64,000 nucleotides of DNA from Candidatus Latescibacterota bacterium (GTDB lineage Bacteria; Latescibacterota; UBA2968), in contig OZ241986.1 in the NCBI GenBank assembly GCA_965204375.1, positions 3,072,001-3,136,000 on the forward strand, written 5' to 3'. The position numbers and the translations under genes are program-made. Of the stretch, positions 1 through 64,000 are shown in pieces. Every line of letters begins with the position of its first letter. Position 1 is the first letter of the stretch. The notes under the pieces were generated by a model that was not told the origin of the DNA, searched no databases, and saw only the letters and a program-made list of their open reading frames with translations.

Positions 1-1042
1 ACTCGCCCAAAAACTGACTCATCAGTTGTGAGCGATATGCACCAGACACCTTTCGCAAACCAACCTCGTGCGCTCTGCGAGCCGATTGCGCCGTCGTCAA
101 ATTTGTAAAATTAATACATCCAATCGCAAGCACCAGAACAGCAATAGCACCAAACTGATAAACGCGATCTATATCGCCGTACCAATCCAGATTGTAGTCC
201 TGTCTCGAATAGAGATGAATGCGGTCGATAGGCTGGAGATGATACGCATTTGTACGCGCGATCTCTGCGCCCATATAGCGATCCATAAATTCGGGGAGCT
301 TCGCGGACAGCACCTTTGGGTCAGCCCCTTCTCTCAACAGAAGATACGTATTGACTGGACGCCAACCATCGGTTGGTATCCAATCTTCCCAGAGATATTT
401 CGCGCCTTCGGACGAGAAGCCACCTATTCCGATATAATCGATATAATCGGTTTCACCGTAGCGGCTGAGTGTAGAGTTGCGGGGCACATCTTTTAATACC
501 GCTGTGATGATGCGCACGCCCCCGTGGTGCTTGCTTTCAGAGGTAATGGTCTTGCCAATCGGATCTTCGTCTCCAAATAACCGCTTTGCCCCTGATTCTG
601 TTATAGCAATAGCATCGGGATTGGGAAATGCGGTTTCGAGATTGCCGCGCACAAATGGAAAATCGAAAATTTCAAACAACTCGGGATCGACAATACAGAT
701 ACTCAGTGGAAACTTTTTGTCCCCCAGGCTTACGTCTATAAAATCGACCCATACGCGCACGGCTTTCTCCACATCGGGAAAATCTCGCTCAAGTGCCTCT
801 GCCAGTGCGCCCGACGTATCGGGCAAATAATTCGACTGTCCCCCAGCCTTAGTCTCCCGCATCACGCGATAAATTCGATCTCCTTTTGCGTGCCAACTGT
901 CAAAACTCAACTCGTCCTGAATATAGAGCACGATCAAAATGCATGTACTCAGACCAATGGCAAGCCCCAAAATATTGATCGCACTAAAAGTCTTTTGTCG
1001 CTTGAGATTTCTCAGCGCGATAATCAGGTAATTTCTAAACAC
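1..1042 (-). CDS. ABC transporter permease, MacB/FtsX family (5' part; runs off window start)
   Basis: Not in the ORF track. Manual minus-strand translation from GTG at 1042 gives MFRNYLIIALRNLKRQKTFSAINILGLAIGLSTCILIVLYIQDELSFDSWHAKGDRIYRV, the typical N-terminus of this family. SD-like GGGAGAG lies upstream. Confidence 0.9.
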   Translation of the reverse strand, partial: MFRNYLIIALRNLKRQKTFSAINILGLAIGLSTCILIVLYIQDELSFDSWHAKGDRIYRVMRETKAGGQSNYLPDTSGALAEALERDFPDVEKAVRVWVDFIDVSLGDKKFPLSICIVDPELFEIFDFPFVRGNLETAFPNPDAIAITESGAKRLFGDEDPIGKTITSESKHHGGVRIITAVLKDVPRNSTLSRYGETDYIDYIGIGGFSSEGAKYLWEDWIPTDGWRPVNTYLLLREGADPKVLSAKLPEFMDRYMGAEIARTNAYHLQPIDRIHLYSRQDYNLDWYGDIDRVYQFGAIAVLVLAIGCINFTNLTTAQSARRAHEVGLRKVSGAYRSQLMSQFLGE

Positions 1043-1142
1043 GATAACTCTCTCCCGTTACAAGTAGAACGAACTAAAAACTATTAACCCATTAGACACT
1101 CCTGGTAAATAATGGGATGGAAAGTTTTCCGCCCCAAAAGAC

Positions 1143-1158
1143 AGCAATTTCTGTGCCA
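1143..1158 (-). promoter_or_regulatory. sigma-54 (-24/-12) promoter
   Basis: Minus strand reads TGGCACAGAAATTGCT, an exact TGGCAC-N5-TTGCW consensus ~100 bp upstream of the ABC permease start. Confidence 0.85.
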
Positions 1159-1222
1159 AAATTCTCTTCTCTATGTTTTACAATTACTTATGAAAATTTG
1201 TGTCACAGACGTAGTTTAATAA

Positions 1223-1261
1223 GTGTCCGATTTTGATACAGTGGTGTCCGAAAATGAACAC
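1223..1261. promoter_or_regulatory. Tandem putative enhancer (bEBP) binding sites
   Basis: GTGTCCGATTTTGATAC (1223-1239) and GTGTCCGAAAATGAACAC (1244-1261) are imperfect palindromes 21 bp apart, upstream of the sigma-54 promoter. Confidence 0.6.
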
Positions 1262-1264
1262 CTA

Positions 1265-1304
1265 AAATAAAAACAGGCACATTGTTTTGATTTCAATGTG
1301 CCTG
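1265..1304 (-). terminator. Intrinsic terminator
   Basis: Perfect 11-bp stem CAGGCACATTG/CAATGTGCCTG with an adjacent A-tract (U-tract on the minus transcript), downstream of the 1335-3119 gene. Confidence 0.8.
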
Positions 1305-1334
1305 CTGTATTATCCGTTTCAAACTACACAATAT

Positions 1335-3119
1335 TCAAATAACCAACCGCTTCATCTCGTGCTTCTTGGCGAAATACACATTATTTCCCATCACAGGACC
1401 GGGGATTTGGAAAGCGTCTTCTTCCTCGTACAGAGGCGTAATAGCGCGACGGGATGGATCGAACGCATAAAAAGACGCCGTAGTAAAACCGTATAGCTTC
1501 CCATCTGGACCATTCTGAAGCCCCAGATCCAGAGGGCGACCATCTAAAGGAATCGCATAGAGAAAAGCCCGCGAAACCGGATCAAACGCAAACAGAACAG
1601 AACCCCCATCACCCAGAGCCGTACCGTACAGCACACCATCCTCACCGACAACAAGCGCATTAATCGCCGAAATCCGCCTATCCAGCGTACCCTCCCACAC
1701 CTTCTCCTCCTGCTCATAATCCCACAAAAACAACACCGCCTGTGGAACCCGCGGACGGGTACCGGACCCCCCGTTAATCGTCGTCCCCACAGCGAGCAAA
1801 TCCTGGCGAGACAGCCATGCCAGCGACCAGCAACTCGCCTCACCGGCAATATCCCGGTAAGACCCAAACTGCTCCGTACCCGGATCGAACCACGACAACG
1901 GACCACCCCACAAGCCGTAATCTGGAACAGACGCAATCCACACCCGCCCCATCGGACCCGTCACCATTGCACGAGGACGATAAGACACCTCATCTACACG
2001 CCCCAAATCACGCGGATTGCTATCAGCCGCCACCCCAAACTGATATGGACGCGAAGGATCATACACCGACAGCCTGGCACCGGGATAAGAACAAATATAG
2101 AGCTTTCCATCCAAATTCCCCATCGAATACGCCTCCCCAGTCGCCGTAGAACAAACGCCCAGATCCGTCATCTCGCCCGAAGAAGGTACATACCGGAACA
2201 AATGCAACGGCAGAATACTCGACCCGTAAATATTGTCATCCGGACCGCGATGCACCAAAAACAACTCACTCCCCGCCGACTTGTATGCAATAGGCAATTG
2301 CCTCGTCACACCCGTATCAGGCTGTGTAATGCCAACCACGCGGTACATCTGCGTATCCCGATCGGCAAAATCAACAAACGCCCCATCGGACATCGTCGGC
2401 AGCGGTTCCGGCTCGGGAAGCGTATCCACCCGAACCGCCTCAAAATCCGCCAGACGAAAATTGCCCTCAGACGACGCAATATAAAGCGACCCATCGGACG
2501 CCCGCATCAACGCCGACGCCCCACCATCCTCCTTTGACACAACCGGACCCACCGGCTTATGAACACCCGTCCTCGGATCGAGCACCACCACATGGGGCCG
2601 CGTCATCTTAATATCGCACGCAATCGTCCCATCCGGCGCACACATCGGATAACAATACATATCCGTCTCATCCATCCGCCCGTACCGCACAAACACACCC
2701 GTCCTCGGATCGTAACTCGTCAACCCTGCCGAACCATAACACCCGATCCACAGCACCCCCTGGGCATCCTCATCAATACGGCAGGGAAACGTATCGTCCG
2801 GCAAATTAATCGCCCCCAAATGATCCAAACGCCCCGCCTTTGGATCATAGCAAAACAAACACCCCGCGTACGCCGCCCCAATATAAATCACACCACTCCG
2901 ACTCAGCAGCGTCGCCGTCGGATAATGCGCCGAAGGCAGCGTCGCCGTCACCTGATCCGTCTCACCCGTAACCGGATCGATCTTCACAACCATAAAACCA
3001 TCTGCCTGCTGACCCATCACAGCCACCAGACAATCGCGACCCTCTGCGTCCAGTGCCGGAAAAATACGCACCCAATTCACACTGCGGACCGGCACGCCAA
3101 GAGTATGAACAGAAGACAT
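1335..3119 (-). CDS. Uncharacterised beta-propeller repeat protein
   Basis: Repeated blade-like motifs (GVIYIG..LFCYDP, GVLWIG..LTSYDP, NIYGS..LFRYVP, KLYI..LSVYDP, VLYG..LFAFDP). Likely start is ATG 3119 (MSSVHTL) after GGGGTG; the ORF-track extension overlaps PBP1A. Confidence 0.75.
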   Translation of the reverse strand: MSSVHTLGVPVRSVNWVRIFPALDAEGRDCLVAVMGQQADGFMVVKIDPVTGETDQVTATLPSAHYPTATLLSRSGVIYIGAAYAGCLFCYDPKAGRLDHLGAINLPDDTFPCRIDEDAQGVLWIGCYGSAGLTSYDPRTGVFVRYGRMDETDMYCYPMCAPDGTIACDIKMTRPHVVVLDPRTGVHKPVGPVVSKEDGGASALMRASDGSLYIASSEGNFRLADFEAVRVDTLPEPEPLPTMSDGAFVDFADRDTQMYRVVGITQPDTGVTRQLPIAYKSAGSELFLVHRGPDDNIYGSSILPLHLFRYVPSSGEMTDLGVCSTATGEAYSMGNLDGKLYICSYPGARLSVYDPSRPYQFGVAADSNPRDLGRVDEVSYRPRAMVTGPMGRVWIASVPDYGLWGGPLSWFDPGTEQFGSYRDIAGEASCWSLAWLSRQDLLAVGTTINGGSGTRPRVPQAVLFLWDYEQEEKVWEGTLDRRISAINALVVGEDGVLYGTALGDGGSVLFAFDPVSRAFLYAIPLDGRPLDLGLQNGPDGKLYGFTTASFYAFDPSRRAITPLYEEEDAFQIPGPVMGNNVYFAKKHEMKRLVI

Positions 3120-3171
3120 ATCTACACCCCAAAAAAATGGGATGACCCGTTCCTGGATCATCCCACAACAA

Positions 3172-5370
3172 TCAAAACTGATATTCCCGCTTAGTCCTCG
3201 GCTTTTTCGGTTGACTGGGCGAGGGCAAAGACTGCGGACTCGAAGTATGTACAGGACAAGGGCGTTTAGGCTCTGTCCCCGGCTTAAACACCTCCGTATA
3301 GCGCTTAGAACAATAAATAGACGCCACCTGGTATGTCTCCCCACAAACCTCCACCTGTGGAATATCCTCGGGCAACACAAAATCTTCAACCGGCAGCCCA
3401 AGAACAGTATGCGCGCGCCTCATAAACTCCGCCCAAATCGGCAACGCCACAGCCGCGCCCGACATACGGCTCCCCATCGACACCTTGGAATCAAACCCCA
3501 CCCAAACCCCACACACAATCTGCGGCGTAAACCCGATAAACCACGCATCGGCATACTCCTGCGTCGTACCCGTCTTCCCGGCTGCTGGACGGCGAAAACC
3601 AAAAGCCGTGCGCGCAATCCGCCCTGTCCCGGTCAAAACCGCGTAATTTTCACCCGCCCGCATATCCAGAATCGACTGCATAAGATTCACCGTCACAGCC
3701 GCAGACTCTTCGCTCAACACAACTTCTTCGCGCCCCTGCACATTTTCCTCGAGTACATTCCCATTCTTATCCTCAATCTTCAAAATCGACATCGGCGTCA
3801 CCCGAATACCCTTATTCGCCAGCGTCCCATAAGCCGACACCAACTCCAGCAACTTGACCTCACTCGTCCCCATCCCCAAAGACAAAACCGGTTGAACCTG
3901 CGAATCGATCCCCATCCTCATAGCGTAATCCACCACCGTCTGCGGACCCACCTTCTCCAACACCTGAGTCGTCACCACATTGCGAGAACCGGCAAGCCCC
4001 TCGCGCATCGTCATCCACCCCAAAAATTTTCGGTCGTAATTCTCCGGTTGCCAATACGTCCCGTCGTACATCTTAATCGACACAGCCGTATCGGGCAACC
4101 GCCAGGTGGCCGTATAGCCCTTATCAACCGCAGCCGTATAAATAAAAGGCTTAAAAGCAGACCCCGGCTGCCTCAAAGCCTGCGTTGCACGGTTAAACTT
4201 ACTCTCCTCAAAATTGCGCCCGCCCACCATCGCCAGAACATGTCCCGTATGCGGATCCAGCGCCACCAGCGCCCCCTGCAACACCAGATTTTCCAGCGTA
4301 TCCTGATGCGTCTTAATCTTCGCAAAAAATGCCGCACCCGGGGGATTGCGCTTCCAATTGGCAGCCACGCGATCTTTTATCCGCTCCATCAAATTTTGCG
4401 ACACCACATCCTCTGCAATCTCCTGTAACCGACTATCCAGCGTCGTCGTAACAGTCGCGCCATCGTAAAGCACACTCAGCCCATAGGTATATTCCAAATA
4501 CTTGCGAATATCCTCTGTAAAATAGGGCGCCTCTCCCGTCTCTTCTCGGACCTCCTTCAAAACAATCGGACGCTGAGCAACCGAATCGTATTCTGCCGCC
4601 GTAATCTTGCCCAACCCCCGCATATTGTACAGCACCACATTATTGCGCCTATCCAGCGCGCGCGCGGGGTGGTAAATCGGCGAATAGGGCGTCGGCCCCT
4701 TCAAAAGCCCGACCAACAACGCCCCCTCATCCAGCGTCAATCTTTCCACATCCTTCCCAAAAAAACGACGCGCAGCAGTTTGAATACCGTAAGCACTATT
4801 GCCGAAATACATCTGATTAAAATACATCGTAATAATCTCGCGCTTGGTATAAGTGCGCTCCAAAAGCACGGCAGTCATCTGCTCCTGAATTTTACGTGTC
4901 CACGTAGGATCCAGCGTCAAAAAAATATTCCGCGCCAATTGTTGCGTCAGCGTACTCGCACCGTGCCCCTTCAAAGTACCCGACGTATAAACATTGCGGA
5001 ACACCACGCGGATAATATCGGGAACACTCACACCCCAGTGCCTCCAAAAACGCTGATCCTCCGTAACAATCAAAGCGTCAATCACAGCACTCGGCAACTG
5101 CTCAAACGCAATGGGATCGCGCCTCTGCACCCAGAACTTCTTCAACTCCACCCCATCTCGAGAAAAAATATTAGTCGTCTGCGCAGGATCCACATCCTCT
5201 AACTTATCAAAAGACGGCAAACCATCCTTGTACGCGTAAATCGCTGCAAAAGCAATGCCCAAATACCCCACCGCACAAATCACACAATAAATCGCCATAC
5301 GGGAAAGATGGGGACTTATCCAATAGATTATCCGATCGATATAGGGTCTTATCTTATCTATCTTGATCAT
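3172..5370 (-). CDS. mrcA: Penicillin-binding protein 1A family (bifunctional transglycosylase/transpeptidase)
   Basis: N-terminal TM helix; GT51 motifs EDQRF and HGASTLTQQL; transpeptidase motifs SAFK, SRN and KTG. Confidence 0.92.
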   Translation of the reverse strand: MIKIDKIRPYIDRIIYWISPHLSRMAIYCVICAVGYLGIAFAAIYAYKDGLPSFDKLEDVDPAQTTNIFSRDGVELKKFWVQRRDPIAFEQLPSAVIDALIVTEDQRFWRHWGVSVPDIIRVVFRNVYTSGTLKGHGASTLTQQLARNIFLTLDPTWTRKIQEQMTAVLLERTYTKREIITMYFNQMYFGNSAYGIQTAARRFFGKDVERLTLDEGALLVGLLKGPTPYSPIYHPARALDRRNNVVLYNMRGLGKITAAEYDSVAQRPIVLKEVREETGEAPYFTEDIRKYLEYTYGLSVLYDGATVTTTLDSRLQEIAEDVVSQNLMERIKDRVAANWKRNPPGAAFFAKIKTHQDTLENLVLQGALVALDPHTGHVLAMVGGRNFEESKFNRATQALRQPGSAFKPFIYTAAVDKGYTATWRLPDTAVSIKMYDGTYWQPENYDRKFLGWMTMREGLAGSRNVVTTQVLEKVGPQTVVDYAMRMGIDSQVQPVLSLGMGTSEVKLLELVSAYGTLANKGIRVTPMSILKIEDKNGNVLEENVQGREEVVLSEESAAVTVNLMQSILDMRAGENYAVLTGTGRIARTAFGFRRPAAGKTGTTQEYADAWFIGFTPQIVCGVWVGFDSKVSMGSRMSGAAVALPIWAEFMRRAHTVLGLPVEDFVLPEDIPQVEVCGETYQVASIYCSKRYTEVFKPGTEPKRPCPVHTSSPQSLPSPSQPKKPRTKREYQF

Positions 5371-5440
5371 CCTATTATTCTGCTCCTGTGGGTAGAAGGG
5401 CGGGGCATCCTGATCATCCTTGCATCCTGTTAATCCTGAT
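5347..5440. repeat. Degenerate ~9-nt periodic (N)ATCCTG repeat
   Basis: CATCCTGAT-CATCCTTG-CATCCTGTT-AATCCTGA at ~5406-5440, with a more degenerate run (ATCTTATCT-ATCTTGATC-ATCCTATT-ATTCTG) across the PBP1A start. Confidence 0.5.
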
Positions 5441-7048
5441 CTATTCCGGGTAAAGCCACGGCACGCGGCTGATGAGATAATCGCGTTGTTCCTCCATCAT
5501 CACCTCAATCACAGTAGGACCTTCCAGCCCCAGGGTATCGGCAAAAACCGCTTCAAAACGGTCGGGATCATCCACGCGGACACCCCGCGCACCCAGAGAC
5601 CGCGCCAAATCTGCAAGACGAGGCGTCTTCATATCCGTATCGATCACCCGACCATTAAAAGCCTTTGCCTGAGCGCCGCGAATCGCCGAAAGACTGCCAT
5701 CATTAGAAACAACCGAAACCGTCTCAACACCGTGTTCGGCCGCAGTAGCGAGTTCGCTCGCCGTCATCTGAAACCCACCATCGCCACAAAACGCGACAAC
5801 CTGCTGGTCTGGACACGCGAGCTTCGCGCCAATAGCAGCGGGAACCGCAAACCCCAGCGTAACCGAATGACTGGGATAGAGAAACGTGCGCGGCAGAGTA
5901 ATCGGATACTCGTCAAATGCGCGATACCCAATAGACGTAACATCCACCACAATAATCGCATCATCGGGAAGCGACTTGCGCGTAACCCCCATAATGGGCA
6001 CTGGCGCGCGGTTAGCCCCGGCCTCGATCCGCGTGCGATCGACAAAATCACCCCAATCCGCTGTATAATCACCCGCCACCTCGGCAAGCTGGGGAATCGC
6101 CAGCGCCAGATCACCCGCAACACCCGCCTCAATCGGATACTCGCGTCCAAGCTCTCGCGAATCGGGATCGAGTTGAACCTTGCGATCCGGCAAAGGCAGC
6201 GACCAACTCCGCGTATCGATCTGCGTAAAGCGACAACCAATCGCGAGAAGCAAATCCGCGCGACCGAGAACAGTCTTACCCGCCTGTGCCGAACAATGCC
6301 CCACAGTCAGAGAATGTCCATCTGGCATAACCCCCTTCCCCAAACGGGTATAAACAACGGGAATATCGAGACCCTCTGCAAGAGAACGGAGCGCATCGGT
6401 GGCATCGGCGTGAATAACCGCGCTACCCGCGAGAATAGCCGGGCATTTGGCTGTACGAAGCACCTCAGCCACACGATCAATATCCGCGCTATTGGGACAC
6501 AGGCAATCCCCCTCAACCAGCGGTGGAATATCCGCCATACCTTCCTCTGCGGCAACATCCGTCGGCAATTCAATAACCGCAGGCCCGGGACGCGGAGCGC
6601 GCAGTGCCTTGAACGCACCAACAACCGCATCGGGAATTTCAGCAACAGACCTGGGCCGCGCAAAAAAGTGCGTAATCGACTTAAAAAAAGACGCTTGATC
6701 CAGACCGTGAAAGCACTTGGCGCGATCCCGCCCATCAAAAGCCACCTCTGTCCCCCCGGTAATCAACAGCACGGGAACGCAATCCGTATGGGCATCCACC
6801 AGACCCGTAGAAGCATTTGTCGAGCCTGGACCCGGAACAGTAAGCGCGACACCAACGCGCCCAGACGCGCGCGCATACCCATTCGCAATCAAAGTCGCGC
6901 CCTGTTCGTGACGGATAAGCAAATGGCGAATACCACCAGCGCGTAGCACCGCATCGTAAAGATGAATATTCTGATTGCCTGGCATACCCGTAAGCGTATC
7001 AACACCCTGCGCTTTCAGACTCTGGATAAGTACATCAGCACCAGTCAT
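5441..7048 (-). CDS. Thiamine pyrophosphate-dependent enzyme (acetolactate synthase-like superfamily)
   Basis: RHEQGA, GPGSTN and GDGGFQM...NDG TPP-binding motifs. Confidence 0.9.
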   Translation of the reverse strand: MTGADVLIQSLKAQGVDTLTGMPGNQNIHLYDAVLRAGGIRHLLIRHEQGATLIANGYARASGRVGVALTVPGPGSTNASTGLVDAHTDCVPVLLITGGTEVAFDGRDRAKCFHGLDQASFFKSITHFFARPRSVAEIPDAVVGAFKALRAPRPGPAVIELPTDVAAEEGMADIPPLVEGDCLCPNSADIDRVAEVLRTAKCPAILAGSAVIHADATDALRSLAEGLDIPVVYTRLGKGVMPDGHSLTVGHCSAQAGKTVLGRADLLLAIGCRFTQIDTRSWSLPLPDRKVQLDPDSRELGREYPIEAGVAGDLALAIPQLAEVAGDYTADWGDFVDRTRIEAGANRAPVPIMGVTRKSLPDDAIIVVDVTSIGYRAFDEYPITLPRTFLYPSHSVTLGFAVPAAIGAKLACPDQQVVAFCGDGGFQMTASELATAAEHGVETVSVVSNDGSLSAIRGAQAKAFNGRVIDTDMKTPRLADLARSLGARGVRVDDPDRFEAVFADTLGLEGPTVIEVMMEEQRDYLISRVPWLYPE

Positions 7049-7060
7049 AAAAAATTCCTT

Positions 7061-8146
7061 TCACCTCACAAAAAGATCGAAATATTCTACAGCAGTCTTA
7101 TCCCATGTAAACCCAGAACGCACATAATCGCGGGCTTCGCGTTCTATTTCTTCGCGCTCTGTTGCGGGCAATTGAAAAAAAGCGTGAATCTGATCGACAA
7201 ACGCCTGATAATCATTCGGCGGAATCAGATACCCCCCCCGGCTAACACTCTCCGTAAGTGCATCCACAGCAAAAGCAACCACAGGCGTGCCATCGTGCAT
7301 ACATTCGAGATGGGTAATGCCAAACCCTTCCACATCGTTGGGATAGGGCACATTGGGCATAAGAAAAAGATCTGCTTCACCTCTAATAAACCCCAATTCT
7401 TCATCGCTCAGATAAAGCAACAACACCCGATCTCGAAGACCATTCTCTTCCCAAATCTCGCGAATGCGCTCGGCATCTGGACCCGAACCGCTAATAATCA
7501 GCACGATATCTCGATCGAGCAAAGGCACGCCGTATTCCAAAAATTTGGCCACGCCTTTTCGGGGCACCTGCCTGCCGAAATTCAGAACAATTTTGTCCCG
7601 TCCAAATTGAACACCGTGTTCAGCCTCAAATCGCGCTTTGAGAGCCTCGCGTTGCGCCCTATGAATACTGGGCGGATCGATACCGAGATAAATAATATCA
7701 ATTTTTTCAGCGGGCACACCAGCCTGAATGGTAAGATCCCTGGTAATTTGGCTGATAACAGCTACCCTGTCACAAAACGAAACACCAAAGCGCATCATGC
7801 GGCTAAATATCGGATTGGAAAACGTCATCTCCAAACCGTAAATCGTCACCACAAAACGCATGCGCGTAAACAACCTCAGAAACGGCGCAATAGAACAAAT
7901 CACGCCATCGCTAAAATAAATCGCATCAACCCGCCTGAAAAGAACACAAAAAAAAGAAACAAACAACGCATAAGGCACGAACCAGACCAAATGCAAAAGC
8001 GAATCTCTACCCAGTGCGACCAATTTAACCGAACACATCTCAATCAAACGATGATAGAGATTATAACAATGCGTCTGAATACCCCCCACACTGGGCGGAT
8101 AGCGACGCGCGAGAAAAAGGATGCGAAAGTTGTTTTTAGAAGACAT
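7061..8146 (-). CDS. Glycosyltransferase family 4
   Basis: YPPSVGGIQ at the N-terminus; GRQVPRKG; EGFGITHLE (EX7E) motif. Confidence 0.9.
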   Translation of the reverse strand: MSSKNNFRILFLARRYPPSVGGIQTHCYNLYHRLIEMCSVKLVALGRDSLLHLVWFVPYALFVSFFCVLFRRVDAIYFSDGVICSIAPFLRLFTRMRFVVTIYGLEMTFSNPIFSRMMRFGVSFCDRVAVISQITRDLTIQAGVPAEKIDIIYLGIDPPSIHRAQREALKARFEAEHGVQFGRDKIVLNFGRQVPRKGVAKFLEYGVPLLDRDIVLIISGSGPDAERIREIWEENGLRDRVLLLYLSDEELGFIRGEADLFLMPNVPYPNDVEGFGITHLECMHDGTPVVAFAVDALTESVSRGGYLIPPNDYQAFVDQIHAFFQLPATEREEIEREARDYVRSGFTWDKTAVEYFDLFVR

Positions 8147-8148
8147 AA

Positions 8149-9204
8149 CTATGCAATATCCGCCTGCTCACTACGCTGAATCAATTCTCTTTCCGCCTGT
8201 TCGCGGTCCGCTGCGTTTTCAAGCGGAATAACAGTCGCGCCAGGACGGGGTTTGGGATACAAAATGCGACTGGCACCGGCCTGTTTCATCGCCTCGACAA
8301 CCGGTTTTATGTCGCACGCAAGCGCGATAATAGTTCCGCCACCCCCTGCGCCAGCGAGCTTCGCGCCCAGTGCGCCACCATCCAACGCAGCCTGAATCAG
8401 CCGCTCATTTTCCGGACCCGATCCTCCCAAATCGCGCTGAATCTCGTGGTTCTCAATCATCAGCGCGCCCAGATGCCCCCAATCTTTGGCGAGAATCGCG
8501 CGTTTGCCCATACGCGCCAGATGGGCAATCCGCAAATAACAACGCCTAACCTCTCGGTCGCCCTCCAACCAGCGCTCTCGAATCGGCAGATGAACAGTAC
8601 CCGACGAGCGCTGGACACCCGTATGCCCCAACACAAAGGGATAATCCCCAACGTATTCGTGGAGCGGCTCAATCGTAGCATAAGGTTCATCGCCAAACGC
8701 GCGGTAAAACTGCTTACCATTGAAATCCATATAATTCAAACCGCCAAACATGCACATATACGCATCTTGATACCCGCATAAAGCCATATAGTTCAACTCG
8801 ATATGCCGCGCCATCTCAGCACAAAAAAAAGGATGCTCGTCGCGTCCCAGAAATGCAAAAATCGCATTGAGAATAGACACACTCATAGCCGACGAACTGG
8901 AAAGCCCGGCGGCAAAGGGCACATTGCACGCCCAGCGCAGAGAAAATTTCGCACTACCGAGATCCAGAAAATGGACGATAGCCTTCGCCACATCGAAATA
9001 ACCGCCATCCGGATACAGATCCTCCGGGCGATGCACTTCAAAGCGCTGCCCGGCAACTTCAAAACTGAGCACATCAGACGGCTCAATCAGAACCGCGGCG
9101 CGTTCCTGCGTTGAACACGAAATAACGCTACCGCCGTACATATCGGTGGGATTCCCAATAATGCCACAGCGCCCTGGGGCAGTGGAAAAAAACGCAGAGG
9201 TCAT
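8149..9204 (-). CDS. GHMP-family sugar kinase (glucuronokinase-like)
   Basis: PFAAGLSSSSA ATP motif, CGYQD, GAKLAGAGGGG; N-terminal GNPTDMYGG. Confidence 0.85.
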   Translation of the reverse strand: MTSAFFSTAPGRCGIIGNPTDMYGGSVISCSTQERAAVLIEPSDVLSFEVAGQRFEVHRPEDLYPDGGYFDVAKAIVHFLDLGSAKFSLRWACNVPFAAGLSSSSAMSVSILNAIFAFLGRDEHPFFCAEMARHIELNYMALCGYQDAYMCMFGGLNYMDFNGKQFYRAFGDEPYATIEPLHEYVGDYPFVLGHTGVQRSSGTVHLPIRERWLEGDREVRRCYLRIAHLARMGKRAILAKDWGHLGALMIENHEIQRDLGGSGPENERLIQAALDGGALGAKLAGAGGGGTIIALACDIKPVVEAMKQAGASRILYPKPRPGATVIPLENAADREQAERELIQRSEQADIA

Positions 9205-10106
9205 TAGAATTGTCTCAGGCGCTTTTGCAGGTACTGGCGGAGAAGGTACCCATAGCGCTGATCGAAAAGGGCAAAATCGATAAAGGATTTGAAATACGAT
9301 TCAAAATCGCCGATATCATAGCGCAACTCTTCGGGATACAACTTGATACAGCGGACAGAGTGTCCCATTTTAATAAGCGTCGCAATCGCATCTGTAAGCT
9401 CGAGCTTGCCCCTGTAACTGGGAGATGTGCGTTTGAGAGCAGTAAAAATTTCGGGATTAAAAATATAACGCGCGGCCACGCCGAGATTACTCGGTGCATT
9501 TTCCGGAGCGGGCTTCTCCACAATATGTGCGATTTCAAAATCGTCTTCAGGCTCGCCGTTCACAGGCTCGACAATACCGTACTGGTTCTCTTCGCCCCCG
9601 GGCACTTCAACAACCGCAATAGTACAACCGGACCCATGTTCGCAGTGCGATTTGATCATCCGCCGCAATAGACCCGCATGATTGCCCGACTTGATAATCG
9701 TATCGCCAAACGCGACCACAAATGGCTCGCCGCCAACAAAGTCCTCAGCCCTGCTAATAGCATCTCCTATCCCCGCGGGCGTGATATGACCGGAAGGGAT
9801 AATTTGTCGCGTATAGAAAAACTTTACCCCTTCTCTTTCATAATCGAACTCATCGAGTGTGTGATCACTCTCCGAGAGATAATTCTGCAATTCCGGATCC
9901 CGATCAAAATGATCTTCTATCGTACGCTTATCCTTTCCCGTCACAAAGAGTATCTTCTTTAACCCCTGCTCAATCATCTCTTCAACCACATACTGAACCA
10001 CGGGTTTTCGTCCCACGGGCAACATCTCTTTGGGCTGAGATTTGGTCGCAGGCAACAGACTCGTCCCCAAACCGGCAACCGGAATAACGACTTTTTCAAT
10101 CTCCAT
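9204..10106 (-). CDS. galU: UTP--sugar-1-phosphate uridylyltransferase (GalU family)
   Basis: VIPVAGLGT.LLPATKSQPKEMLP, VEKP and ELTDA motifs. Start ATG 10106 follows GGAGGA; coupled to the kinase gene by a TAATG overlap. Confidence 0.85.
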   Translation of the reverse strand: MEIEKVVIPVAGLGTSLLPATKSQPKEMLPVGRKPVVQYVVEEMIEQGLKKILFVTGKDKRTIEDHFDRDPELQNYLSESDHTLDEFDYEREGVKFFYTRQIIPSGHITPAGIGDAISRAEDFVGGEPFVVAFGDTIIKSGNHAGLLRRMIKSHCEHGSGCTIAVVEVPGGEENQYGIVEPVNGEPEDDFEIAHIVEKPAPENAPSNLGVAARYIFNPEIFTALKRTSPSYRGKLELTDAIATLIKMGHSVRCIKLYPEELRYDIGDFESYFKSFIDFALFDQRYGYLLRQYLQKRLRQF

Positions 10107-10135
10107 AGCGCGATGCTCCTCCAAATGCCAAACGC

Positions 10136-10164
10136 TTGACAGAGTGCAATTTGTCCTTTAGAAT
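10136..10164 (+). promoter_or_regulatory. sigma-70 promoter
   Basis: TTGACA-17 bp-TAGAAT upstream of 10220. Confidence 0.75.
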
Positions 10165-10219
10165 ATCAGTAAAAAATAACAGGAGAAACTTGTAGAACGC
10201 AAGGTAAAAGAGTTTCATC

Positions 10220-11161
10220 ATGTTAAACAAACAAATAACAGACTCCCGCGCTTGGACTGCTGATACAATTGATGCGTCTTCTGAATGGTATTACCCCCTG
10301 TCTGAAAGCTATTTATCTACGCTCGACAGCGGAGTCCGAAAACATGCGGGCGCAATATCTGATCTACGCGTTCCCGACACCATTGCCTGTGCGCCGTGTC
10401 TCCAGCCTGTCTCAGAGGTATTGCAAACCGGACGCGGATTTGCCATCATCGAGCGCTTACCCGTAGAATATTACACGCGGGACCAGGCGCGAGCCGCATA
10501 TTGGATGATCGGACAGTGTTTGGGCGTACCCTTTGAACAAAATATCGAAGGCACGCTACTATACGACGTACGGGACACCGGGCGAGATGTAAAATCGGGC
10601 GCGCGTTTTTCTGTAACCAATGCAGAAAGTTCGTTTCACACAGATGGCGCATTCGGAACGCAAGTACCCGAAATAGTCGGCCTGTTATGCATCAAAACCG
10701 CGCGGTCAGGTGGGCGCAGTCAACTGATCAGTGCCTGTGCAGTACACAATATATTACACCAACAAGCACCCAATGTTCTAAACGCCCTCTACTCATCTTT
10801 CTATTTTGACCGACGGGGGCAATTTCTCCCGGGCGAAGCACCTGTAAAAAAGACCCCTGTGTTTTCCTGGGATAAACAAACACTGATCATGCGCTACCTG
10901 CATTATTATATCCAGGTGGGACATCGAGAAGCAGATGTACCACTCACATCAGAACAAGAGCGCGCACTACAAGCCGTTGAAGATATATTAAATCATCCCA
11001 AAATGTGCGTGGAATTCGATCTCGCGCCCGGGCAAATGCTATTTACCAACAACAATTGGATCCTGCACAATCGAACGGCATTCGAAGACCATCCAGGCCC
11101 AGACCAAAGACGGCATTACGTGCGACTGTGGTTGATGCAAAAGGACAACGTTGATGGCTGA
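10220..11161 (+). CDS. TauD/TfdA (clavaminate synthase-like) Fe(II)/2-oxoglutarate dioxygenase
   Basis: HTD...HNRT facial triad; RHYVRLW at the C-terminus. Confidence 0.88.
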   Translation: MLNKQITDSRAWTADTIDASSEWYYPLSESYLSTLDSGVRKHAGAISDLRVPDTIACAPCLQPVSEVLQTGRGFAIIERLPVEYYTRDQARAAYWMIGQCLGVPFEQNIEGTLLYDVRDTGRDVKSGARFSVTNAESSFHTDGAFGTQVPEIVGLLCIKTARSGGRSQLISACAVHNILHQQAPNVLNALYSSFYFDRRGQFLPGEAPVKKTPVFSWDKQTLIMRYLHYYIQVGHREADVPLTSEQERALQAVEDILNHPKMCVEFDLAPGQMLFTNNNWILHNRTAFEDHPGPDQRRHYVRLWLMQKDNVDG

Positions 11162-12278
11162 ATTGAGAACCGCGATTGAAGACCGCAAAAGCCGGTGGCA
11201 GATCAGTCTGTTATTGGGCGAACAGGCTGTCAGTGGTCTCGGTGTGGTAAAAAAACACATGCAAATCGATTCTGCTGTTGTGAAAATGGGTGGCATTGCC
11301 GGTGTATGGACGGATTCCAATCATCGCAGGAAAGGATATGCCAGTCAGGCCATGTGGGAATCGATTGCACTGATGGAGCGCCAGGACTGCGACATGAGCA
11401 TTTTGTTTGGCATTGACGATTTTTACCATCGATATGGGTATGCCGTGGTATTTGCCAATCAGTCTATGTGGTTAAAAACATCGCAATTATCGTCGCTGAA
11501 CGGCCCTTTGAAAGCGCGGAGAGGGCGCAGGGCTGATCACGAGGCAATGCGCCGATTGTACAGAAATTACAATGCCGCGCGCTCAGGCATGGACGCACGT
11601 CAAAAGAACTGGGAGCCAAGATGGTATATGCCAAATCTGGGCAAAGATACGGTTCGCCGTGCGGGAAAATTTCTGGTAGTGTGTGACGCTCGGGACCGGG
11701 TGCGTGGATATGCGGTTTACGACATACAGGCGGGGCGCACCGTGGTAACAGAAGTGTGCGGAAAGGACCGCGAAGCACTTGCCTCTATTGGAAAGACCAT
11801 CGCAAGACGAGCAAAACGTGCAGGCGCTGAAGAAGTACTCTTTCATCTGCCTTGCGATGATCCATTTATCTCGCTGTGCATACCCTTGGGATGTTCGTGT
11901 TTGATCGCGTATCCATTTAATCAAAGCGCAATGGGACGCATTATCCATCTGAATCGTCTGATAAAAAAATTGCTGCCCGTATTCCAAAAACGATGGGCGC
12001 ACTCAGAATTGAATTGGACAGGTGAATTTGCCATTGATACAGACATTGGGCGCGTGGGCTTCGAGATTTCCGGGTCGGATATTGTCATGGCCGATATTGG
12101 TAGCCGTGCCCAGGTGTCAATGCCTCAAATGGCGTTGACCCAACTGGTAATGGGGTATCGACAGGTAGTAGATATTGCTTATAATGATGGAATAAAAATA
12201 CCCAGACAACTGCTACCTGTGCTGGATATCCTGTTTCCCAAAGGCAATCCGTATATGTGGTGGACAGATCGCTTTTAG
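11154..12278 (+). CDS. Eis-like GNAT acetyltransferase
   Basis: GIAGVWT..HRRKGYA and FYHRYGY motifs; tandem GNAT domains with an SCP2-like C-terminus. Confidence 0.8.
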   Translation: MAELRTAIEDRKSRWQISLLLGEQAVSGLGVVKKHMQIDSAVVKMGGIAGVWTDSNHRRKGYASQAMWESIALMERQDCDMSILFGIDDFYHRYGYAVVFANQSMWLKTSQLSSLNGPLKARRGRRADHEAMRRLYRNYNAARSGMDARQKNWEPRWYMPNLGKDTVRRAGKFLVVCDARDRVRGYAVYDIQAGRTVVTEVCGKDREALASIGKTIARRAKRAGAEEVLFHLPCDDPFISLCIPLGCSCLIAYPFNQSAMGRIIHLNRLIKKLLPVFQKRWAHSELNWTGEFAIDTDIGRVGFEISGSDIVMADIGSRAQVSMPQMALTQLVMGYRQVVDIAYNDGIKIPRQLLPVLDILFPKGNPYMWWTDRF

Positions 12279-12296
12279 TTAAGAAAGGAGAAAATA

Positions 12297-13181
12297 ATGT
12301 CATCCTTCACAGTTGGCCTACTCAGCCCCGGCGACATGGGACACGTCGTTGGACAAGTGGCAATCGCCTCTGGTGCTCGGGTAATAACCTGCCTGAATGG
12401 CCGCAGTGAGCGCACGCGCAAACTCGCAGAAATAGCGGGAATCGAAGACGTACCCACATATTCCGCTCTCGTGCACGAAGCTTCACTCGTAATATGCATT
12501 CTCGTCCCCGCAGCATCAGAATCGGTAGCCACGCGCGTGGCTGACGCCCTGAAAGAAACGAATGAACAAATTGTATATACCGACTGCAATGCAATAGCCC
12601 CGGCAACAACCGTGCGCATTGGTAAAACAATTGAAAACGCGGGCAGTGTATTTGTCGATGCCGGTATTATCGGCGGACCGCCGCGCCAGCCTGGGGGCAC
12701 GCGGTTTTACTGTTCGGGACCAGACACATCGGGCTTTGAAAAACTGAACAATTACGGGCTGGACGTGCGAAAAGTCGGCGATGAAATCGGACAGGCGTCG
12801 GGCTTGAAAATGTGCTATGCCGCGCAGACCAAAGGGACGACCGCGCTACAAACGGAACTGCTCATCGCCGCGCGGCGCATGGGCCTGTACGAAGGATTGA
12901 TCGCAGAGTGGGAAATGAGTCAGAAAGACCGGTTGGCGGGCATGGAGCGGGGCTTGCCGGGAATGCCGACCAAAGCAAAGCGGTGGATAGGTGAAATGGA
13001 AGAAATCGCCAAAACCTTCGGCGATTTGGGACTCACGCCCAAAATATACGAAGGCGCCGCAGACATGTACCGACTCGTCAGCGAAACACCACTTGCAGAC
13101 GAAGCACCTGAAACGCGAGACAGAAGCCGAACACTTGCGCAAGTCATCGATATCTTTGCCGAGCAATCAAAAAGTAAATAG
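12297..13181 (+). CDS. NAD(P)-dependent oxidoreductase, 6-phosphogluconate dehydrogenase-like with DUF1932
   Basis: PGDMG, DAGIIGGPP, ASGLKMCYA and RWIGEMEEIA motifs. Confidence 0.85.
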   Translation: MSSFTVGLLSPGDMGHVVGQVAIASGARVITCLNGRSERTRKLAEIAGIEDVPTYSALVHEASLVICILVPAASESVATRVADALKETNEQIVYTDCNAIAPATTVRIGKTIENAGSVFVDAGIIGGPPRQPGGTRFYCSGPDTSGFEKLNNYGLDVRKVGDEIGQASGLKMCYAAQTKGTTALQTELLIAARRMGLYEGLIAEWEMSQKDRLAGMERGLPGMPTKAKRWIGEMEEIAKTFGDLGLTPKIYEGAADMYRLVSETPLADEAPETRDRSRTLAQVIDIFAEQSKSK

Positions 13182-13231
13182 ATTTAAAGACTATTAATCA
13201 CAGACAGTTCATCACCGTGACGCAAAATACT

Positions 13232-13270
13232 CCCCTTTTCTATACTTAATGGGAAAGGGGTTTATTTTTT
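13232..13270 (+). terminator. Intrinsic terminator
   Basis: CCCCTTT...AAAGGGG stem followed by TTTATTTTTT. Confidence 0.65.
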
Positions 13271-13293
13271 ATAAACATATGCCCAATGGTAAA

Positions 13294-13322
13294 TTGACTT
13301 TTCGATTGTGACAAGCTATATT
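13294..13322 (+). promoter_or_regulatory. sigma-70 promoter with a TTGTGACAA palindrome in the spacer
   Basis: TTGACT-17 bp-TATATT; TTGTGACAA at 13306-13314. Confidence 0.65.
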
Positions 13323-13367
13323 ACGCGTTCTAAAAAATAATGGGTAAATTTAAACCAGGAGATGTAA

Positions 13368-14411
13368 GTGAAAGCAGCGCAAATCGTCGCACCCAGACAC
13401 ATTGTGGTCGTCGAAACAGACGAACCACAACTCCTGGGTGCCGGGCAAGTAAAAATCCAACTGGAACGGGCGTGTCTTTGCGGTTCAGACGTGCCGTTAT
13501 GGGATTACGATCACAACGAACTGGCAGAAAGGGCGCGACTCAACCCGCGCAAAGCAAAACGCGCACCATTTGTCGATTACGTCAATGGGGATCCATATCC
13601 CCTGCGCGTCGGCCTCTCGATTCACGAATGCCTGGGCACAGTCGTTGAATCGACATCTGATCAATTTCAAACCGGCGATTTTGTCCTTGCACTACCCGAC
13701 GCACAAAAGGGACTGTGCGAATATATCTGCGCCCCCGATAGCCGAACCATTCCACTGCCCAAAGGGGCTGTACCCGACGAACAAATTCTGATGACACAGC
13801 CCCTGGGCACAGTCGTATGGGCGTGTCAAAAACTCGGCAACATCGTCGATAGTGACGTGGCAATTGTCGGACAAGGCCCTATGGGACTGATGTTCACGCG
13901 CATGCTGGCCAATTTGGGCGCGCGAACCGTAATTGGACTCGACAAATTGGATTACCGCTTACACACTGCAAAAAAAATGCACGCAACCCATACCGTCAAC
14001 GTCGAGAAAGACAATCCTGTGGAAGCCATCCGCGAGATCACAAACGGCAAAATGGCGGACCTGGTAATCGAAGCAGTCGGTCACCAGACAAAAACGCTCA
14101 ATTCGTGCATGAAACTCGTGCACCACATGGGCACACTGCTGTGCTTTGGCGTACCCGATGATGCGTATTACCCATTTGCATATCCCGAATTTTTCAGATT
14201 AAATCTCAACCTGATCTCCACAGTTGGTCCCAATGTGGTGCCCAATTTTTCTCTTGCCCGCGACCTGATCGCACAAGGACGTGTTGACATGGCACCTCTG
14301 GTAACGCATGTATTGCCCTTTGAAGAGATTCAGCACGGATATGAGCTGTTCACCGATCGCCTCAATGGGGCCATTAAAGTGGTTATCGATTACAATTCGC
14401 TGCGAACCTGA
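13368..14411 (+). CDS. Zinc-binding (MDR) dehydrogenase
   Basis: CGSD, HE and GQGPMG motifs; GTG start after AGGAG. Confidence 0.88.
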   Translation: MKAAQIVAPRHIVVVETDEPQLLGAGQVKIQLERACLCGSDVPLWDYDHNELAERARLNPRKAKRAPFVDYVNGDPYPLRVGLSIHECLGTVVESTSDQFQTGDFVLALPDAQKGLCEYICAPDSRTIPLPKGAVPDEQILMTQPLGTVVWACQKLGNIVDSDVAIVGQGPMGLMFTRMLANLGARTVIGLDKLDYRLHTAKKMHATHTVNVEKDNPVEAIREITNGKMADLVIEAVGHQTKTLNSCMKLVHHMGTLLCFGVPDDAYYPFAYPEFFRLNLNLISTVGPNVVPNFSLARDLIAQGRVDMAPLVTHVLPFEEIQHGYELFTDRLNGAIKVVIDYNSLRT

Positions 14412-14454
14412 CCAGCGGGACAACTTTGACAAATACAAAAGGGGGGTTTTGCCT

Positions 14455-16041
14455 GTGGCAGCAATGTTTGAATACGGCGCAGTGGTAGGACAACCCGAAT
14501 CTGATTCTGCGGCTGTAAACATATTGAGAAAGGGTGGCAACGCAGTCGATGCCGCTGTAACAGCGGCATTCCTCGCCTGTGTTTTGGCACCTAAATCGTG
14601 CGGCATTGGCGGTTATGGCGGCGCGATGACCGCCTATATTGGCGACGAAGTCGTCTGCATTGACTTTAACACAGTCGCGCCCAAAGAGGCCCATGACAGA
14701 ATGTTTCGCGTAACGCGCTCCGACGGGCGATTTGGTTCTGCTGTCAGCGGTTATGCCAATTCAATCGGTTATAAAGCCATATCCGTACCCGGCGTACTGG
14801 CAGGTCTTGCTCTGGCCCTGGAAAAATTTGGCAAAATGCCACTATCTGAAGTACTCGCACCTGCTATTCGCGCATGTGAAAGCGGATTTCGGGTATCGGC
14901 AAACTACGCTACGGGTGTTGCCCAAAGCGAAGCGCGCATTCGCGAGTTCCCAGAAACAACCCGCTTATTGATGATCAGCGGCGAAGTGCCCAAAAGCGGC
15001 GACCGTGCACAAAACCCCTATTTGGGCAGAATGCTCAGTCAGGTTGCAGACAAAGGCGTACGTGAATTTTATGAGGGACGCATCGCAGAGCGCATTGTCA
15101 AACACATTCAGGATAATGGTGGGATTTTATCGCGAGATGATCTGGCAAATTACGAAGCTCAGGTCGTTGACCCTGTACAAACGGCTTGCATGGAATACGA
15201 TGTGTACAGCTCGCCCCTTTGCAGTGCTGGATTGAGCCTGGCACAAATGTGTGCCATAGCCGACGAAGCCGAATTAGACCTCTACGCGCGAGACTCCGCC
15301 CGGTTGGCCCATGGCATGGTCGAAATCATTCGCGCAGCCTGGATGGACCGATACCGGCATTTTGGCGATCCAAAGCAAATACATGTAGATACAGATATGC
15401 TGATGTCGGATATCAATATCGGTGCAAATGCCAAAGAAATTGCCACATATATTGCCGAAGGAAAACGCGGACAATCGCTGCTGCGGCCATTTTATACGGG
15501 CGGCACGACGCATATTTGCACAATAGACGCGCAAAGCAACATGGTCGCCCTGACCCTCACGCACGGACCGGGCTATGGGTCTTTTGTAACAATTCCCCGC
15601 ATGGGCTTGTTGATGAATGCGGGCATGTCGCGGTTTGACCCCGGCTCCGGCTTAAAAAATTCAATTGCCCCCGGCAGAGCACCCATCATGAACATGAGCC
15701 CAACCATCGTGTTGCAAGATGGCGAACCCGTCCTGACTGTGGGCGCGTCCGGCGGAACGCGCATCCCATCGTCTGTCTTTCAGGTTTTGGCGCGAAGGCT
15801 GGTGCTCGACGAAGACCCCGAATGGTCCATCGCAGCCCCTCGAGTACATTCAGAGGGCAATGAATGGGTAAGCATAGAAGAAGAATTCGGCGAAGCCGCG
15901 CCAGATTATCTGAGTTCAGTCGGATACAAATTAAACAAAAAGGGCGCGGCTGCCGCCCGTGTTCGGATGATTGAGATTGTGGAAGAAGGATTGCTGGCCC
16001 TGTACGATCCGCGCATGAAGGCGCGAGAAAAAGGGTATTAA
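14455..16041 (+). CDS. Gamma-glutamyltransferase-family Ntn hydrolase (cytoplasmic)
   Basis: GGNAVDAAV, GIGG, SVPG, nucleophile TTHI and GASGG motifs. No signal peptide. Start is GTG 14455 or ATG 14464. Confidence 0.88.
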   Translation: MAAMFEYGAVVGQPESDSAAVNILRKGGNAVDAAVTAAFLACVLAPKSCGIGGYGGAMTAYIGDEVVCIDFNTVAPKEAHDRMFRVTRSDGRFGSAVSGYANSIGYKAISVPGVLAGLALALEKFGKMPLSEVLAPAIRACESGFRVSANYATGVAQSEARIREFPETTRLLMISGEVPKSGDRAQNPYLGRMLSQVADKGVREFYEGRIAERIVKHIQDNGGILSRDDLANYEAQVVDPVQTACMEYDVYSSPLCSAGLSLAQMCAIADEAELDLYARDSARLAHGMVEIIRAAWMDRYRHFGDPKQIHVDTDMLMSDINIGANAKEIATYIAEGKRGQSLLRPFYTGGTTHICTIDAQSNMVALTLTHGPGYGSFVTIPRMGLLMNAGMSRFDPGSGLKNSIAPGRAPIMNMSPTIVLQDGEPVLTVGASGGTRIPSSVFQVLARRLVLDEDPEWSIAAPRVHSEGNEWVSIEEEFGEAAPDYLSSVGYKLNKKGAAAARVRMIEIVEEGLLALYDPRMKAREKGY

Positions 16042-16043
16042 AT

Positions 16044-16072
16044 GTAGGTGGCGGTTTCAAACCGCCACCTAC
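16044..16072. repeat. Perfect GTAG-headed palindrome (REP-like or terminator)
   Basis: GTAGGTGGCGGTTT-C-AAACCGCCACCTAC, a 14-bp perfect inverted repeat in the intergenic space. Confidence 0.7.
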
Positions 16073-16107
16073 CCCACGTCTCACCTTTTTAACTGGAGAT
16101 AAATCAA

Positions 16108-17226
16108 ATGGAGAGATATCCTTTTGGTAGCGGGCGTCCCGATCCGTCATCGTTTCCCAAGCGGGAATTGGCCGAAGCCGCCATGCGTATATTGCCCGAA
16201 ATGGGTAATGAACTGGCACTTTATCCCGGCACATTGGGATATCAACCGATGCGACAGGTCCTGGCCGATCGCTTGTTGCGACGCGAAGGAATCGCCCCTC
16301 CCGTAGAAGAAATTGCATTGACCAATGGCTCAATGCAGCCTGTAACCTTGATGGCGCAGATGTTTATCGATCAGCCCGGCGATGGCGTCGTCATGGAGGA
16401 ATTTTGCTATTCCGGCACAATTGGCGCGTATAACAAAGAAGGCGCGGAATTGGTGAGCATTCCCGTGGATGAACACGGCATGCGGATGGACGCGCTATCC
16501 GACGAATTAAAAAAACGAGGCGCCAACGGGAAACTGCCCAAATTCATTTATGTACTCGCAACATTCCAAAATCCCACGGGTGCGATCATGCCCCTCGAAC
16601 GGCGAAAAGAACTGTTGCAAATTGCCGCACAGTACGAGATCCCCGTCGTCGAAGACCACTGTTATGCCGACACGGTGTACGAAGACGATTATTACGTCCC
16701 GTCACTATACACCCTGCCAGCGGAAGTGCCCGTAGTACATATTGAATCCCTCTCCAAAATTCTGGGTCCAGGTGTGCGCCTGGGGTGCTTTTTTACCAAA
16801 CAACCCCTCCTGGGCAAAATTTTGCAAATTCGTCGAGACGGCGGCACGAGTTCGCTGGCCGCAGCCATTGTGTACGAATACTTCCGCGAACACCTGTGGA
16901 CCCATGTCAATCACATCAACGCAATCGTAAAAGAAAAGCGCGATTTGATGTTTGAAATGCTGGGACAATCTCCCGATGCTTTTGAATGGTTCAGCCGTCC
17001 CAAAGGCGGGTTATTTATCTGGGTCAAATTGCCCGATGCCACCGATGTGATCGAATGCGAACAAATAGCCGAATCCCGCGGGATCGACTACGCCACCGGC
17101 AAGGCGTTTCACGTACACCACGACGACGTGCCCTACCTGCGCCTCGCATTTGGCTACGCATCACTCGCACAAATCCGAGAAGGCATACCCAAACTGGCAG
17201 AATGTGTCATGGCGGCACAAAAATAA
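16108..17226 (+). CDS. PLP-dependent aminotransferase, class I/II (LysN/MocR-like)
   Basis: FQNPTG, EDHCY, SLSKILGPGVRLG and PKGGLFIW motifs. Confidence 0.9.
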   Translation: MERYPFGSGRPDPSSFPKRELAEAAMRILPEMGNELALYPGTLGYQPMRQVLADRLLRREGIAPPVEEIALTNGSMQPVTLMAQMFIDQPGDGVVMEEFCYSGTIGAYNKEGAELVSIPVDEHGMRMDALSDELKKRGANGKLPKFIYVLATFQNPTGAIMPLERRKELLQIAAQYEIPVVEDHCYADTVYEDDYYVPSLYTLPAEVPVVHIESLSKILGPGVRLGCFFTKQPLLGKILQIRRDGGTSSLAAAIVYEYFREHLWTHVNHINAIVKEKRDLMFEMLGQSPDAFEWFSRPKGGLFIWVKLPDATDVIECEQIAESRGIDYATGKAFHVHHDDVPYLRLAFGYASLAQIREGIPKLAECVMAAQK

Positions 17227-17241
17227 AAACAGGAGTTCTAT

Positions 17242-18033
17242 GTGAACGCACCACCAATTCCAGAACGTCCCCCCATCCCGGGCGTCAGACACATTGTTGC
17301 AATCGCCAGTGGCAAAGGCGGCGTGGGCAAAACCACGACCGCGTCAAATCTGGCTGTGGCAATGGCACAATCGGGACACGCGGTGGGATTGATGGATGCG
17401 GATATTTACGGACCCAATGTACCGATCATGATGGGCAGCAAAGCGCAGCCGCAAATGACACCGGAACAAAAAATTGAACCACTTGAGCTGTACGGTGTAA
17501 AAATGGTATCACTGGGATTGATCGCGGGCGATGGTGTCCCCATCATCTGGCGCGGACCGATGTTGGCCAAAATGGTCACACAATTCGTGCGCGACGTGGC
17601 CTGGGCACCGCTCGATTGCCTGGTCATCGACTTGCCCCCAGGCACCGGCGATGTGCAACTGACCCTGACCCAATCGACCCCATTGGATGGCGCTGTCATC
17701 GTAACGACACCCCCTCTGGTCGCCCTGGAAGATGTGCGGCGCGGCGTCGAAATGTTTCACACCGTTGAAGTGCCCGTACTGGGTGTAATCGAAAACATGA
17801 GCACTTATATATGTAGCAAATGCGGCACAGAAACGCCGATCTTTGGTCAGGGAGGTGGCGAGCGCACAGCAAAAGCCTATCGCGTGCCATTTTTGGGCGC
17901 GATTCCCCTGCACCTACAGGTACAAATGGGGAGTGACACGGGAGAACCAATAGTAGCCTCTGAACCCGACTCGCCTCTAACAAAGATATACCGCGACATC
18001 GCCGATAGCATCTGGCGATCTCTGGAGATGTAA
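17242..18033 (+). CDS. apbC: Mrp/NBP35 (ApbC) iron-sulfur cluster carrier ATPase
   Basis: SGKGGVGKT, DADIYGP, DLPPGTGD and ENMS..C..C motifs. Confidence 0.9.
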   Translation: MNAPPIPERPPIPGVRHIVAIASGKGGVGKTTTASNLAVAMAQSGHAVGLMDADIYGPNVPIMMGSKAQPQMTPEQKIEPLELYGVKMVSLGLIAGDGVPIIWRGPMLAKMVTQFVRDVAWAPLDCLVIDLPPGTGDVQLTLTQSTPLDGAVIVTTPPLVALEDVRRGVEMFHTVEVPVLGVIENMSTYICSKCGTETPIFGQGGGERTAKAYRVPFLGAIPLHLQVQMGSDTGEPIVASEPDSPLTKIYRDIADSIWRSLEM

Positions 18034-18059
18034 AAACTGCATCCACAATCGCGTATCAC

Positions 18060-18095
18060 AAAAAGGCGATCATCATGCGGGCGCCTTTTTTATTT
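18060..18095 (+). terminator. Intrinsic terminator
   Basis: AAAAGGCG...CGCCTTTTTTATTT. Confidence 0.65.
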
Positions 18096-18100
18096 CTCCC

Positions 18101-18129
18101 TTGAAAACTATACACCCGTTCAGTATATT
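18101..18129 (+). promoter_or_regulatory. sigma-70 promoter for the RND operon
   Basis: TTGAAA-17 bp-TATATT. Confidence 0.65.
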
Positions 18130-18213
18130 TAATGCGGATTTCCGAAACCAGTCTTCCCACTGGTGCGTCAAAGGTCTTGTAGAATTCAGGCATATTCTAA
18201 CCCGTGAGGATAA

Positions 18214-19464
18214 ATGATGTTGCAACGTATATCGGTTATACTCGGAATTCTAATTCTTCTCTGGGCGCTTTCGGGGTGCAGTGAGGAAGCCACTGCTGAC
18301 AAAGCATCTGCTGATAGCAAGGCAAAGACCAGTTCGACCAAGGCTGATTCTGCCAAAGCTGATTCTGCCAAAGTTGCCGCAAAGCAGAAGCGAACCAAAC
18401 AACAGAATCCAAAGGCCAAAACCCAACCAAATCCCAGGCGCAAAAATCAAAAACCGAGAGTCGCCGAAGGAGTCCCCGTAAAAGTATCCGTCGTGGGAAC
18501 GGGTAAAATCTCCCAACATGTGCTCTACAGTGCCACAGTAGAAGCCGAAGAAACCATCGATATTTACGCACGAGGCTCCGGATTGGTGCGGCGCGTACTG
18601 ATCGAAGAAGGGGAGCGTGTGCGCGAGGGCCAGGTACTGATCGAACTGGTTGACGACGAATTAAAACTCAACGAAGCCGAGGCGAAATTGGCGTATCAAA
18701 AGCTGGAAAGCCAGCTCAGGCGAAAAGAAGAGTTATTTAATCGACAACTTTTGGCAAAAGAAGAATACGAAGACCTCAAAATCAATGTTGAACAGAGCAA
18801 AATTCGGTGGGAACGCGCCCGATTATCCCTCGATTACGCGCGCGTGCGCGCGCCAGTAAGCGGCGTCATATCACAACGCTCGGTCAAGTTAGGCGACCGC
18901 ATCGGTGCCAGCACAAAACTCTACGAAATGGTCAACTTGAGTCGCTTGATCGCTTATGTACACGTGCCGGGACAGGGCATGCACAATTTAGCGGTTGGAC
19001 AGCCCGCACTCATAACAACAGATTTCTTACCCGGTACAAAATTTGACGGAAAGATATTGCGTATTAGTCCAGTCGTCGATCCCGGATCGGGCACTTTTAA
19101 GGTAACCCTAGAACTGAAATCAAAGAATCGGCTGCTGCGGCCCGGCATGTTTGTCAATGCACACATCGTCACGGCGACCCACCCACATGCTGTCCTCGTA
19201 CCCAAGCGGGCTGTGGTGTACGACGATGGCATGCCGCATGTATTCGTCGTATCGGACAGCACAGTCAGTAAAGTGCGCTTTGAAATGGGCTTTGACGACA
19301 CCGAATTTGTCGAAGTACTCGCGGGTGTAAAAAAAGGCGACCAGATCGTAGTGGTAGGGCAAAATGGTCTGAAAAATAAAGCCAAAGTGCGAATCATCGA
19401 AGGCGAAGGATTGCGCATTCCCGCGAAGCCCGACTCAACTGGAGAACAGGCAGAAAAGACGTGA
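18214..19464 (+). CDS. RND efflux periplasmic adaptor (MFP) lipoprotein
   Basis: Lipobox LSGC; RAPVSGVI, ISPVVD and LRPGMF motifs. Confidence 0.92.
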   Translation: MMLQRISVILGILILLWALSGCSEEATADKASADSKAKTSSTKADSAKADSAKVAAKQKRTKQQNPKAKTQPNPRRKNQKPRVAEGVPVKVSVVGTGKISQHVLYSATVEAEETIDIYARGSGLVRRVLIEEGERVREGQVLIELVDDELKLNEAEAKLAYQKLESQLRRKEELFNRQLLAKEEYEDLKINVEQSKIRWERARLSLDYARVRAPVSGVISQRSVKLGDRIGASTKLYEMVNLSRLIAYVHVPGQGMHNLAVGQPALITTDFLPGTKFDGKILRISPVVDPGSGTFKVTLELKSKNRLLRPGMFVNAHIVTATHPHAVLVPKRAVVYDDGMPHVFVVSDSTVSKVRFEMGFDDTEFVEVLAGVKKGDQIVVVGQNGLKNKAKVRIIEGEGLRIPAKPDSTGEQAEKT

Positions 19465-19494
19465 TGAGGGATCTTTTGTTTGCTTGTTGTATAA

Positions 19495-19544
19495 AAATAG
19501 CGAATCGCAGACCTTAATATGTGGGCGGTTCGCTGATTTTTTTT
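19495..19544 (+). terminator. Terminator-like hairpin between MFP and RND genes
   Basis: AGCGAATCGC...GCGGTTCGCT followed by a T8 tract. Confidence 0.5.
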
Positions 19545-19556
19545 GCGGAGCGATAC

Positions 19557-22500
19557 ATGGAGAACAATATGGGATCGGAAGTTCGGGAAAATATAAAACG
19601 GGATTTTTCTCGCACATTTGAGATTACAACCCGGCGACCCGTAGCGATTTTTATGGTCGTCCTGGCCGTTGCCGTATTTGGTTATGTGTCTTATCAGCAA
19701 CTGCCGCTAAACATGATGCCCGACATTTCATATCCAACGCTAACAGTGCGTACGGAATATCCCGATACCGCACCCGAAGAAGTTGAAAATTTGATCTCAA
19801 GGCCCATTGAACAGCGCCTGGGGGTTGTGAGCAATCTCGTAAGCATTACATCGATCTCCAGACCTGGCATGTCCGATGTCATTTTGGAATTTGGCTGGGA
19901 CACCGATATGAATGACGCCGTGCAAACAGTGCGCGAAAACCTCGACCGCCTCAACTTGCCGCGCGGGGTCAATCGCCCGTTGATATTGCGCTACGACCCC
20001 ACGCAAGACCCGATAATGCGCGTTGGGATTTACGGCACCGAAAATATGTATGTATTGCGCCATATTGCCGAAGAAGAAATCAAGCAAGAATTAGAGGCAC
20101 TCAAAGGCGTAGCTGCTGCGCGTGTAAAAGGCGGACTCGAAGAAGAAATTCGGGTTGAGATCAGCGAACGACAATTGGCACTGATGGGACTCAATATCAA
20201 CACCATCAACCGGCGGCTGCAGGAGGAAAATGTCAACCTGGCTGGCGGCAGTTTGCTGGACGGACAAACGCAGTACCTCGTGCGTACGCTGAATGAATTT
20301 CGCACCATTGACGAGATTGCCAATCTGGTGGTGGGCGACCGCAACAACATTGAAATTCGGGTAAAAGATGTGGGGCAGGTTTATCGCACGCACAAAGAGC
20401 GGGAGATCATCACGCGGGTCAATGGTGTAGAAAGTGTAGAAATCGAAATTTTTAAGGAAGCCGACGCCAATATCGTAGCCACAGCACAGCGCGTGCGCGA
20501 CCGCCTGTTTGGCACGCCCGAACAATTGGAATACATAGAAAAACTCAAAGCGGGCGAAATCGAAGAAGCCAAAGCCAACGACCGGCGGGAACAAGTGCGA
20601 CAATTTGTGCAGATGAAGGAGATGACGAGTTTTATCGCCTTTACATTACCCGAAGACGTAGCCATGGAATTGCTGTCCGATCAATCGACATTTATTGAAT
20701 CATCGGTCAATGAAGTCAAGCAAACCGCGCTGATAGGCGGGTTATTGGCCATACTGGTCTTGTACATCTTCCTTCGCAATCCATCTCACACAGCTATTGT
20801 GGGCCTCGCCATCCCGATTTCAATTGTGGCGACATTTGCCCCCATGAACATTTTTGGCGTATCCCTGAATATCATGTCTCTGGGAGGGCTGGCACTCGGT
20901 ATTGGAATGCTAGTTGACAATGCCATTGTGGTATTGGAAAGCATTTTTCGATGTCGCGAAGAAGGCGACGATATGATTTCAGCCACCATCCGGGGGACAG
21001 GTGAAGTCGGTGGAGCGGTTTTTGCATCCACGCTGACAACCGTGGCGGTATTTTTTCCCATTGTATTTGTCGAAGGCGTGGCCGGGCAGATTTTTGGCGA
21101 CATGGCACTAACCGTTGTTTTTTCACTCCTGGCATCTCTGGGCGTCGCGCTATTCTTTATCCCCATGCTGGCTTCGCGGCAAGTGCATTTGGCACGCGGC
21201 GATGGCGAAGGGCAAGGTGGGCGCCTGATGCAGTCTGAAGTATTGCAATTGCGTTCGGTCGCGTGGTTACTCGAGGGCATGGGCCTGAAAAATAGGGACG
21301 AAAATGCGCTTCAATATCACGCCATGAATTCTCGCACGCTGTTGATGCGCGTGCCAATTGGCTTTGCCTACTTGTTGGGCGAATACATCGCCCGCGCATT
21401 GTGGCTTGCAAGTGTAATCGCGGTGGTGGCACTCAAAGCCGTATTCACCGTATTGGCGGTTCTCCTATACCCCATTATCTATCCCGGATGGGGATTTTAT
21501 TGCTGGCTCGGTTCTGGACCCTTATGGCGTCGTGAAATAAATCGCCTGTGGGGACCTGTATGTGTCTGGGCTGAGGATCGCGACCTGTTTGGCAAAACAT
21601 GGGTGCGGATCATATGGGACGATCTGCTGGCATTTGTGACGCCCCAAAATTTGGGACGCGACCTGGGTGTGCAAACGAAATGGACGGGGAGAACGTTGAA
21701 GCGCCTGTTCCGCTGGGTCCGGGACCGCGCGATCTGGAAGCGCGTTTTAAAAATCGCACCGGTGTTCCTCGGCGCAGTAGGCGTTTTGCTGCTCTTTGTA
21801 CTCGGCGCGGTTTATTTTCTTCTTAGATTCCTGATCTTTACAACACTCATCTTGATCGGCAAAATACTGATTCTGACACTCATGTTTGTATTTTTAACCG
21901 GATTGGTCGCATTGCTGGTAATCGCCCTTGTCCTGTTGCCCATCCTCGCGCCAGTGCTATTTTTGTTTGAGCGCGGTTTTGCCGCGATTCGACGCGCTTA
22001 TACGCCTTTTATCCGCTGGGCTTTGCACAACAGACTGAGCATTGTAGCGGGTGCTGTGGCACCTTTTGCAGTATGCTGGATGGTCTTGTTGCCCCGATTG
22101 GGCAATGAATTGATCCCACAGGTACATCAGGGCGAATTTAATGTGGATATTGGTTTGCCCGTGGGTACGCCGCTCGAAATGACTGATGAAACCCTGAAGC
22201 TCATCGAATCGCGGGTGATGGATACTTATGATGTGGGGGCGATTTCTTCGACAGTGGGCGTGGATAAAACCGATATCACATCGTCTGATCAGGGCGAGCA
22301 CACCGGGGTTGTGTCTGTGGTACTGGAGGATATCGAAACAGAGGGTCCCCAAAATGTAATGGCGGGTTGGGGGCAAGACCTCCTGACATTGCCCACACGT
22401 ATTTGGGGCGGCATCAGAGGAGAAAGTGTTTTAGCACAGCGCGAAGACGCATTGATGGCTGATTTGCGAAACAGGCTCTCGGATTTGCCGCAGATAAAAG

Positions 22501-23597
22501 CCGATTTTTCACGCCCCGAACTATTTAGTTTTAAGACGCCTATAGAAGTGGAAATTCGCGGTTATGATTTGCCAACATTGACCCAATTGGGGCGCGAAGC
22601 CGAGCGGGTAATGAGCGAGATTCCCGGACTTTACGATGTGAAGTCGAGCCTTCAGCGCGGCAACCCGGAAGTGCAAATAGTCTATAAGCGCGAATTGTTA
22701 GCCAAATACAACTTGAATGTGCGCCAGGTAGCCTCGCTGGTGCGCGAAAAAGTACAGGGCAATGTGGTGACGCGATTTCGAGAGGCCGACCGGCGCATTG
22801 ATGTACTGGTGCGCGTAGATGAGGCCGACCGCGCCGGAGTAACTGAGTTGCGCCGACTGGTGGTGAACCCGGGGCGACAGCAAGTGCCCATTCGCCTATC
22901 TGCGGTAGCCGAAATTGAAGTACACGAAGGGCCGAGTGAAATTCGACGCATAGATCAACAGCGCGCAGTTCTGATTTCAGCCAATGTGAGCGGTATAGAC
23001 CTGGGAACAATGACCGCTATGATTCAGCAGGCACTGGAAACAATGGAAGTACCCCAGGATGTGTCGATGGTCATTGGCGGACAAAACAAGGAAATGGAGA
23101 CATCGTTGGACAGTTTGACCTTTGCATTGGCTCTCGCAATTTTTCTCGTGTACATCGTAATGGCCTCGCAATTTGAATCATTTCTCCATCCATTCGTAAT
23201 TATGTTTAGCATTCCACTGGCACTGATTGGCGTAATCGTCATTCTATTTCTCACGGGCATACCTCTTTCCGTCGTGGTGTTTTTGGGCGTTATCATGCTG
23301 GCGGGCATTGTGGTGAACAATGCCATTGTGCTCGTAGATTATATCAACCACCTGCGGCGCAGTGGTCTGTCCAAATTGGAAGCAATTGTGCAGGCCGGCG
23401 AAGTGCGATTGCGCCCTATCTTGATGACCACATCGACAACCGTGCTGGGATTATTGCCCATGGCACTCGGCCTGGGCGATGGCGCAGAAATCCGCACGCC
23501 AATGGCGATCACCGTCGTTGCCGGCCTAATCAGTTCCACCCTATTAACACTGGTAATTATTCCAACCGTATATTCTCTAATGGATCGCAGCGAATAG
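19557..23597 (+). CDS. RND efflux permease (AcrB/AcrD/AcrF family) with a large insertion
   Basis: RRPVA, PEEVE, GMLVDNAIVVLE, GIVVNNAIVLVD and RLRPILMT motifs. ~1346 aa. ATG 19557 follows GGAG. Confidence 0.92.
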   Translation: MENNMGSEVRENIKRDFSRTFEITTRRPVAIFMVVLAVAVFGYVSYQQLPLNMMPDISYPTLTVRTEYPDTAPEEVENLISRPIEQRLGVVSNLVSITSISRPGMSDVILEFGWDTDMNDAVQTVRENLDRLNLPRGVNRPLILRYDPTQDPIMRVGIYGTENMYVLRHIAEEEIKQELEALKGVAAARVKGGLEEEIRVEISERQLALMGLNINTINRRLQEENVNLAGGSLLDGQTQYLVRTLNEFRTIDEIANLVVGDRNNIEIRVKDVGQVYRTHKEREIITRVNGVESVEIEIFKEADANIVATAQRVRDRLFGTPEQLEYIEKLKAGEIEEAKANDRREQVRQFVQMKEMTSFIAFTLPEDVAMELLSDQSTFIESSVNEVKQTALIGGLLAILVLYIFLRNPSHTAIVGLAIPISIVATFAPMNIFGVSLNIMSLGGLALGIGMLVDNAIVVLESIFRCREEGDDMISATIRGTGEVGGAVFASTLTTVAVFFPIVFVEGVAGQIFGDMALTVVFSLLASLGVALFFIPMLASRQVHLARGDGEGQGGRLMQSEVLQLRSVAWLLEGMGLKNRDENALQYHAMNSRTLLMRVPIGFAYLLGEYIARALWLASVIAVVALKAVFTVLAVLLYPIIYPGWGFYCWLGSGPLWRREINRLWGPVCVWAEDRDLFGKTWVRIIWDDLLAFVTPQNLGRDLGVQTKWTGRTLKRLFRWVRDRAIWKRVLKIAPVFLGAVGVLLLFVLGAVYFLLRFLIFTTLILIGKILILTLMFVFLTGLVALLVIALVLLPILAPVLFLFERGFAAIRRAYTPFIRWALHNRLSIVAGAVAPFAVCWMVLLPRLGNELIPQVHQGEFNVDIGLPVGTPLEMTDETLKLIESRVMDTYDVGAISSTVGVDKTDITSSDQGEHTGVVSVVLEDIETEGPQNVMAGWGQDLLTLPTRIWGGIRGESVLAQREDALMADLRNRLSDLPQIKADFSRPELFSFKTPIEVEIRGYDLPTLTQLGREAERVMSEIPGLYDVKSSLQRGNPEVQIVYKRELLAKYNLNVRQVASLVREKVQGNVVTRFREADRRIDVLVRVDEADRAGVTELRRLVVNPGRQQVPIRLSAVAEIEVHEGPSEIRRIDQQRAVLISANVSGIDLGTMTAMIQQALETMEVPQDVSMVIGGQNKEMETSLDSLTFALALAIFLVYIVMASQFESFLHPFVIMFSIPLALIGVIVILFLTGIPLSVVVFLGVIMLAGIVVNNAIVLVDYINHLRRSGLSKLEAIVQAGEVRLRPILMTTSTTVLGLLPMALGLGDGAEIRTPMAITVVAGLISSTLLTLVIIPTVYSLMDRSE

Positions 23598-23797
23598 GGG
23601 TGGATCCCTGTGCCCGCCTGCAGTTCCAGCCCCCAGCCCCTTTTTTCCAATTGACTTTTGACAACTTTTTGTTTTCTTAAGCACTTGAAATTTTTTATGG
23701 CAAGTAAGCAAATACTCGGTAACTTTTTGAGCGTTTTTTCGTCTAACCCTTGTAACAACGATAGTCACCCTATTTGCGAAATATGGAGATTTGAATA

Positions 23798-25171
23798 ATG
23801 GGATTTGTTAAATATATCGCTGTATTGACAATTATCTTTGCCAGTGTGAATACCAGTGCTCAGGAAGAGCGGAAGGAAATGCGCCTGACGCTCAATGAGT
23901 GTGTGGAAATCGCGCTGACGAGCAGTGCCCAGATCGAGCAATTTAAGTACACGGTTGCGATTGCTGAAACCCAGGTAGATAATGCGCGAAATAGTTTTTT
24001 CCCGACTAATTCTACGATGAACTGGGGGCTCAATAGAAGTGTTCAGGGGCCGCGTGAAGGACAAGTTCTGGATCAGACGACCGGTACTCTGGTGCAGTTA
24101 TTGGGGGAAGATCGAATTGGTGGTGGACAGAACTTCAGAATTGGTGGACTGTCAATGCCGATTTATGACGGTCAAATCATTTCCCAGCTATCGAGTGCGA
24201 AAAACAGCCTGATGCAAACGCAAATGCAACAAGCTGGCAATCGCCAAACGATCATTTTTCAAACCAAGCAGCGCTACTTTCTATTGTTACAAGCCATTAA
24301 ACTATTGGAAGTCCAGCAAGAGCGCGTGCGAGTAGCCGAAGAAAGCCTGCGTCGCGCAGAAACCCTGTACGAGATTGGATCCGCGGCAATTTTACAGGTG
24401 ACGAATGCAAGATCAAATCTGGCGGGTTTGCGCGCAACCCTGATTCAGCGAGAAAATGCCGTGTTCATCGCCCAGTCGAACCTGGCATTTACAATGGGCC
24501 TGGGCACGGATGTGGATATTATTCCATCAGAAGAAGAATTTGAACTTCTGACTCCGAAATATTCTTTTACCGATGCATTGTCTATAGCCCTTAAAGAACA
24601 CCCCGACATTCTGGGTAGCAAGTACAGTATGCTGGCGTCCCGGGACACTTATAATGCAACGAGAAAGAGTTTGTACCATCCCAGAATAACGATGAGCACG
24701 GGTGCTTATAGCTGGAGCATTGGTAAGGATGAGGAATTTGGCGGTATAGAAGACATATTCCTCAAGAACTATAACTATAGTTTTAGTATCGGCGTGACCA
24801 TGCCCCTTTTCAACTTCAATACGAGCATCAACTTGAAACGTCAAAAGCTACAGTATTTGCGCAGCCAGGAACAGTTAGATCAGGCCAAACGACAAAAAGC
24901 AGTGATCCTTCAGCAACGTTATCTCAACCTGGAGCGCTTTCGGCGTTTGATCGAAGCAAATGAAGTAGCTGTGCAAGCGGCTGAAGAAAATTTTAAGCTG
25001 GAAGAAGAGCGGTATAATTTTGGCGGGGGAACTTTTCTCGAGCGATTGACCGCTCAGCGCGATTTGTTTGATGCGCGCAATAATCTGGTGCAGTCAAAAT
25101 ACAACTATTTGATCGAAATGGCGAATTTGGAAAACGAAGTCGGCACACCTGTTGTCGGAAATCCTGAATAA
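23798..25171 (+). CDS. TolC-family outer membrane efflux protein
   Basis: Signal peptide; two OEP coiled-coil repeats (YEIG.., RYNFGGGT..ERLTAQ); located after the RND permease. Confidence 0.88.
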   Translation: MGFVKYIAVLTIIFASVNTSAQEERKEMRLTLNECVEIALTSSAQIEQFKYTVAIAETQVDNARNSFFPTNSTMNWGLNRSVQGPREGQVLDQTTGTLVQLLGEDRIGGGQNFRIGGLSMPIYDGQIISQLSSAKNSLMQTQMQQAGNRQTIIFQTKQRYFLLLQAIKLLEVQQERVRVAEESLRRAETLYEIGSAAILQVTNARSNLAGLRATLIQRENAVFIAQSNLAFTMGLGTDVDIIPSEEEFELLTPKYSFTDALSIALKEHPDILGSKYSMLASRDTYNATRKSLYHPRITMSTGAYSWSIGKDEEFGGIEDIFLKNYNYSFSIGVTMPLFNFNTSINLKRQKLQYLRSQEQLDQAKRQKAVILQQRYLNLERFRRLIEANEVAVQAAEENFKLEEERYNFGGGTFLERLTAQRDLFDARNNLVQSKYNYLIEMANLENEVGTPVVGNPE

Positions 25172-25186
25172 TACGGAGGCAAGTTT

Positions 25187-25645
25187 ATGAGTATGTTTTA
25201 TCGAACTGGTATGGGATTGGTTGTGGTTGCCTTGCTCTTGAGCACGGCTATACCTGCCCAGGCTGTGGGCAAAGATTTTTTGATGCGATCAAAATTTCAC
25301 AGCGCGATGATGCTGGGCCTGGGCGGCGTACTTGTTAAGGAAGCATTTGATGCAAAAAAAGAGGCCAATGATGCTTATGATCTTTACAAACAAGCTGGCA
25401 CCTCTGCATTAGCACGAGAATTTTACGATAATTCCAAGCGTCATGACACCCGCGCTATGGTGTTGGGCGTTGCCGGTGGCGCAGCGATTCTTTTTTCCGT
25501 GCATCTATTTTTAAAAGAAGATGAGAGTGGTTTGCCTCCCCCGAAGATGGATCGGGGCATTGTGAACATCAAGGGTGTGGCAGTAGATATAAAAGGCGAT
25601 GTGTTTCAGAGAAAGATGCAGGTTCAGATAAAAAAAGGGTTTTAA
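25187..25645 (+). CDS. Hypothetical exported/membrane protein
   Basis: Signal peptide (AQA cleavage), two hydrophobic stretches, C-terminal Phe; SD GGAGG. Confidence 0.7.
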   Translation: MSMFYRTGMGLVVVALLLSTAIPAQAVGKDFLMRSKFHSAMMLGLGGVLVKEAFDAKKEANDAYDLYKQAGTSALAREFYDNSKRHDTRAMVLGVAGGAAILFSVHLFLKEDESGLPPPKMDRGIVNIKGVAVDIKGDVFQRKMQVQIKKGF

Positions 25646-25658
25646 AAGAAAAAAAATA

Positions 25659-25698
25659 AAAAAAGGGTCAATGCTCGCGTGAGTGTTGACCCTTTTTT
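25659..25698 (+). terminator. Intrinsic (bidirectional) terminator
   Basis: AAAAAAGGGTCAATGCTC-GCGT-GAGTGTTGACCCTTTTTT. Confidence 0.8.
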
Positions 25699-25725
25699 GC
25701 ATGGTATTTGTGGAGGGCGTTTGAC

Positions 25726-26220
25726 ATGCCATCGGGAAAAACACATACGCGGATTGATCTTTTTCTACTGGTAATCATTATCGGCATAGGAGCCTGCTTT
25801 TGGGGGCCCCTCGTCGAATATTTCGGACGCGATGAAATGGTCGAATACGGAACTGTTTTTGTGGTTGCCTACTTATTTGGCACGTTTTTACTATCGCCCG
25901 ACCTGGACTTAAAAGTCAGTGACCCATTGAAAAACTGGGGGATTTTGCGTTTGCTGTGGCGGCCTTATTCTCATATTTTCAAACACAGAGGGCTTTCTCA
26001 TACGCCGATTGTGGGCACCCTGACCCGGGTGCTTTATATTTTCATAGTTGTGTACGCAATCGCAGCTATAGCCAACGCATTCTTTGATCTGGGTTGGAAA
26101 ATGTCGTTTGACGACTTGAAGGACATGGATCTCAAAATCGTTATATGGGCACTTGCGGGGCTGTGTTTGCCCGATCTCTTTCACATTTTGGCCGATCACA
26201 CACTTAAAAACGCCCGTTGA
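25726..26220 (+). CDS. DUF2227-like putative metal-binding membrane protein
   Basis: MPSGKTH, LSPDLDL, HRGLSH..GT and HILADH motifs. Confidence 0.8.
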   Translation: MPSGKTHTRIDLFLLVIIIGIGACFWGPLVEYFGRDEMVEYGTVFVVAYLFGTFLLSPDLDLKVSDPLKNWGILRLLWRPYSHIFKHRGLSHTPIVGTLTRVLYIFIVVYAIAAIANAFFDLGWKMSFDDLKDMDLKIVIWALAGLCLPDLFHILADHTLKNAR

Positions 26221-26245
26221 CTTCTGGTTTAGTGCCCCTTATATT
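26217..26245 (+). promoter_or_regulatory. sigma-70 promoter for the M23-bactofilin pair
   Basis: TTGACT-17 bp-TATATT. Confidence 0.6.
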
Positions 26246-26278
26246 GCACACCCCACAGCTCAAGGCATTAACGGAGGC

Positions 26279-27112
26279 GTGTTGAACTGGCAACGCAAAA
26301 ATTTTTCAGTGCTGGTCATTCCAGACGATGGATCAAGAACCCTGAAGTTTAAGCTCGGTTATCGCATGCTATTGGGGATAGGCTCGGGATTGGCCTTTGC
26401 CCTGTGTATGGTATTTATCGGTCTGTTTTTTTTCTGGCAGGCCCTATCCTGGAAACACACCGCGCAAACTCTTGAACAGGAAAATGAGCGTCTATACGCC
26501 GACGTTGCCCGCGTGGATGAACTGGCGCAAGTGGTAATGCGCATGCAGGTCGGAGAGCAAAAACTGCGTTCTATATTGGCAGGTCACATGGGCTTGTCGC
26601 CAATACCCGATGAAGCGCAGTACATTGAAGGATCCTATGAAATAGCAACCCTATTGGTGCAAAACAAGCCGCGTAGTGGTCTGGATATGCACTGGATTCC
26701 CGCAATCTGGCCTGTACCCCCTTCTCTTGGATGGGTGGCACGCGCATTTGAAGCGAGAGACAACAGCGTCAATGGGTTATTTCTGAGTGGCGTATTGAAA
26801 AAACGCCACTCGGGGATTGATATCGCCGCCAGTGCAGGGACACCCGTGCAGGCCACAGCCAATGGACAGGTGACATTTGCAGATTTCGATCCCGAGTTGG
26901 GACATATGGTGGTTATTGATCACGGTGGTATTTATACGACGCGGTATGGTCACAACCGCGCACTGTTGGTCAAAGAAGGAGACTATGTCAGACAAGGGCA
27001 ATACATTGCACTGGTAGGCACCTCAACGCAAAGCCGTGAACCTCATTTACACTACGAAGTTATCAAAGGGGGACGGGCATGCAATCCGCACGATTTCTTA
27101 CCTCAAAATTAG
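26279..27112 (+). CDS. M23-family metallopeptidase with N-terminal TM and coiled coil
   Basis: HSGIDI (HxxxD), YGH and PHLHYE (HxH) motifs. Start GTG 26279 or TTG 26282 after GGAGG. Confidence 0.9.
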   Translation: MLNWQRKNFSVLVIPDDGSRTLKFKLGYRMLLGIGSGLAFALCMVFIGLFFFWQALSWKHTAQTLEQENERLYADVARVDELAQVVMRMQVGEQKLRSILAGHMGLSPIPDEAQYIEGSYEIATLLVQNKPRSGLDMHWIPAIWPVPPSLGWVARAFEARDNSVNGLFLSGVLKKRHSGIDIAASAGTPVQATANGQVTFADFDPELGHMVVIDHGGIYTTRYGHNRALLVKEGDYVRQGQYIALVGTSTQSREPHLHYEVIKGGRACNPHDFLPQN

Positions 27113-27573
27113 CGAAGTTGAACAAACAAGACCACGTAGAAGCCATCAATACAATTGTGGGCGAGGGGTCGGTTGTGGAAGGGCATTTTCAGATCGCCAA
27201 TAGTATCCGAGTAGATGGGACTTTTCGCGGAAAAATCATGTCTTCTGGTTCACTGATCGTCAGTACTCAGGGAGAGGTAGATGCCGATTTGATTCAGGTA
27301 AAAGATGCGGTTGTTGATGGATGTGTCAAAGGACCTCTGTATGCCTCGCACTCCGTAAGGCTCGGCCCCAGTGCTGAGGTTGATGGTGACATTACAACTC
27401 AGGTGCTGATCGTCGAAAAAGGTGCTGTATTGCGAGGGATATGCGCTGTAGCACCCAATGCTGTAGATATAGAAACGCAAGAAGATGTGGATACAGAAAC
27501 GCAGGAAGATATAGAAACACAAGAAGATGCGGATATGGAAACGCAGAAGGATATTGAGCAGGTAGCAGATTGA
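27079..27573 (+). CDS. Bactofilin (polymer-forming cytoskeletal protein) with acidic repeat tail
   Basis: TIVGEGSVVEG..IRVDG.F.G.I...V.GDI....LIVEKGA.L.G beta-helix pattern. Start may be TTG 27118. Confidence 0.88.
   Translation: MQSARFLTSKLAKLNKQDHVEAINTIVGEGSVVEGHFQIANSIRVDGTFRGKIMSSGSLIVSTQGEVDADLIQVKDAVVDGCVKGPLYASHSVRLGPSAEVDGDITTQVLIVEKGAVLRGICAVAPNAVDIETQEDVDTETQEDIETQEDADMETQKDIEQVAD
27463..27561 (+). repeat. Coding tandem repeat (DIETQE / DxDxETQE units)
   Basis: GATATAGAAACGCAAGAA-type 18- and 24-nt units with a 42-nt period, repeated ~2.3 times. Confidence 0.85.
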
Positions 27574-27590
27574 TCGACACTGCGATAGAC

Positions 27591-27623
27591 AAAAAAACGC
27601 GCGTTTATGATGCGCGTTTTTTT
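27591..27623. terminator. Bidirectional terminator
   Basis: A7-CGCGCGT-TTATG-ATGCGCG-T7 between the convergent bactofilin and hflX genes. Confidence 0.85.
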
Positions 27624-27667
27624 GTTGCCTATTCTCGGATGGCTGCCCCCCTGATACCGAATCGCAT

Positions 27668-28963
27668 TCAGCACTTGATTTGATAACGACCATTGGGCAA
27701 AAGACGCCGTGCATTGTGTTGGCTGAGTTTGACCTCCATTAAAACATCATTGCCCTTGTAGTCCGTGTGCAAAACCTCGCCAATTCGGTAGAGTTCTGAC
27801 AGAAGTTTGCCCTCGCGTTGCGGAATTTGAACCACGAGCGTCAGACGGTCGCCCTCAAGGTGGTTGTAGATCGCCCACCGCAGGTCTTTGAGTCCATCAC
27901 CCGTCTCAGCAGAAAGCCAGACCGCGTCGGGATATGTCGCTTTTAGATATTCGCGTCGAGTCTGATCGTCTAACAGATCATTTTTGTTAAACACCATCAT
28001 AGTCGGCCTATCGGCCACATCGAGTTCCCCAAGCACCTCAATCACTGTGGCGATATGTTCTTCACAAGCTGGTTGACTGACGTCAACCACGTGGAGCAAA
28101 AGATCGGCTTCAATTGCCTCTTCAAGGGTACTGTGAAAAGAAGCGATCAGATGATGGGGTAGCTTTTTAATAAAACCAACGGTATCGGACAAAAGAATAT
28201 CGCGGTTATAACCGAGGGAGACGCGCCGCGTAGTGGAATCAAGCGTGGCAAAGAGCCGATCTTCAATCAACACATCGGCGCCAGAAAGGGCACGCATAAG
28301 GGTGGATTTGCCCGCATTGGTATAGCCGACAAGTGCTGCGCGAAAAATATCGGTGCGTTGTTTGCGGGCAACCGCGCGTTGTCTGGCAATGCGATCCAGT
28401 GCTTGTTTGAGAATCGTAATGCGACGATTGGTCGCGCGGCGATCTACTTCAAGCTGCGTTTCACCTGGACCGCGCGTACCCACCCCGCCAGTGCCACCAG
28501 TACCGCCGGCCTGCCGCGAAAGATGGGTCCATTGACGGGTCAACCGGGGCAACATATAGATAAGTTGAGCCAACTCGACCTGAGTCTGGGCTTCTCGAGT
28601 CTTAGCGCGACTGGCAAAGATATCGAGGATAAGTCGGCTGCGATCGATGATCTTAACTTCAAGCAGGGTTTCGAGATTGCGGGTTTGTGCTGGCGAAAGA
28701 TCTTCGTCAAAAATAACGACCTGTGCATCGCATTCTGCAACCTGTTCGACGAGTTCTTCGGCCTTGCCGCGACCGATGAGATACGCGGGATCTCTGTGCC
28801 CGCGTTCCTGAAGCACCTGCCTGGAAACGTCAACTCCTGCTGTATCCGCCAAAAGCCCGAGTTCGTCAAGCGTGTCCTGTGCCTCACCCAGTGAAATGCC
28901 GGGCAGCACAAGCCCGACGAGTATGCCTCGCTCAAGCGCGTGTTCTTTTGTGATATCGTACAT
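27668..28963 (-). CDS. hflX: GTPase HflX
   Basis: GPGETQLEVDRR, GYTNAGKS, LFATLD, DTVGF and NKND motifs. Confidence 0.96.
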   Translation of the reverse strand: MYDITKEHALERGILVGLVLPGISLGEAQDTLDELGLLADTAGVDVSRQVLQERGHRDPAYLIGRGKAEELVEQVAECDAQVVIFDEDLSPAQTRNLETLLEVKIIDRSRLILDIFASRAKTREAQTQVELAQLIYMLPRLTRQWTHLSRQAGGTGGTGGVGTRGPGETQLEVDRRATNRRITILKQALDRIARQRAVARKQRTDIFRAALVGYTNAGKSTLMRALSGADVLIEDRLFATLDSTTRRVSLGYNRDILLSDTVGFIKKLPHHLIASFHSTLEEAIEADLLLHVVDVSQPACEEHIATVIEVLGELDVADRPTMMVFNKNDLLDDQTRREYLKATYPDAVWLSAETGDGLKDLRWAIYNHLEGDRLTLVVQIPQREGKLLSELYRIGEVLHTDYKGNDVLMEVKLSQHNARRLLPNGRYQIKC

Positions 28964-29080
28964 AGTGATATTTCGATGGATTTTTAAGCATCGTGAGGTT
29001 TTCGGTCTGTTTTGACGTCGTCTTTAGGACATCAGTTGACCAGAGCACTATAGAAAATTTGGGCTGTATATCTTGATATA

Positions 29081-29602
29081 TCACTGTGTGATTCCTGTCG
29101 CAAGTTCTCTAACTGACACAGTGAGTCTCTGCCCAATTGCATGTGACTTTGCCAAAGTAAGAAATCCTATTTCATCGCGAAGATCTTTCAGTTTAATAGT
29201 CTCATCGCTCAGCACCTGTCCGAAAAGCTTGAACCAAAACCACCGCTTTAGAAATATACTCGTAATATGGTTTGGCACTGTCCCTATCTTACGCCACTTA
29301 GATGGAGTGCTCTTATGCATGCCAATATGCTTTGCGACCTCATAGAATGGCGTCTCGCTGACATCACAAAGAAACTCCAACTCTACGAAGCTCAGTATTT
29401 CTGAAGACCCACAGATTTGGTTGGCAATTGCTTTGTGTATTCTATCAATCTCATCCTGTGAGATTGCGACTGTCCCATCTGGCATCTTTTTAAGATGCAG
29501 TTTCGGGACAAGCCAAGTTCGACCAGCTGCCCGATACTTGTAATTTTTTTGGCATTCAACCAATCCATAATTGGAATTTATCATCTCATTAAAAAAAGTC
29601 AA
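29081..29602 (-). CDS. HTH protein resembling MqsA/YgiT-type antitoxins (orphan, degenerate)
   Basis: YKY..AG...; IHKAIA...LS..ELEFL...EVAKHIGMHKSTPSKW HTH pattern. AT-rich; no Zn-ribbon CxxC pairs. Confidence 0.5.
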   Translation of the reverse strand: MTFFNEMINSNYGLVECQKNYKYRAAGRTWLVPKLHLKKMPDGTVAISQDEIDRIHKAIANQICGSSEILSFVELEFLCDVSETPFYEVAKHIGMHKSTPSKWRKIGTVPNHITSIFLKRWFWFKLFGQVLSDETIKLKDLRDEIGFLTLAKSHAIGQRLTVSVRELATGITQ

Positions 29603-29604
29603 TT

Positions 29605-30102
29605 CTACGTCTTAAAATTCGGCCTTATAATAGACGCAATCTCTTCTGCCCGTTCCCATGATACGGTCACCTTCTGCTTCAAACCCCCATCTTTCGGCTG
29701 TAAAGGGGCGATATGCGGTGGCCCACTCCCCCAGGTGCTCGACTTACGGCGCGGAACAACATGAATGTGAAAATGCGGCACTTCCTGCAAGCTGGCCACA
29801 CCGTTATTCTGATAAACCGTAATCCCATCCGGATTAAACGTTTTGGTAAGTGCCTCCGCCGCTATACGGACCGTCTTCATAATATCCCCAGCCTCATCAT
29901 CCGTCAAATCCAATATCGTCGGCGCATGGCGGCGAGGAACAACGAGAAGCTGACCGATTTCAAACTGTCTGGGATTGAGCACCGTAAGCGTCTTCTCCGT
30001 TAAATTGATAACATGCCTGTTTTCACCGCGTCCAGCAACTATTTCACAAAATGGACAGGGATCCCATGTCGGCATCTCAAACGGGGCAACAGTATCACTC
30101 AT
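29605..30102 (-). CDS. HIT family hydrolase
   Basis: CPFC and HFHIHVVPR histidine triad. Confidence 0.92.
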   Translation of the reverse strand: MSDTVAPFEMPTWDPCPFCEIVAGRGENRHVINLTEKTLTVLNPRQFEIGQLLVVPRRHAPTILDLTDDEAGDIMKTVRIAAEALTKTFNPDGITVYQNNGVASLQEVPHFHIHVVPRRKSSTWGSGPPHIAPLQPKDGGLKQKVTVSWERAEEIASIIRPNFKT

Positions 30103-30165
30103 TTTTTATTCTCTCTTCCCCAGTGCTTTTGTCGCACCAGCGGCATCCAGCCAAACCGCCTGTTT

Positions 30166-30639
30166 TCATCGCAATGATTTCTCAAAAGAAATAATGGTCA
30201 TTCTGTCATTAATCTCTCGCGTAACTTCTGTCCTCTTATAGCCCATTTTCTCATAAAAATAACAATTGCCTTCCTCTTGCAAAATCGTATCAAGCTCCCA
30301 GCACTCCGCATCAACAACATCCTCAACAAGCGCGATGGTATCCTGACCATATCCCTTCCCCTGATGCTCAGGGATGATAAACATGGGACTAATCCTCGCC
30401 CGTCTCGCCTCGTCGTCGTAGATAATTCTAATCGCTCCGATTTGCACACCATCAAGCATAATAAAGTAGTAAGTGGTATGGGGCTGCTTTAATCTGTTGA
30501 TAACTCGTTCAACATCTTCATTGGCCGGATTCGCATCGTAATCCCGATACTTATGGAGCAGTGGCAAAAATGACGCAACCTGAAGCCGGTGAATAGCCGC
30601 AGCATCTCTCATAGATGCTTTCTTTAAACTGATCCGCAT
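30166..30639 (-). CDS. GNAT N-acetyltransferase
   Basis: PEHQGKGYG and FYEKMGY motifs; probable start ATG 30639. Confidence 0.88.
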   Translation of the reverse strand: MRISLKKASMRDAAAIHRLQVASFLPLLHKYRDYDANPANEDVERVINRLKQPHTTYYFIMLDGVQIGAIRIIYDDEARRARISPMFIIPEHQGKGYGQDTIALVEDVVDAECWELDTILQEEGNCYFYEKMGYKRTEVTREINDRMTIISFEKSLR

Positions 30640-30643
30640 AAGT

Positions 30644-31195
30644 TCACCTGTTTTTTCGCGCCTCCCATTCATCACGCAATAACCCGCACCACACCATGTT
30701 TCTAAATTCGCCTCTCAGATATTGATCCTGGCGCAAGACACCTTCACGAACCATTCCGAGCTTCTCCATGACCCGGAGAGAACCGACATTTCTCTCATCG
30801 GCACCAGCGCGAATGCGATTCAACTCTGGATAGGCTGAAAACGATTCGTCGATAACAGCACCCGCAGCTTCCGTAGTCAGTCCTTTTCCCCAAAAGCGTC
30901 GGGCAATGCTATAGCCCATTTCGCCAACGCGATGATGAAAATTAAACCCAATATCAATTCCACCAATAACCGATCCAGCGTATTCAATCGCCCAGGATAC
31001 GCGTGTTTTGCGATCCTGCAACACCTGACCTGCTACAAATTTTTCGGCATCTGCTCTCGTGTAGGGCTGGGGAACCGGAAGAAAGCGTGCCCATTCTGGA
31101 TCGGATGCGTATAACAAAACATCTTCAACATCCACAAAGCTAAACACCCTGAGTATCAACCGGTCGGTTTTAATAAGTTCCGACAGCATTTTCAT
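30644..31195 (-). CDS. RimJ/RimL-type GNAT acetyltransferase
   Basis: TDRLILR, WGKGLTTEAA and N..S.RVMEKLGM..EG motifs. Confidence 0.9.
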   Translation of the reverse strand: MKMLSELIKTDRLILRVFSFVDVEDVLLYASDPEWARFLPVPQPYTRADAEKFVAGQVLQDRKTRVSWAIEYAGSVIGGIDIGFNFHHRVGEMGYSIARRFWGKGLTTEAAGAVIDESFSAYPELNRIRAGADERNVGSLRVMEKLGMVREGVLRQDQYLRGEFRNMVWCGLLRDEWEARKNR

Positions 31196-31206
31196 ATCTC
31201 TTTTTT

Positions 31207-31818
31207 TTAACCGACCTCATTCAACCATCTAAGAAAACTCTCGTCATTGGTGTACTGATAGGCAAACCCACCACAACCTCTGAACAACTCTGGCTCCTTG
31301 CTGCCATCTTCAATCAAAAGACTATTTCCATAGTGAATATCATCTCCCAACACTTTAAATGCAATCGGCCAGAGTGCACGCTTGTCGATTTCTCCGTAAT
31401 CGGAAGAATTGATAATCACATCAAATTTCTCGTCCAATTTATGCGATGGAATGACGACATCTGAAAAAATATCCATATTGGCAGTTACAAGCGCAGTACG
31501 TCTCCCTTGACTTCTCTGCGCCAGTGCGAAATTCAGAACTGCTTCGTTAAAATCAAGATTCCTGCACCCCAACGCCATAGTTTTCAAAACCGCAGAAATA
31601 TCCATATTTGCATGATCGGAAACAATAGCCGCAATATCTCTAAGACTCAGGGCATTCGTCATCCACATCCTGCAGATATGCCGATTGGCGAACACATGCT
31701 CTTGAATAATATCATGCCACTCAGGGCATTCAGGCGGGGATACCTTAAAATAGAGATCCGATGACAACGTAAAACCGAAGTCGAAAACAATGCACTTAAT
31801 TGATTCATAAGTCTGCAT
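31207..31818 (-). CDS. HAD-superfamily hydrolase-like protein
   Basis: VFDFGFTL motif I, LVTAN motif II, LLIED motif IV. Confidence 0.7.
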   Translation of the reverse strand: MQTYESIKCIVFDFGFTLSSDLYFKVSPPECPEWHDIIQEHVFANRHICRMWMTNALSLRDIAAIVSDHANMDISAVLKTMALGCRNLDFNEAVLNFALAQRSQGRRTALVTANMDIFSDVVIPSHKLDEKFDVIINSSDYGEIDKRALWPIAFKVLGDDIHYGNSLLIEDGSKEPELFRGCGGFAYQYTNDESFLRWLNEVG

Positions 31819-31823
31819 GCGAT

Positions 31824-32558
31824 TTAGTCTCTCCACTTATCACGTGGATAGGCCTGGAAGTTGAATTCTCCTCTATTGAGCGCCTCATCGAATTGCACAA
31901 GAGCCTTGATCACCTTTTTTCGGGCATCTGCCATAAATGGATTCAGCAATTGTGTCTCTCTGTATGTGGAAGGCGAGTTCGTTTTCAGGTGTTCAATCAG
32001 TTGCAAGAGGAACCTACCTGCTCCAGATGGCAACTTCTCGCGCTCTTCCTCCGGTAGATAAAGTTCAAGAGCCATACCAATGAAATGCGCCATACCAGGA
32101 CCTGTTCTGCGATCTTCATCTTCTGCAGTCCTGGGGATCAACTCGCAACCCATACGCTTCAGGCAGGCTGATATCTCGGGATCCGCTTTTCCAAACAGAG
32201 GTATATTGCCTGGACCAAGATGCGATAGTCCAAACCTCTCTCGATTCAATGTTGACAGTTCCTTATCGGCAGCAAGTCGTGCTGTGCAACAATCAATCAC
32301 AACGCAATCAGATTTGGCATGCTCATTGATTTTCTGAATCCATTTGCCAAGTGCCCAGACGGGAATAGCTAAAAAAATGACATCTGCCGCAGAAAGACTC
32401 TCAGTATTGTTGCTTGACTGCCACGCTCTAACATCAGCCAGTTCAGAGCTTATATCGCGACTTGAAATAACCTCGACCTGGAATTGATCTGCAAATGCAT
32501 TTACTGCCTGCTTTCCCATTCTGCCGAAACCGATTATGCAAAGTCTCTTCCTTGCCAT
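31824..32558 (-). CDS. Prephenate/arogenate dehydrogenase-like NAD-binding protein
   Basis: IIGFGRMG Rossmann motif; VIFLAIP, VIDCCT, H..G and NPF...R elements. Confidence 0.65.
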   Translation of the reverse strand: MARKRLCIIGFGRMGKQAVNAFADQFQVEVISSRDISSELADVRAWQSSNNTESLSAADVIFLAIPVWALGKWIQKINEHAKSDCVVIDCCTARLAADKELSTLNRERFGLSHLGPGNIPLFGKADPEISACLKRMGCELIPRTAEDEDRRTGPGMAHFIGMALELYLPEEEREKLPSGAGRFLLQLIEHLKTNSPSTYRETQLLNPFMADARKKVIKALVQFDEALNRGEFNFQAYPRDKWRD

Positions 32559-33277
32559 TACAAATGACTTCCTTTATATGAACTTCTGCTCGCCTGCTTG
32601 ATCCAGTTGGGAAGGTGCAAAACCAGACCATTCATCATCTTCTCTGTGTTTTCTACATAAATCTGCACATTGCCTTCATAAGCTTCTCCACCCTCAGCCC
32701 CCACCAAATCTGTAACCCCACGTAAAATGAGACATCTAACCTGATTTCGGTTTGCTACCCAGGCAATTGCACCCGATTCCCAATCTCCTGCTACTGCACC
32801 GTATTTGGACTTCAAATATGAAATATCTTCTGCCATTAGATCGCGGTCTGCTGATACGAGAACAGTTCTCAACACGGGATGGGGATATGGCTCACTCAAC
32901 CACGAAAGATCAATCTCAGTTGTATAATCTCTGATCGCTTCCTCTGTATCCAACATCTGCTCGACAATATCATAGACAACCGTCCGCTCAACCAGCACAA
33001 TCGTATTCTTCTCAACCCCGCCTTCAAACCCACCGCAAGTCCCCAAATTCACCACGAGATTTGGATCCCATCGGTCAATAGCATACTGCGCTGATGCAGC
33101 AGCAGAAATCTTACCCCATCCTCCGTAAAAAAATATGACTGGCTGTTGCCCACCTTTAGTGTCAAGGTGCGTCTCAAACCATTGTCCATAAGGAGATGCT
33201 TGTAGATCAGCATCGGAAAAAATTCTCCCGATAGCATCCCATTCAATATTGGCTGAAATGATCACAACAACAAACAT
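32558..33277 (-). CDS. MTA/SAH nucleosidase-like (purine/uridine phosphorylase family)
   Basis: SANIEW, GWGKISAA, NLGTCGG, DWESGAIA and RGVTD motifs. Confidence 0.85.
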   Translation of the reverse strand: MFVVVIISANIEWDAIGRIFSDADLQASPYGQWFETHLDTKGGQQPVIFFYGGWGKISAAASAQYAIDRWDPNLVVNLGTCGGFEGGVEKNTIVLVERTVVYDIVEQMLDTEEAIRDYTTEIDLSWLSEPYPHPVLRTVLVSADRDLMAEDISYLKSKYGAVAGDWESGAIAWVANRNQVRCLILRGVTDLVGAEGGEAYEGNVQIYVENTEKMMNGLVLHLPNWIKQASRSSYKGSHL

Positions 33278-33342
33278 AGACTAAACCCTTGGAATAGCCT
33301 CAAAATATTGAAGACATCAATCTGCAAATTGGGATTCAATTT

Positions 33343-34005
33343 TCAGTCTCCAACTTTTTTCCAAACATTGGCTGCATACATTAAGCCTATTTCGGGACTA
33401 CTAAGGATTGGAACTGAAATTTCCGGGCACAAATTTACGGCTCCCGACATAGAGGCTTGTGCCAATACAATAACATCTCCTTCAGATGCTCTGTCTTTTA
33501 TATTTCGGGCTATTTCACTAAAATATCCTTTGTGGTCTCCCGTCTCAAATCTGCTCCAAGCATTATCACAAAAAACCTCAATAAGCTCAACGCGATTTTG
33601 ACGTGCTTTTGCGGTTTCAAGAATAAGGTCACGAGTTGGAGCGATTGTACTCTCAAGTGCGGCAGCAACAATAATCCGAGAACCTATTTCGACTGCTTTC
33701 TCAGCCATAGGTCTATCAATTCGAACAATGACACCATCTGTCAGATTATTTACTTTTTCCGCACTTGCTCCAATTGTAGAACAGGTGCAGAGTATCACGG
33801 TTGCGCCTTTTTTTCTCGCGGAGAGAATACAATCCCGAATACGTTCATCCAAATTTTGAGTAATTCCTTTGTCACGGGCCTCTGTCAGAAATTGCTCTTC
33901 TATAATATGTCTAACGGGTAATTCTAAAGAAGCTTCCTCTATAAGCCGATTAAAAGTATCGACATGCACTGGTGAAGTGTGAAGAAAAGCCAAATGGGAT
34001 TGCAT
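33343..34005 (-). CDS. Asp/Glu/hydantoin racemase family protein
   Basis: FLHT, CTCSTIG, RIDRPM, LAQASM and PILSSP motifs; start ATG 34005. Confidence 0.85.
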   Translation of the reverse strand: MQSHLAFLHTSPVHVDTFNRLIEEASLELPVRHIIEEQFLTEARDKGITQNLDERIRDCILSARKKGATVILCTCSTIGASAEKVNNLTDGVIVRIDRPMAEKAVEIGSRIIVAAALESTIAPTRDLILETAKARQNRVELIEVFCDNAWSRFETGDHKGYFSEIARNIKDRASEGDVIVLAQASMSGAVNLCPEISVPILSSPEIGLMYAANVWKKVGD

Positions 34006-34020
34006 GAAATGACGCCCTTT

Positions 34021-34090
34021 CTCCGATAGATGGCGTTTTACCACAGAAATTCTACTACTCTTGTGACAATTTTAGCGGCAAAATGGTTTC
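34021..34090 (-). repeat. 70-bp reused leader, copy 1
   Basis: 57/70 ungapped identity to 41876-41945 by manual alignment; ends in SD GGAG on the minus strand. Confidence 0.85.
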
Positions 34091-34098
34091 TATATTAC

Positions 34099-34131
34099 AA
34101 AACAGGTCCACGAACAGTGTGGCCTGGTTTA
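34099..34131 (-). terminator. Putative terminator after the APH gene
   Basis: Imperfect stem AAACCAGGCCAC...GTGGACCTGTTTT on the minus strand directly after the stop codon. Confidence 0.5.
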
Positions 34132-34132
34132 C

Positions 34133-35161
34133 TCAGCCCACGTCATGCAGGCTCTCGATATCGGAAACCGCTGCACCCAGGAATTCAGGTGTCTTGGGAT
34201 GTAGAAGGCGACCGCAGTCCCAGAAAAACCTTATCCACCGGAGATTCGCGACAATTGATAGGATCTTCTCCTCTACAGGCGATAGTTCCGTAAGGGGCTT
34301 TTTGATAACGGCATTATAGGAAGATCGAAAAGCATCAACGTACCCGGGTTCGAAATGCTCTGAACCCGGCCTGGTCACATATTCCCCTTCAGCTTGCCGC
34401 AGATCATGGGCCGCCGTCCCCCAGCCAGCCGACTGGAAGTCATGGACATTTGAAATACGCAGGGCGTTGCCGTTCTCCACGAGCACATTGTGGAGTCCTG
34501 CTTCGCCCCACAAGAAGACGTTGCTGCCTTGCACCCTGACTTCGGGCACCAAGTCCGTGGCGACCAATAGCCTGCCCCAGAGTTCCGGCAGGGTTACCGC
34601 CATGGAAGAAGCCAACACCTCGTCTCCAAACATTGCTTCCCGGATCGTCCCTTCCCAAGACGCAAGATCTCTCTCCGTCTGTGATTGAAGTTCGTCTGGA
34701 CACTGTTGGCTGTGAATATGTGCCACTGTTTGTCCCAGTAGTGCGCCCAACTGCAACCGCTGTGCTCGAGATGCGTCCAGGTAGTAACCGAGTCCCGACT
34801 CACCCGGCTCGCCCGGGATCAAAAGACATTCAAAGACAAGTGGTTCACCATCGCCATCGTACACCAGAGATTCAGACACCGGAACACCGGCAGCGGCGCG
34901 CAATGCCTTTGTGGCGACGAACTCGATTTTCAAACTGAAGCCAGGGGATTGGCGAAACTGTATCTTCAAGATCACCCATCCGTGGACGCGAGTCTCCACC
35001 AGAAAAATCTGATTTGTGAAATTAGTCTCCAGGTGCCTGATCGACCGGGACGAACTGAAATCATGTTTCTCGAAAAGCGCATCAATCTGTGCGCGGGTTA
35101 CATCTGGCTTATCGCGGAATAGAGTTCGAATATCCTTCATACTGGCGAGTCTTGTTACCAT
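34133..35161 (-). CDS. Aminoglycoside phosphotransferase (APH/choline kinase-like) family protein
   Basis: N-lobe ILK..E; LG..VAHIHS; Brenner-like WGEAGLHNVLV; DFQSA..G...HDL. Confidence 0.75.
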   Translation of the reverse strand: MVTRLASMKDIRTLFRDKPDVTRAQIDALFEKHDFSSSRSIRHLETNFTNQIFLVETRVHGWVILKIQFRQSPGFSLKIEFVATKALRAAAGVPVSESLVYDGDGEPLVFECLLIPGEPGESGLGYYLDASRAQRLQLGALLGQTVAHIHSQQCPDELQSQTERDLASWEGTIREAMFGDEVLASSMAVTLPELWGRLLVATDLVPEVRVQGSNVFLWGEAGLHNVLVENGNALRISNVHDFQSAGWGTAAHDLRQAEGEYVTRPGSEHFEPGYVDAFRSSYNAVIKKPLTELSPVEEKILSIVANLRWIRFFWDCGRLLHPKTPEFLGAAVSDIESLHDVG

Positions 35162-35166
35162 GCGGA

Positions 35167-35207
35167 AATGATTCCAAAAACTCCAATTGTGAACACAATC
35201 AAATTCC
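35167..35207 (-). pseudogene. 5' stub of a NUDIX gene (paralog of 38357-38800)
   Basis: 37/41 identical to 38765-38805; encodes (M)IVFTIGVFGII versus (M)TVFTIGVFGII. Confidence 0.85.
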
Positions 35208-35497
35208 TAAGAAATATGGATATCCACACCGTATAGCCGTAATCCCAACTTTTCTGCGACGCGTTGAGAGGCTCTATTATCCCAAGAAGTACTATAAAGA
35301 GGAAGCTGACAGAGCGCTTCTGGTATGTCATAGCGAAAACGCACGACCGAACCGCAACGAGTTCGTCCTATGAAAACAACAGGGGCAGGATGGTCCTCTG
35401 GTCGATACGGTTCATTTATGAATCGGAGGCGTCCTTCATCATCATGGACAAAGAGCGTATCAACCTGAATTTTCATGAGTGATAAGTCAGAAATCAT
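35207..35497 (-). pseudogene. Internally deleted GNAT acetyltransferase
   Basis: The N-terminal segment joins directly to the GNAT C-terminal motif PLYSTSWDNRASQRVAEKLGL; the acetyl-CoA motif A (R/QxxGxG/A) is missing; only 96 aa. Confidence 0.65.
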
Positions 35498-35928
35498 AGA
35501 TTAGAGTCACGCGATCGTATCAGAGTATCTACCCCGTATTTTCCCGAGCCGATAACTACAAACATCCCTGTAATAACCAGGTACAGAAATGCCATCTCCT
35601 TCGTGCTGAATGGATCCGCTGCGTGTTGTAAGAACCCGGCCACCAGCATGGTAGAACAGATCAAAAACGCCCCTGGCCGCGTGAGTAATCCCAGTGCCAA
35701 CAATAGCCCGCCGCCAAACTCCGAAAAGGCTGCCATCCAGGCAAAAAACTCGGGCAAGGGAAACCCCAAATTTTCTATAACGGCCACAAACCGTTCGGAA
35801 GGGGGGATCTTCCCCAATCCATGTCCCAATGCCATACTCAACCCTACAAACACCCTGAGAATCGCCAACCCGACATTTGCCGGGATTGACTCAATAACTG
35901 CTCCGCCAAATACAAGTCGCTTAATCAT
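35494..35928 (-). CDS. DoxX family membrane protein
   Basis: LAILRV..G....HG..K, EFGGGLLLALGLLTR and GSGKYGVD motifs. Confidence 0.9.
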   Translation of the reverse strand: MIKRLVFGGAVIESIPANVGLAILRVFVGLSMALGHGLGKIPPSERFVAVIENLGFPLPEFFAWMAAFSEFGGGLLLALGLLTRPGAFLICSTMLVAGFLQHAADPFSTKEMAFLYLVITGMFVVIGSGKYGVDTLIRSRDSNL

Positions 35929-35965
35929 AACCTACCTCCCTATTGTGATTTACAGACGTCGTCAT

Positions 35966-36709
35966 TTACTCAGAGAGTTCAATAGCATCTCTAAATATCG
36001 CTGCTGTAGTCGATATGACCTCATCCCAAAGCCTGCGTCCCAACTCGGCACTCGCTCTGGTCGCGTCACCGATAACACCAGTATCTGAGTATTGCGTGAA
36101 ATCGAGATGCGGATCATCCCAATTCACTTCCCTTGAACGGGACGAAGGAATTCTTTCGAGCCTAACCGTAGCCGGGCGTCGATACATCGCAATCGAAGTC
36201 GTGAAACTATCGGCGTGACCACCTGGAACGCTGGGATCAGCTACACGGCACCAAATGTCGTGATATGGTAGGGGCGGAAGGCAAGCTTTGCATCCTGGAT
36301 GAAATTTCGCGTTGAACCTGTCCACCGCCTCCTGAAGTCGATGCTCGCCGCAGCCCCGCCAGACAACAATAGTCCCAAAGCCCTGTTCTGCCAGCGATTC
36401 AAGGACAAAATAGACACACGCTTCATGAACAACGTGCGGGATGTTGACATATCCCGAGCCAAAGCCCCGATGTTCGGGTGTGGGTCCAAATGGCATGGCT
36501 GGCAAAACCAGAGCACGTACATAGTGACAGCGTGCGGCATGCTGCGCAGCCTCCAAAGCAACGGCTTCCGCAAACCATGTATCGAAATCTACTGGCAAAT
36601 GCGGACCCTGTTGCTCGGTGCATCCCGTGGGTACAATCGCCAGGCACCCAGTGTCAACCAGATCCTTGATTTCTAAGTACGTATAATCAGTAAATTTATG
36701 GGAGTCCAT
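35966..36709 (-). CDS. Creatininase family protein
   Basis: PTGCTEQQGPHLPVDFD, GGHAD..TS and GVIGD...AS.E.G motifs. Confidence 0.88.
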   Translation of the reverse strand: MDSHKFTDYTYLEIKDLVDTGCLAIVPTGCTEQQGPHLPVDFDTWFAEAVALEAAQHAARCHYVRALVLPAMPFGPTPEHRGFGSGYVNIPHVVHEACVYFVLESLAEQGFGTIVVWRGCGEHRLQEAVDRFNAKFHPGCKACLPPLPYHDIWCRVADPSVPGGHADSFTTSIAMYRRPATVRLERIPSSRSREVNWDDPHLDFTQYSDTGVIGDATRASAELGRRLWDEVISTTAAIFRDAIELSE

Positions 36710-36772
36710 TTTGAAATGACAATACGATCTAATTCTTTTCTATTTTATAGCCGAGGCGCATTTCGCTTTCAA

Positions 36773-37048
36773 TTATCCCACCGAAAAATGCAATTTCTTT
36801 CCAACTGCCTTTGCATACTTTCCCAAAGTTGACAGCCTGATGTCTTTTGCATGGTTTTCTATTCTTGAAATCGCAGATTTCTTGGTATTCAGTTTCTGTG
36901 CCACCTCTTCCTGGGTTAGACCCGCCTCTTCTCGAGCTTGTCGGAGGAGGACACCGATCTTAAATTCCAAATAACCAGCTTCGTAATTCTCGGCAAATTC
37001 GGGATCTCTTGCCTTGCGTTTCTCAACATACTTTTTTAAATCGCTCAT
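36773..37048 (-). CDS. XRE-family HTH antitoxin (HigA-like)
   Basis: [16 protein letters not shown]......SAISRIEN; overlaps the toxin stop codon (ATGA). Confidence 0.88.
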
Positions 37049-37395
37049 CGATTTTTCCTCCTGAAATAATCTCGTTTTCTCTGCTCTGCCAGACGGATAT
37101 CTGACCTTGGAATCTTCTGTGTTTTCTTGGCAAAGGCATGGTTGAGAACCACCAACTGTGGACCATCAAAAAATGACAGGAGTCTAAACGTATCCCTACC
37201 AACATTGACACGAACCTCCCAGATGTCATCCGTACCGACCAGTTTCTTGAAGTATTGTTGGGGAACAATCTCCAATTCCTCAATCAATCCCAATGTCCAA
37301 GTGGCTTTAGCACCTTGTCTCGCAGTCAGAGAATCCAAAAATTGTTCGACGGGACAATGCCCTGACGCTGTACGATAAAAGGTAATTTCTCTCAT
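37045..37395 (-). CDS. Type II toxin, RelE/ParE superfamily (Gp49/HigB-like)
   Basis: FYRT.SG..PV..FL..L, KKL.GT..IWEVR and HAF.KKTQK.P motifs; toxin upstream of antitoxin; start ATG 37395. Confidence 0.88.
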
Positions 37396-37483
37396 ATTTA
37401 AAGTTAACGAATATGTTACCAAAAACAAGCAAAATAACGCCAAATAGCCCTTGTTTCAATTCGTGTTAAACCTGTCCACCGCT

Positions 37484-38275
37484 TCATGAAATCAATGCAG
37501 CGACCGTTAGCCAGACCGGCAATCCCGCACGAGGATTCGTCCTCCAATCCAGCAACGATTCATCGGTTTCGGACGCATCATTGCTTCCTCGCCAAAAATC
37601 GGAATCTCGAGCCGGACTTTCGAGAACTTTCTTGACTATCAATCCAGCTTGTACCAGCGGATTGAGCAAGTCCGCCAGAGTCCAGTTAAACACATACGAT
37701 CCGTCTGCCTCTTGAAATGGCCCGGTTTCCCAATAAGGCTTCTCCATTTCAAGAGGCATGACCTGATCTTTCCATGGGCGCATGAAAGGATGAATGTCGT
37801 AAAAGATGTATGCTCCTCCTGGCTTCAGGATTCTCGAAACCTCGCAAAATATTCCGGAGAGATCAGCGATCCACACAAAAAAACCATTTGTCGAGCATAC
37901 GAGATCAAAACTCGAATCGGCCAGCGATTCCAAACAGGCAGCATCGGAACGCACAAAATCAATCGACACACCGAGCACTTTTGCACGATCAGCCGCCAGT
38001 CTCAATCGCTCCTCAGAGATGTCTGTTGAGGTAACCTTGGCACCCAGGCTCGCAAGTGCATAGGCTGCCATATTATCTCCGCTACCAATTACACACACCT
38101 GCTTATTGCGAAGCGTGCCTACCATCTCTCGGATTATGTTAAGTGTCCCACCTTCAAATGCCAATTCAGGTTCTTTATGACATCTGTGCCAAAGGCCATC
38201 GCGATTCAGGCGTTCCTCCCAATCCGCGGCCATATTGTTCCAGAGTTGGCGGTTGGCTTCGTGAATTTTAATCAT
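37484..38275 (-). CDS. Class I SAM-dependent methyltransferase
   Basis: VCVIGSGD, DIS, SFDLV and RILKPGG motifs. Confidence 0.88.
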   Translation of the reverse strand: MIKIHEANRQLWNNMAADWEERLNRDGLWHRCHKEPELAFEGGTLNIIREMVGTLRNKQVCVIGSGDNMAAYALASLGAKVTSTDISEERLRLAADRAKVLGVSIDFVRSDAACLESLADSSFDLVCSTNGFFVWIADLSGIFCEVSRILKPGGAYIFYDIHPFMRPWKDQVMPLEMEKPYWETGPFQEADGSYVFNWTLADLLNPLVQAGLIVKKVLESPARDSDFWRGSNDASETDESLLDWRTNPRAGLPVWLTVAALIS

Positions 38276-38356
38276 AAATTTCGACCTCTCAAGTATTAAA
38301 AATGACGCTTAACATTTCTCCAGTTGCAAAACGCTCACAGGCGGTGTGTATATTTC

Positions 38357-38800
38357 TCAAATCTTTCCTTCGTTGATCAAATCAATAGCAGGAGGACCGG
38401 TTTGTATCTTGTAATAGGTCCTTGTCTTGTCCGCAAAGTAATCCTTGATGCGCTCGACCTGCTTTGGGGACGTATTGCTCGGGATACGATCTAAATGAAA
38501 GTATTCGACCTGGTCCGCCTCATCGGTGAGTTGGATTGCGCCCCCTGTAACCTGGCAGAAGAATGACAATACGATCTCATTCTTATCTGGTTTACTATAC
38601 ACCCCGCTGAGATGGACGGGCACGGCGTTCAAACCCGTTTCTTCTTCTATCTCCCGCACCAGAGCATCCCACGGACTCTCGCCTGCCTCAACACCTCCAC
38701 CGGGCAAATTCCACAAATCGAAGTCGCGTCGGTGGCACAGCAAGACGCGATCTTTGTCATCGGTAATGATTCCAAAAACTCCGATTGTGAACACGGTCAA
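38357..38800 (-). CDS. NUDIX hydrolase
   Basis: Nudix box GGGVEAGESPWDALVREIEEETGL. Confidence 0.93.
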   Translation of the reverse strand: MTVFTIGVFGIITDDKDRVLLCHRRDFDLWNLPGGGVEAGESPWDALVREIEEETGLNAVPVHLSGVYSKPDKNEIVLSFFCQVTGGAIQLTDEADQVEYFHLDRIPSNTSPKQVERIKDYFADKTRTYYKIQTGPPAIDLINEGKI

Positions 38801-38818
38801 ATCCCTTTTTTGATATTA

Positions 38819-39355
38819 TTATTCAATGCTGTCTATTCCTTTGAAATCGAGATATAAACGACTGGGTTGAATACCCGTGTTATTTTGATACTTTCCACTT
38901 TCGTAAGTCTCAAAATCGCCATCCAGAGTATGGTAGTAAATTTGGCAGATTTCCACATTTGGATAGACCCGAACAGGCTGGATACAGAACATCTCTAAAG
39001 TCCAGTAGCCCGCAAAGCCCACATCACCGAAACCTGCGGTTATGTGTACAAACAACCCCAATCTACCCACAGATGACCGCCCCTCAAGCATAGGGACATA
39101 ATTATTCGTCCTGGTAAATTCTGCTGTTCGACCGAGATAGAGCGTTTGGGGTTGTAACTCGTACCCATCATCCGGAATCTGGATGGATCGCGTGCGATTG
39201 TTCTTTTTCATATCGAGAACACCATCCTCGTATATCATAAGTTCATTAGCGAGTGAAAGATTATAACTATTTGGATTGAGCCTGGCAGGATCAAACGGCT
39301 CAATAATGATGTCCTTTCCCATTCGCTCGTGGATCATTTTTCCCGATAAAATCAT
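38819..39355 (-). CDS. dcd: dCTP deaminase
   Basis: NPNSYNL, EGRSSVGRLG, AGFGDVGF.G..TLE, ICQI and GKYQ motifs. Confidence 0.9.
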   Translation of the reverse strand: MILSGKMIHERMGKDIIIEPFDPARLNPNSYNLSLANELMIYEDGVLDMKKNNRTRSIQIPDDGYELQPQTLYLGRTAEFTRTNNYVPMLEGRSSVGRLGLFVHITAGFGDVGFAGYWTLEMFCIQPVRVYPNVEICQIYYHTLDGDFETYESGKYQNNTGIQPSRLYLDFKGIDSIE

Positions 39356-39368
39356 TACGCCCCCCTGA

Positions 39369-39845
39369 CTATTCTACTTCAGGTAAATCTCTATACATAA
39401 TATGCATAGAGTCGGTAAATCCATGCTTTCTCCAAAATGAATATCCGACGGTATTCATAGAAGCTACGCGAAGTTCAACTCTGTCTATTCCCTGAGACCG
39501 AAACCAATCCAATATCTCTTTGAGTATCAACTCTCCAAGTCCCTTTCTCCTATGTTCAGAAGAAACAGCCAAATCTTCAATAGAGCCATGGGTTTGCTTG
39601 ATAAACACAGGAGGATAGTTCCTGATTCTCGCTATTCCAAAGCCCAATACCTTTGTATTCTCCACCGCCATAATCACAAGGGCATCCTCAAGCGCGATCA
39701 GTCTTTCCAGATTCTTATCCATGCTTTCTTCTGCACCCTCAGCCAGGGTATATCTCGAATCAAACGGAACATGAAAATCCATGAGTTCTTTCCAGATTTC
39801 CAGTATAGCGGGTATATCAGAATTCAAAGCCCTAACAACTTCCAT
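39369..39845 (-). CDS. GNAT N-acetyltransferase
   Basis: LAVSSEHRRKGLG and N...FW.K.GF motifs; start ATG 39845. Confidence 0.88.
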   Translation of the reverse strand: MEVVRALNSDIPAILEIWKELMDFHVPFDSRYTLAEGAEESMDKNLERLIALEDALVIMAVENTKVLGFGIARIRNYPPVFIKQTHGSIEDLAVSSEHRRKGLGELILKEILDWFRSQGIDRVELRVASMNTVGYSFWRKHGFTDSMHIMYRDLPEVE

Positions 39846-40677
39846 TTTCACCCTCACCAATATACGATGCGTCATTGACCATCTGCGTATATACTGCTGT
39901 TTTTGAAACCTCCGAAATCACAAAATCGAGAAAATCTATAGCCTCTTGTCTCGCATCTAATTCAATACTGTATTTCCACACCAGAGCATTTCCTACCAAA
40001 TCCCGCCATCTCTCTCCATAGTTCTCCTGCACCCATGACACAGCCATCTTCTTCGAGCCTACAACGGAGCAAATCACAGTATGCAGTATTCGACACAGAT
40101 TCAAAATAAAATACGCTTCATGGTGGCTATCCTTAAAATACGCTGGACTGGATTTTTTCGGCATCCATTCCTGAAACAAATCGCGAACGCATGCTTTTCG
40201 CACATCCTCAATATCAACCGGGGGCGACAGCTTTTTAAAGCTCGGACCAAATAGCGCGATGGAATGACCATAAAGAAAATACTTGTTAATTATCCATTCA
40301 TTCCCATAAGGTGCCTCCTCATAAAGGACACAGTCCCCACCCCAGTACCACGGTCGAGGTTCCGCTGGAGGCATAACGCATGGGAGCATATTGACAGGCG
40401 TATAAGAACACTCTAACCGCCGCGCCCATTTCTCGAATCTCCCTTCCATCTCTCTGTGCAAACGCCGAATTGAATCGAGTTCGCATCGAGAAACAGGTCG
40501 ATGCACAATCACCGTAACATCAATATCACTGCTATGGTAGTTAAACGCTCCATAGGACAACGAGCCAGTCAGATATATCCCGAGTACATTTCCCTCGAGA
40601 GCGGGAAAAACGTCTCTAACAAAAAAGTCTATGATCTCGTTTACATCGGGATACTTCGTAAGATTGCTTGTAATCAT
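39832..40677 (-). CDS. AadA/ANT-like nucleotidyltransferase with DUF4111 C-terminal domain
   Basis: GIYLTGSLSYG.F...SDID pol-beta motif; YFILNLCRILHT...SKK.A..W; start ATG 40677. Confidence 0.82.
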   Translation of the reverse strand: MITSNLTKYPDVNEIIDFFVRDVFPALEGNVLGIYLTGSLSYGAFNYHSSDIDVTVIVHRPVSRCELDSIRRLHREMEGRFEKWARRLECSYTPVNMLPCVMPPAEPRPWYWGGDCVLYEEAPYGNEWIINKYFLYGHSIALFGPSFKKLSPPVDIEDVRKACVRDLFQEWMPKKSSPAYFKDSHHEAYFILNLCRILHTVICSVVGSKKMAVSWVQENYGERWRDLVGNALVWKYSIELDARQEAIDFLDFVISEVSKTAVYTQMVNDASYIGEGENGSC

Positions 40678-40681
40678 AGAT

Positions 40682-41506
40682 TTATTTTGACCTATTCTCT
40701 TCCAACCAGCTAACCGTGAAATCCACGACATCGCGTTGTGGCATGAGTTGGCAACTTGCGAGACCAACCTTGCCCTGGCGCACAACTTTCTCCGCGCTCG
40801 ACCGCAAAAAATCCTCACCTATGCGATCAAAATCTGAACTATCGATGTCAACATCTTTAAAGGTAGCCCAAGCCCTTGAACCCGACGCAGAGATCGGGGC
40901 ACCCTCCTGCACAATGCGTTTGGTAGAAAAATTCGCTCGATATTCCGCGAGGTGCATAGACGTATTATTTTTATGCCCCACACCGAGAAGCAGGACAAAA
41001 CCGTGCAAATCGTAAATTCTCGCAAGCGGCGAATGCTCGCCCATGCCAAAAGACAGTGAATGATCATCCACGACATACGATGCTTGAGGTCCACATGCAC
41101 AAAATGAGTCCAGCGGATGTGAACTGCGGAGAACCCCTCTCTGCTTGCGAAATGTCTCCGCGATCATACCCATAGCACGAGTCGGCGTAATATCTGGATC
41201 ATAAGCTGGCATAGTCTCGCGTATCACCGGCCACCACGACTCGGGGACAGGAGGACTCTTCCAATTGCTCGGCTCACTCAGACCGGTTGAGTGCGCAGGC
41301 ATCACAAGCGTTCCAGTAGATCCCAGAACTTTCTGAAGCGCAATAACAACCGCCACGGCTCCTCCACACACCCACCCCATCGCGCTCAAAGACGAATGCA
41401 CCAACACGACCATCCCCGGTCTGACGCCAAGCGCGCGAAGATCTGTCTGCAACGATTCAATCGTAGCGGGCATTTTTGTTTTTTCAACAACCTTGCTTTC
41501 ACTCAT
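40682..41506 (-). CDS. AAC(3)/YokD-family N-acetyltransferase
   Basis: VLVHSSLS..GWV.GG, GTLVMP, RSSHP..S, SPLARIY and NTSMHLAE motifs. Confidence 0.9.
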   Translation of the reverse strand: MSESKVVEKTKMPATIESLQTDLRALGVRPGMVVLVHSSLSAMGWVCGGAVAVVIALQKVLGSTGTLVMPAHSTGLSEPSNWKSPPVPESWWPVIRETMPAYDPDITPTRAMGMIAETFRKQRGVLRSSHPLDSFCACGPQASYVVDDHSLSFGMGEHSPLARIYDLHGFVLLLGVGHKNNTSMHLAEYRANFSTKRIVQEGAPISASGSRAWATFKDVDIDSSDFDRIGEDFLRSSAEKVVRQGKVGLASCQLMPQRDVVDFTVSWLEENRSK

Positions 41507-41525
41507 TATTTCCCCAATGCGCCAC

Positions 41526-41870
41526 CTATTTCGCGGCAATCACAACCATCTCTACAAGTGTATCTCCCTCCAGATTGACCTCCACACAGGCGCGCTGGGG
41601 CCAATTGTCGGCACCTATCCAGGCGTCCCAAACCGCGTTCAGGATGGGTTTCTTTGACATATCTGTGATGTAGATCGTGACGGAAAGAAGACAAGACTTA
41701 TCGGTTCCAGCCTCGGCAAGATTCGCATCCAACTGTTCGAGCGCCTGTTGGGTCTGGCTCTTGAAATCTGCAGACACATCCGGTGCGGTGACAACCGTAT
41801 AGACGACGCCATTGTGTTCAACGGACTTGCTGCGACCAAATGCTTTTCCCGGATATCGTATGATAGTCAT
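41526..41870 (-). CDS. RidA/YjgF family protein (YoaB-like)
   Basis: QT.Q.L..LD..L..AG, N.VWD.W, PQRACV and VEM motifs. Confidence 0.9.
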   Translation of the reverse strand: MTIIRYPGKAFGRSKSVEHNGVVYTVVTAPDVSADFKSQTQQALEQLDANLAEAGTDKSCLLSVTIYITDMSKKPILNAVWDAWIGADNWPQRACVEVNLEGDTLVEMVVIAAK

Positions 41871-41875
41871 AAATG

Positions 41876-41945
41876 CTCCGATAGATAGCGTTTTTCAACA
41901 TAAATTTCACTGATCTTGTGACAATTCTATCAACAAGATGGTTTC
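41876..41945 (-). repeat. 70-bp reused leader, copy 2
   Basis: 57/70 identity to 34021-34090; supplies the SD GGAG for the RidA gene. Confidence 0.85.
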
Positions 41946-42122
41946 TGTGATGCACGCGATAAGTTTTTTGGGAAGGACCAGGATGACTGGCGATAACGGT
42001 CTGCGGATTGCCGAACCTGACCAAAAGATAAGAGAAAGGTAGAGTGGGTTGGGTAAGGAAAGGATTGGGAATGGGTGTATTACATCTCCTTCTGGTGCGT
42101 AATACCAGCCTCTTTCTCGTTT

Positions 42123-42857
42123 TTATTTTCGACAAATGATGAAATGTTCCATCCAGAAATGCCAGATATAATCTACGGAACGAAATCCCGCCTCTTTTAC
42201 CCACTCAACCTGAGAAGAAAAACGAGAAATCCGGTCTCTCTCCGGACTATCTTCATCTACCTGCTCGATAATCTCACGCACCCGATTCGCCTCTTCAATA
42301 TCAATCCCTGCCTCTTCGAACCTTTCCTCTCGGCGCAGAGTAAGCCGCCTTCGGCCCAACCTATAAACATCGTCGTCAAAGCGCGTGGACATGGCATCAA
42401 TTAAAAAGAACCAGCCACCCGTCTCAAGCGTATCATAAATCTGCCTGAATAGGCGAGCCTTATTCTCATCTGTAAGATGATGGATAGTCGAAAACGATGC
42501 AACAAACTGAAAGGACCCCAAACCTTCTGGCAGCCCCTCATTGAGGTCTCTCTGAAGAAACTCTACGCGATCTGCATGAGTGCCCATCTTCCGAGCCGCA
42601 AATTTCATCATCTCATCTGAAAAATCGATAGCGACACAGGTTGCTTTTGGATATTTCATCAGAACACAATTGAGAAATATACCCGTTCCACATCCCAAAT
42701 CGAGCATCCGAAATTCCGTCTGGTCATCAAACGGAATAAAATCCATAGCCAGACTGTGATAAAAGTCAAACATCTCAATCCGAACTGGTTGCAGGCGATC
42801 GTACGCCTCAGCACGGGTTGAGAATTGAACACTTTGAGATTTCTTTTTATTTCTCAT
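42123..42857 (-). CDS. Class I SAM-dependent methyltransferase
   Basis: MLDLGCGTG, IDFS..M, TIHHL and L..GGWF motifs. Confidence 0.9.
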   Translation of the reverse strand: MRNKKKSQSVQFSTRAEAYDRLQPVRIEMFDFYHSLAMDFIPFDDQTEFRMLDLGCGTGIFLNCVLMKYPKATCVAIDFSDEMMKFAARKMGTHADRVEFLQRDLNEGLPEGLGSFQFVASFSTIHHLTDENKARLFRQIYDTLETGGWFFLIDAMSTRFDDDVYRLGRRRLTLRREERFEEAGIDIEEANRVREIIEQVDEDSPERDRISRFSSQVEWVKEAGFRSVDYIWHFWMEHFIICRK

Positions 42858-42860
42858 CTT

Positions 42861-42923
42861 TTATCTCAATTCGACCCGAAGATTTTTTCGCACATCAGCG
42901 AGTGGTTGATAGTTTGCGGCCAT
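42861..42923 (-). pseudogene. Probable 5' gene stub (20 aa, MAANYQPLADVRKNLRVELR)
   Basis: ATG 42923 with an AGGGA SD overlaps the end of the upstream gene; the ORF stops 4 nt before the next start. Confidence 0.4.
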
Positions 42924-44253
42924 ATCTTTTCCCTATGGAAGCTGTGTTTGTGTTGACACAAACAGCATTATTGATAGCGTCAAGCGCCGATTTCACCTCA
43001 CACCACGGAACCTCATGAGGCAACCTGTCCGACAGAACGGCTCTGGCCGCACAAACCCCAGCGGCTTGGCCCATTGCCACGGCATTTCCAGTCACCCGGT
43101 AACTCGAATGCGCTATAAAATCGCCACTGATACAACGCCCCGCCATCAGCAAACCATCGACATCCCGCGCGATCAGCGCCCTGAGAGGGATATCATAGGG
43201 CTGGGACCGGTGCGGCTTGGCCTCCACGATCTTCGTTTTTTTCGGATCGGTCGAATGCACATCAATCCCCATCGTCACCCGGCAGACCGCATCCTCGAAC
43301 CGCGCACCCTGCAGAAGATCCTCCCCCGTTACCTCATACCGCCCGTGAATCCGCCGACCCTCTCGAATCCCAATCTGCGCGCCCGTTGACACCACGCGCA
43401 TATCCGACCATACACCGCCGTGCGCCCGCAAAGCAGCCACCTGTGTATGAACCTCTCGACGCGCGCGGATCATCGCCTCTGTAATCGCATTGGCATCATC
43501 GCATTGCACGCCGTACTGGTGATTCGCCATCAGCGCAAACAAATTGTCCCTGATCCGAAATAATGTCGGATGACCATAAGAAGGCGAAACACCGATCTCT
43601 TCCATCAACGCGAACAGCCGCTGCTTCGGCTCTGCCATAGACCCGCCCACGTAGGGTTCAATCTGATCGAACTGCAACCCCGTAATCAGCGCCATAAGAC
43701 TCATCGGCTGGACATCCCCAGTCTCCGGATGACCGACATCAAATCCACATCCGCAAAGCGCACCCAGATCACCGTCGCCAGTCGCATTGACAAAAGCCCT
43801 CGCGTGCCATGCTTCTCGTCCACTTTTGGACTCCGTAATCACAACCGAAAGCCTGTTCTCGCTATCCCGCGCTGCACCAACCACGCGCGTCAAAAGCCGA
43901 ACCTCGACACCCGCCTCGACACATATCTCGTCGAGAAGCAACTTCATCTCCTCGACATCATACGCATAGTTCTTACCACCCTGGGCGCGAAGCCTGCGCG
44001 CATCCCGCGCATCGAGCCGAGACGTAATCTCCGCCATAATGCCTGGCTTGTCCGCCGAATCGATAATCCAACTCAACGCACCCGTCGTCCACACACCCCC
44101 CAGACTGCCGTGCAACTCAATCAACCGCGTCCTGGCACCCTGCCGCGCACACGCAATCGCAGCGGCAATACCAGCCGGACCACCCCCGCAAACAACCACA
44201 TCCACATCTTCCACAATCGGAATGTCTCTTTCTTTTTCTTTATGAGTCAACAT
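42895..44253 (-). CDS. FAD-dependent oxidoreductase
   Basis: DVVVCGGGPAG, ATGDGDL, IREGRRI.G, GRCISG and GQAAG motifs; start ATG 44253. Confidence 0.9.
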   Translation of the reverse strand: MLTHKEKERDIPIVEDVDVVVCGGGPAGIAAAIACARQGARTRLIELHGSLGGVWTTGALSWIIDSADKPGIMAEITSRLDARDARRLRAQGGKNYAYDVEEMKLLLDEICVEAGVEVRLLTRVVGAARDSENRLSVVITESKSGREAWHARAFVNATGDGDLGALCGCGFDVGHPETGDVQPMSLMALITGLQFDQIEPYVGGSMAEPKQRLFALMEEIGVSPSYGHPTLFRIRDNLFALMANHQYGVQCDDANAITEAMIRARREVHTQVAALRAHGGVWSDMRVVSTGAQIGIREGRRIHGRYEVTGEDLLQGARFEDAVCRVTMGIDVHSTDPKKTKIVEAKPHRSQPYDIPLRALIARDVDGLLMAGRCISGDFIAHSSYRVTGNAVAMGQAAGVCAARAVLSDRLPHEVPWCEVKSALDAINNAVCVNTNTASIGKRYGRKLSTTR

Positions 44254-44266
44254 GGCAGCCTCCCAT

Positions 44267-46195
44267 TCAACTACAATACCTCTCCAACCACGACAACATC
44301 CTATCGAGATATTCCACATGCAGCGCCGGGTGTCCGCTCCTCCTGAACCCGTGAGACGACTTCGGAAAGCGCACAAACTCCACCGTCTTGCCCTGTCGTT
44401 TCAGCGCGACAAAAAACTGCTCGGCCTGCTCAATAGGACAGCGGTAGTCCTCCTCCCCGTGCATCAACAACACTGGCGTCTGCACCTCAGAAGCATACGT
44501 CAACGGCGACCGCTCCACAAGAGCTTCCACATTCTCCAGAACCGAACCCCGCCACTGATTCTCTCCGAAAGACACCCCGATATCCGACGTACCGTACATA
44601 CTGTGCAAATTGATACACGGAGCGCCGATCACCGCCGCCTTGAACCGATGATCGTGACCGACGATCCAGCTACTCATAAAACCGCCATAGCTATAGCCGT
44701 GAACCCCCAACCGGTCCGCATCCACATAGGGCCGCTCGCACAGCAGGTCAACCCCGGCCATCAAATCCAGAAAATCTTCCCCACCCCAATCCCCCAGCAC
44801 CATCTTCAGAAACTCCGGTCCATAAGACGACGACCCCCTCGGATTCACAGCCAGCACGATATAGCCCGCACCTGCCAGAACCTGATGCGTGACATCGTAC
44901 GAATCCGAGAACCGACCATTTGGTCCCCCGTGAATATCCAGCATCAGCGGATAGGACCTCGCCTCGTCGAAATCCTGGGGAAACAGCACCCGCGCCTGAA
45001 TCATCTCCCCACCCCGCTCGAACACCAGCTTCTCCACGCGCGCACCGGGATGCGCCTCCAAAAACCCGGCATTAACAGCCGTCACTGCGCGTTGACGCTT
45101 CTCTCCCACATCCATCACCACCACATCGCCCGGACAAACAGGCGAAGTCATCACCATCGCGACACACGCGCCCGAGCGGTCAACCGACAAACCCGTACAA
45201 ACCTGACCGCCCCCATCCACAACCTCGATTTGCAAAGACGGACCATCGGGATTCACCCGACACAAAAACGACTCACCTTCCCTGTCGCCGATAAACAAAA
45301 TCTCGCCCTTCGGCGTCCAGCACCGCGGCGCAAGAGGTTGCACAACCGTATAAACATCACCCGCCACACACACCGGCGCTTCATCTTCCCCAAGCACAAA
45401 CAACCACGACTGCCTTGAATCCCACACATCTGCATCCTGCGATCCCGCAACCACCAGCCGCTCTCCATCCGGCGACCAAGCCACGGACTCCGCGCGACTC
45501 AACCCATGCGACCAGCACTGCGATCTCCCACCCGTCTTGTCCATCACATGGACCGCTGAACCCCGCACAAAATCGCGTCCCTCGACGCAATCCGTCACAA
45601 ACGCAATGCGGCGCCCATCGGGCGACCACGCCGGCGCCCCGTAGTCACCTTCCCCATCTGTAATCTGCTCCGCCTCACCCGTTACGGCATCCACCAGAAA
45701 CAATTGCGAAAATGCGTCGCCTCGCCAGCCACCCTCGTCATCGCGATACCGCACGCGACGGGCGATCTGCGTCCTCGTCATCTTCTCCTCATCTTCTTCC
45801 ACGCGATCTGGATCCACGCGCGACACAACGACAAAAGCCGAACCATCGGGCGACCACGCCATATCCTTCACGCCATCGGGAAGCGTCGTCACCTGCCTCG
45901 CATCTCCGCCACCAACTGGCATCACCCAGACCTGCTTTTTATCATCCTCTCCCGAACGCAAAAACGCCAGACGCTTCCCATCTGCCGAAAGTCTGGGCGC
46001 ACTGTCCCCTGGCTCCTGCGCCACATCGACCGCATCCCCACTCTCAAGCGACTGAATCGCGATCCGCGACTCCCGCTTCATCGTCTCTTTGTTGATCTCT
46101 TGTCGCACGAAAACCACAGCCGACCCATCCGCCGCAATCTCCACTCCCGATACTTCGATCAAATTGTATATATGCTCGGGTTTAATTGGCGACAT
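44267..46195 (-). CDS. S9-family peptidase (dipeptidyl/acylaminoacyl peptidase)
   Basis: WSPDG propeller repeats; IHGGP; GYSYGG nucleophile; HGEEDYRC; SHG. Confidence 0.93.
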   Translation of the reverse strand: MSPIKPEHIYNLIEVSGVEIAADGSAVVFVRQEINKETMKRESRIAIQSLESGDAVDVAQEPGDSAPRLSADGKRLAFLRSGEDDKKQVWVMPVGGGDARQVTTLPDGVKDMAWSPDGSAFVVVSRVDPDRVEEDEEKMTRTQIARRVRYRDDEGGWRGDAFSQLFLVDAVTGEAEQITDGEGDYGAPAWSPDGRRIAFVTDCVEGRDFVRGSAVHVMDKTGGRSQCWSHGLSRAESVAWSPDGERLVVAGSQDADVWDSRQSWLFVLGEDEAPVCVAGDVYTVVQPLAPRCWTPKGEILFIGDREGESFLCRVNPDGPSLQIEVVDGGGQVCTGLSVDRSGACVAMVMTSPVCPGDVVVMDVGEKRQRAVTAVNAGFLEAHPGARVEKLVFERGGEMIQARVLFPQDFDEARSYPLMLDIHGGPNGRFSDSYDVTHQVLAGAGYIVLAVNPRGSSSYGPEFLKMVLGDWGGEDFLDLMAGVDLLCERPYVDADRLGVHGYSYGGFMSSWIVGHDHRFKAAVIGAPCINLHSMYGTSDIGVSFGENQWRGSVLENVEALVERSPLTYASEVQTPVLLMHGEEDYRCPIEQAEQFFVALKRQGKTVEFVRFPKSSHGFRRSGHPALHVEYLDRMLSWLERYCS

Positions 46196-46197
46196 AT

Positions 46198-47343
46198 CTA
46201 TCTCCCACGCGACGTATAAACGCGACCGCCCTTGACAACCGCAACCGGCATCAGATTCTGCCGACCCGTCCGAACTTCTCCACGCGAATCCTCAAACCGA
46301 AACGCCCCTTCTCGCAACTCAAACAGCACAGCATCCCCAAACGCCCCTTTCGCGAGCGTCCCCACCTCACCTTTCATCCCGATAACCTCAGCAGGCACAG
46401 ACGTCACGCGCGAGATCGCCTCTTCCATCGACAGACCCAGGTGCAAAAACTTTGTCACCACAGACGCGAGATCGTAAACAGGACCATCTACATTGTAAAT
46501 ATGCAAATCCGATGAAATCGTAGTCGGCAGAACACCCTGCGACATCGCCGCCTCGACAATTCCCCATGAAAAAGACCCCGCCCCGTGTCCCACATCAAAC
46601 ACAACGCCCCGCTCAATCGCATCCAGAACCGAATCGCGGATGCGACCTTCGCCATCGAGAATCCCACACGGAAAGTCGTGAAAACAATGCGTCAAAATAT
46701 CCCCGCCCTTCATCACATCCAAAATATCGTCAATCGAATCGCACCACGCATCCTGCGGATGCACCATAATGGGCAATCCGGCCGCATCTGCCGCCTCTCT
46801 CGCCCTGTGCAGAGGCAACATCCCGGACCGCTCGCTGACGATACTATTCCGCGTCAGTCGAACCTTCACCCCGAGAACAATATCGCGGTGCTGCTCAATC
46901 ATGCGGCAGGCCTTATCCACATCCGCGTATTCGGGAATCTCGAACTCGCCGATCTCGGCAGTCAGCATACCCTGTGACGAGATATTCATCTGTGCCAGAA
47001 TCCGCGTCTCACTCACATCAATCACGTACTTCCGGAACCCCGGAAAAATATCTGCACCCGCAGATCCCGCATCGACCACAGTCGTCGCACCTCGGGCAAG
47101 ACACGTAGGGTCGGGTTCAATGCCGAAATGACTGACACCAGCAAACACATGGACGTGAATATCGATCAACCCCGGCGTCACCACACAACCCGTCGCGTCA
47201 ATCACCTCGCGGGCATCGCCCGTATCCAGATCTTCCCCAACAGCAGCAACCCTGCCCTCCGAGAACGCCACATCCCGCACATCACTGAGGTCTTCCGCCG
47301 GATCGACCAGCATCCCGCCCTTGATGAGCAAATCGTACTTCAT
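46198..47343 (-). CDS. Amidohydrolase/deacetylase-family metallohydrolase (dihydroorotase-like)
   Basis: PGLIDIHVH, VDAGSAG, THCF, DVGHG and ISSDLH motifs; start ATG 47343 after GAGGGG. Confidence 0.9.
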   Translation of the reverse strand: MKYDLLIKGGMLVDPAEDLSDVRDVAFSEGRVAAVGEDLDTGDAREVIDATGCVVTPGLIDIHVHVFAGVSHFGIEPDPTCLARGATTVVDAGSAGADIFPGFRKYVIDVSETRILAQMNISSQGMLTAEIGEFEIPEYADVDKACRMIEQHRDIVLGVKVRLTRNSIVSERSGMLPLHRAREAADAAGLPIMVHPQDAWCDSIDDILDVMKGGDILTHCFHDFPCGILDGEGRIRDSVLDAIERGVVFDVGHGAGSFSWGIVEAAMSQGVLPTTISSDLHIYNVDGPVYDLASVVTKFLHLGLSMEEAISRVTSVPAEVIGMKGEVGTLAKGAFGDAVLFELREGAFRFEDSRGEVRTGRQNLMPVAVVKGGRVYTSRGR

Positions 47344-47373
47344 CGCAAACTCCCCTCTCGTAAACTCCTTCAT

Positions 47374-48156
47374 TCACCCGGCGTGTACGCGCGGCATGAT
47401 CAGGCGGCGGTTGCGCGCCAGGGGCAAACCGGCGAAAGCGCAACGGTTATTCCACTGATCTATAGCCGCAGCATTTTTGTATTCGTTAATAATGGCGTGG
47501 CGGCCCCGCTGGGTGTAGTTGTGCCCGGCTCTGTGTACCACCAGCACATGAATAATCGCCACATCGCCGGGTTGCGCGCTCAGAACAACCGGGCGTTCGG
47601 GAGCAATCAAATCATCTGCAATTGTATGGCCCTTATAGGTCGGAAACTCGCCCTCGCGATGAGAACCGGGCACCACCTCAGTGGCTCCGGCCTCAAAATC
47701 AGTGGGATCGAGGTACGTGATAGCCGCAGCCAGATCCGGAATCGTGTGACGCTCGTACGGCCAATCCTGATGCCAGCTCTGCGCGCAGAAAAAACCGGGC
47801 GGTTTATTGCGGATCTTCCCATTGTGAAAATCGAGATCAGGCCCCAAAAGATCGACCATAACCGAAACAATGCGCGGCTCGGTGAACTGATCGAACCAGT
47901 AGTCATCAGCCAGCGTCTGATCCATCATACCCACCACATTCTTCGGATTAAAAGGATCGGGCTGATACCCCTCGGGCACCTCCATAAAACTGTAGCGCAT
48001 ATTTTGGGGGCGCCCTTCGGTGCGGACGACCAGATCGTGGAAACGGCCGCGCATCTCCTGCATTTCTCGGGAACCGTAAAAGCCCTCCAAAAAGAGAAAG
48101 CCATCATCGTCAAAATCGCGCTTCTGATCTGGTGTCAGGATCAACAGATTGGACAT
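47374..48156 (-). CDS. Phytanoyl-CoA dioxygenase (PhyH) family
   Basis: F..DGF, WHQD, VVPGSH and H..VVH...N...R motifs. Confidence 0.9.
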   Translation of the reverse strand: MSNLLILTPDQKRDFDDDGFLFLEGFYGSREMQEMRGRFHDLVVRTEGRPQNMRYSFMEVPEGYQPDPFNPKNVVGMMDQTLADDYWFDQFTEPRIVSVMVDLLGPDLDFHNGKIRNKPPGFFCAQSWHQDWPYERHTIPDLAAAITYLDPTDFEAGATEVVPGSHREGEFPTYKGHTIADDLIAPERPVVLSAQPGDVAIIHVLVVHRAGHNYTQRGRHAIINEYKNAAAIDQWNNRCAFAGLPLARNRRLIMPRVHAG

Positions 48157-48196
48157 AACACAACCCTCCTACAACCGCTGATTAATAGGTATTTCG

Positions 48197-49177
48197 TCAA
48201 TGAGGATGGGATATTTCATGGAAAACGGGCAGCAAATAGGCGATAGCAACGCTCACGATCAGACCGAAAGTAATCTTCGCAAAGTCGGAAAGCACCAGAC
48301 GCGACACCTCCCGGCGGCTGCGGTGCTTTTCATTCCATGCAACGGCGATCTCGCGTCCAGCCAGCAACCCGACAAAAACCCAGGTCGTACTCATCGGGAG
48401 CTTGCTAACTTCCTTGAACAGGAACAGCACGATGCCATAGATCAGATCTACAAAAGTTGCCGAACGGATATCCGTGGTATTCGTCTTCGTCAACACCACT
48501 TTCTGGATCGCACCACCATGTGTATAAAAGATAATGGCTTGCATAGCCAGCATGGTTGCGATGGATGCTATAAACCATCCCACAGCTATATCTGGCGTAC
48601 GAGTGACCGGATCGCGCGGCAGGAAAACATAGATATTGGCCAGATCCTGTATCAGCCACTGACTCCAGAGAAAACCGGTTGAACACCACTGCGCCACCAC
48701 CCACCACGGGCTTTTCGGGCCATCCGTCTGCCTGAAACGGGACTCTAACCCCCGCGTAACCAGCCTGTAAATAAAGATAGCGGCCACGAATGCAGTCGCA
48801 TACCCCGCCAACGACTTGATCAGCATGCTCGGCAACGCCTTTGGTGCAAACACCGTCAGGGTCAGAAAAGTGGTACTAACCGGGATACCCCCGCGGGTCA
48901 GCAAAAGCAGTACAAAAGGCGGGATACAGTAAACCCAGTTAAAATGGTCTGGCACTGGAATTGCCGTAAGCCTACCATAGGAGACATCGCCATCATAGAC
49001 CACCCACCCATATACGAGAACCACGGTCAAGATGCCGCCGCCAAAGAGCCATAGCACCCACCAGGGACGGTGAGAATTAGAACTGAGAAACGTCCCCAAC
49101 GTCTGAATTGCGTCGTTGCCGACAATGGAATACGCACCGAGCAAAAAGCCAATGACCATTAAAACTTCCAAACTCAT
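48197..49177 (-). CDS. Multi-pass membrane protein, PiT (phosphate/sulfate permease)-like
   Basis: GNDAIQT and twin P(V/M)STT motifs; start ATG 49177 after GGAGG. Confidence 0.65.
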   Translation of the reverse strand: MSLEVLMVIGFLLGAYSIVGNDAIQTLGTFLSSNSHRPWWVLWLFGGGILTVVLVYGWVVYDGDVSYGRLTAIPVPDHFNWVYCIPPFVLLLLTRGGIPVSTTFLTLTVFAPKALPSMLIKSLAGYATAFVAAIFIYRLVTRGLESRFRQTDGPKSPWWVVAQWCSTGFLWSQWLIQDLANIYVFLPRDPVTRTPDIAVGWFIASIATMLAMQAIIFYTHGGAIQKVVLTKTNTTDIRSATFVDLIYGIVLFLFKEVSKLPMSTTWVFVGLLAGREIAVAWNEKHRSRREVSRLVLSDFAKITFGLIVSVAIAYLLPVFHEISHPH

Positions 49178-49249
49178 AAATCCCTCCCTGTAAGGTGTGT
49201 TAAATGTCCATTGGCAGACATTCAACGAACGGTTGCGATAATAAGGATA

Positions 49250-50719
49250 TCACGCAATCGAGAAATCAAATTTAACACGCGACTGATCGGATGCAGCAGT
49301 AAATGTGACGTTCGCCGTGGTATCTGTGATCTCAACGGCTCGCTGTGCGATATCCGTCTCAATCCCAATCTCGAGACCATCCAGACGCCACACATCCTCT
49401 TCAAACACAGCCACATTTGGTGAAAAAATCTCAAACACAAACTCCCGCGGATGTCCGGCCTCTGTCTGCTGTTCACCTCTAATCTCAGCCTCAATCGACA
49501 GACGCCCTGCTTCCGCCTTCGCCGCAACCTGTCCAATATGCCGCAGCGCGAGCCAGCCGGTCTCTCCATCTGACATGCGCCAGTGGACCGTCGCCGGATG
49601 GTATTGGAAACTGCGACCGGAATAACCACCCGAATCCTCTGCGCCGATCATGTAATGCGCATCCAGCCACGCGGTTGCAACGCGCTCTGGTTCAGCCGTG
49701 ATCCGTTTCTCGACACCTCGTGTACCTTCAAAAGCTGAGAAAGCAGCAGCGACCTCTGGCGGCGCATCAACCCCGAGAATCGCAAGACAAGGTCCATAAT
49801 TGAACTCGGCATTAATCTCCTCTCCCTTCGGAAACGGCGTCACCTCACGGCCAAACGCGAGCCAGATATGCAGACTCGTAAGCGCGGTATAATGCTTCAT
49901 ATCCATCCCATAGCTGCGCGAAAAAGGCCCGCAGAGATTGCCCAATCCCGCGTGGTAATAGCGCGCAATATCCCGCCAGAGTTCTTTCTCCATATACGCG
50001 CCCAATTCGTGGAGCGCACTATTCTCCAAATAGCGTCGCCAGAAACCGAGCGCGTAAAGATTCACACCATAGTACGTCGGTGAATTGTACTCCGCAAAAG
50101 CATTATTCTGCGCGAACAAACGATAGACCTCACCGCCAAATTCCTCACCGTATAAAACCATCTCATCATTTCCAATCCGCTTCCCAACCCACACGGACAG
50201 CGCGGCCTTCATCAAAGCGATATTCGAATACGTCGGCGGACAGCGATCCGGAGGCTCGCCCACAACAGCCATCTCCAAAGATCGGATCATGCGATCAACC
50301 AATCTCTGAGGCAACCGATCCCCGTACTCCTCGAGCGCGGTCGCAAACCCAAGCCCGATAAACTGACGCCAGTTCGGATCATAAGTACGCCACATCACGG
50401 CATCACCCTCTGAGGGATGTGGCTCGCCCACATAGCGATAAAAAGTACCGTGGTATGGCGTCCCCGGCTCGTCGAATTGATTATCGATAATCGCATCAAT
50501 CGTACGACACGCCCGCTCGACATCATCACCTTGATTGCGAAGCAGAAGCCCCACCGCGAACCAGACCGAATTCCGAACCATCAGCACCGCATCATTCTGG
50601 CGATGGGACCACAACAACGCGCTATCGGGATCCCAAAATCCCTCTGACCACTCGAGCGACTCAGTTGCGAGATGCCTCGCATAAGGCGACAGATCGGATA
50701 AAGAAATACCTTCAGACAT
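49250..50719 (-). CDS. Conserved hypothetical protein (possible helical-toroid plus beta-domain lyase/hydrolase)
   Basis: Long ORF with SD GGAG; conserved-looking motifs YDPNWRQF, YSNIALM, EYNSPTYYG and GPFSRSYGMDM. Confidence 0.65.
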   Translation of the reverse strand: MSEGISLSDLSPYARHLATESLEWSEGFWDPDSALLWSHRQNDAVLMVRNSVWFAVGLLLRNQGDDVERACRTIDAIIDNQFDEPGTPYHGTFYRYVGEPHPSEGDAVMWRTYDPNWRQFIGLGFATALEEYGDRLPQRLVDRMIRSLEMAVVGEPPDRCPPTYSNIALMKAALSVWVGKRIGNDEMVLYGEEFGGEVYRLFAQNNAFAEYNSPTYYGVNLYALGFWRRYLENSALHELGAYMEKELWRDIARYYHAGLGNLCGPFSRSYGMDMKHYTALTSLHIWLAFGREVTPFPKGEEINAEFNYGPCLAILGVDAPPEVAAAFSAFEGTRGVEKRITAEPERVATAWLDAHYMIGAEDSGGYSGRSFQYHPATVHWRMSDGETGWLALRHIGQVAAKAEAGRLSIEAEIRGEQQTEAGHPREFVFEIFSPNVAVFEEDVWRLDGLEIGIETDIAQRAVEITDTTANVTFTAASDQSRVKFDFSIA

Positions 50720-50806
50720 CGCGTGTCTCCATATTCCAATTCGCGTCCTTCATAATATACGCTTTCCCTGCAAATCCTTTGCCGAAAAATTCCGTTGAGA
50801 AATGGG

Positions 50807-51514
50807 CTACGACTCCGCCGCGTATCGCCGCAACACTTCGGCAATACGTGTGAAGCGCGCATCGTCGGGAAATTGTGCAAGCCATTCCAGCAACGTCTTA
50901 TTATCCTCTGTAAACTTCGCATCGGGATCGGCACCACTTTCCAAAAGCAACTCTACCGTATCGAGATGCCCGTGCCCGCCAGCGCAATACAACACCGTAT
51001 GCCCGCGATCATTTGCGACATTGACATCTGCGCCATGCGCGATCAACAAACGCACAATCTCCGTATCCCCATTGCGCGCCGCGTGATGCACAGGCTGATC
51101 GCCGCGACCATCTATCGCCGTCGCCAGATGGGGATGCCTGTTGAGCAACGCCAGCACCCGCGCAGCATCCGCGAGAAAAACCGACACCAGGAACTGCCGC
51201 GACAAATCATCAGTCGGACGAACATGGGAATCCAGCGCACCGTATTGAATAAGCAGTGAAACAATATTTTTATTATTCGGAACCTCGCCAGCGTAGTGCA
51301 ACACATAGCCATCATGAGCAGATAGGTCGGCCCCCGCCTCAATAAGCAGACGCACGACATCCTCACGTCGCCAAAGTCCCGCGTGAAAAATCGGCCGCCA
51401 TTCGTATTCATCATCTGCATCAACCGCAGCGGGATCGGCTGCAATCATTTCGCGCACAGCGTCGATATCCCCGCGCCTGCATGCATCGTGAATTGTTAGT
51501 GTATCACTCATCAT
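50807..51514 (-). CDS. Ankyrin repeat protein
   Basis: PIFHA..., PVHHAARNGD.EIVRLLI.HGADVN and LYCAGGHGHLDTVELLLESGADPD repeats. Confidence 0.92.
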   Translation of the reverse strand: MMSDTLTIHDACRRGDIDAVREMIAADPAAVDADDEYEWRPIFHAGLWRREDVVRLLIEAGADLSAHDGYVLHYAGEVPNNKNIVSLLIQYGALDSHVRPTDDLSRQFLVSVFLADAARVLALLNRHPHLATAIDGRGDQPVHHAARNGDTEIVRLLIAHGADVNVANDRGHTVLYCAGGHGHLDTVELLLESGADPDAKFTEDNKTLLEWLAQFPDDARFTRIAEVLRRYAAES

Positions 51515-51533
51515 TCACCCTCAATTATTTGTG

Positions 51534-52154
51534 TTAAAAGCGTCTTCGAGCAATGACAGAATGAAAACAAATGCCATCTCGGGGTTCCAATCTGCGATAG
51601 TACTCCAACCTGAATGACCTCTGCAAAACTTTCAGAAGTGTCTCTATACTTCTCAAAGAAAAAAACCGCTTCGGCTCATAAGTGTCCCGCTCCAAAATAC
51701 CCTCAAAGTCATCGCCCCCCCACACGCCAACATACATCAAACCATCCTCCACGAGCCGAGCCGCAATCAAATCGAAAATCTCATCTATATCTGCCTGCGG
51801 GATATGCAGCAGACAATTCAGAGAATAAACCGCATCAAAAGTCTCGCTCAACTGATCGAGATTATAGCAATCCAGAACGCGAGCGGAAACCTCTTTCTCT
51901 CTCGCCAACTTTACCATCGTCGGCGCGTTGTCGATCGCAAAAACCCGGAAACCCTGCGCTTGAAAAAATTTCGCATCGTGACCGGGACCGCATCCCAATT
52001 CGAGAATAGAATTTCGCTGCTCGTTTCTCAAACACTGCAAAAATTCGCTTCGCTCTCGCACCTTAAACTCATCAGTAGAACTATGCTCTCTCTCCAGCGC
52101 ATATCTTTCATACGAGGCAATCAAGCTATCGGTGAACTCCATGAAAGCCTCCAT
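51534..52154 (-). CDS. Class I SAM-dependent methyltransferase
   Basis: ILELGCGPG and FDAVYS.N.LLH motifs. Confidence 0.9.
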   Translation of the reverse strand: MEAFMEFTDSLIASYERYALEREHSSTDEFKVRERSEFLQCLRNEQRNSILELGCGPGHDAKFFQAQGFRVFAIDNAPTMVKLAREKEVSARVLDCYNLDQLSETFDAVYSLNCLLHIPQADIDEIFDLIAARLVEDGLMYVGVWGGDDFEGILERDTYEPKRFFSLRSIETLLKVLQRSFRLEYYRRLEPRDGICFHSVIARRRF

Positions 52155-52180
52155 AAAATGGATTGACAGATGGGAACAGC

Positions 52181-52209
52181 TTGATTTTCAGCCACAGCCT
52201 CCTTATTAT
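52181..52209 (+). promoter_or_regulatory. Putative sigma-70 promoter
   Basis: TTGATT-17 bp-TATTAT upstream of the GlnA-family gene. Confidence 0.5.
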
Positions 52210-52244
52210 GCCTTGCAACTTTCACAAAACCAAAGACATTTTTT

Positions 52245-53651
52245 ATGCACGCATCAGAACTTTCTGGACATGAGGCAAAGAACCTTATGACAACAGATCA
52301 AATCAAAGCGCGTCTTGAAAGCGACAAAATTCAAAAAATTAAACTCGCTGGCTTCGACATCGACGGCGTTATGCGCGGCAAATACATATCGCTCGACAAG
52401 TTCTTTTCTGCCATCGAAAAAGGTTTGGGCTTCTGTGATGTGACATTTGGTTGGGATATGATCGACCAACTCTACGAACAACCCACCGTCACGGGCTGGC
52501 ATACCGGATATCCGGACCTCCTCGCCAAAATTGACCTCAGTACATACCGCGTAATACCCTGGGAGCAGAACACTGCATTGTTCTTACTCGACTTTTACGA
52601 AAACGAAAATCAGCCACTTGCGGTATCCCCGCGCCAACTCCTCCAAACAATCGTTCGCAAAGCGAATGACATGGGATTCCAGCCATACATGTCCGCGGAA
52701 TACGAATACTTCATCTTCCGGGAAACGCCCCATTCTCTGGAAGACAAAGGGTTTGAGAACATGACGCCACTCTCACCCGGTTGGTTTGGCTACAGTGTAT
52801 TGCGGGCATCTGCGGCTTCAGAATTTGTTCACGCAATAATCGATGGAATGGGAGCGTATGACGTTGAACTGGAAGGAATACACACCGAAACCGGACCCGG
52901 CGTATATGAAACTGCGATTCGTTACGACACAGCATGTAACGCCGCAGACAAAGCCGCGCTATTCAAAACTGGCGTAAAAGAAATACTATCCAGACACGGA
53001 CTCGTCGCAACCTTTATGGCGAGGTGGAGTCCAGACTACCCCGGTTGCAGCGGGCACCTGCATCAGAGCCTGTGGAATTTAGAGGGAGACACAAACCTAT
53101 TTGCCGATGAATCAGATCCGCAGGGCATATCTCAAATCATGAAACACTATATCGCAGGACAAATCGCTACAATGCCCCACATGATGGCACTGATATGCCC
53201 GACCATCAACGCCTACAAGCGGACTGTCCCCGGAGCCTGGGCACCGACCAACGCCTCCTGGGGAATTGAAAATCGAACCGCATCTCTCCGCGCCATTCCC
53301 GGTACATCCCCTAAATCCACACGCACCGAATATCGACTGGCTGGCTCTGACGCCAATCCCCATATCTCAATGGCCGCCAGCCTCGCCGCCGGACTATACG
53401 GCATAGAGCATCAACTCGACCCCGGTGAACCATTCACGGGAAATGCCTACGAAGCTCCCGAAGGGCAATTCGAGCCTTTGCCAAAATCACTTGAAGAAGC
53501 GACAGACCGACTAAAAAATAGCGAAATTACCCGAACCTATCTCGGCGACGCATTTGTCGATCACTTCGCAATCACCCGCGAACACGAAATTGCGGAATAT
53601 CGCCGCGCCATAACGGATTGGGAACTCAAGCGATACTTTGAGATCATTTGA
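52245..53651 (+). CDS. Glutamine synthetase family protein (likely gamma-glutamyl-amine ligase type)
   Basis: DIDGVMRGK, EYEY, HTETGPGVYE, GHLHQSL, NAYKR, WGIENR and EYR..GSDANP motifs. Start may be 52287. Confidence 0.9.
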   Translation: MHASELSGHEAKNLMTTDQIKARLESDKIQKIKLAGFDIDGVMRGKYISLDKFFSAIEKGLGFCDVTFGWDMIDQLYEQPTVTGWHTGYPDLLAKIDLSTYRVIPWEQNTALFLLDFYENENQPLAVSPRQLLQTIVRKANDMGFQPYMSAEYEYFIFRETPHSLEDKGFENMTPLSPGWFGYSVLRASAASEFVHAIIDGMGAYDVELEGIHTETGPGVYETAIRYDTACNAADKAALFKTGVKEILSRHGLVATFMARWSPDYPGCSGHLHQSLWNLEGDTNLFADESDPQGISQIMKHYIAGQIATMPHMMALICPTINAYKRTVPGAWAPTNASWGIENRTASLRAIPGTSPKSTRTEYRLAGSDANPHISMAASLAAGLYGIEHQLDPGEPFTGNAYEAPEGQFEPLPKSLEEATDRLKNSEITRTYLGDAFVDHFAITREHEIAEYRRAITDWELKRYFEII

Positions 53652-55146
53652 ACGCCTCCACAATATAATTCCCTACCCGCAGGGCATTTGCCGCAATCGT
53701 CAAACTCGGATTGACGCCGCCAGACGTGGGAAACACGCTCCCATCCGTCACAAACAAATTGTCAATCCCCCGAAATTGGCAATTTTCATCCAGCACACTC
53801 GCCTCTTCATCATCGCCCATACGCACCGACCCCACGCCATGAGAAAAAGTGTCAATGCGATACGTATGAAAAAAAAACGCGCCCGACGCGCGCAAAATCC
53901 CTTTGGCCTTCTCCACCAGATAATCGCGACGTTCGCAATCTCGCGCTGTGTACTGATGTATGACCTGTGCGCGGCTGATGCCATAAACATCCTTCTCATC
54001 TGCCAGCACCACGCGATTCTCAAACTGCGGCTCATCCTCTGCAACACACAACAGATTTTGCAAAAAACCAGCAACCATTGCCGTAAGATTTTTAAGTCCA
54101 AAAGGCGCGTGGTGCTTCAGAGCTATAGGCGACGGCGTGTAAATATCCTGAATCACCCCAACGGCACGGCCGTCCTGCCCTCGGCAATCCCCGTAAAAAT
54201 CAGAAAAACACACCTGCTTGTGAAACACCTGTTCCGGATTTGTGCGAAACGGAAACACCCCCGCCACAACGGCATTGCAATGCCGCATCAGAAAACGCCC
54301 AATCAAATCGCCCTGCGGAAACGAATGCAACTCTGACCGCAACAAAATAGCCGGACTTTGCAGCGCCCCCGCAGCGACAACAGCAACAGGCGCGGACACT
54401 TCAAACGCCTTTTTAGTACGCCGATCCACACACGCCACAGCGCGCACGCGCCCCCGTTTGCAAATAACACGCGCTACCTGTACACCCGTCAAAATCTCAG
54501 CCCCTGCATCTTGTGCCAACTTGAGCAACGTCATCGTCAGATCATTTTTAGCCTCAATTTGGCACGGAAACCCATCGCAGGTCAAACATCGAATACACAC
54601 GGTTCGCGCCCGATCCGAAAAATTGATCGCCAATGGCATGCGAAAAGGCCGATATCCCAATGCACATCCAGCATCCCAAATGCGTTGTGCAGGGCGGGAC
54701 AGTTCAATAGGCGGAAACAAATAGTCGCCCGTCCGCGGCGGCTCGCACGGATCGACACCCACTTCTCCATGCACTTCCAGTAAGCGTTCAACACAATCGT
54801 AATGCGGAGATAGGTCCCCATACAAAATCGGCCACGCGACCAGATCTTCTTCGCGCAGCCTCAGCGATGCCCCACCGTAAAACACGGACATCCCACCAAC
54901 CACTTCATTCTCGACCACATCTGAAAAATCGCGGTCCTCATATTGCCTGACGCGAAGCGGCGAGGGACCCTGATAGCGTTTCTCTACCAGTATAGAACGA
55001 GGATCCCAATCCTCTGCATCGCGTCTTGCCCAATCGCCCCGTTCCAACAGTAAAACCTTCATACCCGCCACAGCCAACACATAAGCGCAGGCACTACCTC
55101 CAAATCCCGTACCGATAATAACAGCGTCGTAATCGTTAAAATTCAT
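53644..55146 (-). CDS. GMC-family FAD oxidoreductase
   Basis: GTGFGG, VGG.S..YG, C..C..C..C, SH..G..RMG and DGSVFPTSGGVNPSLTI.A.A motifs. Confidence 0.92.
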   Translation of the reverse strand: MNFNDYDAVIIGTGFGGSACAYVLAVAGMKVLLLERGDWARRDAEDWDPRSILVEKRYQGPSPLRVRQYEDRDFSDVVENEVVGGMSVFYGGASLRLREEDLVAWPILYGDLSPHYDCVERLLEVHGEVGVDPCEPPRTGDYLFPPIELSRPAQRIWDAGCALGYRPFRMPLAINFSDRARTVCIRCLTCDGFPCQIEAKNDLTMTLLKLAQDAGAEILTGVQVARVICKRGRVRAVACVDRRTKKAFEVSAPVAVVAAGALQSPAILLRSELHSFPQGDLIGRFLMRHCNAVVAGVFPFRTNPEQVFHKQVCFSDFYGDCRGQDGRAVGVIQDIYTPSPIALKHHAPFGLKNLTAMVAGFLQNLLCVAEDEPQFENRVVLADEKDVYGISRAQVIHQYTARDCERRDYLVEKAKGILRASGAFFFHTYRIDTFSHGVGSVRMGDDEEASVLDENCQFRGIDNLFVTDGSVFPTSGGVNPSLTIAANALRVGNYIVEAFK

Positions 55147-55937
55147 TAAACCTCAAACACATACAAAACAATTAACCCAACAATAATGGCGAGTGCCCCG
55201 TAGTGAAATTTTTCTCGGGCATCAATACACCTCTGAATCCGCGGCAAATCCGGGCGGAATTTACCCGACATCGTACGCTGAATATAAGTCTTGTAATACT
55301 CCACAACAAAACGCTCCAACCCACCATTCATATAAACCAGAAATCCCAACGATATGGGATGCAGGGGATCATTGAGAAAATAGAATAACGGCGAACAAAC
55401 CGCCAGCACCAGGCCCGACCGCTGAAACTTCAAAATTTTAAACCCCTCAAACGGCGCATCTTTATACGCCCCGCCGAGCGACACCAGCAGACCCGTAATA
55501 TAAGCTGTCAGGAGAAAGACCCAGAAACTCATCACAGGAGCGGGAATCAACAACACAGCAAAAACGCCCAGCACCAGTACAGTTCCCACAGCATAGCGCA
55601 ACAAATCGCTCGCCACATACTGACCGAAAAACGTAATGCGAGAGGGCACAAAATACTTATCCTGATCTTCCGTGCGAAAAAAACCCTTGTAAAGCTCGGC
55701 CAAAAACCGTTCCAACCCCATAATCAGAAAAAAAATCTGAACCCATCCCAGCACGGAAGAACTCGCCCTAAAAATCGGGACAAAATACAACACTGCAAAA
55801 ATTACAATGTGAAAATAAATACTCCTCGGAAACGTCCTGGGCTTAAAATCCTCATAGGGCGAATCCTTAAACGCCCCCCACAAAGACGTATAAAGTCCCG
55901 ACACAATACTCACACCCAGGCCAATATAGAAATTCAT
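55146..55937 (-). CDS. Uncharacterised membrane protein with internal duplication
   Basis: Two halves: SLWGAFKDSPYEDFK..F.RS...GLERFLAELYK and SLGGAYKDAPFEGFK..F.RS...GLERFVVEYYK. Coupled to the GMC gene by TAATG. Confidence 0.8.
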   Translation of the reverse strand: MNFYIGLGVSIVSGLYTSLWGAFKDSPYEDFKPRTFPRSIYFHIVIFAVLYFVPIFRASSSVLGWVQIFFLIMGLERFLAELYKGFFRTEDQDKYFVPSRITFFGQYVASDLLRYAVGTVLVLGVFAVLLIPAPVMSFWVFLLTAYITGLLVSLGGAYKDAPFEGFKILKFQRSGLVLAVCSPLFYFLNDPLHPISLGFLVYMNGGLERFVVEYYKTYIQRTMSGKFRPDLPRIQRCIDAREKFHYGALAIIVGLIVLYVFEV

Positions 55938-55939
55938 AG

Positions 55940-58387
55940 TTATAATTCCGATTCGTCTGATTTCTTCACATCACCTTTTTCTCGCCGCAACCGCCCCCCT
56001 TCAAGCACTTCCAAAATAGCGGGCAGCACCAGCACAGCAGCCACAAAACAAGTCAACAAACCAATCAACGCCAGGCGTCCAATTGAATTGAGCCCGGGAT
56101 GCGTCGCCATCGTCAATCCAAAAAAGCCCACCATCGTCGTCAGCATAGAAATGAACATCGCCCCACCAGTACTCCTGATCACCACCGGCATCGACCCGGG
56201 ACCCTCCTCTCGATATCGGTGATAGAGATGCACCCCATTATCAATTCCCATACCAATAATAGTGGGCAACGCGACCATATTGTAGAAATTGAGCTTTAAA
56301 TCCTGCAAATACAGCGAACCACACATCCACACAGTACCACAGGCAAGGGGAAAAATCACCAGCAAAGCAGAGCGCAAACTGCGAAAATCAGTCAGCACAA
56401 TGAGAAACACGACAATCACCGTCAACGAGATCGCACGCGGACTATCGCGCAGCATCAGGCGCAACATATCGGCAAAAATAATATTGGCACTCGACGAATA
56501 AAACACCTTGCCCGACGCGGTCTGAATCTCGTGTGAATCTTCGGCAAATGCAATGGCATTTTTTCCATCGCGCAACTGCACACTCGGCAAAATTTGTGCA
56601 AAATACGCCTGACTGCCATCAATCGTCTCAAATTTTCTCAATAAATTTTCGGGCAAATCCTCAACCGAAAGCCTTTTGACATCCAACAAATCGCGCAGAG
56701 AATCGAGCTTTGCCTTTTGTGTGCCCCTGATCAACTTCGCACCCTCGCCATTGGCCAGCGCGCGAATCTCTCCAATAATATCCAGCTTCTCGTCCTGACC
56801 GCGCAACTCTGTCCAGAGCGTCTTAACTTTGTCAATCGTCGGCGTTGAATCATCTTTAGCTATCTTCTTTTCCAATGCATCCACAATCTCATCGAGTTCC
56901 GTTTTGCTATCCGCCAGCACAATGCCATAAGACTGCGATTCGCTGCCGTATTTCGGAATCGTCGCCATCTTTTGTTTTACCTTGACCGATGCGGGCAAAT
57001 TAGAGCGCAAATTGGTAAAATCGTATTCAAAATCTATATCGGGCAAATGGATGCCCAGATATATCGCGAGGATCAGCGCGCCGGCAATCACCAACTTTGG
57101 ATATGGAAAATGCCCCCGGCTGCCGCCCCAATTGTGCCCCCACACGTGCCGCATGCGAATCCACATAAACCTTTGATCCGCCAGCACCAGCACAGCGGGC
57201 AATACAGTCGTCATAGAGACCAGCGACATCAAAATGCCCGTACCCACAATAAAACCAAATTCCGTAAACCCCCTGAAATCTGTCAGCGTCAGAGAAAAGA
57301 ACGCAATAGACGTTGTTATCGCCGCCGTCAAAATAGCCTGTCCAGTCTGGCTCAGCATCGTCTCTATGGACATTCGCACATCCGTCTTGTCCATGCGAAC
57401 TTCGAGATATCGCGCAAACATGTGAATACCAAAATCGATCCCCAGCCCAAACAAAATCACAAACAAAAAAGCCGTCATAGTATTCAAATTGCCGATAACC
57501 CAGTACGTAATCGCAAATGCCCAGATCAAACCCATCGCCAGCGGAATAGCCACAAAAAAAGCCGCCAATGGCTGGCGGAAATAAAACGTCAAAAGCGCGA
57601 CAATACCCACGACACCAAATATCAACGTCGAGCGGACATCGCTTAAAATGGTATCGTATTCGTCAATTTTGTTCTTAAACGGTCCTCCGTATTCAATCAA
57701 CATCTGCGGGTGATACGCGCGCGGATTCACCTTCTTGACAGCCTGCTGGATCACCCGTTGCATATCCTTGGCAAAACCGATATTGCTCACCGTACCCGCT
57801 GCCATCGCCTCCAATGCCAGGATGGTACGGTCGGGATTGGTATAATACGTCTCGTCTCCATTATCTGCCGTGCGATACTTAGCCTCAATATCCGAAAAAT
57901 CGAGCACGGCTTCTTCTTCATCAAGAGAAATATACAACGGCGACAGCTTCAACTTTTCCTGGATGATATAATCATCTATGCGCGTGAGAACCTCATCCAA
58001 ATCGTCCGTTTCCATAAACAACAGCGCGTTCTTGCGATAAAATTCTGCATCTCGCTTGTAATCGACAAAGTTGATGTACGTCCCGTATTTCTCATCCTGT
58101 AACTCATGTGCCAGATCCTCGGTAAAACGCCTGTTTGCCTCAAAATCGGGACTCTGTACCAAAACCACCAGACTGCCCACACCACCCACGCGCTGTTTGA
58201 TCTCATTGAGCGTCTTCACACTCTGATAATTTTCCGGAATCAGAGCAACGAGATCCGTCTCGAGTTTGCGCCCGAGCTTGTACACAAAAATACTGCAAAA
58301 AGCCGTCAACAAAATCGACACCACAAGAATACCTCTGTAGTGTCGATAAGTCCACCCCGCCAAAAAACGAAGCCCCACTTCAACCAA
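55940..58387 (-). CDS. MMPL/RND-family transporter (HpnN-like)
   Basis: Two TM bundles with GLGIDFGIH and GMGIDNGVH motifs and two periplasmic loops. Confidence 0.9.
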   Translation of the reverse strand: MVEVGLRFLAGWTYRHYRGILVVSILLTAFCSIFVYKLGRKLETDLVALIPENYQSVKTLNEIKQRVGGVGSLVVLVQSPDFEANRRFTEDLAHELQDEKYGTYINFVDYKRDAEFYRKNALLFMETDDLDEVLTRIDDYIIQEKLKLSPLYISLDEEEAVLDFSDIEAKYRTADNGDETYYTNPDRTILALEAMAAGTVSNIGFAKDMQRVIQQAVKKVNPRAYHPQMLIEYGGPFKNKIDEYDTILSDVRSTLIFGVVGIVALLTFYFRQPLAAFFVAIPLAMGLIWAFAITYWVIGNLNTMTAFLFVILFGLGIDFGIHMFARYLEVRMDKTDVRMSIETMLSQTGQAILTAAITTSIAFFSLTLTDFRGFTEFGFIVGTGILMSLVSMTTVLPAVLVLADQRFMWIRMRHVWGHNWGGSRGHFPYPKLVIAGALILAIYLGIHLPDIDFEYDFTNLRSNLPASVKVKQKMATIPKYGSESQSYGIVLADSKTELDEIVDALEKKIAKDDSTPTIDKVKTLWTELRGQDEKLDIIGEIRALANGEGAKLIRGTQKAKLDSLRDLLDVKRLSVEDLPENLLRKFETIDGSQAYFAQILPSVQLRDGKNAIAFAEDSHEIQTASGKVFYSSSANIIFADMLRLMLRDSPRAISLTVIVVFLIVLTDFRSLRSALLVIFPLACGTVWMCGSLYLQDLKLNFYNMVALPTIIGMGIDNGVHLYHRYREEGPGSMPVVIRSTGGAMFISMLTTMVGFFGLTMATHPGLNSIGRLALIGLLTCFVAAVLVLPAILEVLEGGRLRREKGDVKKSDESEL

Positions 58388-58401
58388 TGGGTGCCACCTT
58401 T

Positions 58402-58998
58402 CTAATCCGACGTATCTTCACTTAGTTTTTCTTTTAATTTATCCATCAAGCCTGCAAAAGAAGACTTGCGAATCTCCCGGCGAAACTGTGACCGGTTGCT
58501 GCGTGCAACACTCAACTCATCAATAACCATATCGTAAATCAACCACTTGTCATCAACGAGATGCAATTTATAGTCAATCGTACTCGACTCGCGCCTGTAA
58601 TACACCACCGTCTTGACAATAGCCTGTGTGCTATCAACCTCGACACCCGTATAGTCGATCTTCTCCGCTTTGGTATATAACGCGGGATCGGCGTAATTTT
58701 TCTCGATCAACTGTCTGTTCACAGCCACAAAATCAGCCCGTTCTTCTTCTGTTCGCGCTGTCCAATCTCGGCCGAGGGACTCCCGGCTAAATGTTTCAAA
58801 ATCGAACAACTCACCGACAATAGCTTTAAGCGCGGCACGCTCTTCAGCCGTATCACCACCGGTTTCTGAACGCACAATATCCTGAATCGCTCGATCTCGG
58901 CTCTTCACCATATCGAGCAACGCATCGCCCTGATCAGACGCGCTCGCCACGCCCATCAAAACGAGCAACAGAAATGCATGCCTGAGCAATGAAATCAT
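58402..58998 (-). CDS. MlaC/Ttg2D (HpnM-like) periplasmic lipid-binding protein
   Basis: Signal peptide; FDF..F....LG..W, IDYKL and W.IYD..I...S....R.QF motifs. Confidence 0.88.
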   Translation of the reverse strand: MISLLRHAFLLLVLMGVASASDQGDALLDMVKSRDRAIQDIVRSETGGDTAEERAALKAIVGELFDFETFSRESLGRDWTARTEEERADFVAVNRQLIEKNYADPALYTKAEKIDYTGVEVDSTQAIVKTVVYYRRESSTIDYKLHLVDDKWLIYDMVIDELSVARSNRSQFRREIRKSSFAGLMDKLKEKLSEDTSD

Positions 58999-59049
58999 AA
59001 CATATTGCCTATTATATCAACAACTTGTTTTTAGACAGAATCTCCGTCA

Positions 59050-59078
59050 ATTTTAATATTTTTCTCTCCCAAAGTCAA
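59050..59078 (-). promoter_or_regulatory. sigma-70 promoter for the MlaC-MMPL-membrane protein-GMC unit
   Basis: Minus strand TTGACT-17 bp-TAAAAT; an IHF-consensus TATCAACAACTTG lies at 59015-59027. Confidence 0.6.
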
Positions 59079-59255
59079 GACAGCGACAGTCTGTCTTAAA
59101 AAAAGAGAACTTGAGTATTAACAAAAAGAAAGAATGCCCTATTTTGCAACAAAATTCTCTGATTATCTTTAAAAAAATACTGCGTACAAACAAACTTCTG
59201 TTGAAGCCATACCCCCCCCCAACAGAAGTTTATCTCAGTTCAGACAAAAATTGTA

Positions 59256-60710
59256 TCAGTCTGCTTTCTCTCCCAACTTCCCCTCATCCACATTCAAAGC
59301 ACCGCGCGCGCGCAGCATTTGTCCGCCAAAGCCAAAAATACCCGCCGTCAACAGGGCAGAACCAATCACGAGGAACCAGTACATACCCTCAATACTATTC
59401 GCGACAGCCAGTGTGCAAAAGAAAGCGGCAAAAAAATCGCGGCGACTCACAAATTTGAGCGACATACAAAAACGGTGAAACCACCCGCGTTCACTCTCGG
59501 GAACATCGCTCGAAAACGCCATATTAAAACTCACAATACTGCCGGACCCCACCAGTTTCATATACAGAAAAATCAGCAACACCCCCAACACATCCAGAAA
59601 AACCATCACACCGCCCAGCAGGGGATAAAATGCCTCATCCGTATATGCATACATCCCGGCGAGCACCGCGATAAAAAACACGAGATAGGACATATTATCC
59701 GCCAGCGTATCGACCCACTCGCCCAGGCGAGAACCCATAAATTTTAATTTGGCAATCTCACCATCGCACCCATCTATAATAGACGCAAACTGAAACAACA
59801 GCCCGCCCAGAGCCAGATGCAAATAACTCGCACTCCCCTTAAAAACCAGCCATGCCGACAGAAAACTCAACAACATCGTCGCAATCGACAACTGGTTTGG
59901 CGTAACAGGCGTATGCACGAGCACACGAGAAATGCGCGTGGAAATTTTGCGATTAAAATAGCGCGAAACAAAACCATCGGTCGGCTTGCCGAGCCTGCGA
60001 AACAGCTCCTGCTCTGCGTGAACATGCGCCTCGGGCGTATCCACATCGAGCCAAAACGCGCCATCGATATCCGCAGTCCGCATACTGCCTTTCTCCGCCA
60101 AAACGCGAATCCCCCCCGACAATGACCCCTCGCCCTCTGCAACAGACTGCTCGAGCGCGCCAAACAAAAACGGACTGCACAGAAAAATCCCCGTATCTAC
60201 CGCATTGAAATCGGCCAACTCTTTTCCAATTTTGACCACGCGACGGTTCTGTGTCATCACCTTCGTGGCATCTTCCATATCAAAAATGCCATCGATATCT
60301 GTATCGACACATAAAATGGCTTCATCCCGACCAACCGGCATACGACGCAATTTGACCAGTATCTCGGGATCAAACAGATGATCGGACATCAAAAGAATAA
60401 ACGGCTCATCGACATATTCTCTGGCACTCAATACCGACACACCATTGCCGCGCGCCCATTCCTTATTTTGAACCCAATCAATCGCCACATCCGAAAGCTG
60501 TGGATCATCGGCAAGCGCGTGCATAATCTCTTGGCACCGATACCCAACCACAACCACAAACTCCGAAATGCCCGCGCGCATAGCCGACAAAATCGTGCGC
60601 TTGAGCAATGGCACGCCGGCCAGGGGCACGAGAGGCTTGGGCAAATCCGCCCCATAACCTCTCAGCCGACTGCCCATACCAGCGGCAATAATTACAACTT
60701 TATTCACCAT
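59256..60710 (-). CDS. Bifunctional NTP-transferase / CDP-alcohol phosphotransferase (IPCT/DIPPS-like)
   Basis: IIAAGMGSRL..PKPL, GNG.S, MSDH, DATKV and W.DVDT; then DG.VSR..NR.IS, TPN and DGCDGEIAK....S..G...D...D. Start ATG 60710. Confidence 0.9.
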   Translation of the reverse strand: MVNKVVIIAAGMGSRLRGYGADLPKPLVPLAGVPLLKRTILSAMRAGISEFVVVVGYRCQEIMHALADDPQLSDVAIDWVQNKEWARGNGVSVLSAREYVDEPFILLMSDHLFDPEILVKLRRMPVGRDEAILCVDTDIDGIFDMEDATKVMTQNRRVVKIGKELADFNAVDTGIFLCSPFLFGALEQSVAEGEGSLSGGIRVLAEKGSMRTADIDGAFWLDVDTPEAHVHAEQELFRRLGKPTDGFVSRYFNRKISTRISRVLVHTPVTPNQLSIATMLLSFLSAWLVFKGSASYLHLALGGLLFQFASIIDGCDGEIAKLKFMGSRLGEWVDTLADNMSYLVFFIAVLAGMYAYTDEAFYPLLGGVMVFLDVLGVLLIFLYMKLVGSGSIVSFNMAFSSDVPESERGWFHRFCMSLKFVSRRDFFAAFFCTLAVANSIEGMYWFLVIGSALLTAGIFGFGGQMLRARGALNVDEGKLGEKAD

Positions 60711-60744
60711 AACTTCTATAACCTTTCGCAATATCCCGAGCGAT

Positions 60745-62061
60745 TTACAAAAGACTGCGCCCAACAGCCCGTTGTAATCTCGCCCAGGATCGGTTAAAAT
60801 TAAACACTGCTTCATAATATTTGGCGCGAATAATGCCGTACTCTTTTGCAGCATCGATCATATCCGATGCATCTTCAAGCCCGGCATTAAACCCATCGCG
60901 AACCGATATAAACCACCGGCGGGTCGCCCGCCGCGCCGTGCTGGCAGCCGCCATATTTTTTTGTGCCTCAATCAACTCGCGGTAAATCTTCTCAATTTCA
61001 ATTGCCACGCCCTTCTCGGCCAGTTGCTTTTGATACAACAACTTCTGATATTCCAAACTCGCTTTCCGCGCCTTCGCCGACGTAAGCCCAAACGACAGCG
61101 ACTGTCGAACACCTATCACCGCCCCTGCCTGTAAAATATTGAAATCATCTCTGGCAAAAGGACTTGTCTGATCGTCGCGGTTCGGTGCGTAACCATACTT
61201 AAATTGACCCGCAATAAATATCTGGGGATACTGCTCGCCTTTTGCCACCTGCATTAGAGATTCACGCACCTGCGCGGCAGCCTGTAACTGCTGCATATCT
61301 TCGCGCTCTCCCGCGCGTTTGAGATAAAACTCAAGCGGCTCAATCTCCACATCAACCGGTGTTAAAGGACCAGCAAGAGTCAGCGAATCTCTTTCACTCA
61401 ATCCCAGAAGCATGCGCAGGGCAGACTCGGCAAGCGCTTTTGTTTTCGCCGCCTCGTGTACTTTTTCGCGCACATCAAAGGCAAACCGATCAATACGGCC
61501 CAGATCGGCATACGTAAAATCGCCTTCCTCTGCCTCCAGTTTCTCCACCACAAAATCGCGCGCCGTTTGAAAATCACTTTGCGCTTCCAATGCCAGTGCC
61601 CACAAATCCTGCGTCAGTTGCAACCCAAAATACACCTCGGCAACCTGAAGCTCCAGATCGCCCCGCGCTTTGCGCAGCCCCGCCTGCTGAGCCGTCACGC
61701 CTGCCATAGCCGCTGCTTTGGCTCCGGACAAATGACCGAATGTGAACAGAGGTTGCACAACCGTGGCCTCTGTACGCGTAAAAATACTCAAATGACTCAG
61801 CATGGTATTGCCAGTGAGCGCGTCACCGCGTGCTTCGGGCGAGGGACCAATAACAGACCGCAATTCAAACTGCGGCAAAAAGCGGATGGCATTGGCCTGA
61901 TCTAATTGCGCCCGCGCAATATCGACATCAACCGCTGCCGCACGCACGCCGGGATGCACGCGCATCGCCTGTGCAATACTCGCGGACAAATCATAAGTTT
62001 CGGCGCGGAGAGAATGCACACAGATAAAAATCCCCAAATAGGACACACACAGCTTTAACAT
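60745..62061 (-). CDS. TolC-family outer membrane protein
   Basis: Signal peptide; QPLFTFG, EVYFG, YPQIF and C-terminal coiled coils. Start ATG 62061 or TTG 62097. Confidence 0.85.
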   Translation of the reverse strand: MLKLCVSYLGIFICVHSLRAETYDLSASIAQAMRVHPGVRAAAVDVDIARAQLDQANAIRFLPQFELRSVIGPSPEARGDALTGNTMLSHLSIFTRTEATVVQPLFTFGHLSGAKAAAMAGVTAQQAGLRKARGDLELQVAEVYFGLQLTQDLWALALEAQSDFQTARDFVVEKLEAEEGDFTYADLGRIDRFAFDVREKVHEAAKTKALAESALRMLLGLSERDSLTLAGPLTPVDVEIEPLEFYLKRAGEREDMQQLQAAAQVRESLMQVAKGEQYPQIFIAGQFKYGYAPNRDDQTSPFARDDFNILQAGAVIGVRQSLSFGLTSAKARKASLEYQKLLYQKQLAEKGVAIEIEKIYRELIEAQKNMAAASTARRATRRWFISVRDGFNAGLEDASDMIDAAKEYGIIRAKYYEAVFNFNRSWARLQRAVGRSLL

Positions 62062-62211
62062 GTGTGAAAAAAAACCACATCTGTTGCAATTTAACAACAC
62101 AACCCCCTGAACTCCGGCGAAAAACTCAAAAATAAAAAAATCTATATCTATATTAAACAAATATTTAAAAAAAGACCATCCAAACAGGCACAAAATATCT
62201 TTTCCTATATA

Positions 62212-62227
62212 AGCGAAATCCGTGCCA
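62212..62227 (-). promoter_or_regulatory. Putative sigma-54 promoter
   Basis: Minus strand TGGCACGGATTTCGCT: GG and GC are at the exact -24/-12 spacing, with one mismatch to consensus. Confidence 0.6.
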
Positions 62228-62240
62228 TCGTAAAATATAT

Positions 62241-62266
62241 AAAAAAACCGGACAAAAGTCCGGGTT
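62241..62266 (-). terminator. Intrinsic terminator
   Basis: Minus strand CCGGAC-TTTT-GTCCGG followed by T7. Confidence 0.75.
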
Positions 62267-62310
62267 AGCTATACTAACGTTTTAATCCGCGAGTAGTTCC
62301 CTCCACATAT

Positions 62311-63258
62311 TCACCGCCGCACCGCCATCAAAACAAATCCAAAAGACACCCAGAAAATTTTCCGGATGCGCCGGATCAATGCAACGCCCAATCCCAATTC
62401 TGGCGTCAACCCCAACAATTGAAAAAGAAACACATGCCCGCTCTCAAAAACGCCGACACCAGATGGAATAAAGAAAAATGCCGTGTTTATAATCAACGAC
62501 AAAGACGTGAGCAAAAAAGCGGTCAAAAAAGATTGTGGCTGCCCCAACAGACTGAGAATCGCATACACTTCAAAAGTTCCCAAAACCCAACTCAGCATGT
62601 GCAACGCCATACACAGCCAGAACCCCAGGCGGTTCTGCCGGTAAAATGCCGCAATCGTCCGATCAACTTCTTCAAACTTTTCGCGCCTCGACTCCAAAAA
62701 AGAGAGACGCAATTTCTTCAAAATATCCAGCAACCATACAGAAGCCCGTTGGCGCTGAGACACATAAGCCGCCACAATTCCAACCGTACCCAACACCAGG
62801 GCAGCCCCCAATCCAATCTGCACCTCTACTGAAAGCGGAAACATGCCCACGGCCAACCCCGTGCCAATCAGCGCGAAGACCAGGCCACTCACCAATTCAA
62901 CCGTCTTATTGATCACCAGAGAAGGTACGCCCTGCGTCACAGAAACCTGGTCGCGCAACATATACGCTTTGGCCACCTCACCGCCCACATGAGAAGCCGG
63001 TGTGACATTGCCAACAGCTTCTCCCGACAACTTTATGCAAAAAAGTGACCAAAAACTCGGACGGTCGCCATCAAAACACATCGCCCAGGCCCACGTATTG
63101 CTCACATGCCAGCCCAATGCAATGAGCAAAACAGGCACATAGCCCCACCCCATCTGCCGCACTTGCGTCCAGGCGGCGATAATCCCAACCTCGTAAATCA
63201 ACACCGCCAGCAGCGTTAACCCAATGCCCCACAACATCACCTTGCGCGCAGTTTTCAT
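62311..63258 (-). CDS. Lysylphosphatidylglycerol-synthase TM / flippase-like domain protein (HpnL/UPF0104-like)
   Basis: GEAVG.VTP...GGEVAK, IPSGVGVFE and ALIRR.R motifs; multi-TM. Confidence 0.85.
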   Translation of the reverse strand: MKTARKVMLWGIGLTLLAVLIYEVGIIAAWTQVRQMGWGYVPVLLIALGWHVSNTWAWAMCFDGDRPSFWSLFCIKLSGEAVGNVTPASHVGGEVAKAYMLRDQVSVTQGVPSLVINKTVELVSGLVFALIGTGLAVGMFPLSVEVQIGLGAALVLGTVGIVAAYVSQRQRASVWLLDILKKLRLSFLESRREKFEEVDRTIAAFYRQNRLGFWLCMALHMLSWVLGTFEVYAILSLLGQPQSFLTAFLLTSLSLIINTAFFFIPSGVGVFESGHVFLFQLLGLTPELGLGVALIRRIRKIFWVSFGFVLMAVRR

Positions 63259-63330
63259 TCGCTATCTATCCCAAAAGAAACGGCGACCAAAATGCGCCGC
63301 CGTTCGTCAATAGTGTCTTATAGAACACCG

Positions 63331-64000
63331 TCAATTAACCCGCATAATCACGTGATAGCCCAGAGGGGTTTTGACAACCCCACTGACTTCATTGGGTTTG
63401 AGCTTCATCACTGCGGCTTCAAAATCCGGGTGCAAATCGCCCTTAGAGAAAAACCCCGTACTTCCGCCATTTTCTTTTGAAGGATCAATAGAATAACTCC
63501 TCGCCAAAGCGGCAAAATCTTCTCCGGCTTTGAGCTTGTTCAAAATTTCCTGAGCTTCGGGTTCCGTCTTCACCAGAATATGCCGCACCCGCATCTTGCC
63601 CGCCTGAATCGACTTAATAATATCCAGATTGCCCTGTGCATCGCGCAGCGTACTGGCATCCTTGCTTTCGGCCATTGCCGTTTCATACGCTCTTCGCGCC
63701 TTATCAAAATCTCCCCGAGCCGAATAAATAAACCCCAGATTGTTGTGAACTTCGGCATCTTTGGGATCAATTGCCAATGCCTTCTCGTAAATCACACCTG
63801 CAGAATCGACCTTCTCCTCACCCAAATACAGCAATGCCAACCGCTTATAGGGCGCAATCCACTCGGGAGCGCGCGAAATACAGGTCAACAGTTCGGCCTT
63901 GGCCTGTGCAACATCGCCCTTAGCCACATAGACTTCTGCCAGCCGAAATCGCACCAGATTGCCATCGGGCGCACGTTCCAAAATGCCCAGCATCTCGCCA
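63331..64000 (-). CDS. TPR-repeat protein with C-terminal PpiC/parvulin peptidyl-prolyl isomerase (5' end outside window)
   Basis: TPR helices (HNNLGFIY...GDF..A...Y); RHILVK, F..LA..YS.D.S..NGG.G.F and T.LGYH motifs. Frame stays open to the window end. Confidence 0.9.
   Translation of the reverse strand, partial: GEMLGILERAPDGNLVRFRLAEVYVAKGDVAQAKAELLTCISRAPEWIAPYKRLALLYLGEEKVDSAGVIYEKALAIDPKDAEVHNNLGFIYSARGDFDKARRAYETAMAESKDASTLRDAQGNLDIIKSIQAGKMRVRHILVKTEPEAQEILNKLKAGEDFAALARSYSIDPSKENGGSTGFFSKGDLHPDFEAAVMKLKPNEVSGVVKTPLGYHVIMRVN

Follow-up and report, generated by a model that had tools for sequence, protein, structure and literature searches.

How does a bacterial chromosome come to hold a long, one-directional row of small, functionally unrelated genes, and by what process does the content of such a row vary? 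The question is raised by a window of 64,000 nucleotides (contig OZ241986.1, positions 3,072,001 to 3,136,000) from a Candidatus Latescibacterota bacterium, an uncultured, sponge/coral-associated organism, in which all 32 open reading frames (ORFs) between 29081 and 52154 lie on the minus strand (ORF list and Pfam). A sequence-only reading had described the row as an integron-like array of accessory genes with neither integrase nor attC, an observation that holds as a whole, and had explained it as a gene-capture hotspot. We conclude, with a probability of roughly 70%, that it is a flexible genomic island without mobile-element genes, organized as an operon-like one-directional row and shaped by gene loss and homologous reassortment, and not an integron.

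Layout and gene content of the row

The row encodes small enzymes of unrelated families and a toxin-antitoxin (TA) module (Table 1), the enzymes being homologues of aminoglycoside phospho-, nucleotidyl- and acetyltransferases, GNATs, methyltransferases, NUDIX, HIT, dCTP deaminase, nucleosidase-like and RidA proteins, peptidases and amidohydrolases. Pfam and NCBIfam bear out most of the content first read from the sequence (HIT, three methyltransferases, NUDIX, DoxX, RidA, APH, ANT-like, AAC(3) and TA), except that its four GNATs become three plus a truncated AAC(2')-II-like gene, and its roughly 28 genes become 32 ORFs, including one probable non-gene (41818-42204) and one remnant (35207-35497). 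No better gene is present among the plus-strand alternatives to these ORFs. Nearly all NCBIfam scores in the array fall below curated cut-offs, as for the AAC(3) homologue (NF033082, 205.9 bits, cut-off 270), while NF006689 is exceeded within 42895-47373 (406.8 bits, cut-off 371). In the TA pair, a Gp49/HigB-like toxin gene (37045-37443) is followed by an HTH_3 antitoxin gene (36773-37048) that overlaps it by 4 nt. The racemase gene probably starts near 34005, the relatives' ORFs being 220 aa long. The segment 47374-52154 encodes a PhyH dioxygenase, an ankyrin-repeat protein and a SAM methyltransferase (51534), along with two further ORFs, of 342 aa (no significant family match) and 489 aa (no known family). 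As the sequence-only reading had it, the row ends just upstream of hflX, which is 94-96% identical (aa) in 15 congeners; the glutamine-synthetase-like (GS-like) anchor, which scores below the NCBIfam GlnA cut-off, is 94-97% identical in 14 of 18.

Table 1. Features of the row and its anchors (window positions; x/12, gene family present in x of 12 congeneric genomes)
Feature	Position	Strand	Evidence and presence
hflX GTPase, conserved anchor directly downstream of array	27668..28963	-	Pfam GTP-bdg_N/M + MMR_HSR1
Whole co-oriented array	29081..52154	-	32 ORFs; rank 4 by length among 1203 co-oriented runs
173-aa ORF (unk173), no family	29081..29602	-	2/12
HIT-family hydrolase	29605..30102	-	PF01230; 12/12
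x2 stub, last 22 codons of 305-311-aa GNAT gene x2	30093..30158	-	tblastn 91%, aa 284-305 of 311
GNAT acetyltransferase	30166..30675	-	PF00583; 10/12
Block with colinear homologues in genus g2 (family f2)	30166..47373	-	tblastn + blastn vs G021, G024, G027, G019
GNAT (Acetyltransf_3)	30644..31195	-	PF13302; 12/12
209-aa ORF, no family	31207..31836	-	full 8/12, partial 1
NADP oxidoreductase-like (F420_oxidored)	31824..32558	-	Pfam; full 5/12, internal deletion in 2
PNP_UDP_1 nucleosidase/phosphorylase-like	32558..33277	-	Pfam, NCBIfam; full 4/12, partial 2
Asp/Glu racemase family	33343..34044	-	PF01177
D1 copy a, ~75-nt repeat	34021..34091	-	directly upstream of racemase gene
APH-family phosphotransferase	34133..35161	-	PF01636; full 7/12
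NUDIX 5'-end copy, 46 nt	35163..35208	-	89% to 38761-38806
AAC(2')-II-like acetyltransferase remnant	35207..35497	-	in-frame 417-nt internal deletion of 235-aa gene
DoxX membrane protein	35494..35928	-	PF07681; 12/12
Creatininase-family amidohydrolase	35966..36709	-	PF02633; full 4/12
NUDIX internal-segment copy, 33 nt	36715..36747	-	88% to 38562-38594; spacer upstream of creatininase gene
Toxin-antitoxin pair	36773..37443	-	PF05973 + PF01381
Creatininase internal-segment copy, 39 nt	37460..37498	-	85% to 36306-36344
SAM methyltransferase	37484..38275	-	PF08241; 3/12
NUDIX hydrolase	38357..38800	-	PF00293; 11/12
dCTP deaminase	38819..39355	-	PF22769; TIGR02274 112.3 bits > cut-off 92.8
GNAT acetyltransferase	39369..39875	-	PF00583; full 9/12
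ANT-like nucleotidyltransferase	39832..40818	-	PF13427 (AadA_C) + PF01909 (NTP_transf_2)
AAC(3)-family N-acetyltransferase homologue	40682..41539	-	PF02522 (Antibiotic_NAT), E 1.4e-92; full 8/12
RidA	41526..41870	-	PF01042; 12/12
D1 copy b	41876..41946	-	directly upstream of RidA, within doubtful ORF 41818-42204
SAM methyltransferase	42123..42857	-	PF13649; full 7/12, partial 3
FAD oxidoreductase	42895..44376	-	Pfam
S9 peptidase	44267..46195	-	Pfam
Amidohydrolase	46198..47373	-	Pfam
Conserved genus-g1-only part	47374..52154	-	Pfam; 11-12/12 congeners; no g2 counterpart
Glutamine-synthetase-like gene, conserved divergent anchor	52245..53651	+	PF00120

Twelve of the 31 junctions overlap or abut, 12 have spacers of 2-45 nt, six of 63-88 nt, and one, the array-to-hflX junction, of 117 nt; spacers are below 70 nt at 27 junctions, in line with the earlier description, and below 63 nt at 24. 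The large ORF overlaps are a product of longest-ORF start calls. The co-orientation is not explained by replication bias, since only 52% of 5196 genes (whole genome, crude gene caller) are on the leading strand. Among 22-gene windows of the genome, the array ranks in the top 1% for its share of genes shorter than 260 aa; its median spacer, at the 50th percentile, is unremarkable. Local-repeat density is not exceptional either (3-4 short repeat pairs per 15 kb; at least 3 in 127 of 844 genome windows), and promoter-like and terminator-like sites in the array are no commoner than in shuffles.

Variation among congeners and scars at gene junctions

The genomes compared are metagenome-assembled, one per species. 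Across 11 congeneric species the interval from hflX to the GS-like gene spans 15.2-29.9 kb with colinear gene order and 80-100% aa identity, and the backbone is colinear in all 12 congeneric genomes. Among 46 gene families, eight are in all 12 genomes and 30 are variable, and no two of the 12 patterns are the same. In six complete relatives the flanks (14-26 kb and 48-62 kb) are on average 96-100% alignable and 28-44 kb only 25-89%, so that variation is indeed concentrated in the 29-43 kb part singled out beforehand as densest. The sequence-only reading had expected both content and order to vary between hflX and glnA and had named conserved order as evidence against capture; content is hypervariable and order largely conserved. 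An S9 peptidase query is matched in at least 16 of 20 congeneric species; in three of the four without a match (G001, G011, G017) the AAC(3) and HIT queries are also unmatched, and the DNA next to hflX is free of array genes, save for an HTH-Gp49 pair beside hflX of G001. The array had come together by the time of the ancestor of a subclade within one Latescibacterota genus. All 30 array genes tested have dN/dS of 0.04-0.26, with dS of 0.14-0.43 against 0.33-0.37 for hflX and the GS-like gene; intact array genes are under purifying selection, at a dS similar to the flanks. The TA pair (HTH full in 5/12, Gp49 in 3/12) has the lowest dS of the array.

The pieces of other genes noticed at several junctions are real, stubs among them, and alternative junctions segregate in independent metagenomes. 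The x2 gene, a GNAT by Pfam, is intact in 4/12 relatives. NCBIfam matches to the AAC(2')-II-like remnant cover model residues 2-59 and 209-238, and its deletion is a blastn gap against G016, G006 and G004. Whereas relatives start the ANT-like gene at ATG 40677, its 5' extension here (40682-40818) consists of the initial 48 codons of x10, an S8-peptidase gene otherwise deleted, fused in frame (75% in tblastn with x10 aa 1-48). In these three cases the source genes are all intact in relatives. The 46-nt NUDIX copy separates the stop of 35207-35497 from the start of APH, and in G006 APH directly follows NUDIX; the creatininase copy covers the 3' end of a methyltransferase gene and the adjoining spacer. 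Because widely shared breakpoints lie at gene ends, singletons are mostly intragenic and several show 8-18 nt of microhomology, we read the resolved stubs as remnants of genes that a relative keeps intact, left by deletion, in-frame fusion or local duplication, not as insertion footprints.

Of 78 breakpoint clusters, 32 are no more than 15 nt from a gene end, a zone that makes up 6.9% of the sequence and sets the chance expectation (p 2.5e-17, although clusters are non-independent events). With one exception, clusters common to at least five genomes are no farther than 6 nt from a gene end; the exception, at 42970 (seven genomes), is 75 nt inside the FAD oxidoreductase gene. Gene-end breakpoints do not, however, discriminate, because selection against damaging junctions would favour them whatever the mechanism. 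The amidohydrolase gene was deleted independently in G018, G009, G004 and G002. At intragenic deletions blastn blocks overlap by 9-18 nt: 10 nt each for the amidohydrolase gene in G018 and G009, and in G002 9 nt for F420ox, 9 nt for PNP and 18 nt (repeat D5) for the S9 peptidase. Among metagenome-contig joints, two intragenic ones share 8 and 10 letters and the other 11 share 0 (n=10) or 1 (n=1).

Runs of three studies supply contigs that match the window at 95% identity or more and repeat the breakpoints of other species, and forms with and without unk173 occur together in one sample. The whole-gene alleles on these contigs hold unrelated filler of 14-66 nt, or 904 nt with a whole gene, in place of the missing gene, with no clean excision: 26 other letters replace unk173 (runs X8, X5, X7), 34093 is joined to 35211 where APH is absent (X4, X8), the 37484 methyltransferase gene is missing in X4, X7 and X8, and X4 holds the 904 letters at the x2 stub site, where relatives hold x2. 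We regard it as scarcely credible that this is an ordinary conserved operon, or that its variability comes from chimeric or collapsed assemblies. Every compared genome is metagenome-assembled and strains are mixed within single samples, yet the same indel alleles appear in independent assemblies, among them eight single-contig genomes, and in the contigs of three studies' runs, flanks from the same data are colinear, and open-frame remnants and microhomology are biological signatures.

The closest relative shifts along the row, being G016 for hflX and DoxX, G002, G005 or G014 for GNAT1, GNAT3, racemase, NUDIX and ANT, G014 for the 37484 methyltransferase, and G018 or G009 for HTH. All four presence/absence combinations are found in 259 of 435 pairs of variable families, a pattern that can also come from parallel loss.

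Under the island reading, differences in content between species would now arise mainly by loss. Young deletions would have both endpoints anywhere, often between direct repeats of 8-18 nt, and leave stubs, in-frame fusions and pseudogenes, while persisting alleles common to several species would have junctions at stop and start codons since spacers are only 0-90 nt long and a junction elsewhere would harm neighbours, ribosome-binding sites or downstream expression. Local duplication with differential loss would shift genes within the row, leaving 33-71-nt copies of nearby genes, and homologous recombination, acting through the conserved genes between variable slots, would reassort presence/absence alleles among lineages. 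Gene gain may contribute, given the families limited to 1-3 genomes (unk173, x20, x55, x10, x50) and the IS200/IS605 and DDE transposase genes inside the arrays of two of the 12 congeners. The putative enzymes probably form a tunable repertoire that modifies or detoxifies small molecules in the sponge/coral setting.

Integron parts and the repeat D1

Genome-wide (6.34 Mb), PF00589 has only two matches, both more than 230 kb from the array; they score as XerD and XerC-like and reach 147 and 114 bits with the integron-integrase model (cut-off 265). The genome's single serine recombinase gene is 2.4 Mb away, so that the search proposed by the sequence-only reading yielded no candidate beyond these. 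The absence of attC was judged from folding, repeat searches and spacer lengths: for the seven spacers of at least 63 nt, folding of either strand is no better than that of shuffled sequences (z -1.83 to +0.74), and repeat search and folding found no attC-like palindromic sites in the array. Nor does the window contain Rfam families or tRNA. For all its integron-like content and packing, the array is no integron, and nothing points to a site-specific mechanism.

The genes are not set apart by any recurring recombination site; the sole repeat of about 75 nt is D1. It has 24 copies in 12 arrays, two or three in each, upstream of several different genes, and none was found elsewhere in the genome or in the g2 arrays. 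Several breakpoints (34042-34117) fall within or at the edges of copy a. Three relatives and G021 (genus g2) have a ZIP transporter gene on the plus strand between RidA and the methyltransferase gene that comes next, and in those three relatives D1 falls in the divergent gap beside the ZIP gene. D1 is probably an internal promoter/operator module that would keep sub-rows expressed after rearrangement; we infer this role, and co-transcription of the row, from contigs.

These observations also bear on capture in the manner of an integron, in which an unrecognised recombinase moves single genes at their ends through a site too short or degenerate to see. Cassette-type content, one-directional packing, whole-gene alleles with start- and stop-codon breakpoints common to 5-10 genomes, alternative junctions that recur in independent metagenomes and the presence of D1 at rearrangement breakpoints would all fit such a process. 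We nevertheless consider it very unlikely, as the genome offers only the XerC/XerD-like pair and one distant serine recombinase, spacers lack hairpins or a common motif and are mostly too short, D1 is not present once per gene, whole-gene alleles are replacements and not clean excisions, many breakpoints are intragenic with microhomology, and order is kept across two genera. Hence the hotspot proposal stands as a hypervariable spot lacking integrase and attC with many breakpoints at gene ends, whereas capture as its main process does not, given the colinear backbone in the congeners and in a second genus, dS like that of the flanks and stubs that are remnants.

A colinear row in a second genus, and known systems

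A colinear version of the array occupies another chromosomal locus, not adjacent to hflX, in genus g2 of a different family. Array proteins are 66-91% identical between g2 and the window's genus g1, against 67-69% for hflX, 62-64% for GGT, 65-66% for MMPL and 60-61% for PBP1. The S9 peptidase shares 79-85% with g2 but 54-62% with other genera of the window's own family, and has no array neighbours in both same-family loci fetched (G089, G085). That array proteins are more alike than core proteins between families points to an old transfer of the whole block, which would have moved between the g1 and g2 lineages long ago.

Such a block might have come in with an integrative element or plasmid that has since lost its mobility genes, with the present variability being island decay. 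Its different loci in two families, its similarity above that of core genes, its patchy distribution, its TA modules, and the lower GC (44-50%) and low codon-usage score at 29-43 kb are consistent with this origin, and at the transfer step it overlaps the island reading. Still, we judge it unlikely: neither the window nor the surroundings of the G021 array hold integrase, transposase, conjugation or phage genes, no tRNA is present, all intact genes are under purifying selection, and at least 16 of 20 congeneric species have kept the array as they radiated.

Several known systems invite comparison with the island. Recombinase-associated arrays of orphan immunity genes (rAID) in Bacteroidales, which belong to a related superphylum, are one-directional arrays of small, unrelated, horizontally shared genes with a conserved tyrosine recombinase and intergenic repeats. 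The row shares their one-directional small unrelated genes, but the recombinase and intergenic repeats are absent here. Integrons and CALIN arrays (Cury et al. 2016, PMC4889954) are similar in their co-oriented short, functionally unrelated accessory genes, aminoglycoside-modifying-type enzymes, GNATs and TA modules, and in content that varies among close relatives; the array differs in lacking intI and attC-like palindromic sites, in spacers mostly too short for attC, and in an order conserved between genera. With the additive flexible genomic islands that Lopez-Perez et al. described in marine bacteria (as set out in PMC4033161) it shares strain- or species-level presence/absence of cassettes at a fixed place, but IS elements are confined to two of the 12 congeneric arrays.

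Of chromosomal hotspots of gene turnover, according to Oliveira, Touchon, Cury and Rocha 2017 (PMC5635113), half lacked mobile elements, 27% were without any mobility-associated protein, and the flanking core genes recombine more. Like the hotspots without mobile elements, the array concentrates content change between the same conserved genes in all relatives, is free of integrase, transposase and tRNA genes in the focal genome, is enriched in resistance-type genes, and shows signs of homologous exchange through conserved neighbours. In contrast to the hotspots described there, it is a one-directional chain, almost without spacers, of many single-gene slots interleaved with persistent genes, two families share its backbone order although the loci differ, and it documents loss and reassortment rather than an inflow of new genes.

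Gene content of the array and features of integrons

The row between hflX and the glutamine-synthetase-like (GS-like) gene is indeed an array of co-oriented accessory genes, as a sequence-only reading had proposed, although our window gene calls are crude ORF picks. Pfam and NCBIfam searches place its products in the HIT, NADP-oxidoreductase-like, PNP_UDP nucleosidase-like, Asp/Glu-racemase, APH, DoxX, creatininase, NUDIX, dCTP deaminase, AadA_C-type nucleotidyltransferase, AAC(3) acetyltransferase, RidA, FAD oxidoreductase, S9 peptidase, amidohydrolase, PhyH dioxygenase and ankyrin families, together with three GNATs, three SAM methyltransferases and a Gp49(HigB-like)/HTH toxin-antitoxin pair. 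The ORFs at 29081, 31207, 41818, 48197 and 49250 have no significant family match, and only two array proteins, the dCTP deaminase and the amidohydrolase, score above a curated NCBIfam cut-off. Packing is tight: 12 of the 31 junctions overlap or abut, 12 measure 2-45 nt, six 63-88 nt and one, to hflX, 117 nt. RND efflux and MlaC are among the outer-membrane functions encoded in the window's flanks. The array's conserved end carries an ankyrin-repeat protein (50807-51514, Pfam), a kind of protein that features often in work on sponge symbionts.

Features of the array and its surroundings (window coordinates)
Feature	Position	Strand	Remarks
Array	29081-52154	-	32 ORFs (ORF calls)
hflX	27668-28963	-	directly downstream of the array, same strand
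GS-like gene	52245-53651	+ (diverging)	opposite end of the array
Gp49/HigB-family toxin gene	37045-37443	-	PF05973, E 1.3e-17
HTH antitoxin gene	36773-37048	-	PF01381, E 7e-14
D1 repeat (~75 nt), two copies	34021-34091; 41876-41946		
Stub	30093-30158	-	last 22 codons of a GNAT gene (x2), intact in four relatives
Remnant	35207-35497	-	AAC(2')-II-like gene, in-frame 417-nt deletion
ANT ORF 5' extension	40682-40818	-	codons 1-48 of an otherwise deleted S8-peptidase gene (x10), in-frame fusion

The resistance-type enzymes score well below the NCBIfam models for named families: 205.9 for the AAC(3) homologue (NF033082, cut-off 270), 42 for the ANT-like homologue (ANT(9) model, cut-off 340) and 87 for the truncated AAC(2')-II-like homologue (AAC(2')-IIb model, cut-off 390), while the APH has no NCBIfam match. 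Judged by these scores, the AAC(3), ANT, APH and AAC(2')-II-type proteins are predicted to be family-level homologues only, below the cut-offs of named acquired-resistance families. The locus points to a changing repertoire of enzymes that may modify small molecules in sponge/coral symbionts. The Gp49-then-HTH order with its 4-nt overlap has the layout of a putative type II HigB/HigA-like toxin-antitoxin pair. In G001, a distant congener without the array, an HTH/Gp49 pair (68% and 81% amino acid identity) adjoins hflX, ~1.5-2.3 kb away (L022). PADLOC assembled no defence system and returned generic domain-level matches only (HIT to ThsC2, methyltransferases to mad2 and similar).

The window is free of prophages, ICEs, integrons, integrases and transposases, and it holds no Rfam family at gathering thresholds and no tRNA (ARAGORN). 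The absence of an integrase, which had been noticed from the sequence, is borne out genome-wide: only two proteins carry PF00589, at 3.366 and 4.258 Mb, and these score as XerD (362 bits, cut-off 329.6) and as a XerC-like protein (329.4 vs 335.15) and reach only 147 and 114 bits with the integron-integrase model TIGR02249 (cut-off 265). By two Pfam models this 6.34-Mb genome has very few recombinases, the XerC/XerD-like pair and one serine recombinase (0.67 Mb). The failure to see attC sites likewise held up under folding against shuffles, a repeat search and spacer lengths: in all seven spacers of at least 63 nt, folding of both strands is no stronger than in shuffles (z -1.83 to +0.74), the spacers hold no inverted-repeat family, and 24 of the 31 junctions are shorter than 63 nt. 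The integron analogy survives for content and packing but for nothing else. That an unrecognised site-specific recombination system lies behind the array is highly improbable. A gene row can acquire cassette-type content, packing in one direction and scars at its junctions with no integron machinery involved, and content is by itself insufficient ground to label such arrays integron-like.

Replication does not account for the co-orientation. Cumulative GC skew resolves clear replichores (origin near 5.2 Mb, terminus near 1.7 Mb), and the leading-strand explanation fails because the leading strand holds only 52% of the 5196 genes called genome-wide by a crude codon-usage gene caller. Among the genome's 1203 co-oriented runs the array ranks fourth by length; it lies in the top 1% of 22-gene windows for its share of genes below 260 aa, and its median spacer length is ordinary for the genome. 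A sigma-70-type promoter scan, whose consensus may not be the host's, gave 26 hits vs 22.2±4.9 in shuffles, and a terminator scan 18 vs 17.7±4.3. Contigs of a public RNA library (X8) bridge some gene junctions but do not show a single transcript, its strand, ends or level; in the contig comparison, bins without cover were not taken as evidence. A plus-strand ZIP gene interrupts the row in three relatives and in G021, a member of genus g2 from a different family.

Gene turnover within the genus

All genomes compared are metagenome-assembled, one per species. Among the 18 congeners drawn from the window's genus (g1), hflX is 94-96% identical in 15 and the GS-like gene 94-97% identical in 14, and the two genes flank the interval in 11 of the 11 congeners fetched. 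In the 11 genomes with both on one contig the interval spans 15.2-29.9 kb (23.3 kb in the window); for G002, which lacks a GS-like match, the DNA beside its hflX was used instead. The sequence-only reading had suggested testing whether both content and order are hypervariable across this interval. Content is: in a scoring of 46 gene families over 12 genomes, 8 families are complete in every genome and 30 vary, being complete in 2-10 of them, and the presence patterns of all 12 genomes differ. Order is not, as the backbone is colinear in congeners, with 80-100% amino acid identity to the window's proteins. Two further arrangements occur at loci L055 and L068. At least 46 gene families occupy about 15 slots across 12 species, with young scars and old clean alleles side by side.

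The relatives' extra genes are of the same kinds as those of the window's array. They encode GNATs, a second NUDIX, a second APH, a second nucleosidase-like protein, another methyltransferase, S8 and S9 peptidases, PIN/YafQ/HTH toxin-antitoxin parts, an ABC transporter pair, a desaturase and the plus-strand ZIP transporter. Transposase genes (IS200/IS605, DDE) lie inside the arrays of two relatives, G010 and G016 (L013:9747-10862 in the latter); the IS200/IS605 element (Y1 transposase plus TnpB-like gene), present in both (L011:6505-8030 in G010), adjoins the second APH gene.

Turnover is concentrated where the array had been described as densest, at 29-43 kb. Across six complete relatives the alignable fraction averages 96-100% in the flanks (14-26 kb and 48-62 kb) vs 25-89% at 28-44 kb, and the 44-52 kb part behaves nearly as core genome. 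Outside the array, a 375-aa GNAT-like gene (11151-12278; site 11131-12285) is without counterpart in G006 and G015. A second insertion/deletion spot lies at 17220-17227, between an aminotransferase gene (16108-17226) and a ParA/Mrp-like gene (17242-18033), where 6-8 kb of additional DNA is present in five of the six complete relatives but not in the window or G010. Parts of the window also occur in public runs that bear a sponge, coral or reef metagenome label; the contigs at least 95% identical to it come from three DNA runs and one RNA-library run.

Breakpoints, scars and the D1 repeat

The ends of blastn homology blocks form 78 clusters, of which 32 lie within 15 nt of a gene end vs 6.9% of the sequence (binomial p 2.5e-17, although clusters are not independent events). 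The clusters common to at least five genomes (28965, 29608, 30163, 31192, 35163, 35496, 38816, 40677, 42857, 47373 and 51540) lie within 6 nt of a gene end, with the exception of 42970 (7 genomes), 75 nt inside the FAD oxidoreductase gene; most singleton clusters are intragenic. At several deletions inside genes, neighbouring blocks overlap in the genome that bears the deletion: by 10 nt at the amidohydrolase deletion in both G018 and G009, by 9 nt in each of the oxidoreductase and nucleosidase genes of G002, and by 18 nt in the S9 peptidase gene of G002, between two perfect copies of a repeat, D5. Among the metagenome-contig joints, the two intragenic ones share 8 and 10 nt, and of the other 11, ten share 0 nt and one shares 1; several of these non-intragenic joints carry 14-66 unrelated nt, or 904 where a whole gene is present.

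The pieces of other genes that the sequence-only reading took for scars of gene capture by recombination are real (Table), but they fit loss and local duplication, not capture. Copies of the NUDIX and creatininase genes of 46, 33 and 39 nt sit in nearby junctions and nowhere else in the genome. The APH and racemase genes have been relocated. In G006, APH directly follows NUDIX, and as a model, a tandem duplication with later differential loss could account for the NUDIX 5' copy before APH in the window. The density of short local repeats was rejected as a scar signature: array windows hold 3-4 pairs, and 127 of 844 genome windows hold at least 3. The array offers a natural system for studying how neighbouring genes in a packed row impose selection on deletion end-points.

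The D1 repeat is present in 24 copies across 12 arrays, upstream of the racemase gene, RidA, the APH or nucleosidase-like gene, or a PIN gene. No copy occurs elsewhere in the window's genome, and no convincing copy in the arrays of g2. In the three congeners that keep the plus-strand ZIP gene, D1 lies in the divergent gap before RidA, and in G016 it is split by an IS. We read D1 as a duplicated candidate internal promoter/operator module that may serve as a substrate for homologous rearrangement. Breakpoints cluster at its edges. In a more far-reaching reading, the array would be a recombinase-free counterpart of an integron, shuffling through D1 and start-codon microhomology and spreading between families. 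Two portable homology patches would be at work, the promoter/operator-bearing D1 before different genes and the near-identical ribosome-binding-site and start-codon contexts of genes; through these, RecA-type or microhomology-mediated recombination would delete, duplicate and re-seat whole genes with expression kept. If so, the whole block would spread between families of sponge/coral-associated Latescibacterota without a dedicated mobility gene. We consider this unlikely.

Age, probable transfer and comparison with known systems

For all 30 genes tested vs relatives, dN/dS is 0.04-0.26 (0.07 for hflX and the GS-like gene), with APH, ANT, AAC(3), DoxX, a GNAT and the nucleosidase-like gene at 0.19-0.26. 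Their dS (0.14-0.43) brackets that of the anchors (0.33-0.37) and is lowest for the antitoxin (0.14), the methyltransferase at 37484 (0.16) and the nucleosidase-like gene (0.19). Genes that remain intact are therefore functional, and their age in the lineage is close to that of the DNA around them.

The nearest relative shifts along the array. It is G016 throughout the left flank, for hflX (94.7%) and for DoxX (97%), and G002, G005 or G014 for two GNATs, the racemase gene, NUDIX and ANT (93-96%). The 37484 methyltransferase is closest to that of G014 (96%) and the antitoxin to that of G018 or G009 (98%). Within one genome pair, identity ranges from 86 to 98% along the array. All four presence/absence combinations occur in 259 of 435 variable-family pairs, a pattern that parallel loss can also give. 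Metagenome contigs at least 95% identical to the window repeat junctions of other species: absence of unk173, the 173-aa ORF at 29081 (28964 to 29608), absence of APH, the 35163-to-35504 allele, absence of the 37484 methyltransferase and the G018-type amidohydrolase deletion. Such contigs also carry a 904-nt segment at the site where relatives have x2, and forms with and without unk173 occur together in one sample.

Whole-genome searches found S9 peptidase (80%) and AAC(3) (76%) genes close together in G021, whose hflX is 69% identical. A colinear array with 66-91% amino acid identity is present at loci of G021, G024, G027 and G019, in the order two GNATs, second APH, racemase, methyltransferase, NUDIX, second NUDIX, dCTP deaminase, S8 peptidase, AAC(3), RidA, ZIP (shown only in G021), methyltransferase, S9 peptidase and amidohydrolase. 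These g2 arrays lie away from hflX, have gene-level differences of their own and show no mobility genes in their flanks. Beside hflX of G001, G011, G017, G020, G021, G023, G024 and G027 no array gene was found, the HTH-Gp49 pair of G001 excepted; matches beside the hflX of distant relatives are weak and paralogue-level (PhyH-like 25-27%, AAC(3)-like 35-36%).

Core proteins of the window are 60-69% identical to those of the g2-array genomes vs 78-87% to those of G011, a congener without the array. In a comparison covering 168 genomes of the phylum, S9 peptidase identity is 90-95% within the genus and 79-85% in g2 but only 54-62% in the other genera of the window's own family. The S9 query had no match in 4 of 20 congeners, and three more distant S9 loci (G089 and G085 of the window's family, G101 of family f4) have no array neighbours. 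The simplest reading of the array's 66-91% identity, set against 60-69% for core proteins, and of the S9 distribution is that an assembled block of roughly 17 kb was transferred long ago between the g1 and g2 lineages, with no recognisable vehicle; DNA identity between the two arrays is now 68-83%.

An ordinary mechanism is best supported, with a probability of about 0.7: the array is a block of functional but dispensable genes, transferred once and since inherited, that has been eroded and reassorted. Random deletion and local duplication would erode and shuffle the row, selection on tightly packed neighbours would filter the outcomes, and homologous recombination would reassort the filtered alleles.

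Complete integrons combine intI with attC sites, and CALINs have two or more attC sites, which follow the cassettes and form hairpins from imperfect palindromes, according to Cury et al. (PMC4889954). In contrast, the array has no tyrosine recombinase with the extra domain specific to IntI beside it and no detected attC site, and is neither a complete integron nor a CALIN. It also has no integrase to mark the end at which the attI site and Pc promoter of a complete integron would lie. The defining feature of an additive flexible genomic island is likewise absent from the focal genome's window. The closer likeness is to turnover hotspots without mobile elements, which exchange genes via conserved neighbours, as stated by Oliveira et al. 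2017 (PMC5635113). Like them, the interval has the same core genes on either side in the relatives, hflX and the GS-like gene; its turnover far exceeds that of neighbouring intervals (0.25-0.89 alignable at 28-44 kb vs 0.96-1.00); and the window's array is free of mobile-element genes, although IS elements lie inside the arrays of G016 and G010. The shifting nearest relative and the shared junctions may reflect raised levels of homologous recombination in conserved genes beside or inside the interval, and would then agree with what the paper describes for such hotspots. The array is a well-resolved example of this kind, free of mobile-element genes, from an uncultured phylum.

Follow-up and report, generated by a model that had tools for sequence, protein, structure and literature searches.

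A candidate envelope-lipid gene cluster joining an IPCT/DIPPS-like fusion enzyme to MMPL, MlaC-family and TolC-like proteins in a Candidatus Latescibacterota bacterium

Why does a gene for an IPCT/DIPPS-like fusion enzyme lie among genes for a flippase-like protein, a periplasmic lipid carrier, an MMPL transporter and a TolC-like protein? The question is raised by a locus of a Candidatus Latescibacterota bacterium (GCA_965204375.1), located in a window, i.e., the whole stretch of DNA that was analysed, of 64,000 nucleotides (OZ241986.1:3072001-3136000). An earlier note on this DNA had placed seven co-oriented genes here and read them as a possible system for the synthesis and export of a lipid head group. 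All seven open reading frames (ORFs) were indeed found on the minus strand at 53644..63258, and Pfam and NCBIfam profile searches confirmed the families that had been named: an HpnL/MprF-flippase-like protein, a TolC-like outer membrane factor (OEP family), the IPCT/DIPPS-like fusion, MlaC, MMPL, a 263-aa membrane protein, and a GMC oxidoreductase. Judging from their sequences and neighbourhoods, we give a probability of about 0.5 to the reading that the cluster is an envelope-lipid module, which would place an inositol-phosphate head group onto a lipid and send it to the outer membrane by an MMPL/MlaC/TolC route. A lipid nature of the product, the TolC-like protein as the end of the route, and this direction of transport are our inferences.

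The ORF coordinates agree with the tight packing described previously for the MlaC, MMPL, membrane protein, and GMC genes, which are separated by 14 bp (MlaC-MMPL) and 2 bp (MMPL to the 263-aa gene) or overlap by 1 base (263-aa and GMC genes), and the TolC stop lies 34 bp from the fusion start, as had been stated. The fusion-MlaC gap measures 257 bp and contains a promoter-like site (TTGACT-17-TAAAAT, 59050..59078, minus strand), and a terminator-like hairpin with a T-run (62248..62263, minus strand) directly follows the stop codon of the HpnL-like gene, both sites coming from a consensus scan only. Because of these two sites, the cluster probably forms two or three transcription units rather than one operon, the HpnL-like gene probably being transcribed apart from the rest. 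An eighth co-oriented gene, encoding a protein with TPR and PpiC-type PPIase domains (Pfam), lies 72 bp upstream of the HpnL-like gene; its 3' part occupies 63331..64000 of the minus strand, and the whole gene (518 aa, 63331 to 64887) extends beyond the window end. Its product is possibly a periplasmic chaperone. Of 80 related loci, 19 carry this gene upstream of the cluster, and the fusion identity is at least 55% in each of them; among the related loci examined the linkage is confined to Latescibacterota.

The adjacency of these genes is more than chance, because it is conserved across phyla. The co-occurrence that the earlier note had proposed as a check was recovered in several phyla and in differing gene orders. 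Synteny was counted in 50 related loci in which 8 kb or more flank the fusion on either side; since the 80 loci compared were the nearest among at least 559 relatives, the counts lean towards near kin. MlaC and TolC genes lie beside the fusion in 27 of the 50 full-flank loci, MMPL joins them in 21, and TolC, MlaC, MMPL, the 263-aa gene, and GMC are all present in 18. A flippase-type gene (HpnL-like or Wzx) occurs in 28/50 and IolG-like genes in 14/50, while 12/50, mostly from Myxococcota, have no partner genes at all. Within Latescibacterota the gene order is kept down to 58% fusion identity; three Gemmatimonadota loci (L040, L071, and L078) hold the same genes in shuffled order, and KSB1, Cytophagia, and further phyla retain the fusion, TolC, and MlaC with MMPL present or absent. 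Variation among relatives includes GT4 glycosyltransferases that substitute for or join cluster genes, a second CDP-alcohol transferase, and methyltransferases. In one locus (L012) the genes downstream of the fusion-MlaC gap are absent within 10 kb.

The fusion enzyme (59256..60710, minus strand, 484 aa) has an N-terminal NTP transferase domain (NTP_transf_3, IPCT-like) and a C-terminal CDP-alcohol phosphotransferase domain (CDP-OH_P_transf, DIPPS/BEPIS-like). The longest ORF starts at 60854, but homologues 484-491 aa long align over the whole of the 484-aa form, and we therefore took 60710 as the start. The best solved relative was A. fulgidus IPCT/DIPPS (PDB 4MND; E 2.5e-54), collinear over residues 3-371. 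The fusion scored 256.3 bits against NF041135 (IPCT/DIPPS), under the equivalog cut-off of 580. Its motif is D313xxD316G317xxA320K...G330xxxD334xxxD338; D313, D316, G317, A320, G330, D334, and D338 do not vary among 14 sequences, and K takes the place of the R in the consensus DxxDGxxAR...GxxxDxxxD given in PMC9246714. An inositol-3-phosphate synthase, which the earlier note had suggested looking for, is encoded in the genome (PF01658, 129 bits; TIGR03450, 534 bits, E 1e-160) and in 47 of the 49 other genomes that carry a fusion, and it adjoins the fusion in two distant loci (L044 and L043). Since this enzyme is near-universal in the phylum (143/151 genomes), finding it here has no discriminating value at that level. 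The kinship with 4MND, the synthase in the genome, and the synthase beside the fusion in the two distant loci make inositol most likely the head group. The inositol named as an example earlier is thus supported; the NF041135 score and the K in the motif count against the envelope-lipid reading.

MlaC and MMPL are families of lipid handlers. The MlaC-family carrier (58402..58998, minus strand, 198 aa; PF05494, 110.2 bits vs. a cut-off of 26) has a signal peptide, with a hydrophobic leader at the N-terminus, and scored 61.8 bits against TIGR03481 (HpnM; cut-off 160.1). The MMPL/HAE3-type RND transporter (55940..58387, minus strand, 815 aa; PF03176, 139.1 bits) resembles HpnN without being one, and scored 325.2 bits against TIGR03480 (HpnN; cut-off 751.85) and 208.9 bits against NF052374 (cut-off 1100). 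The HpnL-like protein (62311..63258, minus strand, 315 aa; PF03706, LPG_synthase_TM, 105.9 bits) exceeded the cut-off for the TIGR00374 flippase-like domain (68.9 vs. 43.2 bits) and fell under that of TIGR03476 (HpnL; 152.1 vs. 195.65 bits). It presumably flips the lipid head group, and in relatives a GT4 glycosyltransferase or Wzx-type flippase gene stands in its place. The earlier note had described the locus as lacking MlaFEDB, and this holds for the cluster but not for the genome, where MlaD and MlaE are encoded at C1:3706071 and C1:3707172, ~575 kb away, and where the cluster MlaC is the only MlaC (a single PF05494 match). MlaA was not found in the genome, which is 96% complete. In the predicted MMPL-MlaC complex, a check that had also been proposed, ipSAE was 0.36 (runs 0.37, 0.35, and 0.36) against 0.00 for the best of three controls, with at least 90% of contacts agreeing between runs and a partner pLDDT of at least 76; the docking mark was passed by 116/157 solved complexes and 2/215 mismatched pairs, but at 0.60 or under by only 18/157 solved complexes plus both passing mismatches. 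The model weakly suggests that the two proteins dock.

The TolC-like protein matched PF02321 with 104.7 bits and two OEP repeats, and scored 83.3 bits against TIGR01844, under the cut-off of 225.15. Its ORF (60745..62193, minus strand) is probably over-long, with the true start at Met45 (~62061; likely gene 60745..62061); the N-terminus from Met45 is signal-peptide-like, and the stretch before it contains stops in several close relatives. With TolC-like proteins of clusters in other phyla it shares 29-33% identity over 86-98% of its length, and BLAST against the rest of the genome gave no significant match anywhere. By sequence it represents a dedicated subfamily, found only with these clusters. 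TolC proteins normally require a membrane fusion protein, and none of the HlyD family was found in 53644-64887. A canonical HlyD-AcrB-OEP set is present in the same window (18214-25171), and BLAST detected no significant similarity between its OEP and the TolC-like protein (E 1.3).

The 263-aa integral membrane protein (55146..55937, minus strand) matched no Pfam or NCBIfam family. It shows an internal duplication and has 375 homologues, with a Pfam domain or informative name in none of the 120 listed; its alignment has 59 columns without variation, many of which hold charged residues. The AF2 model (pLDDT 84.5, pTM 0.85) gave no clear PDB match, and a known fold was not found. The GMC-family FAD oxidoreductase (53644..55146, minus strand, 500 aa) has both GMC_oxred_N (PF00732, 59.3 bits) and GMC_oxred_C (PF05199, 76.6 bits) above cut-off. 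Among solved structures, FAD glucose dehydrogenase (E 4.7e-26), the large subunit of fructose dehydrogenase, and pyranose oxidases come nearest to it, and the cysteines of a CxxCxxCxxxxC motif (C184, C187, C190, and C195) are invariant in 9/9 homologues. A signal peptide was not found in the sequence. The enzyme appears to be a cytoplasmic dehydrogenase of the sugar-ring type and, because of this, may act before export rather than after.

Could the cluster instead be an Hpn-like isoprenoid system, with transport of a squalene-derived or other polyprenyl lipid by the MMPL, MlaC-like, and HpnL-like proteins and a fusion that decorates this lipid or merely adjoins their genes? The best NCBIfam matches of the three genes are HpnN, HpnM, and HpnL, and the nearest solved structure to MMPL is HpnN (5KHN, E 8.6e-33); all three scores are far under their cut-offs. 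The earlier statement that a hopanoid cyclase is lacking held by two models (TIGR01507 and PF13243), but a complete squalene operon, hpnC-hpnD-hpnE, is encoded in the genome, its three genes all scoring above cut-off. Of 49 fusion-bearing genomes, 34 have HpnD-like genes (E<=1e-20); two Gemmatimonadota (G027 and G046) carry the complete cluster without an HpnD-like match. A polyprenyl synthase gene follows the cluster in L013. The cyclase is found in 5/49 fusion-bearing genomes, where the fusion adjoins an HpnL-like and/or a small radical SAM gene and in one case (L044) lies ~9.4 kb from the cyclase, but these loci have no MlaC, MMPL, or TolC, and the other 44/49 lack the cyclase. We regard this explanation as unlikely, and the scores together with the missing cyclase support the distinction from HpnN/HpnM/HpnL drawn previously. 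A role of the fusion in making an osmolyte, a soluble inositol phosphodiester such as di-myo-inositol phosphate that the transport genes export or are unrelated to, is highly improbable. No named family or solved structure is closer to the fusion than IPCT/DIPPS, and its setting in L043, L054, and L055, beside genes for IMPase, inositol-3-phosphate synthase, or MscS, recalls osmolyte operons; the matches of these three, however, end at ~73-76% of the query, and a quick tree sets the 12-row clade with the three IMPase-adjacent fusions apart from a 69-row clade with all 40 transport-context fusions (SH-aLRT 94). Pfam annotation found no IMPase-family gene in the window's cluster and upstream flank, the fusion is under the equivalog cut-off, and its partners belong to lipid-handling families. 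The difference from osmolyte synthesis claimed in the earlier note is supported by this tree and by the gene contexts. None of the three grounds for refutation set out in that note overturned its reading, which is supported in part.

The genes might also be unconnected neighbours, with MlaC doing housekeeping for the distant MlaFED and the TolC-fusion and MlaC-MMPL-263aa-GMC units independent of each other. Being the sole MlaC of a genome with MlaE/MlaD elsewhere and no MlaA, the carrier could work for that ABC system, either exclusively or additionally; the promoter-like and terminator-like sites divide the cluster, and relatives carry transposase, GT4, or WD40 gene insertions in the fusion-MlaC gap. 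We find this rather improbable, as the same families accompany the fusion in differing orders in several phyla, the TolC-like subfamily is seen only in these clusters, and MlaC-DUF3047 fusions occur inside clusters of other phyla. A non-lipid product, such as a carrier-linked or secreted polyol-phosphate glycoconjugate resembling teichoic acid or capsule, flipped by the Wzx/HpnL-like protein and released by the TolC-like channel, would suit the Wzx-type (Polysacc_synt) flippases, GT4 enzymes, second CDP-alcohol transferase, and methyltransferases of related clusters. We judge it quite improbable, given the lipid-handling nature of MlaC and MMPL and the lack of a polymerase, chain-length regulator, or Wza-type exporter in the cluster and the annotated loci.

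The envelope-lipid reading shares parts with several known systems. Like the IPCT/DIPPS of hyperthermophiles (4MND, NF041135), the fusion has the two-domain order, the motif aspartates and glycines, and an inositol-3-phosphate synthase in its genome, but it scores 256 bits vs. 580, has K for R in the motif, belongs to another clade, and is set among lipid-transport genes without an IMPase-type neighbour. CDP-inositol is a lipid head-group donor according to passages of PMC4587543 and PMC9246714, both citing Jorge et al. (2015); the IPCT and BEPIS of Rhodothermus marinus described there follow the same logic of CDP-inositol activation and transfer to a lipid alcohol. A putative alternative inositol-lipid cluster of Bacteroides/Prevotella likewise has an LPG-synthase-like membrane neighbour, as reported for Bacteroidetes in the same passages of PMC9246714. 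These systems differ in having separate genes beside the inositol-3-phosphate synthase, with a HAD hydrolase in Bacteroidetes, and RND, MlaC, and TolC genes are not mentioned in those passages. The HpnN-HpnM-(HpnS/HpnT) model with HpnL (preprint PMC12324291) also has RND/MMPL, MlaC-like, and HpnL-like proteins encoded together, whereas our cluster scores below the Hpn cut-offs, lacks a cyclase and an MlaA/HpnS-like gene, and has a TolC-like protein at the outer membrane and a link to a CDP-alcohol enzyme. The Mla system (MlaFEDB-MlaC-MlaA) shares the MlaC-family carrier with its signal peptide, which here adjoins MMPL and not an ABC/MCE complex. As in AcrAB-TolC-type tripartite pumps, RND-superfamily inner-membrane and OEP-family outer-membrane proteins are encoded together, but with an MlaC-like protein instead of the membrane fusion protein.

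If the envelope-lipid reading is right, the inositol-3-phosphate synthase of the genome would supply inositol phosphate, from which the N-terminal domain of the fusion would make CDP-inositol, and the membrane-embedded C-terminal domain would move phospho-inositol onto a membrane-lipid hydroxyl at the cytoplasmic face, by analogy with the Rhodothermus ether-lipid synthase, which depends on CDP-inositol. The cytoplasmic GMC dehydrogenase would probably modify the cyclitol ring or prepare the acceptor, partnered by an IolG-like dehydrogenase, now elsewhere in the genome, and by the conserved 263-aa membrane protein. The HpnL/MprF-flippase-like protein would flip the lipid, as a Wzx-type flippase would in other phyla; proton-driven MMPL would then extract it from the inner membrane and pass it to the periplasmic MlaC-like carrier. 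The dedicated TolC-like outer membrane protein would receive it, at the place of MlaA, or of HpnS in the Hpn model, and the route would run without a membrane fusion protein. Such a transporter-carrier-channel combination would be one not previously described.

Seven open reading frames lie on the minus strand at 53644-63258 in this closed 6.34-Mb genome, and Pfam and NCBIfam agree in assigning them as an earlier note, made from the sequence alone, had named them: an LPG_synthase_TM/HpnL-like protein (62311-63258), a TolC-like protein of the OEP family (60745-62193), a fusion of NTP_transf_3 and CDP-OH_P_transf domains (59256-60710), MlaC (58402-58998), an MMPL protein (55940-58387), a 263-aa membrane protein that matches no family in either database (55146-55937), and a GMC oxidoreductase (53644-55146). 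The tight packing described there also holds, with 34 bp between the TolC-like gene and the fusion, 14 bp between MlaC and MMPL, 2 bp between MMPL and the 263-aa gene, and a 1-base overlap between the latter and the GMC gene. The fusion starts at 60710, compared with 60854 for the longest reading frame, and the TolC-like protein probably begins at Met45, near 62061. Because consensus scans placed a terminator-like hairpin behind the HpnL-like gene and, within the 257-bp gap 5' of MlaC, a promoter-like site, the cluster is probably more than one operon. Upstream, at a distance of 72 bp, is a TPR-PPIase gene of the same orientation, which extends beyond the window end; a glutamine-synthetase-family gene downstream is convergent with the GMC gene. 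The fusion-MlaC gap (58999-59255 in the window) is an insertion hot spot among close relatives, holding a GT4 glycosyltransferase gene at the related locus L002, DDE transposases at L005 and L008, and a gene for a 1386-aa WD40 protein at L009; at L012, CARDB-domain giants stand in place of the MlaC-to-GMC part, within 10 kb.

Elsewhere in the window, the glutamine-synthetase-like gene is closely followed on its downstream side by three minus-strand genes (48197-51514), which encode an ankyrin-repeat protein (50807-51514), a 489-aa product of no family (49250-50719), and a 342-aa product with only a weak PHO4 match (48197-49225). Genes with aminoglycoside-modifying-enzyme domains are close together at 34133-41539 on the minus strand, namely an APH phosphotransferase (34133-35161), an AadA_C-containing protein (39832-40818), and an aminoglycoside 3-N-acetyltransferase (40682-41539; 310 bits). 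The GHMP-kinase and NTP_transferase genes side by side at 8149-10124 (minus) seem to form a pair for sugar-1-phosphate activation that has no relation to the cluster.

Relatives of the fusion were scanned in one genome per species, and the locus set is tilted to near kin because only the best 80 of at least 559 confirmed loci were kept. Each of these was searched using the proteins of the window as well as partner proteins of distant loci, HSPs covering <40% of the query being discarded, and the 50 loci with at least 8 kb on either side of the fusion were used for counting 14 partner families. Among these 50 (from the best 80 of at least 559), the fusion has a TolC-like gene beside it in 28, MlaC in 27, both in 27, MMPL in 23, all three in 21, an HpnL-like or Wzx-type flippase in 28, and none of the 14 families in 12. 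The gene-neighbourhood search that the earlier note had proposed as a check thus turned out in its favor, with TolC, MlaC, MMPL, the 263-aa gene, and GMC all beside the fusion at 18 of the 50 loci. Where the fusion is <55% identical to that of the window (33 loci of the same set), MlaC and TolC were found together in 11, with MMPL in 5, and all five partners in 3; a flippase was found in 19 and no partner in 12.

The gene order in Latescibacterota is TolC, fusion, MlaC, MMPL, 263-aa gene, and GMC, after which an IolG-like dehydrogenase often comes, with an HpnL-like or GT4 glycosyltransferase gene upstream, while that in Gemmatimonadota (L040, L071, and L078) is GMC, IolG-like, 263-aa gene, DUF3047, TolC, MlaC, MMPL, fusion, and Wzx. 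Clusters of KSB1, a Cytophagia MAG, and other phyla additionally hold radical SAM/SPASM, a second, longer CDP-alcohol transferase, a methyltransferase, and DUF3047, the last sometimes fused to a second MlaC domain. Gene content that is kept while its order is shuffled across phyla is a classic sign of functional linkage, and by this sign the cluster genes appear to be functionally linked. The genome of the window has no close counterpart of DUF3047, the second CDP-alcohol transferase, the Wzx flippase, or the cluster-type radical SAM protein of the other phyla, and a full-text search for DUF3047 gave nothing but an unrelated survey.

Five lines of evidence point to inositol as the head group handled by the fusion. 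Its best family is the IPCT/DIPPS equivalog of NCBIfam, at 256 bits and outside membership (cut-off 580), and among solved structures it is closest to the A. fulgidus IPCT/DIPPS (4MND; E 2.5e-54), aligned over residues 3-371 and both domains. The aspartates and glycines of the CDP-alcohol motif do not vary among 14 diverse homologues, and K occupies the position of the consensus R (consensus of PMC9246714). A gene for inositol-3-phosphate synthase, which the earlier note had suggested looking for, is present in the genome (TIGR03450, 534 bits, E 1e-160; PF01658 match), although the PF07994 profile misses it. Finally, the synthase was found in 47 of the 49 other fusion-bearing genomes, the two without it being assemblies of 1.9 and 3.6 Mb.

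Because 143 of the 151 sampled Latescibacterota genomes carry the synthase, its co-occurrence is uninformative within the phylum. Its adjacency to the fusion is more telling. A tblastn search with the synthase of the window's genome matched at 1 of the 80 loci (the best 80 of at least 559), because other phyla have a longer synthase type; Pfam adds L044 as a further locus where the synthase adjoins the fusion. At L044, from a Methylomirabilales MAG (~1363-12404), the genes are a HAD hydrolase, a class III aminotransferase, IolG-like, a second CDP-alcohol transferase, inositol-3-phosphate synthase, the fusion, and HpnL-like, and at L043 (Brocadiales) the synthase, an IMPase-family gene, and the fusion follow in order. 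The L044 set is inositol/aminocyclitol-looking and lies ~9.4 kb from a squalene-hopene cyclase gene; with its HpnL-like protein at 177 bits, near the cut-off of 196, it may be relevant to HpnL's unknown role. CDP-inositol is described as a lipid head-group donor in the IPCT plus BEPIS pathway of Rhodothermus (as cited in PMC4587543 and PMC9246714), and a putative alternative inositol-lipid pathway of Bacteroidetes has an LPG-synthase-like neighbour (PMC9246714). A Latescibacterota genomics paper mentions, of this topic, only myo-inositol synthesis.

The gene context argues for a lipid as the product of the fusion, because a flippase-type gene, MMPL, and the MlaC carrier adjoin it and because fusions in a transport context are set apart from IMPase-adjacent ones when 81 fusions are placed in a quick maximum-likelihood tree. 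Two clades are parted there by a branch with SH-aLRT 94: the clade of 12 includes the three fusions from Zixibacteria and Brocadiales that are IMPase-adjacent and osmolyte-operon-like, and the clade of 69 includes every one of the 40 that have transport genes nearby; since kin share labels, this is clustering rather than a count of independent events. A soluble osmolyte is what those three fusions and the IPCT/DIPPS kinship would suggest, and a non-lipid polyol-phosphate glycoconjugate would be compatible with the GT4 genes upstream of some clusters; both fit the adjoining transport genes less well than a lipid does. An isoprenoid, Hpn-like cargo is a rival of another kind, drawing on the nearest solved structure of MMPL, which is HpnN (E 8.6e-33), and on a complete hpnC-hpnD-hpnE operon in the genome (contig C1:3898651-3901813, minus), from which, all three genes being above NCBIfam equivalog cut-offs, the organism probably makes squalene. 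Against it, the cluster proteins fall outside the Hpn equivalogs, MMPL with 325 bits for HpnN TIGR03480 (cut-off 752) and 209 bits for NF052374 (cut-off 1100), the MlaC-like protein with 62 bits for HpnM (cut-off 160), and the flippase-like protein with 152 bits for HpnL (cut-off 196). Two models found no squalene-hopene cyclase in the genome, as the earlier note had claimed for this DNA, and the HpnN/HpnM grouping beside an shc cluster that it had named as contrary evidence was not seen. The cyclase occurs in only 5 of 49 related genomes, where HpnL-like and/or small radical SAM genes accompany the fusion and MlaC, MMPL, and TolC are lacking. HpnCDE, considered as a companion of the cluster, does not track it across phyla: the HpnD-like protein is absent from two Gemmatimonadota genomes with the full cluster (G027 and G046), and squalene is therefore not a general cluster partner. 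The window's genome is in this respect a probable squalene maker without a known cyclase, and HpnD is over its cut-off without a cyclase in most related Latescibacterota genomes.

The remaining rival holds that the genes are independent neighbouring units, with MlaC serving MlaFED. The earlier statement that MlaFEDB is lacking stands for the cluster and not for the genome, which has one MlaE-MlaD pair ~575 kb away; the cluster MlaC, being the only MlaC of the genome, could serve this pair. No MlaA was found in the genome (96% complete). The linkage of the cluster is strengthened by its TolC-like protein, which is akin to those of other phyla's clusters (29-33% identity over 86-98% of length) and not to other OEPs of its own genome, since BLAST gave no significant match with the canonical OEP of the window (E 1.3) and likewise nothing elsewhere; sequence comparison places it in a distinct subfamily. 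That canonical OEP belongs to a tripartite efflux set at 18214-25171 (plus) with an HlyD-family adaptor and an unusually long AcrB-family pump (1358 aa), whereas no membrane fusion protein gene is within the cluster. Prediction of a complex of MMPL and mature MlaC gave an ipSAE of 0.36 (0.00 for the best of three controls), with at least 90% of contacts shared between runs and a partner pLDDT of at least 76. The mark used is reached by 116 of 157 solved complexes and 2 of 215 mismatches, just 18 of the former and both of the latter scoring 0.60 or below, and the prediction is a weak indication of docking. A second HpnL-like paralogue, 44% identical, directly follows a stand-alone 215-aa CDP-alcohol phosphotransferase at C1:6239341-6241148 (plus), so that a transferase is again paired with a flippase-like protein.

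A signal peptide is absent from the GMC protein. Among solved structures it is nearest to the catalytic subunits of FAD glucose dehydrogenase (E 4.7e-26) and fructose dehydrogenase, to pyranose oxidases, and to an aminoglycoside oxidase; these oxidise sugar ring hydroxyls, and none is a lipid-chain oxidase. Cysteines C184, C187, C190, and C195 (CxxCxxCxxxxC) are conserved without exception in the 9 homologues compared, which come from Latescibacterota and Gemmatimonadota, and related sugar dehydrogenases have an Fe-S cluster at such a cysteine site, which suggests one in this subfamily. The IolG-like dehydrogenase that comes after GMC in many relatives has its 57%-identical counterpart in this genome at C1:755903-756859, only some genes away from those for a polyprenyl synthase and a transaldolase; since the same neighbours are found at L013, a rearrangement has cut the ancestral cluster just after GMC. 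The 263-aa protein is an 8-helix membrane protein (model pLDDT 84.5, pTM 0.85) with an internal duplication and 59 invariant alignment columns, many of them charged, and among 120 listed of its 375 homologues there was no Pfam domain or informative name. Foldseek gave nothing clear (best E 0.16), the best VIA-align match, the SID1 membrane domain (Z 5.0, rmsd 4.9 over 178 residues), was tied with unrelated helical bundles, and the clusters found in the ESM Atlas were all unnamed; the fold searches thus lend no support to a lycopene-cyclase-like or CREST-type enzyme.

The best-supported explanation, to which we give a probability of about 0.5, is that the cluster is an envelope-lipid module in which an inositol lipid is made, tailored, and exported. 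We infer its biochemical steps, the acceptor, the direction of transport, and the role of the TolC-like protein as follows: the fusion would make CDP-inositol and transfer inositol phosphate to a lipid alcohol, GMC, the IolG-like enzyme, and the 263-aa protein would tailor the cyclitol or the acceptor, and the lipid, once flipped, would be extracted by MMPL and passed by the MlaC-like carrier to the dedicated TolC-like outer-membrane protein as recipient. More tentatively, and on balance doubtful, the FCB group (here Latescibacterota, Gemmatimonadota, KSB1, and some Bacteroidota) may have a hitherto undescribed trans-envelope lipid route in which RND/MMPL hands over to an MlaC-like carrier and this to a dedicated TolC-like protein, with neither MlaA nor a membrane fusion protein taking part, and which would bring to the outer membrane a cyclitol-phosphate lipid with a head group tailored by the Fe-S-type GMC, IolG-like, and 8-helix proteins. 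Each cluster part has a known relative; the combination was not found described in the full-text literature searched, which takes in few subscription journals.

To our knowledge, little is known of how special lipids are supplied to the outer membrane in diderms outside Proteobacteria, or of the role of the mesophilic and widespread relatives that the "thermophile" IPCT/DIPPS enzyme has. The cluster joins CDP-inositol chemistry with an RND pump, an MlaC-like carrier, and a TolC-like protein without an adaptor. If this link is true, it would give a function to a TolC subfamily and to a conserved membrane protein family, provide a second, non-ABC partner for MlaC-type carriers, and explain the near-universal inositol-3-phosphate synthase of Latescibacterota.
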